A stretch of DNA of 64,000 nt from Haliotis cracherodii (lineage: Eukaryota), in assembly GCF_022045235.1 (NCBI RefSeq), contig NW_027266273.1:27838001-27902000 (forward strand), in the 5' to 3' direction. Below are positions 1 through 64,000 of this stretch, piece after piece. Below the pieces are notes generated by a model that saw only the letters and a list, made by a program, of their open reading frames with translations, was not told the origin of the DNA and made no database searches. Each line of letters starts with the position of its first letter. The first letter of the stretch is position 1. Position numbers and translations under genes: made by a program.

Positions 1-2661
1 CATGTTATACACCAGTTGAAAGGTCTGATCTTACTGATTATAAATATGAAAGTTATGTTTATCACATTATTTAAAAAAGTGCATTTACCTTTGCCGAACT
101 AAGCTGCAATAACAGAGTTACGAGTCTATGCATAGTCCCATCAAAATTGCTTTTCATCAAGGTGCTCACATTATAGGATGCACTTAGCTGGGTAAGACTC
201 GTAATATTACAACATAGACGTTGATTATCAAGCAGATTGTCTTGACTGTGCGCCACCATTATTTGAAGCAAATGCAAATGATATGAGAGATGGAACCTGA
301 TTGGTCAATAGGAGGAACACAGAAGGGACATAACTTGCATTAGCCACTTGTGGCGCTACGATTGAGCCTGGAAATTCCGGCAAAATTCGGCAAGGTTGGA
401 AACTGGACTTTTATAGTCAGTTAACACCCTTGCCTCGGAAAGATGTCCTCATGTATAATTCATTTCAGATTTAGACAAAAGGTTTTGATTAAATCATGTT
501 ATTCTGAGCATTTTAAACAGGAAATCGCAACCTGCATTAAAAAATGTGGAACTTCATAGAAGCATCGCGCTTGGTTACAACCCATGAAAATGATTTTTCA
601 TGCATATATTTTGGTACTAAACATCCATGTCCGAATGTGAACATCGAGGCGACAAAAGCTGAGATATCATTTGAATTACATTACATGCTATCACATGAAA
701 ATATAGAAATATTAAGTTAGATAATTTTTTATATTTTTTTGTTGATTTATTTATACTTTATGTAATATATTTAAAGACTTGCTTGAAACATCTTTATTTG
801 GCTATTTGACATGTTCGATAGGGACCCTTGTCGATGCATCTGTCCCAGAACTGTTACTAAAATAACACTGTGGGGAAACGGTTAATCAATTTTAAATCTA
901 TCAATAAAATATGATAAATTGAAATGAAAACGGTATTTTCAGACATTGTGAAAAGTGATGGATTTAAAACATGAATAATATGACAGATGGTTTACATATA
1001 TTTACATTATTTTGACGTGGCTATGGCCTAAACATATGTAACTTCTGAAAGGGGCCGATCCGGTTTAAAGTTAAGTCTACAAACTTGAACATCATAACAT
1101 AATTTTGGTATTTCTTTGTGTTGGTTTTCTTGAAAACATAACTAGGGCTGGGATGATACACGATGATACACACTGCATCACGATACCGTGCTCACAATCC
1201 GATATGTATCACGATACTTGCATGTGCTCTCATCTGTGGTGCGTAAGCCATCTTTTTCATTTACAGGATGGCAAAATACCTGGCACACTGACGATTTACA
1301 GTTGACGATTGTTTCGCCATGTATTCCAAAATTTAGTTAAATGTTTTGGCCTTTCACTTCCGTTTTGGCCCAATTCGAACTTCGCGTGAAGATTGTCTGA
1401 TCTTATTCACAATACTGCTGACATTTGTCTCGCCTGAGGGAAAAGAGTATTGTTCGGGATCCTTTGGGGTTTCAAAGTTGTAATGGTGAAGCAAATAAAA
1501 CAGAAAGAGTTGTTTGTAAACATGGTAAACTGTGACAGCATTCACGTGGACCACTTTGAGGTAACTGCAATACTTGCCCTGACATACCAGATGTTGATTT
1601 ATCGACTGGACATTTCATGAATAGGTCGCTTTAACAAACAATGTATTGTTTACTTCCAGCACCTAGAAACATGTATATTGCAATTTGAGACAAGTACGCC
1701 CTCTAAACTAGATGTCGTCACATTGCTGGAATATTGCGAAAAGTGGCATAACAAATATTTCAAACATACATACTCAAAAGTTTATTTTACCTTTGAGCAA
1801 TTTGATGATAACCAATACGCACACCTGTGATTCTGGGTCACCAAGGAAGGTCAAACCAAACTTTTTAAAACTAGAAGATTGTTTAATAGTTGGTTGTGTT
1901 TCGAATAGAAACTGTGAGAGTGAGTTGGGTTTAAACAATATTTGATTCATATTGTAAACAGCACACAACCGGCACGTCTTGTTTATTTCAATTCAGACTC
2001 AAAACTAACCGTAACACATCCGTTACTCCCTTGACAACCATACATCAATATCCTAGCAATGTTACCTAACATGTTCTATCACTTACCCTACGATCTATCT
2101 CTTAGCAACTTCCGAATCCATTCATTCATCTAACTTCTATTTACATTCGATACAATTCCGGTAATCAGAGTTACCCCCCTTAGCCCATTCGCACAATGCT
2201 AACATCACAACATGTCAGCCTAATGTGAGAAGTTTATCAGAGCACATTTCACACCCATATATCACATACAAACACCCATTACCTGCCCTTCTTTCTGTGA
2301 AAGATCAACACGAGGAAGTAGATATATCTCTTTTCCCCGACAGGAAAGCATGGTAAGATGGACCATCTCAAGAAAATATTACCGTACCTGATGAATAACC
2401 CTACGTATTTATTTCCTCTCTAACTCTTCACAATTTGAGGTACACCATGAATTGGAAACAGACACACTACATTCAATAATGTGTCCTCATTGTCAAATGT
2501 ACTATAATCATGTGTTTTTGAGTCATATATCAGTTAAGTATCATCAACACTATAATAAAGTAGTGTTTGAAATACAGGTGAGTCCAGGGGTCCTCCTATA
2601 GTACTTGAATCTGGCAACCTCAAGATCTTTAACTTCAAGCTTCAAGGCAATGACCTTTCAT

Positions 2662-2753
2662 GGTCATTCTTATTTCAAACACTTGGTCATTCTTATTTAA
2701 AACACTTGGTCATTCTTATTTCAAACACTTGGTCATTCTTATTTCAAACACTT
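2662..2753. repeat. 23-bp tandem repeat, 4 copies
   Basis: GGTCATTCTTATTTCAAACACTT repeated. Confidence 0.9.
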
Positions 2754-2864
2754 GATTATTCATATTATCATAGCCCATTGTTTTGGAATGTGTAATCCAG
2801 GGGGTCAATATTCATCAAGAATTTAGTTACATGATCTACTCATATGAAAGCCTATGCAATTGGG

Positions 2865-3071
2865 TAGTGGTGGGACGATACACAGATGCATCGATGGATC
2901 GCGTTATTTCACTTCCCGATACAAGTATCGATCACAGTTGCACACAAAGTAAAAATATGGGTTACGCACTACAGATACGAGCACATACAACCATCCTGAT
3001 ATGTATCGGATATTGAGCAAGGTATCGTGATACGTATTGGATCGCACAGTTGATGTATCGTCCCAGCCCAA
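2865..3071. mobile_element. hAT-type MITE
   Basis: TIRs TAGTGGTGGGACGATAC and GTATCGTCCCAGCCCAA with an 8-bp TSD CAATTGGG (2857-2864 and 3072-3079). Related pieces at about 1143-1320 and 58372-59148. Confidence 0.8.
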
Positions 3072-3433
3072 CAATTGGGTCTATTTTGGGTCTATTCCTC
3101 TCATTCAGAACAGCACTTCCTCAGAAATCCCCAAAATGATGACAAGATACCAATAAACTGTAAAAAGAATTTGAAAGGTATCTTCATGGTTAACAGCAAT
3201 GATTGCTTCAAAGCACAATTCAACTTCAGGACAAGAACAATCTCCAAAAAGTTACATTTACTTTTCAGATAATGTTCTTTGGCTCTATTGCAATAAATAA
3301 TACCCACACTTGTTGGTTACCATTGTATTTAAATCTATGGACTCCATAAATATAACTTTCAAGGTCAACATTAGGGTTACGATATGGACAGCCTGACTCA
3401 CACTGAATACAGTGTTATTGACAAAACACTCAC

Positions 3434-6400
3434 CTTGAGGAAACGACAGCACGGGATGGAACGATGCATCAAGAAGTGAGACTCGTTCTTGCACAGGCAT
3501 GACATCAGGGTGGACAGTTTGTGCGTTATTATAGCGCCCCCCACACATGGGGCATGGCATCACAGGCGGATAACATTCACACTTGACAGTAGAGAGACGA
3601 GCAGCCTTACGACTGGTCTGATGTAAACCAAACGTCCTCAACAACTTGCGCTTTCTGTAACTACGTAATGGTCGGCACCGAGCTGCTTGAGTCGTTGGAT
3701 CAACAACCGATGATAAGTCGGACTTGTCCACCAACAATCGCACGTCGGCAACAGGGGTGTCCGAACTAGCATCGTCAGAATTTCCTATTGGTGACTCTAT
3801 AAATCCATTTAATGATCGTCCTGTTGAAGGAGTACTAGATTTGATACTGTTTTGTTGAGGTGAAAGACAGTTTCCAAGGGACTGAGAGAGGCGGGAGGCT
3901 TGTTTGTCAACATTTGACAACACCGTGGAAATGCTACACGGAGACATCTCATTTTTCTGATCTAGACTAGTTACACGATTATCTGAGCCTGCAGGTCTGG
4001 CAACAGTTTTAACTGCAGGGTGAAAGCGAGTCAATAGATTCTGAGGCGAAGGCGCATCCCCCAGAACAATGCTGCCTTTACTGTTCCGTATCTGTTTATA
4101 AATCTCACTCTGTTGACGAATACGGTATTCCAGATCTGACACCTGCGCCTGTAGCCATGTCCACCGGGCTGCTACAGCCGCTCGCTCCACCGCCCACTTC
4201 CATTCAGCCCGTCGATGTCTGTATAAACAAACACACAAAAGTTAGCTTCAGCTTTAATTTGTGATGAGAACTGGACAAAACAATGACTGACAATTGATCT
4301 ATCATAGCTGTTGATGTTTGTTCTTTTCACACCAGACACAGCGATATCATGGCCCCCTGTAAACAGCCGAGTCGGGACCAGACAAACCTGTGATTGCCGT
4401 CAAGGTCCAGGTAACTGAGCATGACCATCCAATCTAAATTAGTTGCCTGGTTCAACATGTACGAGAGTGATGGGGACATATTAATCATAAAACCTTGGTT
4501 GTCTGGAAAATGTCATGAACTGGATCATAAATATTTCAACATTAAAAGTTCTCACTTTCCTTGTTTTCATAAGTATCAACAAAATTACAAAACTTGCTGT
4601 TTATATTTTACCTTAACTAGTAACATCTGTTATTTGTCTACCGAAGTACAAAGTGAAGCCATTTTTCTCTTGAAACGTTTAATGTTTCCTTAAAACAATA
4701 TATATCCTATACTACTCCCCATAAATCCATTTAAAATCTACTTAATATTAAAGTAAGAGAGAGAGATGTGGGAATTATTTTGGTGTGACTTAATACAGTG
4801 TGTGACAATGAGTCGTGAGTCGTATTATTGGCTAGTGTGTATTTTCTATGAATATCAAAACCTGACATTGACAACCCTAGTTTAATACTGAAAGTCTCAA
4901 ACATACACCATCAATGAATGAATCCACAACAAACTTGGTTGACCTGTAGTCATGAAGTCTTTGATAGGCATTTTGGATTTGGAAACTAGCATCCCTTCAT
5001 CATTCATCTGATGAAGGGGCAAGAAGTTGCCCTGAAGCATCCTAACAAACAATGGAAGTTGTTTTCTGCAGTCAATTTCATGGCTTCTCCTGTAGTCCTG
5101 CACAGAATGTGGGTTTTCTACTGCCAATCACTTGGTTTATGTATCCAACCCAAAACATCAGAAATGTAGTTTTTGATTCCAACAAAGTTTGTAATAAAAA
5201 TATCAAACAATATAAGAAGCAAGATTTCCTACTGTTTCCTATACATTTGTGCAGCAGTGCAAGTTTTCATGCGAAAAAACGATTTTTCTGTATTGATACA
5301 AGACAATAAACTTGCTAAAATAAATTACTTCTCTTGTTTTATTGACCCCCACCCCAGCATTTTTGTGAGTCAAATATTGCAAAATGTGTTGTAATTAGCT
5401 TGTCAAGTTCACTACTAAAAATATCACTACCATGTGTCTCAGCTAGCTTACCCTTTGGTCAGGTGAAATAGTGTTTAACATTGCGTTCAAGATTATTGCA
5501 CTTATATAGAGGTGTTTGTTGGGTGGGTGGCTGTGTGTGTCCTTGTCCGGACTAATGCCGATTTTATAGCACAGCCCACTGAGATACCATGCCACAGTTT
5601 AGCATGAATAGAACACTCAGACACAGTATACTGACTCTGAACTGACAAGTCCTTGCTTTATCCCCTTTATGCCGAGCGCCAGGCAGGGTTTAAACAAGAG
5701 GTGCCATCTTTTAATGCCTTTTGGTGTGACGCAACAAAACCCATGACCTTCTGCTCCACTAGGCCAAAGAGGTGTTTTTTTCCTTTGGTCCTACTGTGAA
5801 ATATATATATATTTGACACAAATTTCTTAGCAACCAATTTTTCATGACACGTATCATGACCTTACTGTATAGTTTCACCCCTACTAGCTAGTATGGATAC
5901 ACACATGCAGTGCTTCTGCAATGTTTCAGTTAAGCATGTAAGTTAAAAAGGTCATAACCCCATTGTTCAGAGCAAAAAGAGTTCAAGGGATCTGTCCAAA
6001 AACTATAGCAGCAAGTGTAAAGGACCCTAAGATGTCCTAATTTCAAATACTGATCTATAAGCTATCAAACAATCATTGACAATTATTGATCACCAGAACA
6101 TCTGTTATTTGGGCAATATTTACAATTTACAGTTTCCCCAGAAACCCCATGGAGGTGAACTGGTGTAGACTCAGTGTGTTAGTAATAGTAGTAATACAAT
6201 TGACTGACGTATCCTTATAACCATACACCTTGTCACAGCCTCGGTCAGGGTTATACAATCACTGGTGCAGAAGTAGGTCAGACATTCACAGCTTGCGGGG
6301 ATCAAACTACTAGCCTGAACAAGGATCTTCCTACACTCACCAGAAGTTTGTAGAGAAAGAAACAACCCCGATATGAGCTCAGTCACATCCCTGACAGATA

Positions 6401-9400
6401 AGATGAAGTCTAGTGTACTTGACAGGGTTAGAAATTGGCACTAGTCCTATAGTCCTTGCGAAACTGCTCAATAGTAAAGGTATCCTAAGGACTAGTAGAA
6501 TTTTGACATATTTAAAGGTTTTGCTATATGCTATCATTATAAGGACTAGTGGACTGAAACTGTTAGTTTCTACCGCTGCTTGATGTCATCTGCTACATGT
6601 ATTCCACATTATATAAAAAAGTATTTCAATTTAGGAACCCCTAAAGTAAGTCTTAACAATAATTGTTTATGACAAGAACTTCATTCCTAATTTGCAAACA
6701 TTGCCTTACGTTGATCAACCTTGGATTTATTTAAGTTGGACCAACAGGTCCACAGGCCTGGAGAAAATATATGCATCTTTGCATTGAAAAAGTGTTGGGA
6801 TTAAATATTTGTAAACTACAAAATTGTGCTGTCAGTTTTTCAATAGTTTACTTTTCACATGTTGCCTTTCCACCCTAGATGACCGCTGTTGCATGGTAAC
6901 CTGGTAACACAAAAAGACAGGTATCCTCTCATTTAATACACTATTTACAGAACAAAGGGATCAGGTCAAAAGGAAAGTATTTTTCACATTCTTAGTGGAT
7001 ACATAGCTGAGTTGTATATACTTGTTAATAATTTTATTTTACAATGTTATTTTAGTGGGTAAGCTAACAAAATACAAAATGTACATACAGGTAGACAATC
7101 CATGACCATTTCATGTCTAATGCAACGCCATTTAATTCACCTGCTTATTGGTTACTTAACTCTATAAGTACCAAATAAACGACAAACAGCAGGTAAGTAT
7201 GTCTAGACTCACCTAGGGACTCAAACGCAATTCTGCATCTTACACGTTACTTGCATAAAAATTGAAAAAGGACACAGAAAAATGCAGACTGCATCCACTG
7301 GAATGCAGGAAAATTGTATGTTTAAGAATGAATGCTGCTATTTCATAATTTGATGCCACTTTAAATAAGTTTCCCTAATTAATCATCTAAAACATACAAT
7401 ACACAGTCGAATCTTTTAACGACCTTCTAGTGGTAGCACTTGGGGAACTCCACATCATTTTAACTGACAACCACTGACTGAGCATGCGCATTCACACATT
7501 TCGTCACTTCAGGTAGAGTTCTGACTTCAATTTTTGACATTTCACCGGGACCCTCATTTTGTTTGTTGTTCAACGCTGCTCTCAGCAATATTCCAGCTAT
7601 ATGACAGCACTCTGAAAATAACTGACTATGGACCATACAATGCAGTGACAGATATTAGAAGCATTGATCTACACATTTGGGATACTATGGCATGAATCAA
7701 CAAGTCAGCAAGACTGACCACCTGTGCCATTAGTCGCCTTTTACAACCAGCATGGTTTGCTTACAAGGAATTCTAGCCTAGATTTTCAACCCAATTTTGT
7801 AACATGGGACCCTAAAAATTAATTTTTTGAGTCTCCCTGGACCCACAACATACATCACTCAGGTAATGCCTGCATGCCAACCACCCCCAGAAAAACATAT
7901 CAGAAGGCTGTCACTTCCACAACATGGTGATTGAAAACAGAACAGGCCTGTACTCAGATATATTTCCATGTCAGATGACTGTCACTGCTGGAAAGCTACA
8001 TTCATTGATTAATACAGTAGTAACATTATCAGGCCATGTGATTATTAAGTCATCTCTTGTACAAATTGCTTAATGACATTTTTAAAAATGATTCAAATTC
8101 AGCTGCCTGACAAATATGACATTCCAGAATTTCATTATTTTAATAACCTCGCCCACACTTCGATATCCCTATGTCAATGCACTTGTCTTTTAACCCGACA
8201 TGGTTTTACAAATGTTGGAATAACATGCCTAATCTACCATGTCGTTACTTTGTATATATAAAACAAGGTAAACAAAATAGAAACTACTGCTGCAAGTGAC
8301 ATTTGTTAGTGACAATATTTCTAGGAATTGCTCTCAATAAGAAAGGGGATTCCCCCTCTGGGTCATGACCCACAGCTGCATTGCGATCTGTGAGAGATGT
8401 TCTATTATTATCCCCCAGTCACCAGTTCCTGATTGCTGGTCACAGCTAGCCTGTGAATGGTGGGAGCAATCATGCATAGCCATCATATCAGTGTCAGGGT
8501 AGACCTGAACACCAGCTACCATTAGTAGGCTGCTCTTGGAGACTATCTAGAACTTTCCATTAGCTCAACGCAATACACAAATCATCTTACCCTTTTCTAT
8601 TTCAAGGACATTGCTTTTGTTCACCATGTGTGGTTAAACAGTCAAGGAGTGGGATAACAACCAGAGCTACAGATAAGCAGAGTATTCGCGTAAAATACCC
8701 CCCCCCCCCCCCTCAAATATTCAAAACCCAATTACTTTCCATTAACTTGAATACAGAAACACATGCATTAAATGAAAAAAACTCGAACGTATGAAAACAG
8801 CACGCGTTTATACTCAGTATAAGTAAAAAGGAGCTAAATTCCAAAACACAGTTACGAGCTAATTTACTTCTGAGTCAAGACTATATATTTAGAACAGTTA
8901 TTTACATCTAAAACATTATTTCATTCTTTTTAAATTTTTAAATTTTCACTAACTTGGGGAAAAACCAAATAGAATGATGAATAGATGAGTGATAAAATAT
9001 CGGTTACCCAATAAAAATGTAATAACCCAATTGAAATAGAAACCCTAAAAACAATAGCTCAAAGAGTTATCTGGAGTTCTGACAACTCATAAATCGCAAT
9101 TAGAAAATAGCTCAATGAGGTTTGCAGTTTTTCTTAACAAATACAATGATCATGGTCTTGCTAACATCAAACAGTATTTGTATATCCATGTAGAACATCA
9201 TACATCAAAATGGAGCAGGTCATTACGCGAAAAGGCAACTTATTCCTGAAACATATATATGATTTTCTATTTCTAAAAATAAAACTTTCATTAAAAAAAC
9301 TAAATTGTAAATATATAAACTTAATCTTGTTGCTATATGGCTGAAATACTGCTGATGCGATATTAAATTTTAACTCACTATTTTTAAGAATATGAGCTAC

Positions 9401-10762
9401 CATGGCTGTCATGGCCCTAGTTTTCACAGGTAAGCAATGTCAGTATGTGACTAAACAAAATCAATATAAAGCTGGGAGTATAAAAATTTAACGACAAATC
9501 ATGTACATTTAAGTAAAAAGAATAATACAATACCCAAACACTTACAATGGCGGAGAGGGACCTTTCTTTTCTTTTACAAGATCTCCATCGAACTCATCAC
9601 AACTTTCTCCACCTGAACTGCTCTCTGTTGCATCCGAGTCGACCACTGATTCCAGGCTCTTGATCATTGAGCACATGTGATCAGCTGATGTTTCAGATTC
9701 ATTCCGCACAGACTTGTCCATTTTCAAAACGTTTGTCGTCGTCTGAATCACTGCCTCTGTTTTCGGCGGATGGACGAGGCGTTGATTCAGTGACAAGTTT
9801 TTAGGTGCCTGAAGCTTTCTAACTAAATTAACAAGGGCAGCTGTTGAGAGATTTTTCACATCTTCACTCTGTAATAATTCTGTTTTTAGTTCAGTGCCAG
9901 TTACCGGGGCATTAATAGACTTCACAACAGTTTCTAAATTTTTATGTTGATATTCTACAAAATGGTGAAGTTGCTGTCTAGTATGATTTTCTATTTGACG
10001 TCCCTGAAGTCGGCGTAGACGACGCATAAGAAATTCTGTCCTACGTTGAAGTTGATGTTGAGATGTTGAAACACATTCCTTCAGATCTTCCGTGGTCTTA
10101 TCACTTTCATTATTTTCCAAGTCCACTTTTGTGTTTGATGGACATGGCCCTGCTTCTTCCTGGGCTTGAATTACGGCATCATTTCCACCATGCTTGCTAT
10201 CCACATTGGATGCAGTGTTCTGATCTGAAGAAATGTCACTTTCACAAATTTTCTTTCCATCTTTCACAACATCAGGCACTGATGACTTTCCATTAACAAA
10301 TGATGCACTCTCAGATGGTTCTTTCGGTGATAACGTTTCTGGCTTTGTGTTTTCATTTTTAGATGCAGGTTGATTCATACCTCCTTTCTCAAGCTTTGCA
10401 AAAGACTTGATAAATTCACTCTGGAATGCTGACACTTCTTTTTTGTGGAGATTCGAGATGGCAGCGGTAACCCCTAAATTCTGGAGATTGGTTGCAAGAT
10501 TGCAGGTGTTCAATTTTACACTGTGACCTCCGTTTAGCAGATGACCTGCTAAATTGGTCACTTGTTTGGTAGATCTCTGCACCTTGTCCAGGGACAGGCG
10601 ACTGTCAACTACCGCTAATTCGTGTTGCGCCGTCAATTTGTGATCCTTGCCGTTTAGAACCGTAGTCGGGGTAGTTACTGATGGCGTCGTTGTAGCTGGT
10701 AGTGTCGCTTTAATTCTGACCTGACTAGCCGCCTCAGTAAGCGCGGGAGCCATTGCGGCCAT
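3434..10762 (-). CDS. KANSL1: KAT8 regulatory NSL complex subunit 1 (KANSL1/KANSL1L family), first two coding exons; gene continues beyond the left edge
   Basis: Exons 10762-9546 (1217 nt, phase 2, donor GTAAGT) and 4218-3434 (785 nt, acceptor CAG, donor GTGAGT) join in frame. The N-terminus MAAMAPALTE and the motifs LMRRLRRLQ, DSDATESSSGGESCDE, ERAAVAARWTWLQAQVSDLEYRIRQQSEIYKQIR, AARCRP and FHPVLSFP are recognisable KANSL1 blocks. Confidence 0.93.
6423..6578. mobile_element. Short MITE (CAGGGTTAGAAA.../...TTTCTACCGCTG)
   Basis: Imperfect TIRs and internal ACTAGTCC motifs. Homologues at about 19675-19801, 25734-26160 and 34050-34198. Confidence 0.7.
8662..9081 (+). mobile_element. MITE of the CAGAGCT..AGATAA TIR family
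   Basis: Ends CAGAGCTACAGATAAG and GTTATCTGGAGTTCTG. An inverted homologue lies at about 55712-56142. Confidence 0.8.
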
Positions 10763-11339
10763 ACAACATATCCTCAGAGGGAGTGGACTCGACATGCAAT
10801 TCTGAAAATCATTTGACAATTATTCTCAAATAGCACAAGGTGTAGACTTATTATGTATGATTCGACAGAGTTCAATCATGCCTATTGTCTCTGATGAATT
10901 GTCACCAGTCGACTGACACAGACACAAGACGGGAAATATCATGAAGCACGTGACTTTTGTCATATATCATTATCTTTACTCTAGTGCCTCCTAGACCAGA
11001 TATGCGTGATCAAAATAGTGTACCACACATAATTGAAAGTCTCAAATAAACCAACGCAGTTGAAAATGTCAATCAAAGACCAGGTGGAGTGAAATCGCCG
11101 ATGCAATTCCGATATGAAAGACGCGTAATGTACCCGGACAATATCACGTGACTTCGCCACGTCCTGCTTTATACGAACCCTCTAGTCTCATCACCAGTCT
11201 ATTGCGCTGTAATTCGTCGCATTTGTGGTGCTGAAACGTATCCCAATGAAAGTTAATATCTTCTAAATTCTATGATTACTGTCAAACATGACCAAGGAGT
11301 TTGCCTAATGTCCGAATTTGAGCAATATTTTTGCACAGC

Positions 11340-11470
11340 CAGCAATGATTTCACATCCAACATGGCGGTCAGTTGTGCTTGCTCCATCACAAACAAAAAT
11401 GTGGTTTAGTACAATTACATCAATTGCGCTACCCCCCTCTAGAGCGCAATGCTGATTGGCTGGCACGGCT
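11340..11470 (-). promoter_or_regulatory. Probable KANSL1 promoter
   Basis: CpG-richer patch about 600 bp upstream of the ATG, with a YY1-like CCGCCATGTT (minus, 11359-11368) and a CCAAT box (ATTGG at 11455-11459). Confidence 0.5.
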
Positions 11471-12233
11471 GGGTCATCTAGGTCAAAGTAAGCTAGGTTT
11501 TATGGGTTGTACAATACGCTAGTGCAATAACGCAGTAATGAAACGATGTCTGTTGGTAAATAGCTTTACGTTATTAATCACAATATTATTAAAATATATA
11601 TTTTGACAATACGCCTATTTACTACATCTAATTATGTAGTATTTAATTATAAAGCAAAATTATTGTCAATTCAGCAACATCATTGTTGGCGGCAAGATTG
11701 CTGTTTACAATTTCCCTGAATTACACAAACGTTTGTTTTCAGATTGTGATCTAAACCTACTCGTCATATCTGACCTATCAGTGTCATAGGTGCTTTCAGC
11801 GCTTATACCGACACCTGAAGTACTTCACCAAACCGATGACTCATGTTAACGATTCCGCGTCGAAATGTGATGTGCAGTCCCATCACAGGGCGTCGGACAG
11901 CGCCCGTGTATCCGGAACTAGACTAACACTTAGTCTAGGAAAACATTTCTTTGAAATAATTTTAATTTTATGTTCTCAAAAGAACCTTCCCTCTTTTGCT
12001 GTTTCCATAGCAGAATCAAGGAAACTAGACTTGGTTAAGTTTGATCTATTTGATTTAGGATTTTAGTAAAGTAAAATTCCACTGTCATGGCGCAGGATTA
12101 ACCCTGTATGTGCAATGGCTGATTAGTGTACCGACGTAGCTATAGGCGCCTTTTAACTGGACCATTTGCTCGGGAAAAACAAATGATCACAAGCGGTATT
12201 TTCACGGAGTCTACTAGACATAGTAGTCTAAAT

Positions 12234-12264
<31 letters not shown>

Positions 12265-13439
12265 TTATGCATGCTTGTGGTAAGAGGCGACTATAAACGG
12301 GATCGGGTGGGCAGGCTTGCTGATCGATGCTCCTGATGTGTACCTGGATTGTCTGGTCCGGATTCGATTATTTACAGACGTCATAAAGCAATACTATTGC
12401 TGAGAGTTGCCTTAATCAAGATACAAAACAAACAAAGAAACAAAACAAAACATAAAACATGTAGGGTGTGGGGTCAGACAACGTGGGTTGCTGTAAGAGG
12501 CGACTAACGAGATCGGGTGGTCAGGCTCGCTGACTTGGTTGATGCATGTCATCGTATCCCAATTGCATGGATCGATGCTCATGATGTCAGTCACTGGACT
12601 GTCTGGTCCAGATTTGATTATTTACAGACCGCCGTCCTATAGCTGGTATATGCTGAGTGCGGCGTTAAACAACAAATAAACAAACAAACAAACAACGTGT
12701 ATACAGTATGCATGGAACTTGGTCTCGAGAGGCTGCAATGTGCGGAGGCTTACTGGCGTCCCCTCCGTGATGTAGCGGGAATATTAATACTGCTAAAAGC
12801 GGCGTAAACCCAACTCATCCCTGAAAGACTGACACCTGTGTTGTAAATATAGCTGCTTATACATGTCCGTTATCCGTAGGTAGAAACCTATTTCACCGAG
12901 GTTGTATCTGAAATATTTCAAACTGTTAAAGTCATGCAGTGTGACATCTTCCCGAGACAAGGGAGGTAACTGACTGTAAAAGTCCAGTTTCCACTGGACT
13001 GTTACAGTAAGTTAACTCCCTTGCCACGGGGAGATTGTAGTGTGACGTCATGTGTCCTTGAGTTTTCAGCTTGTGTAACTTCCCTGGCGTTGTAAATATG
13101 CGTATTTATGTTACTCAGGAAACTCAGCGTTATGGCTTATTGTAAACAAGAAATGCTTAAACTAATTACAAGGAATCAGATGTCACTGATTCCCTGAATA
13201 GTCTGCACGTTAATATATATTGCTGTGAAACATGTAACAAAAAGCATGGAACGTTCATGCTTTGTTTGTATCGACGCTTCCGGGAACCTTCGTCGAGTGA
13301 ATGAATCATCATATACTGAATGAACAATCACCCAATGAATAGACAGAACACTATTGGAGGAGGTCCATAACAACGTCTGGCCTTTAAGTGCAACCTCTTA
13401 ATGACAATTCAAGACTTAGCTGACGATGCCTCTGTGACC

Positions 13440-13890
13440 ACCCGGGTTAGAATTGGTCTTCAGCAACCCATGTTTGTCGTAACAGGCGTCTAACGGGATT
13501 GTTTGTTTGTTGTTTAACGCCGCAGGCAGCAACATTCCAGATATATGTTGGCATGCATTAACCAAGTCAGCGATCCTGACCATCCGACCCCATTAGTCGC
13601 CTCATATGACAAGCATATCCGGGTATGTCTTGACTGTAGGGCCCCATCGCGGCTCCCGGCTATAGGGTTACTGAAGACCTATTCTAACCTGGATCTTCAC
13701 GGGTACTAACGGGATTGGGTGGTCAGGCTCGCTGACTTGGTTGATGCATGTCCCATCTTATCCCAACTGCGTAGATAATTGTTCATGATATCAATCACTA
13801 GATTGTCTGGTCAAGACTCGATTATTTGCAGACCCCCGTCATATAGCTGGAATAGTTCTGAGTGCGGCGTAAAATAACCGACAAACACAA
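13440..13890. mobile_element. Family B SINE containing an inverted family B SINE
   Basis: Inner minus copy at about 13501-13705, flanked by CTAACGGGATT duplications. Confidence 0.8.
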
Positions 13891-15337
13891 AAGCCATAAA
13901 TTTAACTTTTTCGATGTAAACATATATAAAGAAATTGATATTCATATCAGTATTGAAAAATATTGAACATAGGGTTTTTAAAAATTCTTTAGTGTTTTAA
14001 ATATAACTGGCCTGTGTCGATTTTATTGTTCTTCAAAGTTACGACAGAGCAAAGCCTCACATTCAAAGGGAGGTAATCCATACACGCTGCTATCAAGTAT
14101 ATGACGATGTTATTTTAAGGGTGCTTTACTTGATAAATATTATTACAAGACTTGTAAGGGGAACTAAGGTCCAGACTCGTCGTTTATTTGTTTGTTTGTT
14201 TAACGCCGCTCTCAGCAATATAAACAGCTATATGACGGCGGTCTGTAAATAATCGAGTCTGGACCAGACAATCCAGTTGGTTGACATCATGAGCATCGAA
14301 CTTCAACAGAAAGTGTGGTCTTTAAATTGTATTAAGACACTAATCTTCCATTTTTATTTTGATCGAATAAATGTTTAGATCAAACTTAGTATTACGTTCT
14401 ATCGTGAAAATAACTGTAGGCCTTATTTGTCCTCTTGTTCAAAATTTGTTTACTGACTGTTCTTGACATTTTCTTGTCAGGCTATTGTGTTGACCGCGTC
14501 ATCTGCTCTCGTCACCTGTTCTGCTTGTGGACTATACACTCTAACACACTGATGTTAACACATAAACCATATAGTCCTACTATACTTAACGCCAAAAGAA
14601 ACGCGAACCATAAAATCATATACAGAAGAATTTACCTTAGGAAGAGATGTTTCCAGAGTGTATCACTTAATAACAAAACTAACAATCAGTCAAGTGTTAC
14701 CACAGAGTGTCTTTATTCCTTTCACGATATGCAGCAGCTGATTTCCAAACTGTACATGCTCATCCTACCCAAGACTAATGGTGCATATCGAGTCATGGAT
14801 CTATGACGTCACATGTGATGCGTTCATGAGCGTTGGTTCACACAATATAACAGTATGTTCGTTTGTGCATCGAACCAATCTTATGTCTCTTGAAAAGGAG
14901 TAATTCTTCCTATATTAACCAATATACATGGTATTCGCGTTTCTTTTGTCGGTGAGTATATATTTGGAATTAATGTTGGTACAAATTTAAACAGTGCAGC
15001 GTTAAACAACAAACACATTTAAACGATGGGTAAATATATGAATATTTGCGAGTACAATTACAGTGTATTTCCTATCCATGTATTGTTATATAATACATAC
15101 ATGCTGCCTAGGGAAACTACATTGTTCTGTAAAGCAATACATTTGAAAGATCCCTAGGCTATATTGAATTGGCACAATTTACGTAATAATCTAAGGGGGA
15201 TAACTCAGGCCTATTTAGCTCGGGAAACGGGCTCAAAACGGCATAACATTTTCACCCTGAGCTTCCAACTTTCACTGTAAGAAGACACTGCAAATAATGC
15301 TTCTAAACAAACTATTTTCCTTCTTCTTTTTCTTGTC

Positions 15338-15503
15338 GGGGCGGTCTGGCAGCCTAGTGCTAAAGCGTTGGCTCGTCACGTCGTGGATCCGGGTTCGATT
15401 CCCTACATGGGTACAATGTGTGAAGCCCATTTCTGGTGTCCCCCGCCGTGATATTGCTGGAATATTGCTAAAAGCGGCATAAAACCACACTCACTCACTC
15501 ACT
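15338..15503 (+). mobile_element. tRNA-derived SINE, family A
   Basis: A-box-like GGCAGCCTAGTG, B-box GGTTCGATTCC, (CACT)n tail and TSD TCTTGTC. Other copies at about 38558-38717, 49312-49466, 49757-49908 (minus), 54641-54791, 58447-58569 and 61831-61958. Confidence 0.85.
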
Positions 15504-16621
15504 CTTGTCATAACAGGCACAACTTGCAGTATTCAGTCTTTTAAGTTGAAGAAAACTGTCCACTAACAAGTTATTTCAAAGTGATAATAGGCACTAATTA
15601 CTGTAATATATTTTCCAATGTAAAGTCCTTATTTTATCAAGAACCCTAAAATTAGACGGATGGCATCCATGTGACGCCAAGTTTTGTTGTCAGGAGCGTT
15701 GGATCCGCCATACCACATGGAATCCTATTGTCACTAGATGAGATGTTGTCAGACGAGCATTCGGAATCTGCCGTTGTTAACCCAGTAGTGAATGGGTACC
15801 CGATAGGATGTAAATCTAAAATCTTCTGACACCACACAGACCAGACAGCATGGTTTGTGTACTCCCCAGGGAGTTTAGAACACAGTTGAAATGCACATAC
15901 ATTGTATATGGGAAGCAAGGTCATATGCTTTGCGCATGTGTTGAGTCTTGTCCTATCTAAGCGACCTGTCATATCATTATTATTTATGGTAGAGTAGAAA
16001 GTCGCACAGAGGTGGCTAAAATTGAATGGTTTGGATTGGTTTGTTTGTTGTTTAACGCTGCACTCAGCAATATTCCAGCTAAATGACAGCGGTCTGTAAA
16101 TAATCGAGTTTGGATCAGACAATCCAGTGAATGACATCATGAGCATCTAGCAATAATTGAATGAAACAAATTTCGGCAGCAATACAGTATACTGACTCCG
16201 AGTTGACCAATTCTTGTTTTAGGCCCTCAATGCCGAGCACATGGCAGGGTAACAACAAGTACTATCTTGTAACGTCTTTCGGCATGACGCAGACGGGATC
16301 GAACCCCTGACCGTCATCTCTACCACTCGACCACGGAGTGGGTCATACACCATGCAAAACAAATCGTCAATGCGTCAGTGGCTTGTATACACAACATTCC
16401 TCCAATCCCCGTGAATAAGTGCAGCCGATATGCAGTGCAGTGGTGCCTTGTGTCAAAGTCCAGGAATGAAAAGAACCCGCGTATGGGAGATGTAATCTGA
16501 GTGCTCATTCACCAGAGCAGTCTTTGGCTTCCCTCTCACAGAAACCCATCTTCCCGAGGCAAGAGAGTTAACTGACTTTAAAAGTACAGTTTCCACCCTT
16601 GCCGAACCAGGCTGGAATTAC

Positions 16622-17762
16622 TGGGCTGATTGTGTGTCACAATGTGTGATCTGGTTGATTGTGTTTCACAGTGTGTGACCTGACTGATTGTGTGTCACAA
16701 TGTGTGATCTGGCTGATTGTGTCACAATGTGTGATCTGGCTGATTGTGTGTCACAGTCTGTGACTTGGCTGATCGTGTGACTTGGCTGATCATGTGTCAC
16801 AGATTGTGACCTGGTTGATTGTTTGTCACAATTGGTGACCTGGTTGATTGTGTGTCACAATGTGTGTCCTGGCTGATTGTGTGTCACAATGTGTGTCCTG
16901 GCTGATTGTGTGTCACAATGTGTGATCTGGCTGATTGTGTGTCACAATGTGTGACCTGTTTCATTGTGTTTCACAGTGTGTGACCTTACTGATTGTGTGT
17001 CACAATGTGTGACCTGGTTGATTGTGTCAGTCTGTGACTTGGCTGATCGTGTGTCACAGATTGTGACCTGGTTGATTGTGTGTCACAATGTGTGATCTGG
17101 CTGATTGTGTGTCACAATGTGTGACCTGCCTGTTTGTGTGTCACAATGTGTGTCCTGATTGATTGTGTGTCACAATGTGTGATCTGGCTGATTGTGTGTC
17201 ACAATGTGTGACCTGCCTGTTTGTGTGTCACAATGTGTGACCTGGTTGATTGTGTGTCACAATGTGTGTCCTGATTGATTGTGTGTCACAATGTGTGTCC
17301 TGGCTGATGTGTTTCACAATGTGTGTCCTGGCTGATGTGTTTCACAATGTGTGTCCTGGCTGATGTGTTTCACAATGTGTCTTGGCTGATTGTGTGTCTA
17401 AATGTGTGACCTGGTTGATTGTGTCACAATGTGTGACCTGGTTGATTGTGTGTCACAATGTGTGATCTGGCTGATTGTGTGTCACAATGTGTGACCTGGT
17501 AAATTGTGTTTCACAGGGGCAACTTTGGCGAAACTCCGACCTCCAAAAGTCGCCGTTCTAACATTAGGCACAGAGAGTAGGGACTGGCAGCTTGATCTGA
17601 GAGATCTCCCAGGCATGTACTCTTCAAGAAGCTCGCTGATATAAGTTGGTTTTTGATTGTGTCTCGCATTGAACACAATCATCATCACTTTATACTGTGT
17701 GACACAATGTGTGACCTGGTTGATTGTGTGTCACAATGTGTGATCTGGTTGATTGTGTGTCA
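16622..17762. repeat. Intergenic 29-bp minisatellite, about 30 copies, interrupted by a LINE fragment
   Basis: Unit CTGGCTGATTGTGTGTCACAATGTGTGAC at 16622-17515, with residual units at 17697-17762. Confidence 0.95.
17516..17660 (-). mobile_element. LINE ORF2 C-terminal fragment (CR1/L2-like clade inferred)
   Basis: Minus frame reads PTYISELLEEYMPGRSLRSSCQSLLSVPNVRTATFGGRSFAKVAP, resembling the P.Y...L....P.R.LRS...L.VP......GRSF...AP tail of non-LTR reverse transcriptases. Confidence 0.7.
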
Positions 17763-19918
17763 TCATAAATTACTTCTCATGCCATCAATTACTGGTGGGC
17801 TCAGACTTTCATTCACATCAGTTCCAGAAATGTTTGACTGATCCGATAAAACAGGGTGGAACTAATATGATATATACCTGTATATCAGTGAAGATAATTC
17901 GCTTGCTGCTGGGAACAAAACGATCATCAAAGCATTTCTTAAAGATTTACTGAAAAATATGGATTTGTTCAGAATCATAACATATATTGGACAATTACTG
18001 ATTTACAATAAAAGACTGAAATCATTAACAAGCACATCAAGGATAATAAGGAAGCTAATCCATCAACATCAGAGACCATAACGGCTGCAGCTGTAGGTTA
18101 TCACTGATGATCACTGCCACTCTAATGAGTGTACGTCTTAAGACTTCATTAGCCCAATAAACAGTATTGTGCACTGCTTAATTGTCAGGGGTAACTCTTT
18201 TGTTCCATATTCTCTGGTCAACAGATATACCTGTATACACAACACCAAAGGGCCAAACAAAGTAAGGAGCAAGTTAACTTAATAATAATATGGACAATTC
18301 AAAACAAGTCTCTTACAGATAACAAGTTCTTCTTCCCCGTGATTACACATGACCATGAAATTATTTATAATGAATATGTTAAGGGATTGTAGGTTTGAGG
18401 TTTGAACTGGTCCCAACAAATGCATATACATAATTATATTGATAACAGTCAAGTCACGGTGCCGTGTGAGGACTATGTTATGGATGGACTTGTTGCTGCA
18501 GAATCAGGTCACTTGAATATCACCAACTCATCTGCAAACAAAAGCAGTATTACACAAGTGAATACTGCAGTTATGGTTTCCATAATCAAACAGAAAGATT
18601 CTCAGAGTCACAAAGTTAACAAATGTCTAGCCCTTGACTTGAACATCTTTCCAAGGCAACTGACTATAAAAGACCAGTTTCCACCCTTGCCGCACTAGGC
18701 TGGAATTTCTGGGCTCGATCGTAGCACCAACAGTGGAAATTACGAGTGATGTCCCTTCTCTGTCCCTCCTACTGACAAATCAGATTCCACCTCTCATATC
18801 ACTTACACCTGCTTCAAACAAAATGGTGGTGCCCAATCAAGACAATCTGACTGATAATCAAATCACATGAGAACCTTGATTAAAAACATGAACAAATTTG
18901 GAAAACAATAAGTTGGTTGTACACATGCTTTGCAAATCCTGCAATTGACTGAAATCTGCATGGCAGTTTACTAACCAGATGTCGATTTATTTTTTTTCAA
19001 TTTTGATTGGACTATGCAAGGACTTTTATAGTCAGTTAAATCCCTTGCCTTGGGAAGATGTGACTAGAAGTGAGTGTCTTCACTGCGTGTTTAGTACTGA
19101 ATAGCAAAGTGGTTGTTATGTGTATTTATCATACAATGGAAAGTGTTATAATGCGATAAATCAATCTGATTAACTTGGTATCACCATCCAATAAATATGC
19201 AAATGAGGTTACCTAAGAACTACTAATAACCCCCAAACATCAATGTAAAGTATTGTCTGATTTTCCCAGTTGAGATAGGGGTTCACATGGTGTTTGCACA
19301 GACAACCATTGCAGAAAGTCCACTGGCACAATATGATAAAATAGGCATTCACACAAACATTATATTCATTGTGTTTCTGCATTGTGAATATCCTATCACA
19401 AGAACAAAGAAATGCATACAAGAAAATACAAGAATTATTCCAAACATATGATATTTACGATACAGAAACACATGCTGCTAACAATCTCTAATTACCAGGC
19501 AAATTCTAAGCAAGTATCAACACCTCTGCAGAATGTTGTCAAACAGTAGATAACAAAGACACCTCAAGCCTTCCTGGTGATTAGTCAGACCTTTTGAGGT
19601 ATTAATATTCCTGCTCTTAGAGAAGACCTAATCACCCCTGCCAAACACCTGAAGTGTGAAGATCGATGCGATGTCAGAAATAGGCACTAGTCCTGTAGTT
19701 AAGTTATCATAAGGACTAGAAGACATTTGTCGTTTTTAAGGTTTTTACTATACGTTATCATCATAAGGACCAGTGGGCCAAACTGTTAGTTTCTACCACT
19801 GCTTCCTGATGATTAGTCAGATCTCTTGAGGTATTCATATCCCTGCTCTTGCAGAAAACCTAATCACCCCTGCCAAACACCTGACGTGTGACGACCGATG
19901 TACAAACCTGGGGCTGGT

Positions 19919-22900
19919 CTATTTGTCAGATATGATCTGCCTTGCAATCAGCTCCTTCATGATTTCATTAGCACCCCCATAGATGGGCTGGACCCTGGAG
20001 TCCACGAAGGCGCGGGCGATAGGGTACTCCAGCATGTAGCCCCACCCCCCATGAAGTTGGACACACTGGGTGGCAATCTTCTGTTGCAGATCCGAAATCC
20101 TGCAACATGGAGAGTTACTACCATGCATCATACTCTCCACAGCACAGGTGAATATATATATATATATATATATATAGAAAAAGCACAGTAAAGTTCTAAC
20201 TCTAAGGCACAATATAATAATAATTAAATAAGTGCAGTAAGATTGAACACAGTTTTAATTGGCTAGCGCTTTCCACTCGTACCACATACGAGTCTCATCA
20301 GGCCATAACTGAATAACTACTTCATGTCCGTAGAACATGCGTGACTCATACGTGGTACGAGTGGAAAGCGCTAGCCAATTAAAATTGTTTTCAATCTTAC
20401 TCCACTTACTTAATTTTATATTAAATGTACAAAGAATAAAAAAAGAAGTTGCTACCCTTAAAAAGTGCCATGCATTCATGTTTTCCCAACTTCTAAATGC
20501 CTATCAAAGACTTCTCCACAGGTGGTGCACATACACCCAACATGTTTCAGTCACAATGATTTGTTTGGAGTGTTTGTTGTTTAACATCACATTCATCAAT
20601 ATTCAAGCCACATCATGGTTCCCTGGACAAAAGAGGGTCTGTACCATACCAACCAGTGATTTCTTTGAGTGGCATTTAGAAGTTGGGTGTGATGAAGTAA
20701 GACGAGTTCTATGGATGAACAACTTCTTTATTACAATTAGTGCGACGTTTCGGTGTAGATCCCAACACCTTTATCAAGCAAGTGATGATAAACTTGCTTG
20801 ATAAAGGTGTTAGGATCTACACCGAAACGTCGCACTAATTGTAATAAAGAAGTTGTTCATCCATAGAACTCTTCTTACTTCAACCAGTGATTGATATTAT
20901 GTGCACTGTCCGTCACACAAACTTACTAACACCCCATTTGTTCAATGTAGTCTGCAGCTCATCGGAATTCTGTTATATTTGCGATGTTTCAGTAATTTTC
21001 ACATGAAATTATTTACCACACAGCTGATATAAAGGTAAAGGCAGAAACTGGAACAAAATGTAACATGTATTAGCTAGTACCTCAACAAAGTGCAAAAATA
21101 AAACAGATAAAATTGCAGTTAAATGTTCATGTTCAAAATTGGTTTGGAATTCTGTGAGCAACTTTACAAGGCCACACAGCTGGGGTACTATCCTGTGCTG
21201 GAAGGAAGGGTGTTCTACTGACCAGTATTTAGGGCCATATTCTGTGAAGGAAGGTATGTTCTACTGACCAGTATTTAGGGCCATATTCTGTGAAGGAAGG
21301 TATGTTCTACTAACCAGTATTTAGGGCCATATCCTGTGAAGGAAGGTATGTTCTACTGACCAGTATTTGGGGTCATATCCTGTGAAGGAAGGAAGGTTTG
21401 TTCTACTGACCAGTATTTGGGGTCATATCCTGTGAAGGAAGGTTTGTTCTACTGACCAGTATTTGGGGTCATATCCTGTGAAGGAGGGAAGGTTTGTTCT
21501 ACTGACCAGTATTTGGGGTCATATCCTGTGATAGAAGGAAGGTTTGTTCTACTGACCAGTATTTGGGGTCATATCCTGTGAAGGAAGGTTTGATCTAATG
21601 ACCAGTATTTGGGGTCATATCCTGTGAAGGAAGGAAGGTTTGTTCTACTGACCGGTATTTGGGGTCATATCCTGTGAAGGAAGGAAGGTTTGTTCTACTG
21701 ACCGGTATTTGGGGTCATATCCTGTGAAGGAAGGAAGGTTGATCTACTGACCAGTATTTGGGGTCATATCCTGTGAAGGAAGGAAGGTTTGTTCTACTGA
21801 CCAGTATTTGGGGTCATATCCTGTGAAGGAAGGAAGGTTTGTTCTACTGACCAGTATTTGGGGTCATATCCTGTGAAGGAAGGTTTGATCTACTGACCAG
21901 TATTTAGGGTCATATTCTGTGAAGGAAGGAAGGTTTGTTCTACTGACCGGTATTTGGGGTCATATCCTGTGAAGGAAGGAAGGTTTGTTCTACTGACCAG
22001 TATTTGGGGTCATATCCTGTGAAGGAAGGAAGGTTTGATCTACTGACCAGTATTTGGGGTCATATCCTGTGAAGGAAGGTTTGTTCTACTGACCAGTATT
22101 TGGGGTCATATCCTGTGTAGAAGGAAGGTTTGTTCTACTGACCAGTATTTGGGGTCATATCCTGTGAAGGAAGGAAGGTTTGTTCTACTGACCAGTATTT
22201 GGGGTCATATCCTGTGAAGGAAGGTTTGTTCTACTGACCAGTATTTGGGGTCATATCCTGTGAAGGAAGGAAGGTTTGGTCTACTGACCAGTATTTGGGG
22301 TCATATCCTGTGAAGGAAGGTTTGTTCTACTGACCAGTATTTGGGGTCATATCCTGTGAAGGAAGGTTTGATCTACTGACCAGTATTTGGGGTCATATCC
22401 TGTGAAGGAAGGTTTGTTCTACTGACCGGTATTTGGGGTCATATCCTGTGATAGAAGGAAGGTTTGTTCTACTGACCAGTATTTGGGGTCATTTCCTGTG
22501 AAGGAAGGAAGGTTGATCTACTGACCAGTATTTGGGGTCATATCCTGTGAAGGAAGGAAGGTTTGTTCTACTGACCAGTATTTTGGGTCATATCCTGTGA
22601 AGGAAGGAAGGTTTGTTCTACTGACCGGTATTTGGGGTCATATCCTGTGAAGGAAGGAAGGTTTGTTCTACTGACCGGTATTTGGGGTCATATCCTGTGA
22701 AGGAAGGAAGGTTGATCTACTGACCAGTATTTGGGGTCATTTCCTGTGAAGGAAGGAAGGTTGATCTACTGACCAGTATTTGGGGTCATATCCTGTGAAG
22801 GAAGGAAGGTTGTTCTACTGACCAGTATTTGGCCATGGAGGCCATGCCATTGTCAAGCTTCCTCTTGTTGTGCAGCTCTAGACACTGATCAACAAATGCT

Positions 22901-25900
22901 CGGCCAACGCAGACATCGGTCTTCATCTCTGCCAACTTGTGCTGGATTGTCTGTACAACACAGAGCACATTTTAGCACATTAGACAATTCTTAATGTTCT
23001 TTAAAATAGCAAGAATCATGTGGATAACATTTCCAACACTACCTGCAGATTAGAGAGGGTCCTGCCAAAAGCCTTGCGTTGTTTGACGTAGGACCTCGTC
23101 TCTTCAAACATCCACTCACAGGATGCTATGCCCATGTCTGCGATGATAAGCCTCTCTTGGGGCAGCTCTCCCATCAGGTAGTAGAATCCTTTGTTCTCCT
23201 CTCCCAGCAGGGCTTCCTTCGGGAGACGCACATCCTCAAAAAACAGCTCTGCCGTATCCTGAGAATTAACAGATTGGATTTGATTGTTTGTTTGTTCGTT
23301 GTTTAAGACCATTCTCAGCATTATTCCAGCTATATGATGGCAGTCTGTAAATAATCAAGTCTGGACCAGCCAATCCAGTGATTGACGTCATGAACATCAA
23401 TCCACTTAATTGGGATATGATGACATGCAAAAACCAAGTCAGCGAGCCTGACAACCTTACCCCGTTAGTCGCCTCTTATGACAAGCATGGGTCGCTGAAG
23501 ACTTACTCTACCCTGGACCTTCACGGGTTTAACAGATTGGAAATCAGCGTCAGTGGTCGTATTATGTACATAAGGTTTCAGGAAACTATGTGACCTTCAA
23601 TGGGCCCTCCTATCTATTTTTTAATAAAATGTGTGGAATGGTTTCAAAATGAAGGCATATTGTTAGCATAGCTTCCACATTGGAACTGAATGCATTTAGT
23701 ATGTGAATATTTAGTATGTGAATATTGAGTATGAGATATGACCAAATGTGTTTGGCTGCCGATGCTTTCAATTCAAATGGCTGCCATGTGGTGAATCCAA
23801 TGCGAACCACTGCTACAACGTTAGTTACTGCTTTCATATCGCATTTGAAACTATTCCTTCGCACTTGGTAATAAAGGTGTGCAGTTTAATCGGTAAATTC
23901 ATTCTTTCCATGATACATATCACAATATCATTGTTCATGCTTGATCTATCGGGTGATTTCAAATAAGGATTTTTATCATGTGTTTAATGTTATTTTCTTG
24001 CCAAACGCCTTCACTGCCCTACAGCATGCATCTGCAGCCCCAAGATGGCTGCGTATTTATTGACTGAGCAAACATCATATTGTACCAGCATCTTGTTTTG
24101 TTCCATTAATGAACTTCAATTCATACCTTTGCGTATCAGATTGCTTCTGAAGTCAAACTTTAGAATGATACAATATATCATGAAACCTTTCCCAATATGG
24201 CCTTGTGCATCGTAAAATATTGGGATACTCTTTAAACCTCCAATACACATACCTACTTGGTAGCTATTGCTACAAACACTATTGCTCATATTAATTCTGA
24301 TAATGCTTGTTTATTCAGATAGATGGGAGGGCCTGAGTCACAGCTGCTATGAAATGTTGGACTCATGAATTTAACAAAATTTAACGTTTATATGTTTTTG
24401 ACTTCCAGCTCATGAACCTTCTTTGAAAGCTCCACACACTGATGGTTGTTCATAAGACTGTTAAGAGTTTGTTCCAGCCAATACCTGAGCCTTCATCCCC
24501 ATCTTCTCCAGTTTGCGACCTTTGATGAACCCAGGAGTCCCCGCATCCACCAGGAACAGACTGATGCCATGGGCGGCCGACTTGGCGCTGGTGTTGGTCA
24601 GTGCCACTACGATGACCAGGTCACACATGTAACCATTGGTGATGAACACCTTGCTGCCATTGAGAATGTAGTCCGATCCATCCTTCTTGGCATTGGTTCT
24701 CACTCCCTGTAAATCACTGGAAGAATCAAGAAGTAAAATTATTTGTGTGAGTGGCATTTACAGTCAAGATGAACAGGACAAGTTCTTATGAGGCTATGAT
24801 TCAGTGTATTTTCCAGATTTGGTGCTGAATAATAGCCATGTAAATAACAATATATGACAAACACTCTTATTCTGAAACCAAAACTCAATCGGTTCACATG
24901 AGGTGAGATGAGTAATGTTGTGTTGAAGAATACTGCATCTACATAACGACGTGCATGCACATGTATGTGTGTGTATGGGTGCTTGTACTAGTCTGGAGGT
25001 ATGTCGGTTTTATAGTGCCAGGCGGCTAGCCCACTGAGACATCATGCCGCAGTTTAACATGAATACCCCACACTGACACAGTTTACTGTATCCGAGCCAA
25101 CCAGTCTTTGTGTAATACCCTTAAAGCTGATCACCAGGCAAGGTAACAATAAGTACCATGTATTGACTTTATTGCTATGACACGGCCAGGAGATCAAACC
25201 ACAGACCTTCAGCTCTCTGAAGGGACGCCTTATCCACTAGACCATGGAGGCAGTCTGGTCCACATGGGACACATCAGACAAAGTAATCAGGTGGTATATT
25301 CTGTTGCTGGAGCTAGAATTGAAATTTCCTGACCAGTGAACTATAAATAGTCGGCATCCTGGCATTGACATAATTTCTATTTTGCCATAAAAATACAATA
25401 AATCTGACCTGCCTGCACCAGGTTCTGTCATAGCGATGGCGCCGATGCAGGTGCCCGCCATCATCCGAGGAATGTACTTCTCCACCTGTTCCCTGCTGCC
25501 GTAGTTGGTGATGTAGGGCATGACGATGTCCGAGTGTAACGCGAACCCTACACCAGAGTTGTTACCGTACATTCTACAAAAGAGAATGTAGCTTAATGCT
25601 GCAGTCAGAATATTCCAGCAAGTTCATGTAAACAATCGAGGACTGACCAGACATATCGGTGGTAGATATTAATGTAACATTAACATAAAGCAACATCCCT
25701 TGTCATCATAATGCGATCACACGCATCAACTAACAGCAGTAGAAACTAACATTGTTAACACTAGTCCTTCTAATGATAACATATAGCAAAACTCTTAAAA
25801 AAGGCAAATTTCTACTAGTCCTTATGACACCTTCACTATTGGGCTGTTTGGAAAGGACTACAGTTTTGGTTTGTTGTTTTACGCCGCACTCAGCAATATT

Positions 25901-28900
25901 CCAGCTTTATGACGGCGGTCTGTAAATAATCTAGTCTGGACCAGACAATCCAGTGATTGATATCATGAGCATCGATCCACGCAATTGGGATCAATGACAT
26001 GCAACCAAGTCAGCGATCCTGACCACCCGATCCCGTTAGTCGCCTCTTACGACAAGCATATTCGCCTTTTACGGCAAGCATGGGTTACTGAAGACCAATT
26101 CTACCCTGGATCTTCACGGGTCGGAAAGGACTACAGGACTAGTGCCAATATATAAGGCTGACTTAAGTCACTGAGCCTAACCACTTGTTCCCAGATGCTA
26201 TCTCTAATGATAAGCATGGTTACTTGCGTCCAAATTCCATCCCAGAATTCCCATGGGGTCTACAAAAGGTGACACATTCAAACTCATCCAGTCTTTCGAA
26301 CAATGGCATATTTTGTGATGGTATGTAATGTTAAAGCTTTAAAGAGGCACTCATCAGAAGCAACATGTCGGACATTTTCCCAAAGCAAGCATATCCACTA
26401 GCCTATATCAAGGCCTAGTTACTACCCTTGCCACACCAAGGCCACTTTTCTTGGCTCGACCCTGGCGCCACCTTGCATAGATCACAAGTTATGCCTCTTG
26501 TTATGAAAACGAGATATCCAATCAGATCGCTGTAGCTTCACAAAGATGGTGACTACCAAAGGCAACGACCTACCTAGTCGATCATATAACGAAAACATTC
26601 TCGATGTCATTCCTGACACAAAAATGTAGGCAATCTAAGGGGCGTCCAAAAGATGAAAAGACAAATTCGTGTAAACACAAACAGGCAGCAGTAAATCACT
26701 TTCATACCAAGGTGTACCAGTCGTGTACGTTGATTTTGTGAAACGTTCTCTGTTTGGAGATATGTGCGATAGTCCAACCATATTTACTACAGGAAAGTGG
26801 GCTTGATGTGGTAAGGGGGAAACAAGACTTTGATAAAAAGGCTAGTGGATGCTCTTGCCTCAGGAAGATGCTTGTCGGAGTGATTGGGTGTTATGATAGA
26901 GCTACATCAAACTTAGGCCTGATATACAAATACAGCAGTCCTCGGTTCCGTTCCACAAAGCGATTGTAGTGCTATGATCATCGAAACTCTCGTACTTTAA
27001 CATAGACTTAGAATGGTGGTAGCGCTATGCTCCCTTTGTGAAACGCGACTCTGTGCTCCATTTCACAAAGTGATTGTAAGGCTATGACTGGGAATGTATC
27101 AGAGTTACTAATTTTAAGGTCCTCATGGGCAATAGAAATTGAATCAAAGGGTCCCCTAAATCTGTATCTGTCTTAACATTAGGACCATGAAACTAACCCC
27201 TGACTTTCAAGTCTAATGATAGTACTACTCATGTCTATATAAGTAATCCACTTCATGTGGTACCAGTCTATGTAATGGTTACAGAGCAGTGCATGTTCCT
27301 CTGACAGTATCATTTCTTCTCCGGTTTAGGTACAAACTCACTGTTCTTCCCAGGTAATGGCTGTTGAGAGGACGTCGCCACCAATACCTCCCGCTGTCTC
27401 TGGAGTCTGAATGCCCAGCAACCCGTTTGTCCCAGCCTGTTCCCACACCTACAACACAGGCAAACAGTGTGAACACCCAGCAACCTGTGTGTCCCATCCA
27501 GTTCCCACACCAACAACACAGGCAAACAGTGTGAACACCCAGCAACCCGTGTGTCCCAGCCTGTTCCCACACCAACAACACAGGCAAACAGAGTGAACAC
27601 CCAGCAACCCGTGTGTCCCAGCCTGTTCCCACACCTACAACACAGGCAAACAGTGTGAACACCCAGCAACCCGTGTGTCCCAGCCTGTTCCCACACCTAC
27701 AACAAAGGCAAACAGTGTGAACACCCAGCAACCTGTGTGTCCCAGCCTGTTCCCACACCAACAACACAGGCAAACAGTGTGAACACCCAGCAACCCGTGT
27801 GTCCCAGCCTGTTCCCACACCAACAACACAGGCAAACAGTGTGAACACCCAGCAACCTGTGTGTCCCATCCAGTTCCCACACCTACAACAAAGGCAAACA
27901 GTGTGAACACCCAGCAACCCGTGTGTCCCAGCCTGTTCCCACACCTACAACACAGGCAAACAGAGTGAACACCCAGCATCCCATGTGTCCCATCCAGTTC
28001 CCACACCAACAACAAAGGCAAACAGTGTGAACACCCAGCAACCTGTGTGTCCCAGCCTGTTCCCACACCAACAACACAGGCAGAGAGTGTGAACACCCAG
28101 CAACCCTTGTGTCCCAGCCTGTTCCCACAGCTACAACACAGGTAGAGAGTGTGAACACCCAGCAACCCTTGTGTCCCAGCCTGTTCCCACACCTACAACA
28201 CAGGCAAACAGTGTGAACACCCAGCAACCTGTGTGTCCCAGCCTGTTCCCACACCAACAACACAGGCAGAGAGTGTGAACACCCAGCAACCCTTGTGTCC
28301 CAGCCTGTTCCCACACCTACAACACAGGCAAACAGTGTGAACACCCAGCAACCTGTGTGTCCCAGCCTGTTCCCACACCAACAACACAGGCAGAGAGTGT
28401 GAACACCCAGCAACCCTTGTGTCCCAGCCTGTTCCCACACCTACAACACAGGCAAACAGTGTGAACACCCAGCAACCTGTGTGTCCCAGCCTGTTCCCAC
28501 ACCAACAACACAGGCAGAGAGTGTGAACACCCAGCAAACTTTGTGTCCCAGCCTGTTCCCACAGCTACAACACAGGTAGAAAGTATGAACACCCAGCAAC
28601 CCGTGTGTCCCAGCCTGTTCCCACATAAACAACACATCAAATGTGTCGCCACACAAAGTTTGTGCATGTACACCAAAAATGAGAAATACAGTGAAAAAGA
28701 AAGAAAAGAATCTTGAGGACATTTTGGATGACAGTCAGTGTCCTAGCTAATGAAACAATGTGAAACCATGGGGGTCATGTCTTCCACCCCTGGTCCCAGG
28801 TGACTCCATGCCTTGCTACACTTAAAAGTAGGATCATCAGCCAGTAACTTTACAACGTAAGTACCAGCTATCATGACCGGACTGGAGCCATGCAGGGCAA

Positions 28901-31670
28901 GGTGGAGACTATTCAGTGTGTAAACATCCTGACAACAATATGTACAATAACCCATACAGCTTGTCTCACCTCTCTGCTAACTTGGCCATCCTTCTCCCAC
29001 CTGGAAAAGAAAGCAGCCAGCTACACAAAACACTAAAATATCATCATTTTCTAGGTTCCTCAGGACAGTGGACAGAAAGCAAATCATAAATAGACATTGA
29101 TGATTGGTTGGTTTCAATTGTGAAATCTGTAATTAATAAATAGACTGGATGAAATACAAATATAACATCATAAAAAGCATAAAAACTTTCAAGACCAAAG
29201 TATGTTTTTTGTGTTGCAGATTTAAGTAAATTATCGTTAAAGACTAAGAGTTTTGCTATCTTGTGCATTGATAATTACAGCAAGGATAATGAAAAAGGAA
29301 GCTATTAATTTCAGCTGTTTCTCATCTCATTCATTATTGATCATCAATCAATCATGGAACCACATGATAAATCTTGAAATGTTAACCAACTCTCGTACAT
29401 CATGATATACAAAGAGTGTGACACTGAATGAAAACAATTTGTGCTTGTACATACTGAGCATGGTGAGGTGTTACCTCCTCTTGGAAAAACCTTCTGACAC
29501 TTTGGCGGAAGATGTCGTGCTCTTCTGAGAAGATAGCTCTTGTTCCAATATCCATCAAAGATGAAGCTTGAGCAGGTTCAATCCGATGTTCACCAGTACC
29601 ACTATAAAAATGTCTCTTATTACATACACCAATAGTCCTTTTATGTTAATCCAACAGCTGTTGTGTCTGACACATAAATGTTATATAAGTATGAAAGCAA
29701 TTATTACTGTGGCAAGCGACAAATAATGTATTCTTGTTATGAATCAGTTTTTTTTCAATCATCATAATTATTAGAGCATAGGTTCAATATCATTTACACG
29801 TCGCAATATTGCCTGATGTTAGACCATTAGGACTCATCAAGGACATTAAATTATTGTAACTTTACAAAGGAGAGAGTTAATGAATTGTGTACAACACATC
29901 AGTAATTGCATAGCTAATAATGCCAAACAAAGGCAAGAACAGCAGTGTGTATTCATGTATCTCCAGTATTGGCCTACCTTTAGAATTCAGCTCCACAAAA
30001 GATTACAAACACGTCACAATACCTCATGAAGTAATTTGTGAAATTTGAAATAATCAATCAATAATTTCAACATGTTTTAAATGATAAACATGATAAAAAC
30101 ATGCTTTTGACTTAATATAGATCTATGTGTTATCATCAGAAGGATGTGGACATCTATGCAAAAAAAAACAATACTATTTATCTGCCAATCTACTCGTTTT
30201 AAGGAATTAAAACCACCTCCAAAAGCAAACAGTTTAACATTTGCACACACCAAATTACACAAGTAAAAGACTTAATGCGATTATAATTACTTTAGTTTCT
30301 AAAAGGATTAGCATTATCTATCATATTCACATATTTCTAAAAAAAAGAAATCATTAACTACCACAGACATTTAGATTGTAAAATTTCTGTGTGTCAGTGA
30401 GTTAACTTACTAAAAATGAGTCTCCAACTCAACAGTAATGCAGTAATATTTTCAATATATTTGGATTACAAACTAGGCCTTATGATAGACGCTTCAAAAG
30501 GCATATAAGTAAATGTAATATTTTTGCTACTTTGGGGGGGCCCCATATAAAATTTTTGGTTTATTTCAGATCAAAATTCATCAAGTTCATTTTAATAGTA
30601 TTTGAAAAGAATCGACAGACGCTTCTGTATCTTCATTGTCTATTGATAGCTGTATGGGTAAAATGACGTCATTTCACATGTGACGCCATTGCTGTTCTGA
30701 ATAAACAGAAGTTGTCCGAGATCAAATTCTTCATTTTGAATTCTTTAAGGTATGTAATCAAATTCAAATCAGAACCCACACCTTTCCCCCAACACATAGA
30801 ACATATTTATGTAGGTTTTTGCATATGTGCATATGCATATTTTCTATATTTGATTGAAATGTCGTATCAATGAACATCGCTTTATGAACGGCAACACGCT
30901 GTAGCATTAGTTTCGTGATTAGCTGTAATTTGTGATTATGTCGTGTTTCAAACATTTCATTGTTATAGTTACATTCTTTAGAGAATATTTCTTGTAAATC
31001 TATAGTGTAGTCAATATATTTGTCAAGGACAATTATAAGTATTGTTTTACAAATATTTTCCAATTACTGTCAAAGCTATTTTCAAAGGTTTTTTTATATA
31101 TTTTCAATTTATTATTTCACACATTATTATACAATTGTCCCAACTTTGTATATTTCATGTCAAAATGTAACAAAAGGCTAAATCAATGTTTTATTACTTT
31201 ATTATCAATAATTTCACATATATAATGCATTTAGAAGCATTCTGTCAAAGTTTAATGCATTGTAATCCAAGGGAGATAACTATGCATTCACTATTGCTCA
31301 AAGGTTGCATAACCTGTATCTGCTTAATGCTAGGTTTAAGTCTAAGTAGTGTACTGAATTTCAATTTTATTGTTAATTGTTAATTATCCTTTTGATTTGT
31401 CATCTCACATGTGACGCCATTACTGTTCTGAATAAACATAACAGAAGATAAAATAACGGAAGACTGAACTTTGGACCATGAAAATACAAATTCTGCATTT
31501 CCCCGTTCTTTTGCGTTTCTATTCACAAACAAAATATTTTACCTGCTCTCAAGAGTATGTGCAGATGACTTATTTCGTACACAAGATAAGGCAAAGGCAT
31601 GGTTCGTCCGTGGCTTCAACAAGCTAACCTGCTTCACAAGTTTGCACAAAGCTTGCCGTCCACTCGCCAT
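19919..31670 (-). CDS. ACADL: Long-chain specific acyl-CoA dehydrogenase, mitochondrial (9 coding exons, 444 aa)
   Basis: Exons 31670-31543, 29601-29455, 29000-28970, 27448-27342, 25573-25409, 24716-24485, 23258-23043, 22950-22823 and 20099-19919. All are GT-AG and phase-consistent, total 1335 nt. Basic presequence MASGRQALCKLVKQ; motifs IFSEEHDIFRQSVRRFF, IAMTEPGAGSDLQG, LNGSKVFITNG, QDTAELFFEDVRLP, ELPQERL (LCAD-type catalytic Glu) and CVQLHGGWGYM..YPIARAFVDSRVQPIYGG. Confidence 0.96.
20229..20408. mobile_element. Fold-back MITE
   Basis: About 65-bp inverted arms containing TTTTAATTGGCTAGCGCTTTCCACTCGTACCAC and its reverse complement. Confidence 0.8.
20662..20881. mobile_element. Palindromic insertion, probable Penelope-like element terminal remnant
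   Basis: 90-bp inverted arms at 20694-20783 and 20792-20881 (2 mismatches, 8-nt loop), flanked by the direct repeat AACCAGTGATT (20651-20661 and 20882-20892). Contains a hammerhead-like CTTGATAA-stem-GAAAC core. Confidence 0.7.
21181..22832 (-). repeat. 46-50-bp minisatellite, about 33 copies, spanning the ACADL exon 8 donor
   Basis: Minus-strand unit CCAAATACTG|GTCAGTAGAACAAACCTTCCTTCCTTCACAGGATATGACC. The first copy is the real exon end plus donor. Confidence 0.95.
23279..23528 (-). mobile_element. SINE-like family B with (AAAC)n tail
   Basis: 13-bp TSD TTAACAGATTGGA and internal GTCGTAAGAGGCGACTAA hairpin motif. Other copies at about 7560-7790, 12270-12695, 13440-13890, 14180-14300, 16040-16150, 25864-26122, 45690-45899, 49020-49237, 51085-51345 and 57985-58175. 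Confidence 0.85.
25864..26122 (-). mobile_element. SINE-like family B nested in a MITE
   Basis: 14-bp TSD GGAAAGGACTACAG on both sides (25850-25863 and 26123-26136). Confidence 0.85.
27404..28625 (-). repeat. 62-bp minisatellite, about 19 copies, spanning the ACADL exon 4 acceptor
   Basis: Minus-strand unit GTTTGCCTGTGTTGTAG|GTGTGGGAACAGGCTGGGACACACGGGTTGCTGGGTGTTCACACT. The last copy is the real acceptor plus about 45 nt of exon. Confidence 0.95.
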
Positions 31671-32346
31671 TTTCGTCTGCTTCTGAATAACTGACGTCCC
31701 TTTGGTTGACAGCGATAGCCGATTCGCGGAACCAGTTCTGCCAAGCTCCTCACAGCGATAGCCCGTCCGCGGAGTGGTCGCACATTAAAAACGAGGATAT
31801 TTTTGTGCATGCATCAAAGTTGTATATCAATCGATCATTCATTTATTCCATTCTTATCAATGTGATATGTTGTGTCCCTTAATCTAAATTCAAACAATGG
31901 AAAAAATATCGCAAAAACGCATTGTACTGGACTACTGGTAAACAGTTACTGTCAAACGAGAAAGCGTTCAAGCGCTAAGCTTAACGCGTGAACCAACTGT
32001 GATACTAGTTTCGTTGTAGATGCGACGCATAAGATAAGCTGGGACCCGTCTCTAATATCACAATATACGCTTAGGACTGGTTCCTGGCAACCTATGCGCA
32101 TCGTCAACTTGCGCCAATATAATTGTGATATGAGAGACGGGGCCCAGCTCACGGCATTTGGTAGTCTCTTTGCGCTCTGTCAATTCTTATCTATAGACGG
32201 ATCCCAGCATACTAACCCCAAGCTCCTGCCAGCGAATCAAGGTGTTGTGCTCTGGGACAGAGTTTCAACCACACTGTCATACCGGCGTTGACATTGGTCA
32301 AAAGGTTTTGTTCGGGAGAGGCGGAAACTCGTGACAAGTATCTGAA
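31671..32346. promoter_or_regulatory. Bidirectional promoter region of ACADL and DNPEP
   Basis: Divergent start codons (31670 minus, 32347 plus) are separated by only 676 bp. The interval is CpG-enriched and contains repeated motifs. Confidence 0.7.
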
Positions 32347-35300
32347 ATGGTGAGACAATATTGTGTCGTCAGAATTACTGTGCTGTGTAGCATTTGGGAG
32401 CTTACAGGGTCATATGTTTCAGGAAAATATTGATGCAACAAGAGACATTATCGGTATACTATATGGTCTCTGATGCAAGTTGCAACCTACACAAGATTTA
32501 GATTTCTCATTTCTCTTACGAAGACTGGAATCAGAATGATAAATGGATGAGAGTTAGCCATGACTTAGTATTGTAGTATTTATACCCCATACAACATTCA
32601 ATACATTCAGTGTAATTTGTCAAAAGAAAATAGTGTTATTAATTTTAGTGTCCTTGATATAATGACCGAAAGTAGAAAGGGACAACTGTTCTTGCTGCAG
32701 TGTATGCCAATCACTCCAGTGAGTGAAGTAGTGTTAATCTCAGATATATATATATATATGAGAGTGATAAGCCTCAGCTGAAGTGTATGGAGCCGTCCGC
32801 TGCTCCCTTAAAGGCCGGGCATGGAGTCATCTCAGATCCTTTCATAGATGACATCCTTACCTTGTCAGTGTAGCAGGGCATGGAGTCATCTCAGATCCTT
32901 TCACAGATGACATCCTTACCTTGTCAGTGTAGCAAGGCATGGAGTCATCTCACAAATGACACCCTTACCTTGTCAGTGTAGCAGGGTGTGGAGTCATCCC
33001 ACAAATGACATCCTTACCATGTCAGTGTAGCAGGCCATGGAGTCATCTCAGATCCTTTCACAGATGACATCCTTACCTTGTCAGTGTAGCAAGGCATGGA
33101 GTCATCTCACAAATGACACCCTTACCTTGTCAGTGTAGCAGGGTGTGGAGTCATCCCACAAATGACATCCTTACCATGTCAGTGTAGCAGGGTGTGGAGT
33201 CATCCCACGGAGGACATCCTTGCCTTGTCAGTGTAGCAAGGCATGGTGTCATCCTACAGAGGACATCCTTGCATTGTCAGTGCAGCAGGGCTCGGTGTCA
33301 TCCTACAGAGGACATCCTTGCATTGTCAGTGTAGCAGGGCTTGGTGACTTGGTGACTCTGCTGGCTGTAAAAGGTGACTCTGCTGGCTGTAAAAGGTGAC
33401 TCTTCTTGCTGTAAAAGGTGACTCTGCTGGCTGTAAAAGGTGACTCTGCTTGCTGTAAAAGGTGACTCTGCTTGCTGTAAAATGTGACTCTGCTGGCTGT
33501 AAAAGGTGACTCTGCTTGCTGTAAAAGGTGACTCTGCTTGCCATAAAACATGATTCACCGATTCAATCACTTTATTTTCCAGGCGTCACCTACAAAAGAA
33601 ACGATCTTGGCCACAGCTAGGAAATTCATCTCTTTCATCAATAAATGTCCATCTCCATTTCACGGTCAGTGGAACTAGAAATTAGGCGTTCAAACATTTC
33701 TGGATAGTTCCTTGTTATCAATCATTCCAAGCACATTCATTCTTTTATGGTTTCAAACAGCCCATCGTTAAATGTCCTATTGTGAAGTCGACTGTATGGG
33801 GCTGTTGTATATTTTGGGACCAGGGCCACATTTCACAAAGCGATCCAAGTGCTAAGGTGATCACTCCTCCCATACTTTAACATAGATTAAGGACAACAGT
33901 AGACCTACAATTGCTTTGTGGAATGGGGCCCTGCAATGCCTAGTTCTGGAGTGTCCTGTGATGTCCCACGCAGTAAGCCCTGTAGGGAGCTGGTTAATTG
34001 GGCTTAACTCTGTTGCTTGTCATGGAGGACAATTAACTTGGATCAGGTGGAAAGAACTTAACACTAGCCCACTAGCCCAGGGCTAGTACACATTCCTGCA
34101 GAATGGTACAAATTCCAAGTTTCCCCATTGTGTTAACATTACGAGAGCACTTTATCTCTACTGGGGCTAGTAACGTTATTGAGCTAATTCTAACCCTGCT
34201 TGGTGTGTTATGGGGCATCGTACATTGGGCCAACAGAGTGGAATGATGCTCATTATATCAACCACTGGATTATCCAGTTCAGATTATTGTTTATAGGTCA
34301 CTGTGACATAGCTGGAAACGTGCTTGCTGCAGCATTCAACTAAACAAACTTTACACCTGTCTGTGAGTTACATGTGTCACGAACATGGTGTGCAGGCGTT
34401 TACAACCTGAACAATCTCATTAAAATTAGACCTTAGTTCTCGCTACCGCTTAACAAAGATCTGAAGACATCCCATTAGGGGTCACGTCAGAACGATCTTT
34501 CATCCAACTAATCAGAGCGTCGCTTACCAGATTATGAAAGTGACAGTCGGATTGTGATTTCTAATCATGCAACCTCGAAAACTTTAACATGGGGTATTCC
34601 AAACGATAGTTACGGGTTTAACGACTGAATTCTTACAATCTAGAACATCTATTAGCCATTCCAGAATGTTTTTTGTGTTCAGGTTTCAAATTTGTAAGCA
34701 AGAATTTGTCAAAATACGTTTCAAAGTGTAGTCGCCAATTTGAAATTAGTGCAGTAAAAGACGAGAGAGCTGCCTTCTGATTGGTCATTCCATTGGTCGA
34801 TCAAAGTTCGCGCAAGGTCGGTCTGACGTGACACGTAATGGGATGTCCTCAGATCTTAGTTTAGCGGTAGCAAGAACTAAGATCTGATTTTAATGAGATT
34901 GCAATCTGAACGCACGAGGGCTGCAATGAATACGCTAAGAGGAGAATATGATTCGTATCATGTATATAGGGTAACATATAGAATATTAATTCACAAATTA
35001 AATAACAAGTCAGAAGTTGATGTATTATTTGTCATATTCAGCGAAACAATAACAACATAAATTATTTGACATCGTTTGTTAATTATCAATATATTGTACA
35101 TTCATATACTGCACTTATGCAGGTACTAGTATCTGCTCAAATGTGACAATGACCAGTGACCACAATTACCGAATTCAATTCATGAATGGTTACGGTTCGA
35201 TGCACCGAATATGTGAGTGAATCGTAACAGCCCACTTGACACATGCAATACATTAATCTTATGTTCTCAAGTACAAAGACTTCTAACATATGGTTATTTG

Positions 35301-38300
35301 ATAATAGATCTGCTTTATGACCGCCGGTGGTTACAGCATGATAACGCAAATGTCAACAGGCCAAGTATGACGTGACAAGCAAATGACGTCATTTGAAAGA
35401 CAATGATGTCTTGATGTCCGTTCAGGGCGGTTGACCGACTTGTATTGGTTTTAACAAGATGCAAACTGGCCAATCAGATAGCAGGATTTTATTTTGATTA
35501 ACTATAAAGATATGTGACGGATCGGGTGGTCAGATTGACCGACGTGGTCGTTGCATCGTGTCCCAATTGTGTAGATTGATGCTCATGATGTTAGTCAGTG
35601 GATTGTTTGGTCCACACTTTATTATTTAAATACCTGAGTCAAATCGATGGAATATTGCACAGTGCGGCATTAAACAAACAAAACAAAACAAACACTGAAG
35701 ATGATTGTTTACTGCAGCTGTGGAGGAAGTGAGGCAGAGGCTGGTGGCTGCTGGATTCAAGGAGCTGAGGGATGCGGAACGCTGGTCCATCAAACCAAAC
35801 AACAAGGTATGGGGCATAGGGAACATGGAGAATTTCCAACAAAAACAGAACAAACTAAATCCGCTTGTTTTGATCAGGTGTTGTGGCACCACTAGCAACA
35901 TGCTGTGTGAAAATACATGATGTGCCATCTTCCTGAGTGCAAGGGAGTTAACTGACTATAACAGTTCAGTTTCCACCCTTGCTGAACTAGGCTGGAATTA
36001 TGGAGTTCAAATTTGGCTGGACTAACGAATCTATGCATAGTCCTGTCAAAATCGTGTCACAAAATTGACTTATGGTTTGTAAACTGTCATAAAGATTTTG
36101 GTCAATTGCAGGATTTGCAAAGCATGTGAACCATCTACCTAGCGTGGCCAGATATTTTCCAAATCTTTCCATGTGTTTAGTCAAGGTGCTCACGTGATTT
36201 GATGCACTTTGCAAAGTTAGACCTGTTTTATTACAACATAGATCTTGATTATCGATCAGATTGTCATGACTGGGTGCCATCTTTTTGTGTGAAGCAAAGG
36301 CAAGTGTTCATAGAGGTGGAATCTGATTGGTCAATATGAGAGACATAAAAGGGGCATAACTCGTAATAGCCACTGGTGGCACAACGATCAAGCCAAGAAA
36401 TTCCAGCCTTGTTCAGCAAGGGTGGAAACGTTTACAGTCAGTTAACTCCCTTGCCTCTGAAAGATGAACTACACCAACATGAACTAGAAATCATGATAGC
36501 AGTGATACTGAGAAATTAGTGCATCATCCATACAGACTTTCATTAATCAGTGCCTACAAAAGGTCAACAGCATAGAGTGTCCGCCCCAGAGAGAGGGAAG
36601 GTCCGGGATTCGGCTCGGAGTCAGTATACTGTGTCTGAGTGGGGTATTCATGTTAAACTGCGGCATGGTATCTCAGTGAGCTAGCACTATAAATCGGCAT
36701 CAGTCCAGACTAGTACAAGCAGCCACACACACACACGTGCATGCACGTCGCTATATAAGTGCTATAATCTTGGACGCGACGGTAACCCAATTTCACCTCA
36801 CTTCAACAGCAGAACAAATAACTCTAATTGTAGATTTGCTGTGCCTGCCCTATAGCAACCCTCTCAGAAAAGTGTTGTTGAATTCGTGTTCAGGAAGGAA
36901 AGTAGACAAATGATGCAGCAATCATTAAATTAATGATGTTACTTCTTTCTTCTGCATCTTGTTAAATGAGATCCACTTTCCAAAACCATCTCAACTAGTT
37001 TGTCATGAAACATTTGTAGATTTTGTCAGCATGATGACTGTTATGTTGCGTGTTTCAGTATGTTTCAGATAATGATGAATGTTATGTTGTGTGTTTCAGT
37101 ATGTTTCAGATAATGATGAATGTTATGTTGTGTGTTTCAGATAATGATGACTGTTATGTTGCGTGTTTCAGTATGTTTCAGTATGTTTCAGATAATGATG
37201 AATGTTATGTTGTGTGTTTCAGTATGTTTCAGATAATGATGAATGTGATGTTGTGTGTTTCAGTATGTTTCAGATAAGGATGAATGTTATGTTGTGTGTT
37301 TCAGATAATGATGACTGTTATGTTGTATGTTTCAGTATGTTTCAGATAATGATGAATGTTATGTTGTGTGTTTCAGTACTTTGTCACCAAGAATCAGTCC
37401 ACCATCATTGCCTTTGCCGTCGGGGGACAGTACAAGCCAGGGAACCCATTCAGCATTGTTGGGGCTCACACCGACAGCCCTTGTTTCAAGGTACACTTGT
37501 CGTATAGTATCAGGTCAGTGTTGTAATCAGACAGCTCTTGCTTCAAGGTACACTTTTCATGTAGCATCAGGTCAGTGTTGTAATCAGACAGCTCTTGCTT
37601 CAAAGTACACTGGCCACTTGTCACATAGCATCAGGTCAGTGTTGTAATCAGACAGCTCTTGCTTCAAAGTACACTGGCCACTTGTCACATAGCATCAGGT
37701 CAGTGTTGTAATCAGACAGCTCCTGCTTCAAGGTACACTTGTCACATAGCATCGGGTCAGTGTTGTAATCAGACAGCGCTTGCTTCAAGGTACACTTGTC
37801 ATATAGCATCAGGTCAGTGTTGTAATCAGACAGCTCTTGCTTCAAGGTACACTTGTCACATAGCATCAGGTCAGTGTTGTAATCAGACAGCTCTTGCTTC
37901 AAGGTACACTTGTCACATAGCATCAGGTCAGTGTTGTAATCAGACAGCTCTTGCTTCAAAGTACACTGGCCACTTGTCACATAGCATCAGGTCAGTGTTG
38001 TAATCAGACAGCTCTTGCTTCAAAGTACACTGGACACTTGTCATATAGCATCAGGTCAGTGTTGTAATCAGACAGCTCTTGATTCAAAGTATACTGGACA
38101 CTCGTCATATAGCATCAGGTCAGTGTTGTAATCAGACAGCTCTTGCTTCAAAGTACACTGGCCACTTGTCACATAGCATCAGGTCAGTGTTGTAATCAGA
38201 CAGCTCTTGCTTCAAGGTACACTGGCCACTTGTCACATAGCATCAGGTCAGTGTTGTAATCAGACAGCTCTTGCTTCAAGGTACACTGGCCACTTGTCAC

Positions 38301-41300
38301 ATAGCATCAGGTCAGTGTTGTAATCAGACAGCTCTTGCTTCAAGGTACACTGGACACTTGTCATATAGCATCAGGTCAGTGTTGTAATCAGACACCTCTT
38401 GCTTCAAGGTACACTGGACACTTGTCACATAGCATCAGGTCAGTGTTGTAATCAGACAGCTCTTGCTTCAAAGTACACTGGCCACTTGTCACATAGCATC
38501 AGGTCAGTGTTGTAATCAGACAGCTCTTGCTTCAAGGTACACTTGTCACATAGCTTCGGGCGGTTTGGATGATCTGGTATTCTAGTGGTTAAAGTGTTTG
38601 CTCGTCACGCCGATGAGCCGGGTTTGATTCCCGACATGGGTACAGTGTGTGAAGCCCATTTCTGGAATATTGCTAAAAGCGGCGTAAAACCATACTCACT
38701 CACTCACTCACTCACTCAGGTCAGTGTTGTAATCAGACAGCTCTTGCTTCAAAGTACTGTGGTCACTAGTTTTAACAATCAGCTCAATGTTGTAAAGTTT
38801 TTTAATGCAATCGTGGATATCCAGGTAATATATTTTTTGCAGGTGAAGCCCATCTCTGGGAGGGTGAAGAGTGGCTACTGTATGGTAGGAGTGGAGCCAT
38901 ACGGTGGGGGAATCTGGCACACCTGGATTGATCGTGACCTGACAGTGGCAGGCCGAGTCCTGGTCAAGGTGAGTCTCTGGTCCAACTGTGTGATGGAATT
39001 TGATCCAACCCTGGAAGGACCTTGGTCCAACACAAACAAGTAACTGAATGTATGTGTAGCCAGTACAAGCTGGGCCACTCTCCCAGTAACTGTATGTATG
39101 TGTAGCCAGTACAAGCTGGGTCACTCTCCCAGTAACTATGTATGTGTAGCCAGTACAAGCAGGGCCACTCTCCCAGTAACTGTATGTATGTGTAGCCAGT
39201 ACAAGCTGGGTCACTCTCCCAGCAACTGTATGTATGTGTAGCCAGTACAAGCAGGGCCACTCTCCAAGTAACTGTATGTATGTGTAGCCAGTACAAGCAG
39301 GGCCACTCTCCCAGTAACTGTATGTATGTGTAGCCAGTACAAGCAGGGCCACTCTCCCAGCAACTGTATGTATGTGTAGCCAGTACAAGCTGGGCCACTC
39401 TCCCGCTAACTGTATGTATGTGTAGCCAGTATGAGCTGGGCCACTCTCCCGCTAACTGTATGTATGTGTAGCCAGTACGAGCTGGGCCACTCTCCCGCTA
39501 ACTGTATGTATGTGTAGCCAGTACGAGCTGGGCCACTCTCCCGCTAACTGTATGTTTATGCCAGTATGACAAAGATACCGACGTGTGCAATGTTTCAGGA
39601 GGGGGATAAGATCAACCATCACCTTGTGCACGTCCAGCGCCCGATCCTGAGGATTCCCAACCTGGCCATCCACTTGCAGAGGGAGATGAACGACAGCTTT
39701 GGACCCAACAAGGAGAACCATCTGTAAGTAGCAGCAGAGGAGGAGGGCCCACGTACACATCCTGGTGTCCCCTCACGTCACCTTGGTACACATCCTGGTG
39801 TCCCCTCACATCACCTGGGCCCACGTACACATCCTGCTGTCCCCTCACATCACCTGGGTACACATCCTGGTGTCCCCTCACATCACCTGGGTACACATCC
39901 TGGTGTCCCCTCACATCACCTGGGTACACATCCTGGTGTCCCCTCACATCACCTGGGTACACATCCTGGTGTCCCCTCACATCACCTGGGCCCACGTACA
40001 CATCCTGGTGTCCTCTTACATCACCTGGGCCCACGTACACATCCTGGTGTCCCCTCACATCACCTGGGCCCACGTACACATCCTGGTGTCCCCTCACATC
40101 ACCTGGGCCCTCGTACACATCCTGGTGTCCCCTCACATCACCTGGGCCCTTGTACACATCCTGGTGTCCCCTCACATCATCTGGGCCCACGTACACATCC
40201 TGGTGTCCCCTCACATCACCTGGGCCCTTGTACACATCCTGGTGTCCCCTCACATCACCTGGGTACACATCTTGGTGTCCCCTCACATCACCTGGGCCCT
40301 CGTACACATCCTGGTGTCCCCTCACATCACCTGGGCCCACGTACACATCCTGGTGTCCCCTCACATCACCTGGGTACACATCCTGGTGTCCCCTCACATC
40401 ACCTGGGCCCTCGTACACATCCTGGTGTCCCTTCACATCACCTGGGTACACATCCTGGTGTCCCCTCACATCACCTGGGCCCACGTACACATCCTGGTGT
40501 CCCCTCACATCACCTGGGTACACATCCTGGTGTCCCCTCACATCACCTGGGTACACATCCTGGTGTCCCCTAACATCACCTGGGCCCTCATACACATCCT
40601 GGTGTCCCCTCACATCACCTGGGCACTCTCCTGCTTGTCTTAAAGAGCAATCATGTTTGATTGTTTGACTTGTAATCAGACCTGACTGTGGAGGATGATG
40701 GTCATTCTTTCAGTAAATGATAGACGTGGACCAGAGTTTGTTATTTTCAGACACCAGTGGCTTAAGACGTCATTTATAAACACCTGTCCGCATTTTCATG
40801 ACAGATTGTTGTTTGATGTATTGCTGATCTTGTGACTATCGTGTTTAAACATGTGTGACCGGTATGATTGTATTATAGGATACAATTTTATCATGAATGT
40901 TCTGGTGAGCTATGGAGTTGTATTTAACCGCCATGACCTAGGTGAAGGGTTATTGGCAAGTTCCTCTGCCATGTCCGCTGATAGTTGTCGTTTGTTTGCA
41001 GGTGCCCCGTGATCGCCTCAGCCGTACAGTCAGAGTTGCAAGGCCTCCCGAAACAGTCCGAGGCTGACGTCACACAGAAAACTCAGGTACAAGGCAACAT
41101 CTCTTCCCAGTCGTCATAGGCGACGTGATTTGCTGTGCTGAGTCGCGTCCCTTGGGCCTGCCAGAAACCTATGATTGTGGGTCCGAATCCCAGTTCGCCT
41201 GGATTATGTTTGTAGGTTTTTCAAACCATACCCATATTCTAGGGTTTCACCAAAGTTGTTAACATCTGAGACCTGCATCATTTCAGGTTTTCCTCCAATA

Positions 41301-44300
41301 TTAAGCTGACAAGCCGCAATTTAAATACTGTTAAAAGCGGCTTTAAACCCATCTCACCCATCTCACCCATCTCACCCACTCACTCACTCACTCACTCAAG
41401 AATATCTTGGCAGGGGAGGCTACAAATGGGCTCCACACATGTTAGGAATCGAAGCCAGGCCTTAGGCGTGACGAGCGAAGCTCTCCAACCTTAAGGCTAC
41501 CCCGGACCCAGTCACTGCAGTTACTTTTATAATCTAGTTGATGCTGATATTCATTGCTTTTGATAGAGATCAAAATGAATATTTTGGGGTGTATTATTAC
41601 AAATAGGGGACAGTCAAGTGCCGAACTGATTTACCAAAGAGGTCTTACGATCCCTGGCAGTTGTTGATACTGTGTCTGTGATGTTGCAGGCAGAGAAGCA
41701 CGCCCCGGCGCTGGTCAAGCTGATTTGTGAAGAGCTGAACATTAAACCCGATCAGATGCTCGACTTCGAACTGTGCCTGGCGGACACACAGCCTGCTGTA
41801 AGTGGCATAGTTTGTAGTTTCAGTTTTGACAAATCTAGCTTCTAATTGTGGAATACGACTGCAGATATTTCAAGAATTTGTATTTTGAGTCTGAAGAAAA
41901 CAAGATTCCTTCAGGTTCCTTGTCCTTGCAGGCAATTGGTGGGGCACTGGAGGAGTTTATTTTTTCTGCCCGACTCGACAACCTGTTCAACGCCTATGCA
42001 GCATGTGAGGTAAGATCATGTGTGAAAAAGAACCACAAACTGAGTGTCACCCAGAGCTAGTTGTAAGGAAGGTATCCTGAAATGAGTGTCACCCATAACT
42101 AGTTGTAGGGAAGGTATCCTGAAATGAGTGTCACCCATAGCTAGTTGTAAGGAAGGTATCCTGAAATGAGTGTCACCCAGAGCTAGTTGTAAGGAAGGTA
42201 TCCTGAAATGAGTGTCACCCAGAGCTAGTTGTAAGGAAGGTGTCCTGAAATGAGTGTCACCCAGAGCTAGTTGTAAGGAAGGTATCCTGAAATGAGTGTC
42301 ACCCAGAGCTAGTTGTAAGGAAGGTATCCTGAAATGAGTGTCACCCAGAGCTAGTTGTAAGGAAGGTATCCTGAAATGAGTGTCACCCAGAGCTAGTTGT
42401 AAGGAAGGTGTCCTGAAATGAGTGTCACCCAGAGCTAGTTGTAAGGAAGGTATCCTGAAATGAGTGTCACCCAGAGCTAGTTGTAAGGAAGGTATCCTGA
42501 AATGAGTGTCACCCAGAGCTAGTTGTAAGGAAGGTGTCCTGAAATGAGTGTCACCCAGAGCTAGTTGTAAGGAAGGTATCCTGAAATGAGTGTCACCCAG
42601 AGCTAGTTGTAAGGAAGGTATCCTGAAATGAGTGTCACCCAGAGCTAGTTGTAAGGAAGGTAGTGTTCAGCGGTTCACCTGTCTTTATGCTTCAGGCATT
42701 GGTCGAGTCCTGCAGTAACGAGAGCCTTGCTGCAGACCCCAGCATCCGAATGATCAGCCTGTTCGATAATGAGGAGGTGAGTGAAGTATAGCATATTATT
42801 AATTGGAGGATATTTACGACTTCCGCAAAACAAAATTTCTGTCTTGGTAATTATCAAGAGTAGGACGGTGGGGTTCGCCGAGTGTTCACACTTTTCAACT
42901 GTTGGTAGTTGAGTTTGCTTGATTCTCCATGATTTTAGCCAGTTTGTTACTGTCCTTGTATGCTGCTGTATTCTGTGTTATGTTACCATGTGATTAGTTA
43001 TAACACATTACAGTGTTCCCGGGCTATTGCGCTCTTCTATATAGCTCTAACTCGGGTTATAGCCCATAGTAAACTCAAGTTTTGCACTGACATGACGTTT
43101 TTTCCCCATCGCTGTATAATGAGTTATAATTAGGGAGCGTTATAGACAATCAGTGGAAGAACAGAGGTGGAGTTGTAGAGGGTATTTGGACCCTAAGGTA
43201 GTGTTGTAGAGTCATAGTATTTCAAATAGTGCAGACTCAATAACATTTTCAATTGGTCATAAAGGTTGGGTCCCAGAGTGCACAGGGAGCTCAGTCTACC
43301 TTTCAAGAACTGGTTCTGCGTCGCATCAGCTCCAGTCCGGACAACCAAACAGCCTTTGAGGAAGCCATTGCTCGGTCGTACATGATCAGCGCGGACCAAG
43401 CCCATGCTGTTCATCCCAACTACTCGTGAGTTGATTTATCCGCTGTGTTAGACTGGCTTTACTTTACACAAACAGCTTTTAATTCTAATCAAACGTAGGT
43501 CGTGGTTATGGCTGCAAGTATGCCAAAATCACGATTTAGCATTCCTGTTTGTATTGTATTAAAAACAAGGGAGGGAAGCAGTGTTAGCATTAAGTCTCCT
43601 AGGATCCTTAATGTATGTCAGTGTTTACTCTCGGAACCTCAGTGACCTCAGAGGTCACTGACCTCCCTCATTCATTGTTAGGACATTCAGATATGATCCT
43701 TGCTTTTTTCCAGAGAGAAGCATGAATGCAACCACCAGCCATCATTCCACAAGGTGAGTACTAACACAGTCCAGACCTTGTTCGTGTCATTACATGGAGA
43801 CCTCTTGACTGGACAACTGGTTGCAAAATCACATTAGTTTTTTAAAGAGTCTTTTTGTAAGATCATCTAATGTTCATATGATTGACGTTTCTCAGAAATA
43901 TTGCTTCTTTTCATGTAGGGTATTGTCCTAAAGTTCAATGGCAACCAGCGCTATGCAACCACTGCGATCACTGCTACAATCCTGAGAGAGGTGGCAAAGC
44001 GTGTTGGAGCTCCACTGCAGGTAAGTTGTGACAGGTGTCGGTACAGGTGTTTGATGAAGGGTGAGAGATGACAGGTGTCGGTACAGGTGTGTGATGAAGG
44101 GTGAGAGATGACAGGTGTCGGTACAGGTGTGTGATGAAGGATGAGAGATGACAGGTGTCGGTACAGGTGTTTGATGAAGGGTGAGAGATGACAGGTGTCG
44201 GTACAGGTGTGTGATGAAGGGTGAGAGATGACAGGTGTCGGTACAGGTGTGTGATGAAGGATAAGAGATGACAGGTGTCGGTACAGGTGTGTGATGAAGG

Positions 44301-46407
44301 ATGAGAGATGACAGGTGTCGGTACAGGTGTTTGATGAAGGGTGAGAGATGACAGGTGTCGGTACAGGTGTGTGATGAAGGGTGAGAGATGACAGGTGTCG
44401 GTACAGGTGTGTGATGAAGGATGAGAGATGACAGGTGTCGGTACTGGTGTGTGATGAAGGGTGAGAGATGACAGGTGTCGGTACAGGTGTGTGATGAAGG
44501 GTGAGAGATGACAGGTGTCGGTACAGATGTGTGTTGAAGGGTGATAGATGACAGGTGTCGGTACAGGTGTGTGATGAAGGGTGAGAGATGACAGGTGTCG
44601 GTACAGGTGTGTGATGAAGGGTGAGAGATGACAGGTGTTGGTACAGGTGTGTGATGAAGGATTATAGATGACAGGTGTCGGTACAGGTGTGTGATGAAGG
44701 GTGAGAGATGACAGGTGTTGGTACAGGTGTGTGATGAAGGGTGAGAGATGACAGGTGTTGGTACAGGTGTCAGTACAGGTGTTTGATAAAGGGTGAGAGA
44801 TGACAGGTGTCGGTACAGGTGTGTGATGAAGGATGAGAGATGACAGGTGTTGGTACAGGTGTGTGATGAAGGGTGAGAGATGACAGGTGTTGGTACAGGT
44901 GTCGGTACAGGTGTGTGATGAAGGGTGAGAGATGACAGGTGTCGGTACAGGTGTGTGATGAAGGGTGAGAGATGACAGGTGTTGGTACAGGTGTGTGATG
45001 AAGGATTATAGATGACAGGTGTCGGTACAGGTGTGTGATGAAGGGTGAGAGATGACAGGTGTTGGTACAGGTGTGTGATGAAGGGTGAGAGATGACAGGT
45101 GTTGGTACAGGTGTCGGTACAGGTGTTTGATGAAGGGTGAGAGATGACAGGTGTCGGTACAGGTGTCGGTACAGGTATTTGATGAAGGGTGAGAGATGAC
45201 AGGTGTCGGTACAGGTGTGTGATGAAGGGTGAGAGATAACACTACAGGTGAAAGTTGAGAGACTGACGAACAAAACATTTGCAATACTGCATGAAGAAGA
45301 TAACGTGGGTATCAATGTTAACATGTTTAAATACTGGAACTTGGACCCAGGTTTCAAGGATATATCAGTGCTGCAATAGATGATATGTAACAACAGTCAT
45401 TGTGCAAAGATTGTATTGCGGTACAGGGTGCTGGTCAGCTATTGGGTAGTATCCACAGGACGAGCAGATTTTTGAAGGTTTGAACAACACTATAGACAGT
45501 GATGATGTGTAATTCACAGGACATCGTGGTAAGAAACGACTCTCCGTGCGGGTCGACTATCGGTCCTATCATGTCCGCCAAGCTGGGGATGCAGACCATA
45601 GATGTTGGGGCGCCACAACTCAGCATGCACTCCATCCGGGAGATGGGATGCACATCCAGCGTCCACCAGGCCATTGTGCTCTTCCAGGTCTGTTTGTTTG
45701 TTTGTTTGTTGTTTAACACCGCACTCAGCAATATTTCGGCTATATGACAGTGGTCTGTAAATAATCAAGTCTGGCCCAGACAATCCAGTGATTGATATCA
45801 TCAGCATCGATCGACGCTTCAGGATACGATGACATGCATCAATTAAGTCAGCGAGCCTGATCACTCGAGTCCGTTAGTCGCCTCTTACCACAAGCATATT
45901 CTTCCAGGTTAATTGGCGCTTCACACAGTTTAATCCAATACAAGACGTATCTGCATAATATCTGACAAACCCTGCATAGCGACCAGTCATCCTGAAGGCA
46001 TGGACATGTGTTCATGCTTTCAACCACTGGTTTGCTCGATCTTTTGCTGATTGATGTGGCTGTCATATTGCTGACTAAGGCACAAAACAAGATTGGCACA
46101 ATCACTCTCTCACTCACTAACAATCTCACTCACTCATCCACACTCACCCGCTCTTCCACACTCACTCACTCATTCACTCACACTCACTCCCAGACACACA
46201 CACACACACACACACTCTCATCCACCCACCCTTTCACGCACTCACTAAATCACTCACTCATCCTACCACTCACTCACTCCCTCAGCCACCCACTCACTCA
46301 CTCACACACTTACCCACTCAACTTTTTCACTCACTCATCCAACCACCCACACTCTCCCTCACCAACTCTCTCCCTTTCTCACTTATCCACCCACTCACTC
46401 AAAAAAC

Positions 46408-46456
<49 letters not shown>

Positions 46457-46680
46457 ACTTACCCACTCAACTTATTCACTCACTCATCCAACCACCCACA
46501 CTCTCCCTCACCAACTCTCTCCCTTTCTCACTCACCCACCCACTCACTCAAACAAAAAACACTCATTCACGCACGCACGAACGCATCCACCCAACCATCC
46601 ACTTACTCACTCACTCACTGTTGCTGTTGCAGGGTTTCTTTGAGCACTACCCTGCTGTGGCTGCCTCCCTCAACTTCTAG
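32347..46680 (+). CDS. DNPEP: Aspartyl aminopeptidase, peptidase family M18 (15 coding exons, 469 aa)
   Basis: Exons 32347-32349 (ATG only, donor GTGAGA; inferred), 33583-33664, 35718-35806, 37377-37490, 38843-38968, 39599-39723, 41002-41086, 41690-41797, 41932-42009, 42696-42776, 43265-43425, 43714-43753, 43919-44020, 45520-45687 and 46633-46680, all phase-consistent. M18 motifs [64 protein letters not shown] and LSMHSIRE. Confidence 0.96.
32816..33541. repeat. Two abutting minisatellites (about 46-58 bp and 22 bp units) in DNPEP intron 1
   Basis: GCATGGAGTCATC...ATGACATCCTTACCTTGTCAGTGTAGCAGG units run to about 33345, then GGTGACTCTGCTGGCTGTAAAA units to 33541. Confidence 0.92.
34412..34901. 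mobile_element. MITE with about 85-bp TIRs
   Basis: CAATCTCATTAAAATTAGACCTTAGTTCTCGCTACCGCT... pairs with ...AGCGGTAGCAAGAACTAAGATCTGATTTTAATGAGATTG. Confidence 0.85.
35926..36466. mobile_element. MITE with about 70-bp TIRs (CATCT...AGATG family)
   Basis: CATCTTCCTGAGTGCAAGGGAGTTAACTGACT... pairs with ...AGTCAGTTAACTCCCTTGCCTCTGAAAGATG. Partial or deleted copies at about 80-445, 12946-13035, 16547-16625 and 18650-19060. Confidence 0.85.
36572..36800 (+). mobile_element. SINE-like family D
   Basis: Core GAGTCAGTATACTGTGTCTGAGTGGGGTATTCATGTTAAACTGCGGCATGGTATCTC, shared in inverted orientation with about 5480-5770, 16185-16335 and 24945-25245. Confidence 0.7.
37032..37378 (+). repeat. 31-41-bp minisatellite ending in, and copying, the DNPEP exon 4 acceptor
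   Basis: Unit ATAATGATGAATGTTATGTTGTGTGTTTCAG(TATGTTTCAG). The final TTTCAG|TAC is the real acceptor. Confidence 0.92.
37473..38757 (+). repeat. 57/64-bp minisatellite, about 18 copies, spanning the DNPEP exon 4 donor
   Basis: Unit GACAGCTCTTGCTTCAAG|GTACACTTGTCACATAGCATCAGGTCAGTGTTGTAATCA, compared with the real junction GACAGCCCTTGTTTCAAG|GTACACTTGTC. Confidence 0.95.
38558..38717 (+). mobile_element. SINE family A inserted within a minisatellite unit
   Basis: Splits the unit as ...CACATAGCTTC | SINE | AGGTCAGTGTTGTAATC. Confidence 0.85.
39040..39566. repeat. 46-bp minisatellite, about 11 copies, in DNPEP intron 5
   Basis: Unit AACTGTATGTATGTGTAGCCAGTACAAGCTGGGCCACTCTCCCAGT. Confidence 0.95.
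39745..40624. repeat. 33/39-bp minisatellite in DNPEP intron 6
   Basis: Unit GG(GCCCAC)GTACACATCCTGGTGTCCCCTCACATCACCT, starting 21 nt after the donor. Confidence 0.95.
42041..42662. repeat. 42-bp minisatellite, about 15 copies, filling DNPEP intron 9
   Basis: Unit TGAGTGTCACCCAGAGCTAGTTGTAAGGAAGGTATCCTGAAA. Confidence 0.95.
44029..45237. repeat. 40-bp minisatellite, about 30 copies, starting 8 nt after the DNPEP exon 13 donor
   Basis: Unit TGACAGGTGTCGGTACAGGTGTGTGATGAAGGGTGAGAGA. Confidence 0.95.
45690..45899 (-). mobile_element. SINE-like family B inserted at the DNPEP exon 14 donor
   Basis: 10-bp TSD TCTTCCAGGT (45680-45689 and 45900-45909). Confidence 0.85.
46102..46619. repeat. Compound (CACT)n/(CA)n microsatellite adjoining the last DNPEP acceptor
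   Basis: Degenerate CACT and CA runs ending about 13 nt before the exon at 46633. Confidence 0.9.
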
Positions 46681-47906
46681 ACAACGTCCTGGACGCCATC
46701 AGATGCACACAGCATCAGCATCACGTCACCATGCAGTGCCACACCACCTCCAACTTTAGTTTGGCATCATCTATGCAGAATTTCTAATTTCCTGGGAGAG
46801 TCTCCTAGCAGTGTGTTAGCAGTAATATGTTAATGTCTTTGTTTCTCCATGAATTTACTAGTAAAAATAGTATTTATTTGTTGAAATATTAATGAATGTA
46901 GCATAAACACTTCTTGTGATATTCAGATTGTATATGTGGAATTGTTATGGTAACAGGTGCTGTAACTTCACCTGGGGTATAGGAACGCTAGTGTCCATCA
47001 CCTAGAAACATCTGTATACTGGCTGCCTTGTATGACCTTCACCTTGCTTCACTCAGAGTGAAGTGGACATTCAGTCCAAGACATCTTCGTCATACCATTC
47101 TAAGTCTACGTTAAGACACAGAAGTTACAACAACCACAGCACTGAGATTGTGGAACAAGGCCTCAAGATGTTGTAAACAACCGTCATTAATCTCGATCAA
47201 AGTACGTAAGTTGCGACAGTAGTAAGATGGCAAACATTAATCAAACCATTATTATGAAATTGGCCTTTTGTGTTGATTCTCATGAAATCCAACTGTGTGC
47301 TGTATTCATATTTGTCAAGAATACTTGAAAAAAGAATTGTCCAGAGATGTGTGCACATAAGTATATTGTATTCTATTAAATTGGTGATTTTTGAGGCATG
47401 TCTTTGTCATATTTCCTTGACACCAGTTTCGGCATGCATGTGGACCAGAGATCTTAAAGGGCAAGGAACGTCAACACAGCAACGTCAACACAGCAACGTC
47501 AACACAGCAACGTGACAGATTGTAATACTTTAGGGCATTACTGAATCACAAATAGTTGACCGAAATTATATTTGAAAAACAAAAAAATTTGAAACAGATG
47601 ATAAAAACATGACATACAAAATCATGCACCAAACGAAACATTCCTCCAATTAGGGGATTCCCCCTAGTGGAGGTTAAAATGGGTTCCAGGTGTTTGACGC
47701 ACTGCACAATTTCAATAATTATAATGATCAGGCTGACGCCCATTCTGCCTGCTTCTGTCTCGGATTTTGTCATATGTTATGCTGCTCATCCATTTGATTA
47801 CTGTGTCCACAACTTATGTCACCTTAGTAACAACACTGAAGATGCCTTCCGTTGTTTTACTCAGGGGATTATTCCCTGACAGCATTTATTGTGTGGAATT
47901 GGGCAG

Positions 47907-48423
47907 CTAAAGTACTCACGGAAATGAAAAATAACTGTTTTTCTCAATTTAAAAATCGACACAAAGTGTTACATATCTGTAAATACGAAATACCAAAACA
48001 ACTCGAAAAGTACTTGTCTGGATTTGCTAGTTTGATCTCAGTGAACAATACAAAATGTACTTTACAGGAGGTAATTTGTCGGCACTTTCAACATTCAAAA
48101 ATAAAACTAAGTCCAAATTGACATAGCAGAAACAGACTATAGGCATTATGCACCTGTTCTCACCTGTCGTCAAGGTGTCATAGGTCACCTTGATCTACTT
48201 ACACCTGGTTATGCCCTGTTTCACAATAGTCTGTTTTATTCACATTTATACACACTTTTACGTGTAAAAGGGCATAAAAACATTTGATACGCTGTATTTG
48301 TGCCACGGCCCAATTAGTACTAATTTAGTTGTTTGAATATTTACATATTTTGTATATTAACTGCATTTATTTAAGATCTGAGGTCGAAAAAACAGGGTTT
48401 TTTCATTTCCGTGAGTACTTTAG
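47907..48423. mobile_element. MITE
   Basis: TIRs CTAAAGTACTCACGGAAATGAAAAA and TTTTTCATTTCCGTGAGTACTTTAG. Confidence 0.85.
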
Positions 48424-49756
48424 TGTTTTATTACCCAAACAAGATGTGAGTAATAAAAAGCTAGTTTCCGATTGTTAGCTATTTTACTTGTTCACAATGT
48501 CAAAACAAGGTCATTTCACACATTCAACAATGTATGCAATGTTATTTTTTAGGATTAACAAAAATAGCAGAAATAGTATATGTATAAACAGCCGAGAATC
48601 ACAAGATAGATAAACCTATCGGCCAATGAAAACAGTTGTCACCACTGCGCCGGTAGCTTTAGGCCACTACCCCAAATAGGTTTGTTTTGGACCGGACCTG
48701 GGTTCGATTCGCCAGAGAAATCCGTGACGTTTTGCTGAGGTGCCGTTTTAGCCTGCACCCGTTTTGGATGCCTGTGCTTTCAGAACTTTCTCTTGGACAT
48801 TTAGATACTTTGTACGAATGTTATGAATTTTTCTCTCAGAAATTGACGAAATGTACTCAGGTAAAATTGATATTCTCATTAAAATAGCACACATTTCGTT
48901 CACTCTACTAGCTCTTTAAAGCACCTCACTGAACTATACACAGTTGCCTCCCTTGGTTGCCAGATCAGCTGTTTGGTTTGAATCCCAGATTTGTCGTTGA
49001 TGTTCCTCGTGGGGTCACGGTGACCCAGTCATATACGCCCGTGATGCTTGCCGCGACTATGCTTGTCGTAGGAGCCGACTAATAAGATCGGGCAGTCATC
49101 GTGTCCCAATAGCGTGGATCGATGCCCCTGATATCAATCCTTGGATTGTCTGGTCCACCCTCGATTATTTACAGACCGCCGTCATATAGCTGGAATATTG
49201 TTGAGTGCTGCGTAAAACAACAAATATACAAACAAACCCAGTCATATAAGATGCTGAGTTGCTCCCCTTAGTCAAGACAGAAATCTATCTTAAAAAACAA
49301 CAATTCACTGAGGGGCGATGGGGTAGCCCAGTGGTTAAGCGTTGGCTCCTCGCCCCGGACCTGGGTTCGATTCCACACATAGGTACTATGTGTAAAGCCA
49401 ATTTCTAGTGTTCCCAATGGTGATATTGCTGAAATATTTCCAAAAGCGGGGTAAGACTATACTCCCTCATTAATATCTTATAGTCTTTCCGACTACAGCT
49501 GCTGATGCTGGTATGGAGTGTAGTGGGGTGGTCGTGGGTTGACATAACTATTTAATCCGTTTCGATACAAGCTGCATTATCATATTTATTGACCTACTTT
49601 CATAAACACAATGTTCCATAAAATTATATAATGGTAATATTCCGCATGCAATAACAGACACCTTGATGGAAACAAAGTAAAACAAACTAACACGTTATTA
49701 AAGCTTACATGAGGATCACGAATAAGAAAGTTACACCTTCTCATAGTTTCATGGGA

Positions 49757-49908
49757 AGTGAGTGAGTATGGTTTTACACCGCTTTTAGCAACATTCCAGC
49801 AATGGGAAACCAGAAATGGGCTTCACGCATTGTACCCATGTCGGGAATCGAACCCGGGTCTTCAGCGTGACGAGCGAACGCTTTAACCGCAAGGCTACCC
49901 CACCGCCC
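49757..49908 (-). mobile_element. tRNA-derived SINE, family A
   Basis: Reverse complement of family A, flanked by CTCATAG(T/C)TTCATG direct repeats. Confidence 0.85.
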
Positions 49909-51737
49909 TCATAGCTTCATGAAGATAGTGACGAGTGTTGATATATTTGCTATATAAAAACACGAGGGTGAGATTTTATTTATCATCCAACATCAATCTT
50001 CCAACCTTTTCAATATGTAGACAGTAAAAAGCAGTGTCTTTAGTGTAAAAAAATACTGCTAACAGCTTCAGTAGCAGAGCCATTAGTACTTCCCAAGCGA
50101 TATCTCCTGTGGGAGCCAGTTTTGGATGATAAACAAAATTACACGTAATTATAGCTTACACGAGGCAGCAAATATCCCCCATTCAAAATAAATGACATCG
50201 TCTTTGTATGCAATGCCACGTTAAAATGAGTGAGCATATGAGTTAGGATTCCGTTATATGAAAGTGTGTCGGCTGGACGTGGGAGGAAAGTATTGCAGAT
50301 CTAGGTATTTAATCACCACTTTGGTGAAACCCACGAGCATGGTAATGGTGAGACAAACTAAGGATGACTACCAGACCAAATCTGGGATTTACACACAATC
50401 ACTGGATCCTCAAACGACCACGGGACGCAACTCTTAGGAGTAGGAGTTGAGTCGACAGGTTGAACACTACGCGTGAATGTTGTCGCGGTGTAAAACAATA
50501 TTCAGTCACACACTGACTACCATACGTTTTCACTGTGTTCACCTCCCTGGTCGGATGGAAGCCAGGCTGAGAGATGGGCTCAATAAATTAACCAGCATCG
50601 CAAATGTGCTGACGGAGCAATGATGCACAGATGGAGGCGTTCAACCGTGACGCGCTGGTCGTTTTCACGGTGTGGAAATGTAATGCATTGATTTAGTACT
50701 GTTTACCTTGTTGCCAACGCGCGCTCACAACACACTGTATTGTATTAACACACATGAGTGTTGCAGATGACGTAGGTGAAATGGTGCACTGCGGGGTGCT
50801 GTCAACTTTGCGCGAGGCCAACTATTAACTGCATGTAATTTCTGCAACACGTCCCCACGTTTCTAACCATACAGGAAACATATGTTTGTATTCAAATTTG
50901 ATTTGTTTTGTACTGTAAATGATAGAATAATCACGCAACTGGTCATGTGTACATGCATAAACCACAACCAAAACGCAATTTATAAAACGATAGTTCAGTA
51001 CAACCACTGTGATATGTACTACTCAAAAGAAGTTGAACATTCGATTCTTTCATATTACTAAAGATTACTGTAGCAATATGATTTTGTTGTTGTTTTGTTT
51101 GTTGTTTAACGCCACACTCAGCAATATTACAGCTACATGACTGCAGTCTGTAAATAATCGAGTCTGGACCAGACAATCAAGTGATTGACATCATGAGCAT
51201 CGACCCACACAATTGGGATACCAGGACATGAATCAACAAAGCCAGCGAGCCTGACCACCTGATCCCGTTTGTCGCCTCTTACGACAAGTATAGTCGCCTC
51301 TTACGGCAAGCATGGGTTGCTGAAGACCTATTCTACACGGGACCGTGAAGTGATATGAAAGAATGGGATGTTCTTTAACTTCTTTTAAGTAACATATATG
51401 TTACAGAAAATATGTATAATTCGTGAAATTTAAGGAAATATTTCTAATATCTGATTCACTCATTAAAATATGTAAATTTTCTGAAATTTTATAGCGGAAA
51501 TTATACATATATCCTTATTATACATACTTCTGTGACAAATAAATGTTCTCCGCAATAATAAGAAGGACATCAAGCTATCATGGCCTGCCTGTACACGCTG
51601 TTTGACTTGAATACAGCGAGAAGATTCGTCGATCTGAACAGATATATATGTATCAGCATATATAATGTTAATTGTCAGTTAGAAGATAAATGCATATAAT
51701 CACATGTTGCCCTAGAATATATGAATAAATTTGCATA

Positions 51738-51902
51738 CAGTAAACTACGGTTATAACGAACACGCTTATAACGAACTGACGGATAGAACGAACTCACTGT
51801 TTTGGTACCGACTATTTTCTGTAGTTATGCTGTATATATGCTAATAACGAACTACGGTTATAACGAACTAAAATTAGTAGTCCCTTTGAGTTCGGTTTAC
51901 TG
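51738..51902. mobile_element. Tc1/mariner-pogo-type MITE
   Basis: TA|CAGTAAAC ... GTTTACTG|TA with internal repeated TTATAACGAAC motifs. Confidence 0.75.
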
Positions 51903-53054
51903 TATGTGTAAATATGTTATCGTTAGTTTAGTCAAGTTGACAACCATACAATAAGTTAGTCTCCTGGCAATACGTGATTAGAATTAAAGAACCGCAAATG
52001 TAAGGGAAAGATCTACTGCAAAACTGATGACATGACAGTATATAATCGGCGTGACATCATCACTCTCCAAGTCAAGCGTACGTAAAATCCTGACGACGTA
52101 AACAAGGTCGCGTGACATCGGACTCGATCGTTGACCAAGCAATGACATAATTAGTTTACAAAATGGTATTCTTCGAGAAGCATTCTATTTATACGACATC
52201 CGTGCCAAAATGAAATAAAACATGCATTAAAGAGTGGTATTTAATGTAAATAATCAGAGGATATTGTCGTAAATTATATGTAAATCTGCTTTATGGTAAA
52301 ATGTATACTATCTGGTAATCGACTAATTCAATTGACTCTTGTTCAAAATAACACCATACTCTACGCGGTTTAGTAGATGATATAATGTACGATACAATCG
52401 TAAAAAATCATGTGGTTGATTAATTTACATATCACATTCTAATACGCGACAATTACAACAGTGAAGTTAGAGTTGGTGGCAATTTCTTTCCTCACTCACC
52501 GTGCGCGAACCACCGTTTTATAAACACAATCATTTCGATCTGTTGTTGTGTGGGCGTTGTAACATGCTCGCAGAGAAAGGTGGAAAGTAATGATTATGGA
52601 ACAAATAAATCCACCACCAGAGCCACATTTAAATGAAACTTTTCGAAAAATGAGTTGTATATATTACACTAAATTCCTGCTATTTCTGTATGTAAATATG
52701 TAAATATTTGTTGAATACTTATATATAATGGCGACCGCGTATGGCAATGATGAACCAACCGAATGACAGTAACTTTCCCACCAGTTTGCGGTGGTTAAAT
52801 ACCTCTCTATTGATTTGATAAGACAGTATACTGAACGTAGAGAAGAACATCGCAACACAAATTTGATTTGGCACCTGAGGCATGTTATATATTTTTTCAA
52901 TATTTATATAAGTAAGACCATTATATGGATTGTGTGAAAAGAAATCTGTTTGATGGTATATATTAAAATGGCACGTATCCCTGCTGATACTGTTCAAACG
53001 AAGCCTTCTCGTTTCCTTTCCCAGTAACAGTAGTAGTTTGGTATATAGCATCAC

Positions 53055-53148
53055 ATTCATCACCCGCCATATCTGTGGACTTGTAGAAGATATTGGAAGC
53101 TATCCGTTTGTTAATTTTACGCTTCCAGATGATTCGTTCTCCAGATGG
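53055..53148 (+). other. Candidate 5' untranslated first exon of the TFCP2-like gene
   Basis: YY1-like CCGCCAT at 53064 followed by a consensus donor GG|GTAAGT at 53149, with CpG-richer flanks. No other gene is nearby to own it. Confidence 0.4.
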
Positions 53149-54640
53149 GTAAGTCCAAGATGTTGCGGAAGGACACTTTGTTGTTTTGATGCACAGAATG
53201 CCAGCTGTTAGACTCTAGCGCTGTCGCGGAGACCGTGTTCTGGCGATCTGTAAAGGTGTGGTGATGTCTGTATTTTGCTGTCAGTGTTGTCGTGATCCTA
53301 GTGTCATCGCCTTGCAGTTGACACTGTGTGTGTCGTAATTCTCGGCTGAACGATCACATGTATCCGTGACTGTTCTTTATTATGTAAATTTGTTCCGATC
53401 AATTCCGATCAATTCTAATCAATCAGAAATCAAATCAACATGAACAATGTCACTCCCCTCCCAGCATTTTAACAATATTTGTGAAGTTTCTATCGATAAT
53501 ATATTTTAGAATAGCATTGCCTGGATCATAAGCAACTGTCATTTATAATCAACTGATTGACTAGCGTTGTATCTTTCATTGTACGTACCCTGTGGCCAGC
53601 ATGGTCAGATTCTAGTCAATCAAGCAAGTTATAAGTATTGCCATCTGGTAGTCGCAGTACCATGGAAGACCAGCCAGACTTAAAAAGTGATCTGACAGAT
53701 TGGAATCTAAGTCCAAGCTCACCTCAACACCAGAACAACACTGGTTTGTGTGCAGCAATGTCTGATCACACAGGCTATGTGACAACATTGGCATGCTTAG
53801 ATTTTTATGTTGCATCAAACTTTCCATGGAAGATGTTGTGGAACGTGTTTGACGAGAGGTGCCAACACACCTAGCCATGTCACAGTATTTCCTACGTTAA
53901 CCATCCTCCATTGGGTCTGTTCGTGCACTTATATGATAATAACAACAATATCTCAGGTAGACTTTCCACAAGTAACACTATCTGATCATGTCCTATTAGT
54001 TTAGGGGAGGTAACTCCATAATGAAATGGTTCACTCTGATTTCAATGCACTCTTCACATTGACTGTTTTGATTATTCTTGTGAGGTAATTGTTTGCGTTG
54101 TGATTAGGAAAAAGAAGTTGACAAAGTAGATCAATTCGGGACACACTTACTGCAGATGAGTAATGTTTACTTATATTTTATATAACAACTAACAACAAGC
54201 TTGTTATTTGATAATGACACCATATGCTCATAATATTCATGAACACTAGGGCTTTTACGATTCACTCGTGTATTTAGTGAATCAAACCGTATTCCTTCAT
54301 GAATTGAATTACGGTAGTTATTTGTGGTCACAAGAATCAAATATTTACGAAAAAAATTAAAGAGAGTGTTTTTATACTACAATTATCCATAAGAACTATT
54401 TATATGCATACATAGATTTCTTCAAAGTCAACACACTTATATATTTAATTTGACAGAAATTTATTTACTGGTCACTGTCACATTCTAGCAGCTACTAGTA
54501 CCTGGATAAGTGAAGTATATAAATGTAGGCTAGTGGCTATCTTCAGCATGATAGTGAAGCAGTCGTTGAGATAGCTAATGCTAAAAGTTAATGATGAATG
54601 GGGTCACTGGAATCAAATACCTCAGGAACCCCAAGCCCCC

Positions 54641-54791
54641 GAGGCGGTGGGGTAGCCTCATGGTTAAAGCATTCGCTTGGCACGCCGAAGACCCTGGCTC
54701 GATTCCCCACATGGGTACAATGTGTGAAGCTCCTTTTGGTGTCCCCCTGGCGTGATATTGCTGAAAGCGGCGTAAAACCATACTCACTCAC
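54641..54791 (+). mobile_element. tRNA-derived SINE, family A
   Basis: Same consensus as 15338-15503, flanked by the direct repeat CCCAAGCCCC. Confidence 0.85.
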
Positions 54792-55105
54792 CCAAGCCCC
54801 TTCCTCCTCCCCCCTATTTCAAACTCTGCACTCCTCCTGAATTGTAATGTTTGTCATGAATTATGACTGTGTGTCCCAGTCGTCCTTTTTTGGGAAATTC
54901 ATGTGACACAACCTTCAACGCTCACGATGCCCTTGTCATTGAACTACCCTACCTGTAAAGCGGTCTTTCTAATAATCAAGTCCAGACCACCCTCATAAAG
55001 GCATGTGAACAAGGTGTTCGACCTTGGGGCAGAAGGTCTGCAGTTGGAATTCCATCACAGGAATTGGACATTTTATGGCCGTGTCAAACATGTTTGCACT
55101 GGCAA

Positions 55106-56142
55106 CAGAGCTTGAGATAAGCTGCGTATTAGCGTGAAATAATCATTAAATCAACTGAAATACGCAAACAAATCAAATCCTAGCGTATCAAATACTATAA
55201 ATATGCTATTGAAATATTATTAATGCATATATTATAACTATTAGATAAAATGATTGTGTATATATACAACAGTTAGATAAAATGATTGTTTATCAGCTGA
55301 TTGCCAAATTCACTTACTGACAGTCAAATTCGGAATAGATTCTGTGACAAACTTACTGGTAGGTGCCAATTGAAAAGCATGTCGTGCCTAGTCAATGGAC
55401 ATGTTGTATCTTAATTAGTCGGTATACGACTATTCACATAGTTTGAAATGATTTACAGGGAATGTTACGAAACAGGTTTTAAGTCTCAAATGTCAAGAAA
55501 CAGATGGGTAAAAAAATTTGAATACCCTCTAAAAATCAAACCCTGGGTAAAATACCCAAATAACCAAAAGCTTATCTATAGCTCTGGCAGAATGAAAATG
55601 GTTGTCAGAGTATGTTGTATTCCACTTTTAATTGCTTTAAGGGTCAGCAGAATCTTTCAGACAATTAAAAAAACAGTTACACCTGATTACTTGGATGGAT
55701 TCATACACCTTGCAGAGCTCCAGATAACTTTTTGAGCAATTGAATTTTTACTCTCTGGTTTCGATTTTAATTGGGTTATTACACTTTTCATTGGGTAACC
55801 AATATTTTTTCACTCATCTATTCATCACTCTATTGGGTTTTTCACAAATTAATGAACATTTTAAGATTTTTTAAAAATAAAATAATGTTTTAGATGTATT
55901 TAACTGTTGTACATATATATGCTTGACTCGGAAAGTAAATTAGCTCGTAATTGTGTTTCAGAAATGAGCTCATTTTTACACATGCTGGAAAAGCTTCACT
56001 GGGTATTTACTTGTGCTGCTTTATGCATTTAAATGTTTAATTTCATTCATGCGTTTCTGCACGCAAGTTAATTGAAAGTAATTGGGTTTTGAATATTTTT
56101 GGGAGGTATTTTACGCAAATACGCTGCTTATCTGCAGCTCTG
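55106..56142. mobile_element. Two adjacent MITEs of the CAGAGCT..AGATAA family (55106-55586 and about 55712-56142)
   Basis: Both are bounded by CAGAGCTnnAGATAA and TTATCTnnAGCTCTG. Homologous to 59219-59773 and 8662-9081 respectively. Confidence 0.8.
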
Positions 56143-58703
56143 ACCCTGCTTAATTGAAGACATCATCTGGAAATCAAGATGGTTTGAAAGTTTTGTGATC
56201 AGACCAATTGTACAGTGAAGCTTGTGCAGACAGCAGGGGTTGATTTACCTGCTGGCCCGTCATCCCGTAGCCGGTTAAAATTACAAAGGGCTTGCTGAAA
56301 TGCAAAGTAGATGACCGACCTTGCTAGTCAAAGTTTCACATCTTCTCTTTGTATGTTACACTTTTTTAAAATTTGAACATCTCGGTAGAATAACAACCAG
56401 CCACCATTTCGTAGTTTTACAACAACATCTTTATTTGCTCATAAATCACCACAAAATGAGACAAGTGAAAGACAAGGGTAACAAGAGTTTGCCACTAAGG
56501 TGGCTATATCCCCCGCCCCTGTTGCAGAATTTATGACATAATTAAATCTAAACAAACCCTAACCTTTTTTAACCGAGGTGGAATTTGTCATGGAAATTGT
56601 AAAAAAAAGATGAGTTTGAAACCTAAGTCCATCTTGTTGCCATGGAAACGTAAAAAATAAAAATGTCTAAAATTTCTTAATAGCAAAAGGCACCAGTTCA
56701 GCATGTACCTGACAGACCTGCAAAGTTTGAAGAAATATTGAACGGTTTATGAGTTATGCTCCGGAAACGAACCCTACCCTCACAGAACCTAAGTCCATCT
56801 TATTGCAAAAGTTGCAATGGCTTACTGAAACAAACAGTAGTTATTTGAAGTGTGCATTGTATTCATCAATCATTTCAAAAAATGTTTTTAGGTGTTTGTG
56901 TTACATGGAAAAAAATATATCCTTACAATTTTTGTTGTTGTTGTAAACAATATACCTTTTGAAAAATGGTTTAGTGAAATCAACATCCTGACTTAGTTTT
57001 GAAGGGAGGTTGACTTTTATATTGCTTACTGATTGTGCATGTCTGTTTGTTTATACCAGTTGTCACCAGATTTACTTCATAAGCTATTGAACTGTGATCA
57101 GTTTATATGGAAAATGTCTGCCACAAGTCAAACAGGTGAAAAACTAGGAAATTCAGTGATTTTGACACAAAACGCTGTGTGGACGCAAGAAATATAAGTC
57201 AATGGCCAAAGTCAGTAAGTAAAATACACATAAATGGCGCATGCAGTAAAATTTTAAGGTTAAATCAGTACTTTAAAATATCGGTCATAGCTTCCATGCA
57301 CCCGGCTACCCATAAACGTCACCCCCCATCCCCCAGACACAAGCACAACTGTCACAAGGGTGCAATGTCTGACCTTTTCCCCATGTTGAAGCATGAAAAA
57401 AACCTTACATTTTACTTCCTTACCCTTTTTGAAAAAACCCAAACCAACATTTCAAACTTTAAGACATAAAACATCTAACATGTATATCCCTGTGTTCGGA
57501 CCTTAAAGAAACATTCATAGTTTTCTCGCTAATCACATGAACAACTGTAAAACATCTCACTCTCTTATAAAAGACTACTTTATCTTAAGGACAAGCCATC
57601 ATCTGAATGTTTGTAATTTCTGTGTGACATCGTTATAGTGCAAGTATTTGTGATAGAAAACATATGATGTCTGAAAACCTATGATCCGCTGATAATATTG
57701 TGTTATGAACAAACATAGAGCCATGAAAGGCATAACGCTGAAAAATCTGATTGAAAAGAGGACAACATGTGTACTGTGCATTCTCAGAATGACACAAAAC
57801 TTTACGAGACATTGAGAGCATTTTATTGGTCATTAAAATCGACACCGTAAGTAGGAATAATCCTTACTACATGTGTATTTACTTTTTAATCATAAAATTA
57901 CGAAACATGTGACACCTTGCTTAGCATTTCTATTGGTCAAATTCCCACAACTTAACAAACCATCTGTCAAATTGAAAACATCTGGGTTAGAATAGGTCTT
58001 CAGCAACCCACGTTGGTTGTAAAAGGCAACTATGCATGTCGTAAGAGGCGACTAACAGGATCGGGTGGTCAGGTTCGCTGACTTGGTTGATGTATGTCAT
58101 CAGGGACCAATTATTTACAGACCCCCGTCCTATAGCTAGAATATTGCTGAGTGCGGCATTGAACAACAAACTAACTAAGCTTGTTAGGGGCAACTATGAT
58201 GGATTTGGTGGTCAAACTAATGACTTCGATGTTTTGTACACAACAGCTTGGTATGCTCATAACATCAACCACTGGCTTGTCTTGCCAAGACTTCATATTT
58301 TACAGGCTACCATGTTGTCAGGGTTAGAACAACAACTCATAAGCTTTACTACTCAAGGTGAGAAATACTGTACGATCTGATACATATGACGATACCTTGC
58401 CTACAATCCGATACGTATCACGATACATGCATGTGCTCTTATCTGTGCGCCGAAGACCCGGGATCGATTCCCCACATGGGTACAAAGTGAGAAGCCCATT
58501 TCTGGTGTACCCCGCCGTGATATTGCTGGAATATTGCTTAAAGCGGCATAAAACCATACTCACTCACTCTTATCTGTGGTGTGGAAGCCATCTTTTTCAT
58601 AGACAGGATGACCAAATACCTTGCACACTGACGTTTTACAGTTGGCAGTGTCTAGTATGACGCAATGGATGAAAATATTACGTTTTACCACTAATGTGCA
58701 CTA

Positions 58704-59004
58704 TTCCCGTTTACGACGTAATAAGCGCCCAGAACGCTCTCAAAATTAGTTGAAAGATAAATTTTGTGGTTTATGCTGACAGCCTGAAATGTTATATACG
58801 ACAGATATATTTTTCCAGAATTTAATTGCCCATGATTAAGTGTGCATATAACACACAAGTGCGTATTATACACGAATAAATAAATCTTGTATACATTGAT
58901 CAATCGGAAGCTGTGCTAATTGAGATTGTTCAATAGCAAATATATCAGCAAGTAATGCTGTGGGCGCTTATTAGTGCGGGGCGCTTATTACATCGAATAC
59001 GGTA
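58704..59004. mobile_element. pogo-like MITE
   Basis: CCGTTTACGACGTAATAAGCGCCC pairs with GGGCGCTTATTACATCGAATACGG. Confidence 0.65.
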
Positions 59005-59218
59005 ATTAGTGTTTGGTGTAACAGATATTTAAGCAGACAGTTAAGGTGAGAATCAATATTTATTGCTTTGTGTGTGACTGTGATCAATACTTGTATTGAG
59101 AAGTAAAATATCGCGATCCGTTGATACATAGGTGCATCATCCCACTACTTGCCCACAGTAACATCCAAACAGTTAACAGTTATGTGGGAGACAAGGTAAT
59201 GATTTCATTGTAATGCAT

Positions 59219-59773
59219 CAGAGCTCTAGATAAGCTTTTGCTTATTTGGGTATTTTACCCAGGGGTTTGATTTTGATTGGGTATCCACAATTTTTAGTCG
59301 GTATTCAAAAAATATTTACCCACCTGTTTCTTGACATTTGGGTATTTTAACTTGAAAACCTGTTTCCTAACAATCCCTTTAAATCATTTCGAACTATATG
59401 AATAGAAGTAATTTCGTCTGCGTCTGCGTGCGGCATCTTCTACGGGAAGTTGTTTTTGTTTGTAAAACCAAGCATTGTAAAAAAGGCACTATGTCTTTAA
59501 TCACCAATCAGCGACTGTTTAAAATACAACTTTTACATCATGTACATTGTGCGATGTGCTTTTCAATTGCCATCTATCAGTATGTTTCTTGCACAAGCTT
59601 TGTTGAATATTGGTTGATACACAATCATTTTATATAACAGTTGTTAGTATACACATTAATTTTATTTCAATAGCGTATTTATAGTTTTTCTTGCATATTT
59701 GATACCCTAGGTTTTGATTTGTCTATTTAATATATATTATTTTATGCAAATATGCAGCTTATCTCGAGCTCTG
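59219..59773. mobile_element. MITE of the CAGAGCT..AGATAA family
   Basis: CAGAGCTCTAGATAAGC ... GCTTATCTCGAGCTCTG; inverted homologue of 55106-55586. Confidence 0.8.
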
Positions 59774-59933
59774 ATGCTTCCATCATTCTAAGTATAGAAA
59801 TGCTCCAACGATTTGTGTGTGACCAGAAAGCATTACAGTAATCCAAGGTGATCTGTCTCGGTGTACATTAATGTATGAGCAGGTGCCCTCTCTATCATGA
59901 GTCTGTCTCAGTGACCCTGGGCCTTGGTTTACA

Positions 59934-62191
59934 ATGACAAGCCACCCATGTGGAGCTGCTTGGCTTGTGTGGAGCTGCATGGAGCCGTGTTACTCGGGAA
60001 TGGAGGGGCTCCTGTGGGGGTCTGCCCCCTGCAGTATGAAGCACCGTCTCAACTGGTGAGAAGGACACCCCATGCATGTCTGTCTGTCCAGGACACCCCA
60101 TGTATGTCTGTCTGTTCCAGGACACTCCATGTATGTATGTTTGTCTGTTCCAGGACACCCCATGTATGTATGTCTGTCTGTTCCAGGACACCCCATGTAT
60201 GTCTGTCTGTTCCAGGACACCCCATGTATGTATGTCTGTTCCAGGACACCCCATGTATGTATGTCTGTCTGTTCCAGGACACCTCATGCGCTGTCCTTCA
60301 CCTGGAATGACGAGACCGGGGCAGGGGCGGGAAAGAGGACCAAGACGTCCCACACCAGCTCCCACTCCACTACCAGCACCACCAACACCACCAGCCTCAG
60401 CTCCTGGGACATCGACGGGGGACTTGCTGCAGACTTTGACGGATCACTTTCAGGCCTGGGAACGGAGTTGGGGACCTCTAGCTACAACATGAGGTGGGAA
60501 GTCATAACATTACACTTATATTACTTTCCTAACTGAAGCCTAGTCCAAAAATGTTTGAGCCTCATAGCCCGAACATGGCTCTAGCATCTTTTGAGTTGAG
60601 TCTTTTGTTATCATATGGACTATTATAAGCTGAGCTTTCTGAAGCAGACAGAAATTTCTGAGGTTTCTGACTAGTGGTAGAAATTACAGATTGTAACTGC
60701 AGTTTTATTTTATTTATTTATTCAGGCATAAAATTATTTGCTTACACCAAACATGATGAATTCAAACATGTCAATAAGATGTTTTCCTGCAGTGGAATCA
60801 GTCAAACCCTCATCTGGATTTCTGTATATTTTGGTATTTATTATGTAATCAAGTGAAAACTGTCTCATTCGGAATTTTCACACTGCAGAGTCCACAAGTA
60901 AAATGTTGAACAATAGACATAAAAAACTGTAAAACGTGAAATTAATGCGTCTCCAAAAGAATCCGACCGCTAGCCCCTAGCCAAAAATGCGACTCAATAT
61001 AAATGCGACACCCCCTCCTCTCAAGCATCAGTTGATTTATATCTAAACAAAATGTCCTCTGTCAGGTTTACAGGAGAATCCTCACCTTAATCCAACCTTA
61101 CATTAATCAAATCACACACCAAATAGCACCGCGTATTAGCGCTGAGTAGAGCACTTCAGCTAAAACAATACGTGCGCGCTTGCTCGTGTCGGCCTTTGAT
61201 GCAGTCGCAAAGAACAAACACACCGTGTTGGGTGGCGTTTGTCTGGACTTGCAGGTGTGATCAGTGATGACATGAGTGAGTAGAATGCTTGTCTTGACCC
61301 CAGCAGTGACAATTCACAGGATTAATTAATAATTAATAATTAGTGTTTGAATGACATTGTTTATAGACTTGTAACACGTGCTGCTCAATAAACAGTGATG
61401 TGGAATACATAGTTGTTTGTTTTCAGCGTATGTCTAAGTTGGTATTTCTGCTATCCAAAATGTCTTATTGTTGATATATAAATGCGATGTTTTATAATGC
61501 GAGCAAAGACCACTCGCATTTTTCGCATTTAATACACGCTCGCGTTAATATCAAGATTTACAGTATGTCATGCAATGGGCAGCTGGGTGCTCCCTTATCT
61601 GGATGAGCTTGACCAGTTATGTAAGTTGTCAGACAAATCTCACGCCTGCCATATCAGCTGAACAGACCAAAGCGATCTTAGCCCTAAGATCGTAACTCTC
61701 ATACCTTAACACAGACTTACGACAGTCGTAGCGCAAAGGTTGTTTTGTACAACAGCACACTGGTGTTTGCAGCAGAGACTGGTACTCCTGAGAATGGCCT
61801 TCACTCAGCGGTAACGCTGCATTGGTGATAGGGGCAGTTGGTAGCCTAAGGGGCAGTGGTTAAAGCATTCCACATATGTGTGAAGCTCATTTCTTGTGTT
61901 TTGGGTGCTGTGATATTGCTGGAATAATGCTGAATGGTGTCAAACCATACTCACTCACCCATTGATGATAGAACGGTATTCAAGCCGTGAGTCTAGTAAC
62001 ATAAATTTTCTTGTTTGAGGATAACTGAGAGCAGTTTCTAGAATGATGTTCGCAATCACACATACATGTACAGTCCATGTTAACACAGCTGCATTTGAAC
62101 AAGAAAAGCAACTCACACTAAAGAATGATTTCTGTTACAGCGAAGCTCTCCTGGCTCTTCCAGTGTTTAAACAAGAAAATCTTGAAAGCGG
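59934..62191 (+). CDS. TFCP2: CP2/LSF-family transcription factor (TFCP2/UBP1/gemini-like), N-terminal exons; gene continues beyond the right edge
   Basis: Exons 59934-60055, 60278-60493 and 62141-62191 (all phase 2) give ...[42 protein letters not shown], matching the TFCP2/UBP1 N-terminal motif (GLVQDFDASLSGIGQELG...YSMSDVLALPIFKQE as recalled). The start ATG is uncertain; 59934 is the first ATG after an in-frame stop. Confidence 0.85.
60063..60289 (+). repeat. 28-33-bp minisatellite, 7 copies, forming almost the whole TFCP2-like intron and copying its acceptor
   Basis: Unit GACACCCCATG(TATG)nTCTGTCTGTTCCAG; the exon begins GACACCTCATGC. Confidence 0.93.
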
Positions 62192-62254
62192 GTAAGTCGT
62201 AAAGTAATTCTGTATCACAAGTTCCTAGTTCACTAGTACTTTTGATTGTAATAT

Positions 62255-62781
62255 GTTTCTCCCTGCCATGATAGGGGTGGATTAATCATCGGTTTCTCCC
62301 TGCCATGGTAGGGATGGAATAATCATCGGTTTCTCCCTGCCGTGATAGGGATGGAATAATCATCGGTTTCTCCCTGCCATGGTAGGGGTTGAATAATCAT
62401 CGGTTTCTCCCTGCCATGTTAGGGATGGAATAATCATCGGTTTCTCCCTGCCGTGATAGGGATGGAATAATCATCGGTTTCTCCCTGCCATGGTAGGGGT
62501 TGAATAATCATCGGTTTCTCCCTGCCATGATAGGGATGGAATAATCATCGGTTTCTCCCTGCCGTGATAGGGATGGAATAATCATCGGTTTCTCCCTGCC
62601 ATGGTAGGGGTTGAATAATCATCGGTTTCTCCCTGCCATGGTAGGGGTTGAATAATCATGTTTCTCTTTGCCGTGATAGGGATGGAATAATCATCAGTTT
62701 CTCCCTGCCATGTTAGGGATGGAATAATCATCGGTTTCTCCCTGCCGTGATAGGGATGGAATAATCATTGGTTTCTCCCTG
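62255..62781. repeat. 37-bp minisatellite, about 14 copies, starting about 63 nt after a TFCP2-like donor
   Basis: Unit GTTTCTCCCTGCCATGATAGGGATGGAATAATCATCG. Confidence 0.95.
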
Positions 62782-63291
62782 TCTTGATAAGGGTAGACTA
62801 TTGCTACGAGCAGGTCCTGTCTAGGTTTGAGGTTGCAATGATGAGTAGAGTAAGCATGAACTGTTACATTGATCTACATGAGATTAAGATCAAACTTGGT
62901 ACATATCAACCTGTTTCTCAGTGAAATTATGTATCAATCATCCTTTAGTTGGGTATGTAGTCTGAAAAGTTCTTGAGTGTATAAGGTCAAGGTTAGTGAA
63001 GGTTAAAAGTAAATCATGTGTGCCAGTTTTGCTGTTGAATTTCACATAGGGATATCCTGCTTTGTTATCTGTTGTATCCCTGAGGAATGTTCTTACCATA
63101 CAGGGACATTCAAACTTGCCTTCAAGAATTTTACTGTGAAGTATTTTTCTCTTGGTAGGTGAAACTTGCAACTTAAGTAGGAAGGATTTGACTTACTTTC
63201 ACGGAAACTTTGTCACTGTCAAAAGACGGAATGTGCATGAATTTTCTTATCAAAGCAGCTTGAAGTGTTGGGTCTTTCTGTTTTTGTTGGG

Positions 63292-63592
63292 GGGCACGGG
63301 TGCCCCAGTCGTATAACGTGCTGTGATTCGCTGAGCAGAGTTGCATCCCTTTGGCACGCCAGGAACCTATGATTGTGGGTTCGAATCCTGGTTTGCCCCG
63401 ATTATATTTCTAGGTTTGTCAGCACCATACCTGTGTTTGTGGGTGTCACTGAAGTGGTAAACGTCTGAGACCTGCATCACTTCAGGCTTTCCTCCCACAT
63501 TAAGCTGACACACGGTTTTATAACTGGAATACTGTTAAAAGCAGCGTCAAACCCAACTCACTCACTCACTCACTCACTCACTTACTCACTTA
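63292..63592 (+). mobile_element. tRNA-derived SINE, family C
   Basis: B-box GGTTCGAATCC and (CACT)n tail; homologue at about 41105-41398. Confidence 0.75.
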
Positions 63593-64000
63593 CTTTCTGT
63601 TGTGAGAAGTCAGTAAACCATATGACGTTCATAGGCGTTGCAGTTCTAGTTTTAAGTTTCTGACCCACAGAGACCTGTGTAGTTAGGCTGTGTTTAATGT
63701 GAGGTTGTATCGTAGAAGAACACAGTTAGCGATATCAGAAGGAAGTGGTGGTATGTAATGATTGTTAAGGATTTAGAGAAATGGCAACAAATGATGAACT
63801 TTTGATTATTCTTTCCAACATGTTTCTATTAAGGATGGCTACAAAGATCAATAATTGGAATTATCGTCGATGGGAAGAAATATTAATGATTATGGATATG
63901 AAACTGTTGTCATTGATAATAACTCCCATAAACTATTTGTGATTAATAAAAGTTCAGATTTACCGAAACAGACTTCAATAATGTCAATTGTCAAAGACGG

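What the first reader, a model, noticed from the sequence alone, without database searches (positions are those of the whole stretch)
21181..62781. Splice-junction-anchored minisatellites: unrelated tandem arrays repeatedly seeded at exon boundaries in three genes
Seen: at least eleven intronic arrays with mutually unrelated units (22-64 bp) all begin or end within about 0-65 nt of an exon. In five of them the unit is a copy of the junction itself: the ACADL exon 8 donor, the ACADL exon 4 acceptor, both sides of DNPEP exon 4, and a TFCP2-like acceptor. Long introns here (5.3 kb in KANSL1, 2 kb in DNPEP intron 2) have no large mid-intron arrays, and only one large array (16622) is intergenic. 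Each unit derives from local sequence, so this is not a transposed satellite family. Inference: a process acting at exon edges (for example splicing- or R-loop-coupled slippage, nucleosome-boundary breaks, or rolling-circle copying and reinsertion of small local circles) amplifies junction DNA, and selection retains only arrays that grow into the intron. I know of no described system with this regular pattern, but cannot search the literature.
Basis: partly seen in the sequence, partly recalled or inferred. Interest (0 to 1): 0.9.

Follow-up and report, generated by a model that had tools for sequence, protein, structure and literature searches.

The report
Splice-junction minisatellites in abalone introns
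Introns of this mollusc genome are packed with tandem repeats that start at, or copy, the gene's own splice sites; this repeat type ("mirage") is known from lancelets and one human gene, but here repeat edges sit on splice sites far more often than even placement predicts.

Summary
TRF finds 14 large arrays in the window, and 11-12 of them end within 65 nt of an exon of ACADL, DNPEP or a TFCP2-like gene. Five are built from copies of a splice junction. RNA contigs show that DNPEP is spliced at the outermost copy, so the arrays are removed with the intron.

The claim of "no described system" is wrong. Junction-spanning minisatellites are the "mirages" of amphioxus and the human F7 intron-7 VNTR. 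Four earlier follow-ups of this scan reported them elsewhere in this same (abalone) genome.

- **Window alone:** closeness to exons is not significant once intron length is controlled (P 0.05-0.13).
- **Independent sample:** I picked eight genes in advance, giving 74 introns and 32 arrays. Arrays make up 24% of their intron bases.
- **Arrays abutting a junction:** edges lie 0-9 nt inside the intron 8 times, against 0.4-0.5 expected (P about 1e-8).
- **Controls:** density is flat beyond 30 nt, and transposon edges show no such peak.
- **Arrays reaching into the exon:** these occur only at about the chance rate.

The cause of the junction bias is not established.

The parts
21181..22832 (-). ACADL intron 8 donor array: 33 units of 50 bp. 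The outermost unit is the real end of exon 8 (exon ends at 22823) plus the 5' splice site.
   Evidence: Exon-side homology p=0.005. GT kept in 34 of 34 junction-like sites.
27414..28636 (-). ACADL intron 3 acceptor array: about 20 units of 62 bp, each 27 nt of intron end plus 35 nt of the start of exon 4. The real exon 4 is 27448-27342.
   Evidence: Exon-side score 43 against a null maximum of 22. AG kept in 10 of 20 copies.
37031..37378 (+). DNPEP acceptor array: 8.5 units of 41 bp, each holding the pyrimidine tract, AG and 2 exon bases. It ends at the acceptor of exon 37377-37490.
   Evidence: RNA contigs splice 35806 to 37377, which is the last acceptor copy.
37494..38543 (+). DNPEP donor array: 16 units of 64 bp, each with a copy of the last 18 nt or so of the exon plus the GT donor.
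   Evidence: GT kept in 16 of 16. RNA contigs splice 37490 to 38843, which is the first donor copy.
39039..39555 (+). Ordinary intronic minisatellite (46 bp x 11) that fills a 630-nt intron. It lies 70 and 43 nt from the exons and holds no exon sequence.
   Evidence: Unique to this locus in the genome. The intron is confirmed by RNA contigs.
39745..40628 (+). Intronic minisatellite (39 bp x 23) starting 21 nt after the donor at 39723.
   Evidence: The intron 39724-41001 is confirmed by RNA contigs.
42041..42662 (+). Intronic minisatellite (42 bp x 15) filling a 686-nt intron that would be about 104 nt once the array is collapsed. It is near both exons by default.
44029..45241 (+). Intronic minisatellite (40 bp x 30) starting 8 nt after the donor at 44020. 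The unit holds donor-like motifs.
   Evidence: Mostly local; weak matches of 70-77% identity at three other loci.
46111..46613 (+). TCAC-rich, low-complexity array ending about 19 nt before the acceptor of the last DNPEP exon (46633).
33351..33548 (+). 22 bp x 9 array ending 34 nt before the acceptor-like site of the first mapped DNPEP coding exon (33583-33664), and directly before an in-frame ATG. The exon or intron status upstream is not verified.
60062..60288 (+). TFCP2-like intron 1 (222 nt), made almost entirely of about 7 acceptor copies. AG is kept in 7 of 7, and the last copy overlaps exon 2 by 11 nt. The exon model is inferred from the reading frame only.
   Evidence: (p=0.005). The CP2 domain exons lie beyond the end of the window.
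62255..62789 (+). 37 bp x 14.5 array starting 63 nt after the donor at 62191 of the TFCP2-like gene. The other end of this intron is outside the window.
16624..17515 (.). Intergenic 29-bp array. It belongs to a dispersed satellite family and is not a junction array.
   Evidence: arrays of the same unit at 65-80% identity at more than 25 loci on many contigs.
32817..33344 (.). 49/157-bp array between ACADL exon 1 and DNPEP, with no mapped exon next to it.

Best explanation
These are local-origin intronic minisatellites. Part of them are the 'mirage' kind, and they sit in a genome with a very large load of such repeats.

**How they form (inferred).** Each array began as a tandem duplication of 20-100 bp. 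One end of that duplication lay across a splice junction (the unit then holds exon end plus splice site) or within a few nucleotides of it on the intron side (the unit then holds the donor motif or the pyrimidine tract). The array then grew by replication slippage or unequal exchange.

**Why they are harmless.** All extra copies lie on the intron side by geometry. The spliceosome uses the outermost copy, meaning the first donor or the last acceptor, so the mRNA is unchanged. This is shown for DNPEP and inferred for ACADL and the TFCP2-like gene.

**The junction bias (shown).** Array edges are about 16-22 times denser in the first 10 intron nucleotides next to a junction than the mean over all intron positions.

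**Its cause (inferred).** I favour a mutational bias of the founding duplication at the splice-signal sequences over selection or erosion of flanks.
For: - Arrays and exon map.
- Units contain exon sequence: (ACADL introns 3 and 8, DNPEP intron 3, TFCP2-like intron 1; in the independent genes PGI intron 9, aconitase intron 2, lyase a intron 4, lyase b introns 1 and 4).
- Splicing at the outermost copy. GT..AG joints 35806>37377, 37490>38843, 38968>39599 and 39723>41002 appear in mRNA-like contigs of three runs.
- Local origin.
- Repeat load: arrays make up 24% of intron bases in eight genes chosen in advance and 32% in the window genes; 23 of 74 introns carry an array.
- Junction peak: 8 edges at 0-9 nt against 0.37-0.50 expected, P 2e-9 to 2e-8. 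In strictly mapped introns it is 5 against 0.25-0.37, P 3e-6 to 2e-5.
- Within-intron test: 8/11/14 edges within 10/20/30 nt against 2.3/4.5/6.2 expected after repeat masking, P 2e-4 to 6e-4.
- Density is flat at 0.13-0.32 per kb from 30 nt to beyond 1 kb.
- Control: interspersed-repeat edges show no peak, ratio 1.3.
- Array-bearing and array-free introns have similar unique length, medians 606 and 648 nt.
- Literature: mirages (PMC3087553, PMC3902484); first-donor scanning at F7 (PMC1557585); a PCR-verified polymorphic 27-bp x 62 intronic minisatellite in another abalone (PMC6905558).
Against: - In the window itself the closeness to exons is not significant once intron length is controlled.
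- Junction-spanning arrays are no commoner than position-blind duplication predicts (4 by coordinates, 5-6 by homology, against 3.7-4.7 expected).
- The independent sample is small: 8 genes and 32 arrays.
- 23 of the 74 introns have one end, or a possible missed exon, placed by score only.
- Unrecognised later insertions could inflate the collapsed intron lengths.
- Array copy numbers were not checked against long reads.
- ACADL and TFCP2-like splicing was not checked with RNA.
- No ancestral, array-free sequence was available to read the founding breakpoints.
Confidence: 0.7

Rival explanations
1. Position-blind origin. Tandem duplications arise anywhere in introns, and arrays look junction-anchored only because the ancestral introns were short and units are long (20-100 bp). 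Later insertions lengthen the far side.
For: - The window-only test is not significant (4/5/6 edges within 10/20/30 nt against 1.8/2.9/3.8 expected, P 0.05-0.13).
- Introns 38969-39598 and 42010-42695 collapse to about 160 and 104 nt.
- Spanning arrays occur at the neutral rate.
Against: - Independent genes show a peak confined to the first 10-20 nt, with a flat density from 30 nt outward.
- A short-intron effect would spread evenly over 0-50 nt. Instead 8 of the 11 edges within 0-30 nt lie within 10 nt (P=0.013).
- The unique length of array-bearing introns is like that of array-free ones.
- Transposon edges show no peak.
Confidence: 0.15
2. Selected function. The arrays are kept because multiplied donor motifs, branch sites or pyrimidine tracts help or regulate splicing of the neighbouring exon.
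For: - Donor copies keep GT in every unit: 34/34, 16/16, 18/18, 92/92, 23/23 and 36/36.
- Acceptor-side units supply the pyrimidine tract of the real site.
Against: - Intact copies are equally expected from recent amplification and homogenisation.
- The units are unrelated between genes.
- Half of the ACADL acceptor copies have lost AG.
- No alternative joints into the arrays were seen in the listed joints of three RNA runs.
- Amphioxus and F7 studies report no effect on normal splicing (PMC3087553, PMC1557585).
Confidence: 0.08
3. Flank erosion. Arrays arise anywhere and act as sinks for deletions. The unique DNA between array and exon is lost until the essential splice signals stop further loss.
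For: The peak lies on the intron side only, at +2 to +8 from donors and 4 to 18 nt before acceptors. That is where selective constraint begins.
Against: - Erosion should act on both sides of an array, yet the far flank is usually hundreds of nt long.
- Units next to the junction carry the junction's own motifs, which points to seeding there.
Confidence: 0.05
4. Assembly artefact or transposed satellite family.
For: - The intergenic array 16624-17515 belongs to a dispersed family.
- Two interior arrays of the independent genes share a dispersed unit.
- Copy numbers were not checked with long reads.
Against: - Junction arrays have no non-local matches.
- DNA contigs of a related organism have depth in the array bins, and RNA contigs skip the arrays exactly at GT..AG.
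- Units differ by 1-20%, unlike collapsed or inflated artefacts.
- A comparable abalone intron array was verified by PCR and cloning (PMC6905558).
Confidence: 0.02

Closest known systems
'Mirage' minisatellites of amphioxus (Adh3, globins BflGb6/9, TnC, PGBD5; Canestro et al. 2002 as cited in PMC3087553, and PMC3902484)
   Same: They are tandem arrays whose unit spans an exon-intron boundary. Both 5' and 3' boundaries occur, units are 10-160 bp, many copies keep AG/GT, and normal splicing is unaffected. The mechanism is stated to be unclear.
   Different: This is another phylum (a mollusc, per earlier scan notes). The arrays are much longer, up to 92 copies. The load is quantified here at 24-32% of intron bases. 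There is also an extra and larger class of arrays that abut the junction from the intron side without holding exon sequence.
Human F7 intron 7 37-bp VNTR (PMC1557585)
   Same: The first unit spans the exon 7 donor, identical functional pseudo-donors follow it, and only the most upstream site is used. DNPEP here likewise uses the first of 17 donors.
   Different: F7 is a single locus with few copies. Here the pattern recurs in most of the genes examined.
Intron gain by tandem duplication of a segment containing AG|GT (the Rogers model; PMC3265369, PMC2891723, PMC4974935)
   Same: A tandem duplication duplicates splice signals, and the spliceosome removes what lies between them.
   Different: No new intron is created here. 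The duplications sit at existing junctions and are amplified into arrays.
Polymorphic intronic minisatellite of Haliotis discus hannai TSSK1-like intron 3 (27 bp x 62; PMC6905558)
   Same: It is an abalone intronic minisatellite with a similar unit size and copy number, verified by PCR and cloning.
   Different: The paper does not relate the array to a splice junction.

Membership tests
Mirage minisatellite (junction-spanning tandem array) | Head-to-tail array of three or more similar units | tested here: met
   TRF: 8 to 33 copies in the five window arrays.
Mirage minisatellite (junction-spanning tandem array) | The unit holds both exon sequence and the adjoining intron sequence with the splice site | tested here: met
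   Exon-side homology test and unit listings. Met for 21181-22832, 27414-28636, 37494-38543 and 60062-60288. Marginal (2 exon bases) for 37031-37378. Not met for 39039, 39745, 42041, 44029 and 62255.
Mirage minisatellite (junction-spanning tandem array) | The outermost copy is the authentic junction and the extra copies lie in the intron | tested here: met
   Coordinates of exons against arrays.
Mirage minisatellite (junction-spanning tandem array) | Normal splicing is retained despite the decoy sites | tested here: met
   Met for both DNPEP arrays: GT..AG joints at the outermost copies in three RNA runs. Not tested for ACADL or the TFCP2-like gene.
Mirage minisatellite (junction-spanning tandem array) | Length instability or polymorphism | not tested
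   The single read-laying run was used on contigs, which cannot give copy number.
Dispersed satellite or transposon-borne tandem repeat | The same unit is found in arrays at many unlinked loci | tested here: not met
   Not met for the junction arrays (weak matches only). Met for the intergenic array 16624-17515, which is therefore filed separately.

The most novel reading that the evidence does not exclude
A process tied to the splice junction itself seeds minisatellites at intron ends in this lineage. Candidates are breaks or template switches at the ends of spliced-RNA:DNA hybrids, and slippage between splice-signal motifs. This would make exon-intron boundaries mutational hotspots for tandem duplication, with array edges roughly 20-fold enriched in the first 10 intron nucleotides.
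Probability: 0.3. Interest if true: 0.75.

Novelty: new member of a known kind. Interest (0 to 1): 0.45.

Why it matters
Up to 92 intact donor sites in tandem, all ignored except the first, amount to a natural, many-times-repeated version of the human F7 experiment on how the spliceosome picks a site.

A quarter to a third of intron DNA in ordinary housekeeping genes being minisatellite is an unusual genome property. It bears on gene prediction, read mapping and marker design in abalone.

If the sharp peak of array edges at splice junctions holds genome-wide, it would make the unexplained origin of 'mirages' testable. It would point to a junction-linked mutational process. Comparing array-bearing and array-free orthologous introns among closely related abalone species could then reveal the founding breakpoints.

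Tried and rejected
- **Fetching more genes failed.** The independent sample therefore stayed at eight genes, and the last TFCP2-like intron has no known end.
- I replaced it with coordinates counted from earlier tool output and checked them for AG/GT.
- **Boundary extension.** Gapless period-shift extension of array ends missed diverged edge units. I replaced it with TRF on both strands plus gapped extension. Edges are still uncertain by about 5 nt.
- **Purging of decoy sites rejected.** This would have explained why arrays stop just inside the intron, but donor copies keep GT in all units.
- **Lariat or rolling-circle RNA origin rejected.** It cannot explain the spanning arrays, whose units hold up to 52 nt of exon, and some units (21-28 bp) are too short for a lariat loop. 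This is inference only.
- **Gene names.** Pfam found nothing in the two large KANSL1-like reading frames, so that gene name rests on resemblance recalled from memory. The ACADL orthology (as opposed to the acyl-CoA dehydrogenase family) also rests on memory.
- **Paper not held.** The 2002 amphioxus paper (PMC117041) is not in the library. I cite it through PMC3087553.
- **Organism name.** The name was coded. 'Abalone' comes from earlier scan notes and was not verified here.
- **Joined model.** Exons were searched by reference one at a time. A joined ACADL reading frame was translated inside one script only to count stop codons.
Full report
**What is in the window.** The window is G000:C10:27838001-27902000 of a 1.18-Gb animal genome. 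Earlier notes of this scan call the genome an abalone; I did not verify the name. TRF finds 14 large arrays with units of 22-64 bp.

**Exon maps.** I mapped three genes.
- ACADL lies on the minus strand with nine coding exons. All have AG/GT boundaries, and the reading frame is 443 codons without a stop. Two exons hit the acyl-CoA dehydrogenase middle and C-terminal domains.
- DNPEP lies on the plus strand with 14 mapped exons (Peptidase_M18 hits; frames). One of these is an inferred 40-nt micro-exon.
- The 5' end of a TFCP2-like gene is present; its CP2-domain exons lie beyond the window.

**RNA evidence.** mRNA-like contigs of 1.9-2.2 kb from three RNA-type runs of closely related organisms give GT..AG joints at 35806>37377, 37490>38843, 38968>39599 and 39723>41002. 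DNPEP therefore uses the last acceptor copy of the array 37031-37378. It uses the first of 17 donor copies at 37490 and removes the array 37494-38543 with the intron. DNA contigs of a relative have depth inside the array bins, so the units are not private to this assembly.

**The observation.** Eleven to twelve arrays end within 65 nt of a mapped exon.

Four units contain exon sequence by a homology test against 190 control exon ends.
- ACADL intron 8 donor: 10 nt of exon by coordinates.
- ACADL intron 3 acceptor: 27 nt of intron plus 35 nt of exon.
- DNPEP intron 3 donor: about 18 nt of exon.
- TFCP2-like intron 1 acceptor: 11 nt of exon.

The DNPEP intron 2 unit copies the acceptor with 2 exon bases. 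Donor copies keep GT in 34/34 and 16/16 units. Acceptor copies keep AG in 10/20, 6/6 and 7/7. The arrays at 32817-33344 and 16624-17515 are not next to an exon. The latter belongs to a satellite family with arrays at more than 25 other loci.

**Comparison with what is known.** Tandem repeats that span an exon-intron boundary were named "mirages" in amphioxus Adh3. They were later found in amphioxus globin, troponin C and PGBD5 genes. Those studies report that both boundaries can be duplicated, that normal splicing is kept and that the mechanism is unclear (PMC3087553, PMC3902484). The human F7 intron 7 VNTR has its first unit across the donor, and only the most upstream of several identical functional donors is used (PMC1557585). 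A polymorphic 27-bp x 62 intronic minisatellite has been cloned from another abalone (PMC6905558). Four earlier follow-ups of this scan reported mirages on other DNA of this same genome.

I collapsed each array to one unit. I then asked where the founding duplication could have started if all positions of the collapsed intron were equally likely, including positions that span a junction.
- The window has nine arrays in 23 introns.
- Edges within 10/20/30 nt of a junction number 4/5/6, against 1.8/2.9/3.8 expected (P 0.05-0.13).
- Two introns collapse to about 100-160 nt and are near exons by default.

The window alone gives no significant evidence of anchoring.

**The same test in independent genes.** I chose long, low-copy Pfam families in advance: Phosphorylase, PGI, Aconitase, V_ATPase_I and Lyase_1. 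I located their exons in the genome and fetched eight genes, 164 kb in all. Splice junctions were placed from the continuity of HMM coordinates, the reading frame and GT/AG scores. Arrays were called with TRF on both strands, and interspersed repeats were masked by self-BLAST. The results were as follows.
- There are 74 introns, 51 of them strictly mapped; 23 carry arrays, and there are 32 arrays in total.
- Arrays make up 24% of intron bases.
- Edges within 10/20/30 nt of a junction number 8/11/14. Expected values are 1.8/3.6/4.9 raw and 2.3/4.5/6.2 after masking (P 2e-4 to 6e-4).
- Over all array-collapsed intron positions, edge density is 5.4 per kb at 0-10 nt, 1.35 at 10-20 and 0.68 at 20-30. 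It is then flat at 0.13-0.32 per kb out to more than 1 kb.
- That is 8 edges in the first bin against 0.37-0.50 expected (P 2e-9 to 2e-8). In strict introns it is 5 against 0.25-0.37 (P 3e-6 to 2e-5).
- Edges of 116 interspersed-repeat blocks show no such peak, with a ratio of 1.3.
- The unique length of array-bearing introns (median 606 nt) matches that of array-free ones (648 nt).
- Of the 11 edges lying 0-30 nt inside an intron, 8 lie within 10 nt (P=0.013). A short-intron effect would not predict this.
- Donor and acceptor sides are equally affected, 11 and 11 in the pooled data.

**A nuance.** Arrays that reach into the exon, the true mirages, number 4 by coordinates and 5-6 by homology, against 3.7-4.7 expected. 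They are about as common as position-blind duplication predicts, given the enormous array load. The excess lies in arrays that abut the junction from the intron side. Their units carry the donor motif or the pyrimidine tract of the real site. About half of all arrays lie far from any junction, and two of those share a dispersed unit.

**How it most likely works.**
- Shown: the junction arrays are of local origin, splicing uses the outermost copy (for DNPEP), and edges are enriched at junctions.
- Inferred: each array started as a tandem duplication with one end at or near a junction and grew by slippage or unequal exchange.
- By geometry, the extra copies lie in the intron, so no selection on "growth direction" is needed.
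- Tolerance fits 5'-to-3' donor scanning as shown for F7, and fits exon definition for acceptors.

**Why edges sit on junctions is open.** Two-sided erosion of flanks is unlikely, because the far flank is usually long. Purging of decoy sites is not seen. An intron-RNA (lariat) origin cannot explain units that contain exon sequence. I favour a mutational bias at the splice-signal sequences. Selection and unrecognised later insertions remain possible.

**Limits.**
- The independent sample is small.
- 23 of its 74 introns are placed by score only or may hide a missed exon. That makes the test conservative for interior arrays but leaves proximal edges uncertain by some nucleotides.
- Array edges are uncertain by about 5 nt.
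- There was no long-read check of copy number.
- There was no RNA check for ACADL or the TFCP2-like gene.
- Gene names beyond the Pfam family rest on memory.

**Verdict.** The phenomenon belongs to a known kind (mirage minisatellites) in a lineage where the published literature I could search does not describe it, and this scan has already met it four times in this genome. The new result is a quantified, sharp excess of array edges at splice junctions in genes chosen in advance. It deserves a genome-wide test.

Noticed in passing
window 16624-17515 (also 17696-17762): The 29-bp intergenic array belongs to a dispersed satellite family. Arrays of the same unit, at 65-80% identity, occur at more than 25 loci on many contigs.
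   Followed up: partly
L017-L019 (gene coordinates 18160-18582) and L030 (600-1111): Two interior intronic arrays, in the glycogen phosphorylase gene and a V-ATPase a-subunit gene, share a dispersed unit of about 51-53 bp. They are probably transposon-borne tandem repeats.
   Followed up: no
window 46111-46613; L023-L024 (aconitase gene, array ending 4 nt before an acceptor): TCAC-rich low-complexity arrays abut acceptors and seem to serve as, or extend, the pyrimidine tract.
   Followed up: no
window 43714-43753: An inferred 40-nt DNPEP micro-exon is needed to keep the reading frame between exons 43265-43425 and 43919-44020. It was not checked with RNA.
   Followed up: partly
window 35900-36900, 38500-38700, 41100-41500: Interspersed repeats with very high contig depth in all four runs laid. 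One family has more than 1000 candidate copies in the genome.
   Followed up: no
L020: 301-453 and 947-1144 (C33:1555030-1555182 and 1555676-1555873): Two PGI exon hits cover overlapping HMM ranges (19-69 and 42-109). This may be a duplicated exon part or alternative exons.
   Followed up: no
window 9545-10819 (-) and 3288-4241 (-): The two large reading frames taken for KANSL1 or KANSL1L exons have no Pfam match above threshold. The 5.3-kb gap between them holds no array, but small exons in it cannot be excluded.
   Followed up: partly
L008 (C15:9857818-9857979): A weak second Peptidase_M18-like hit lies on another contig (E 0.58).
   Followed up: no
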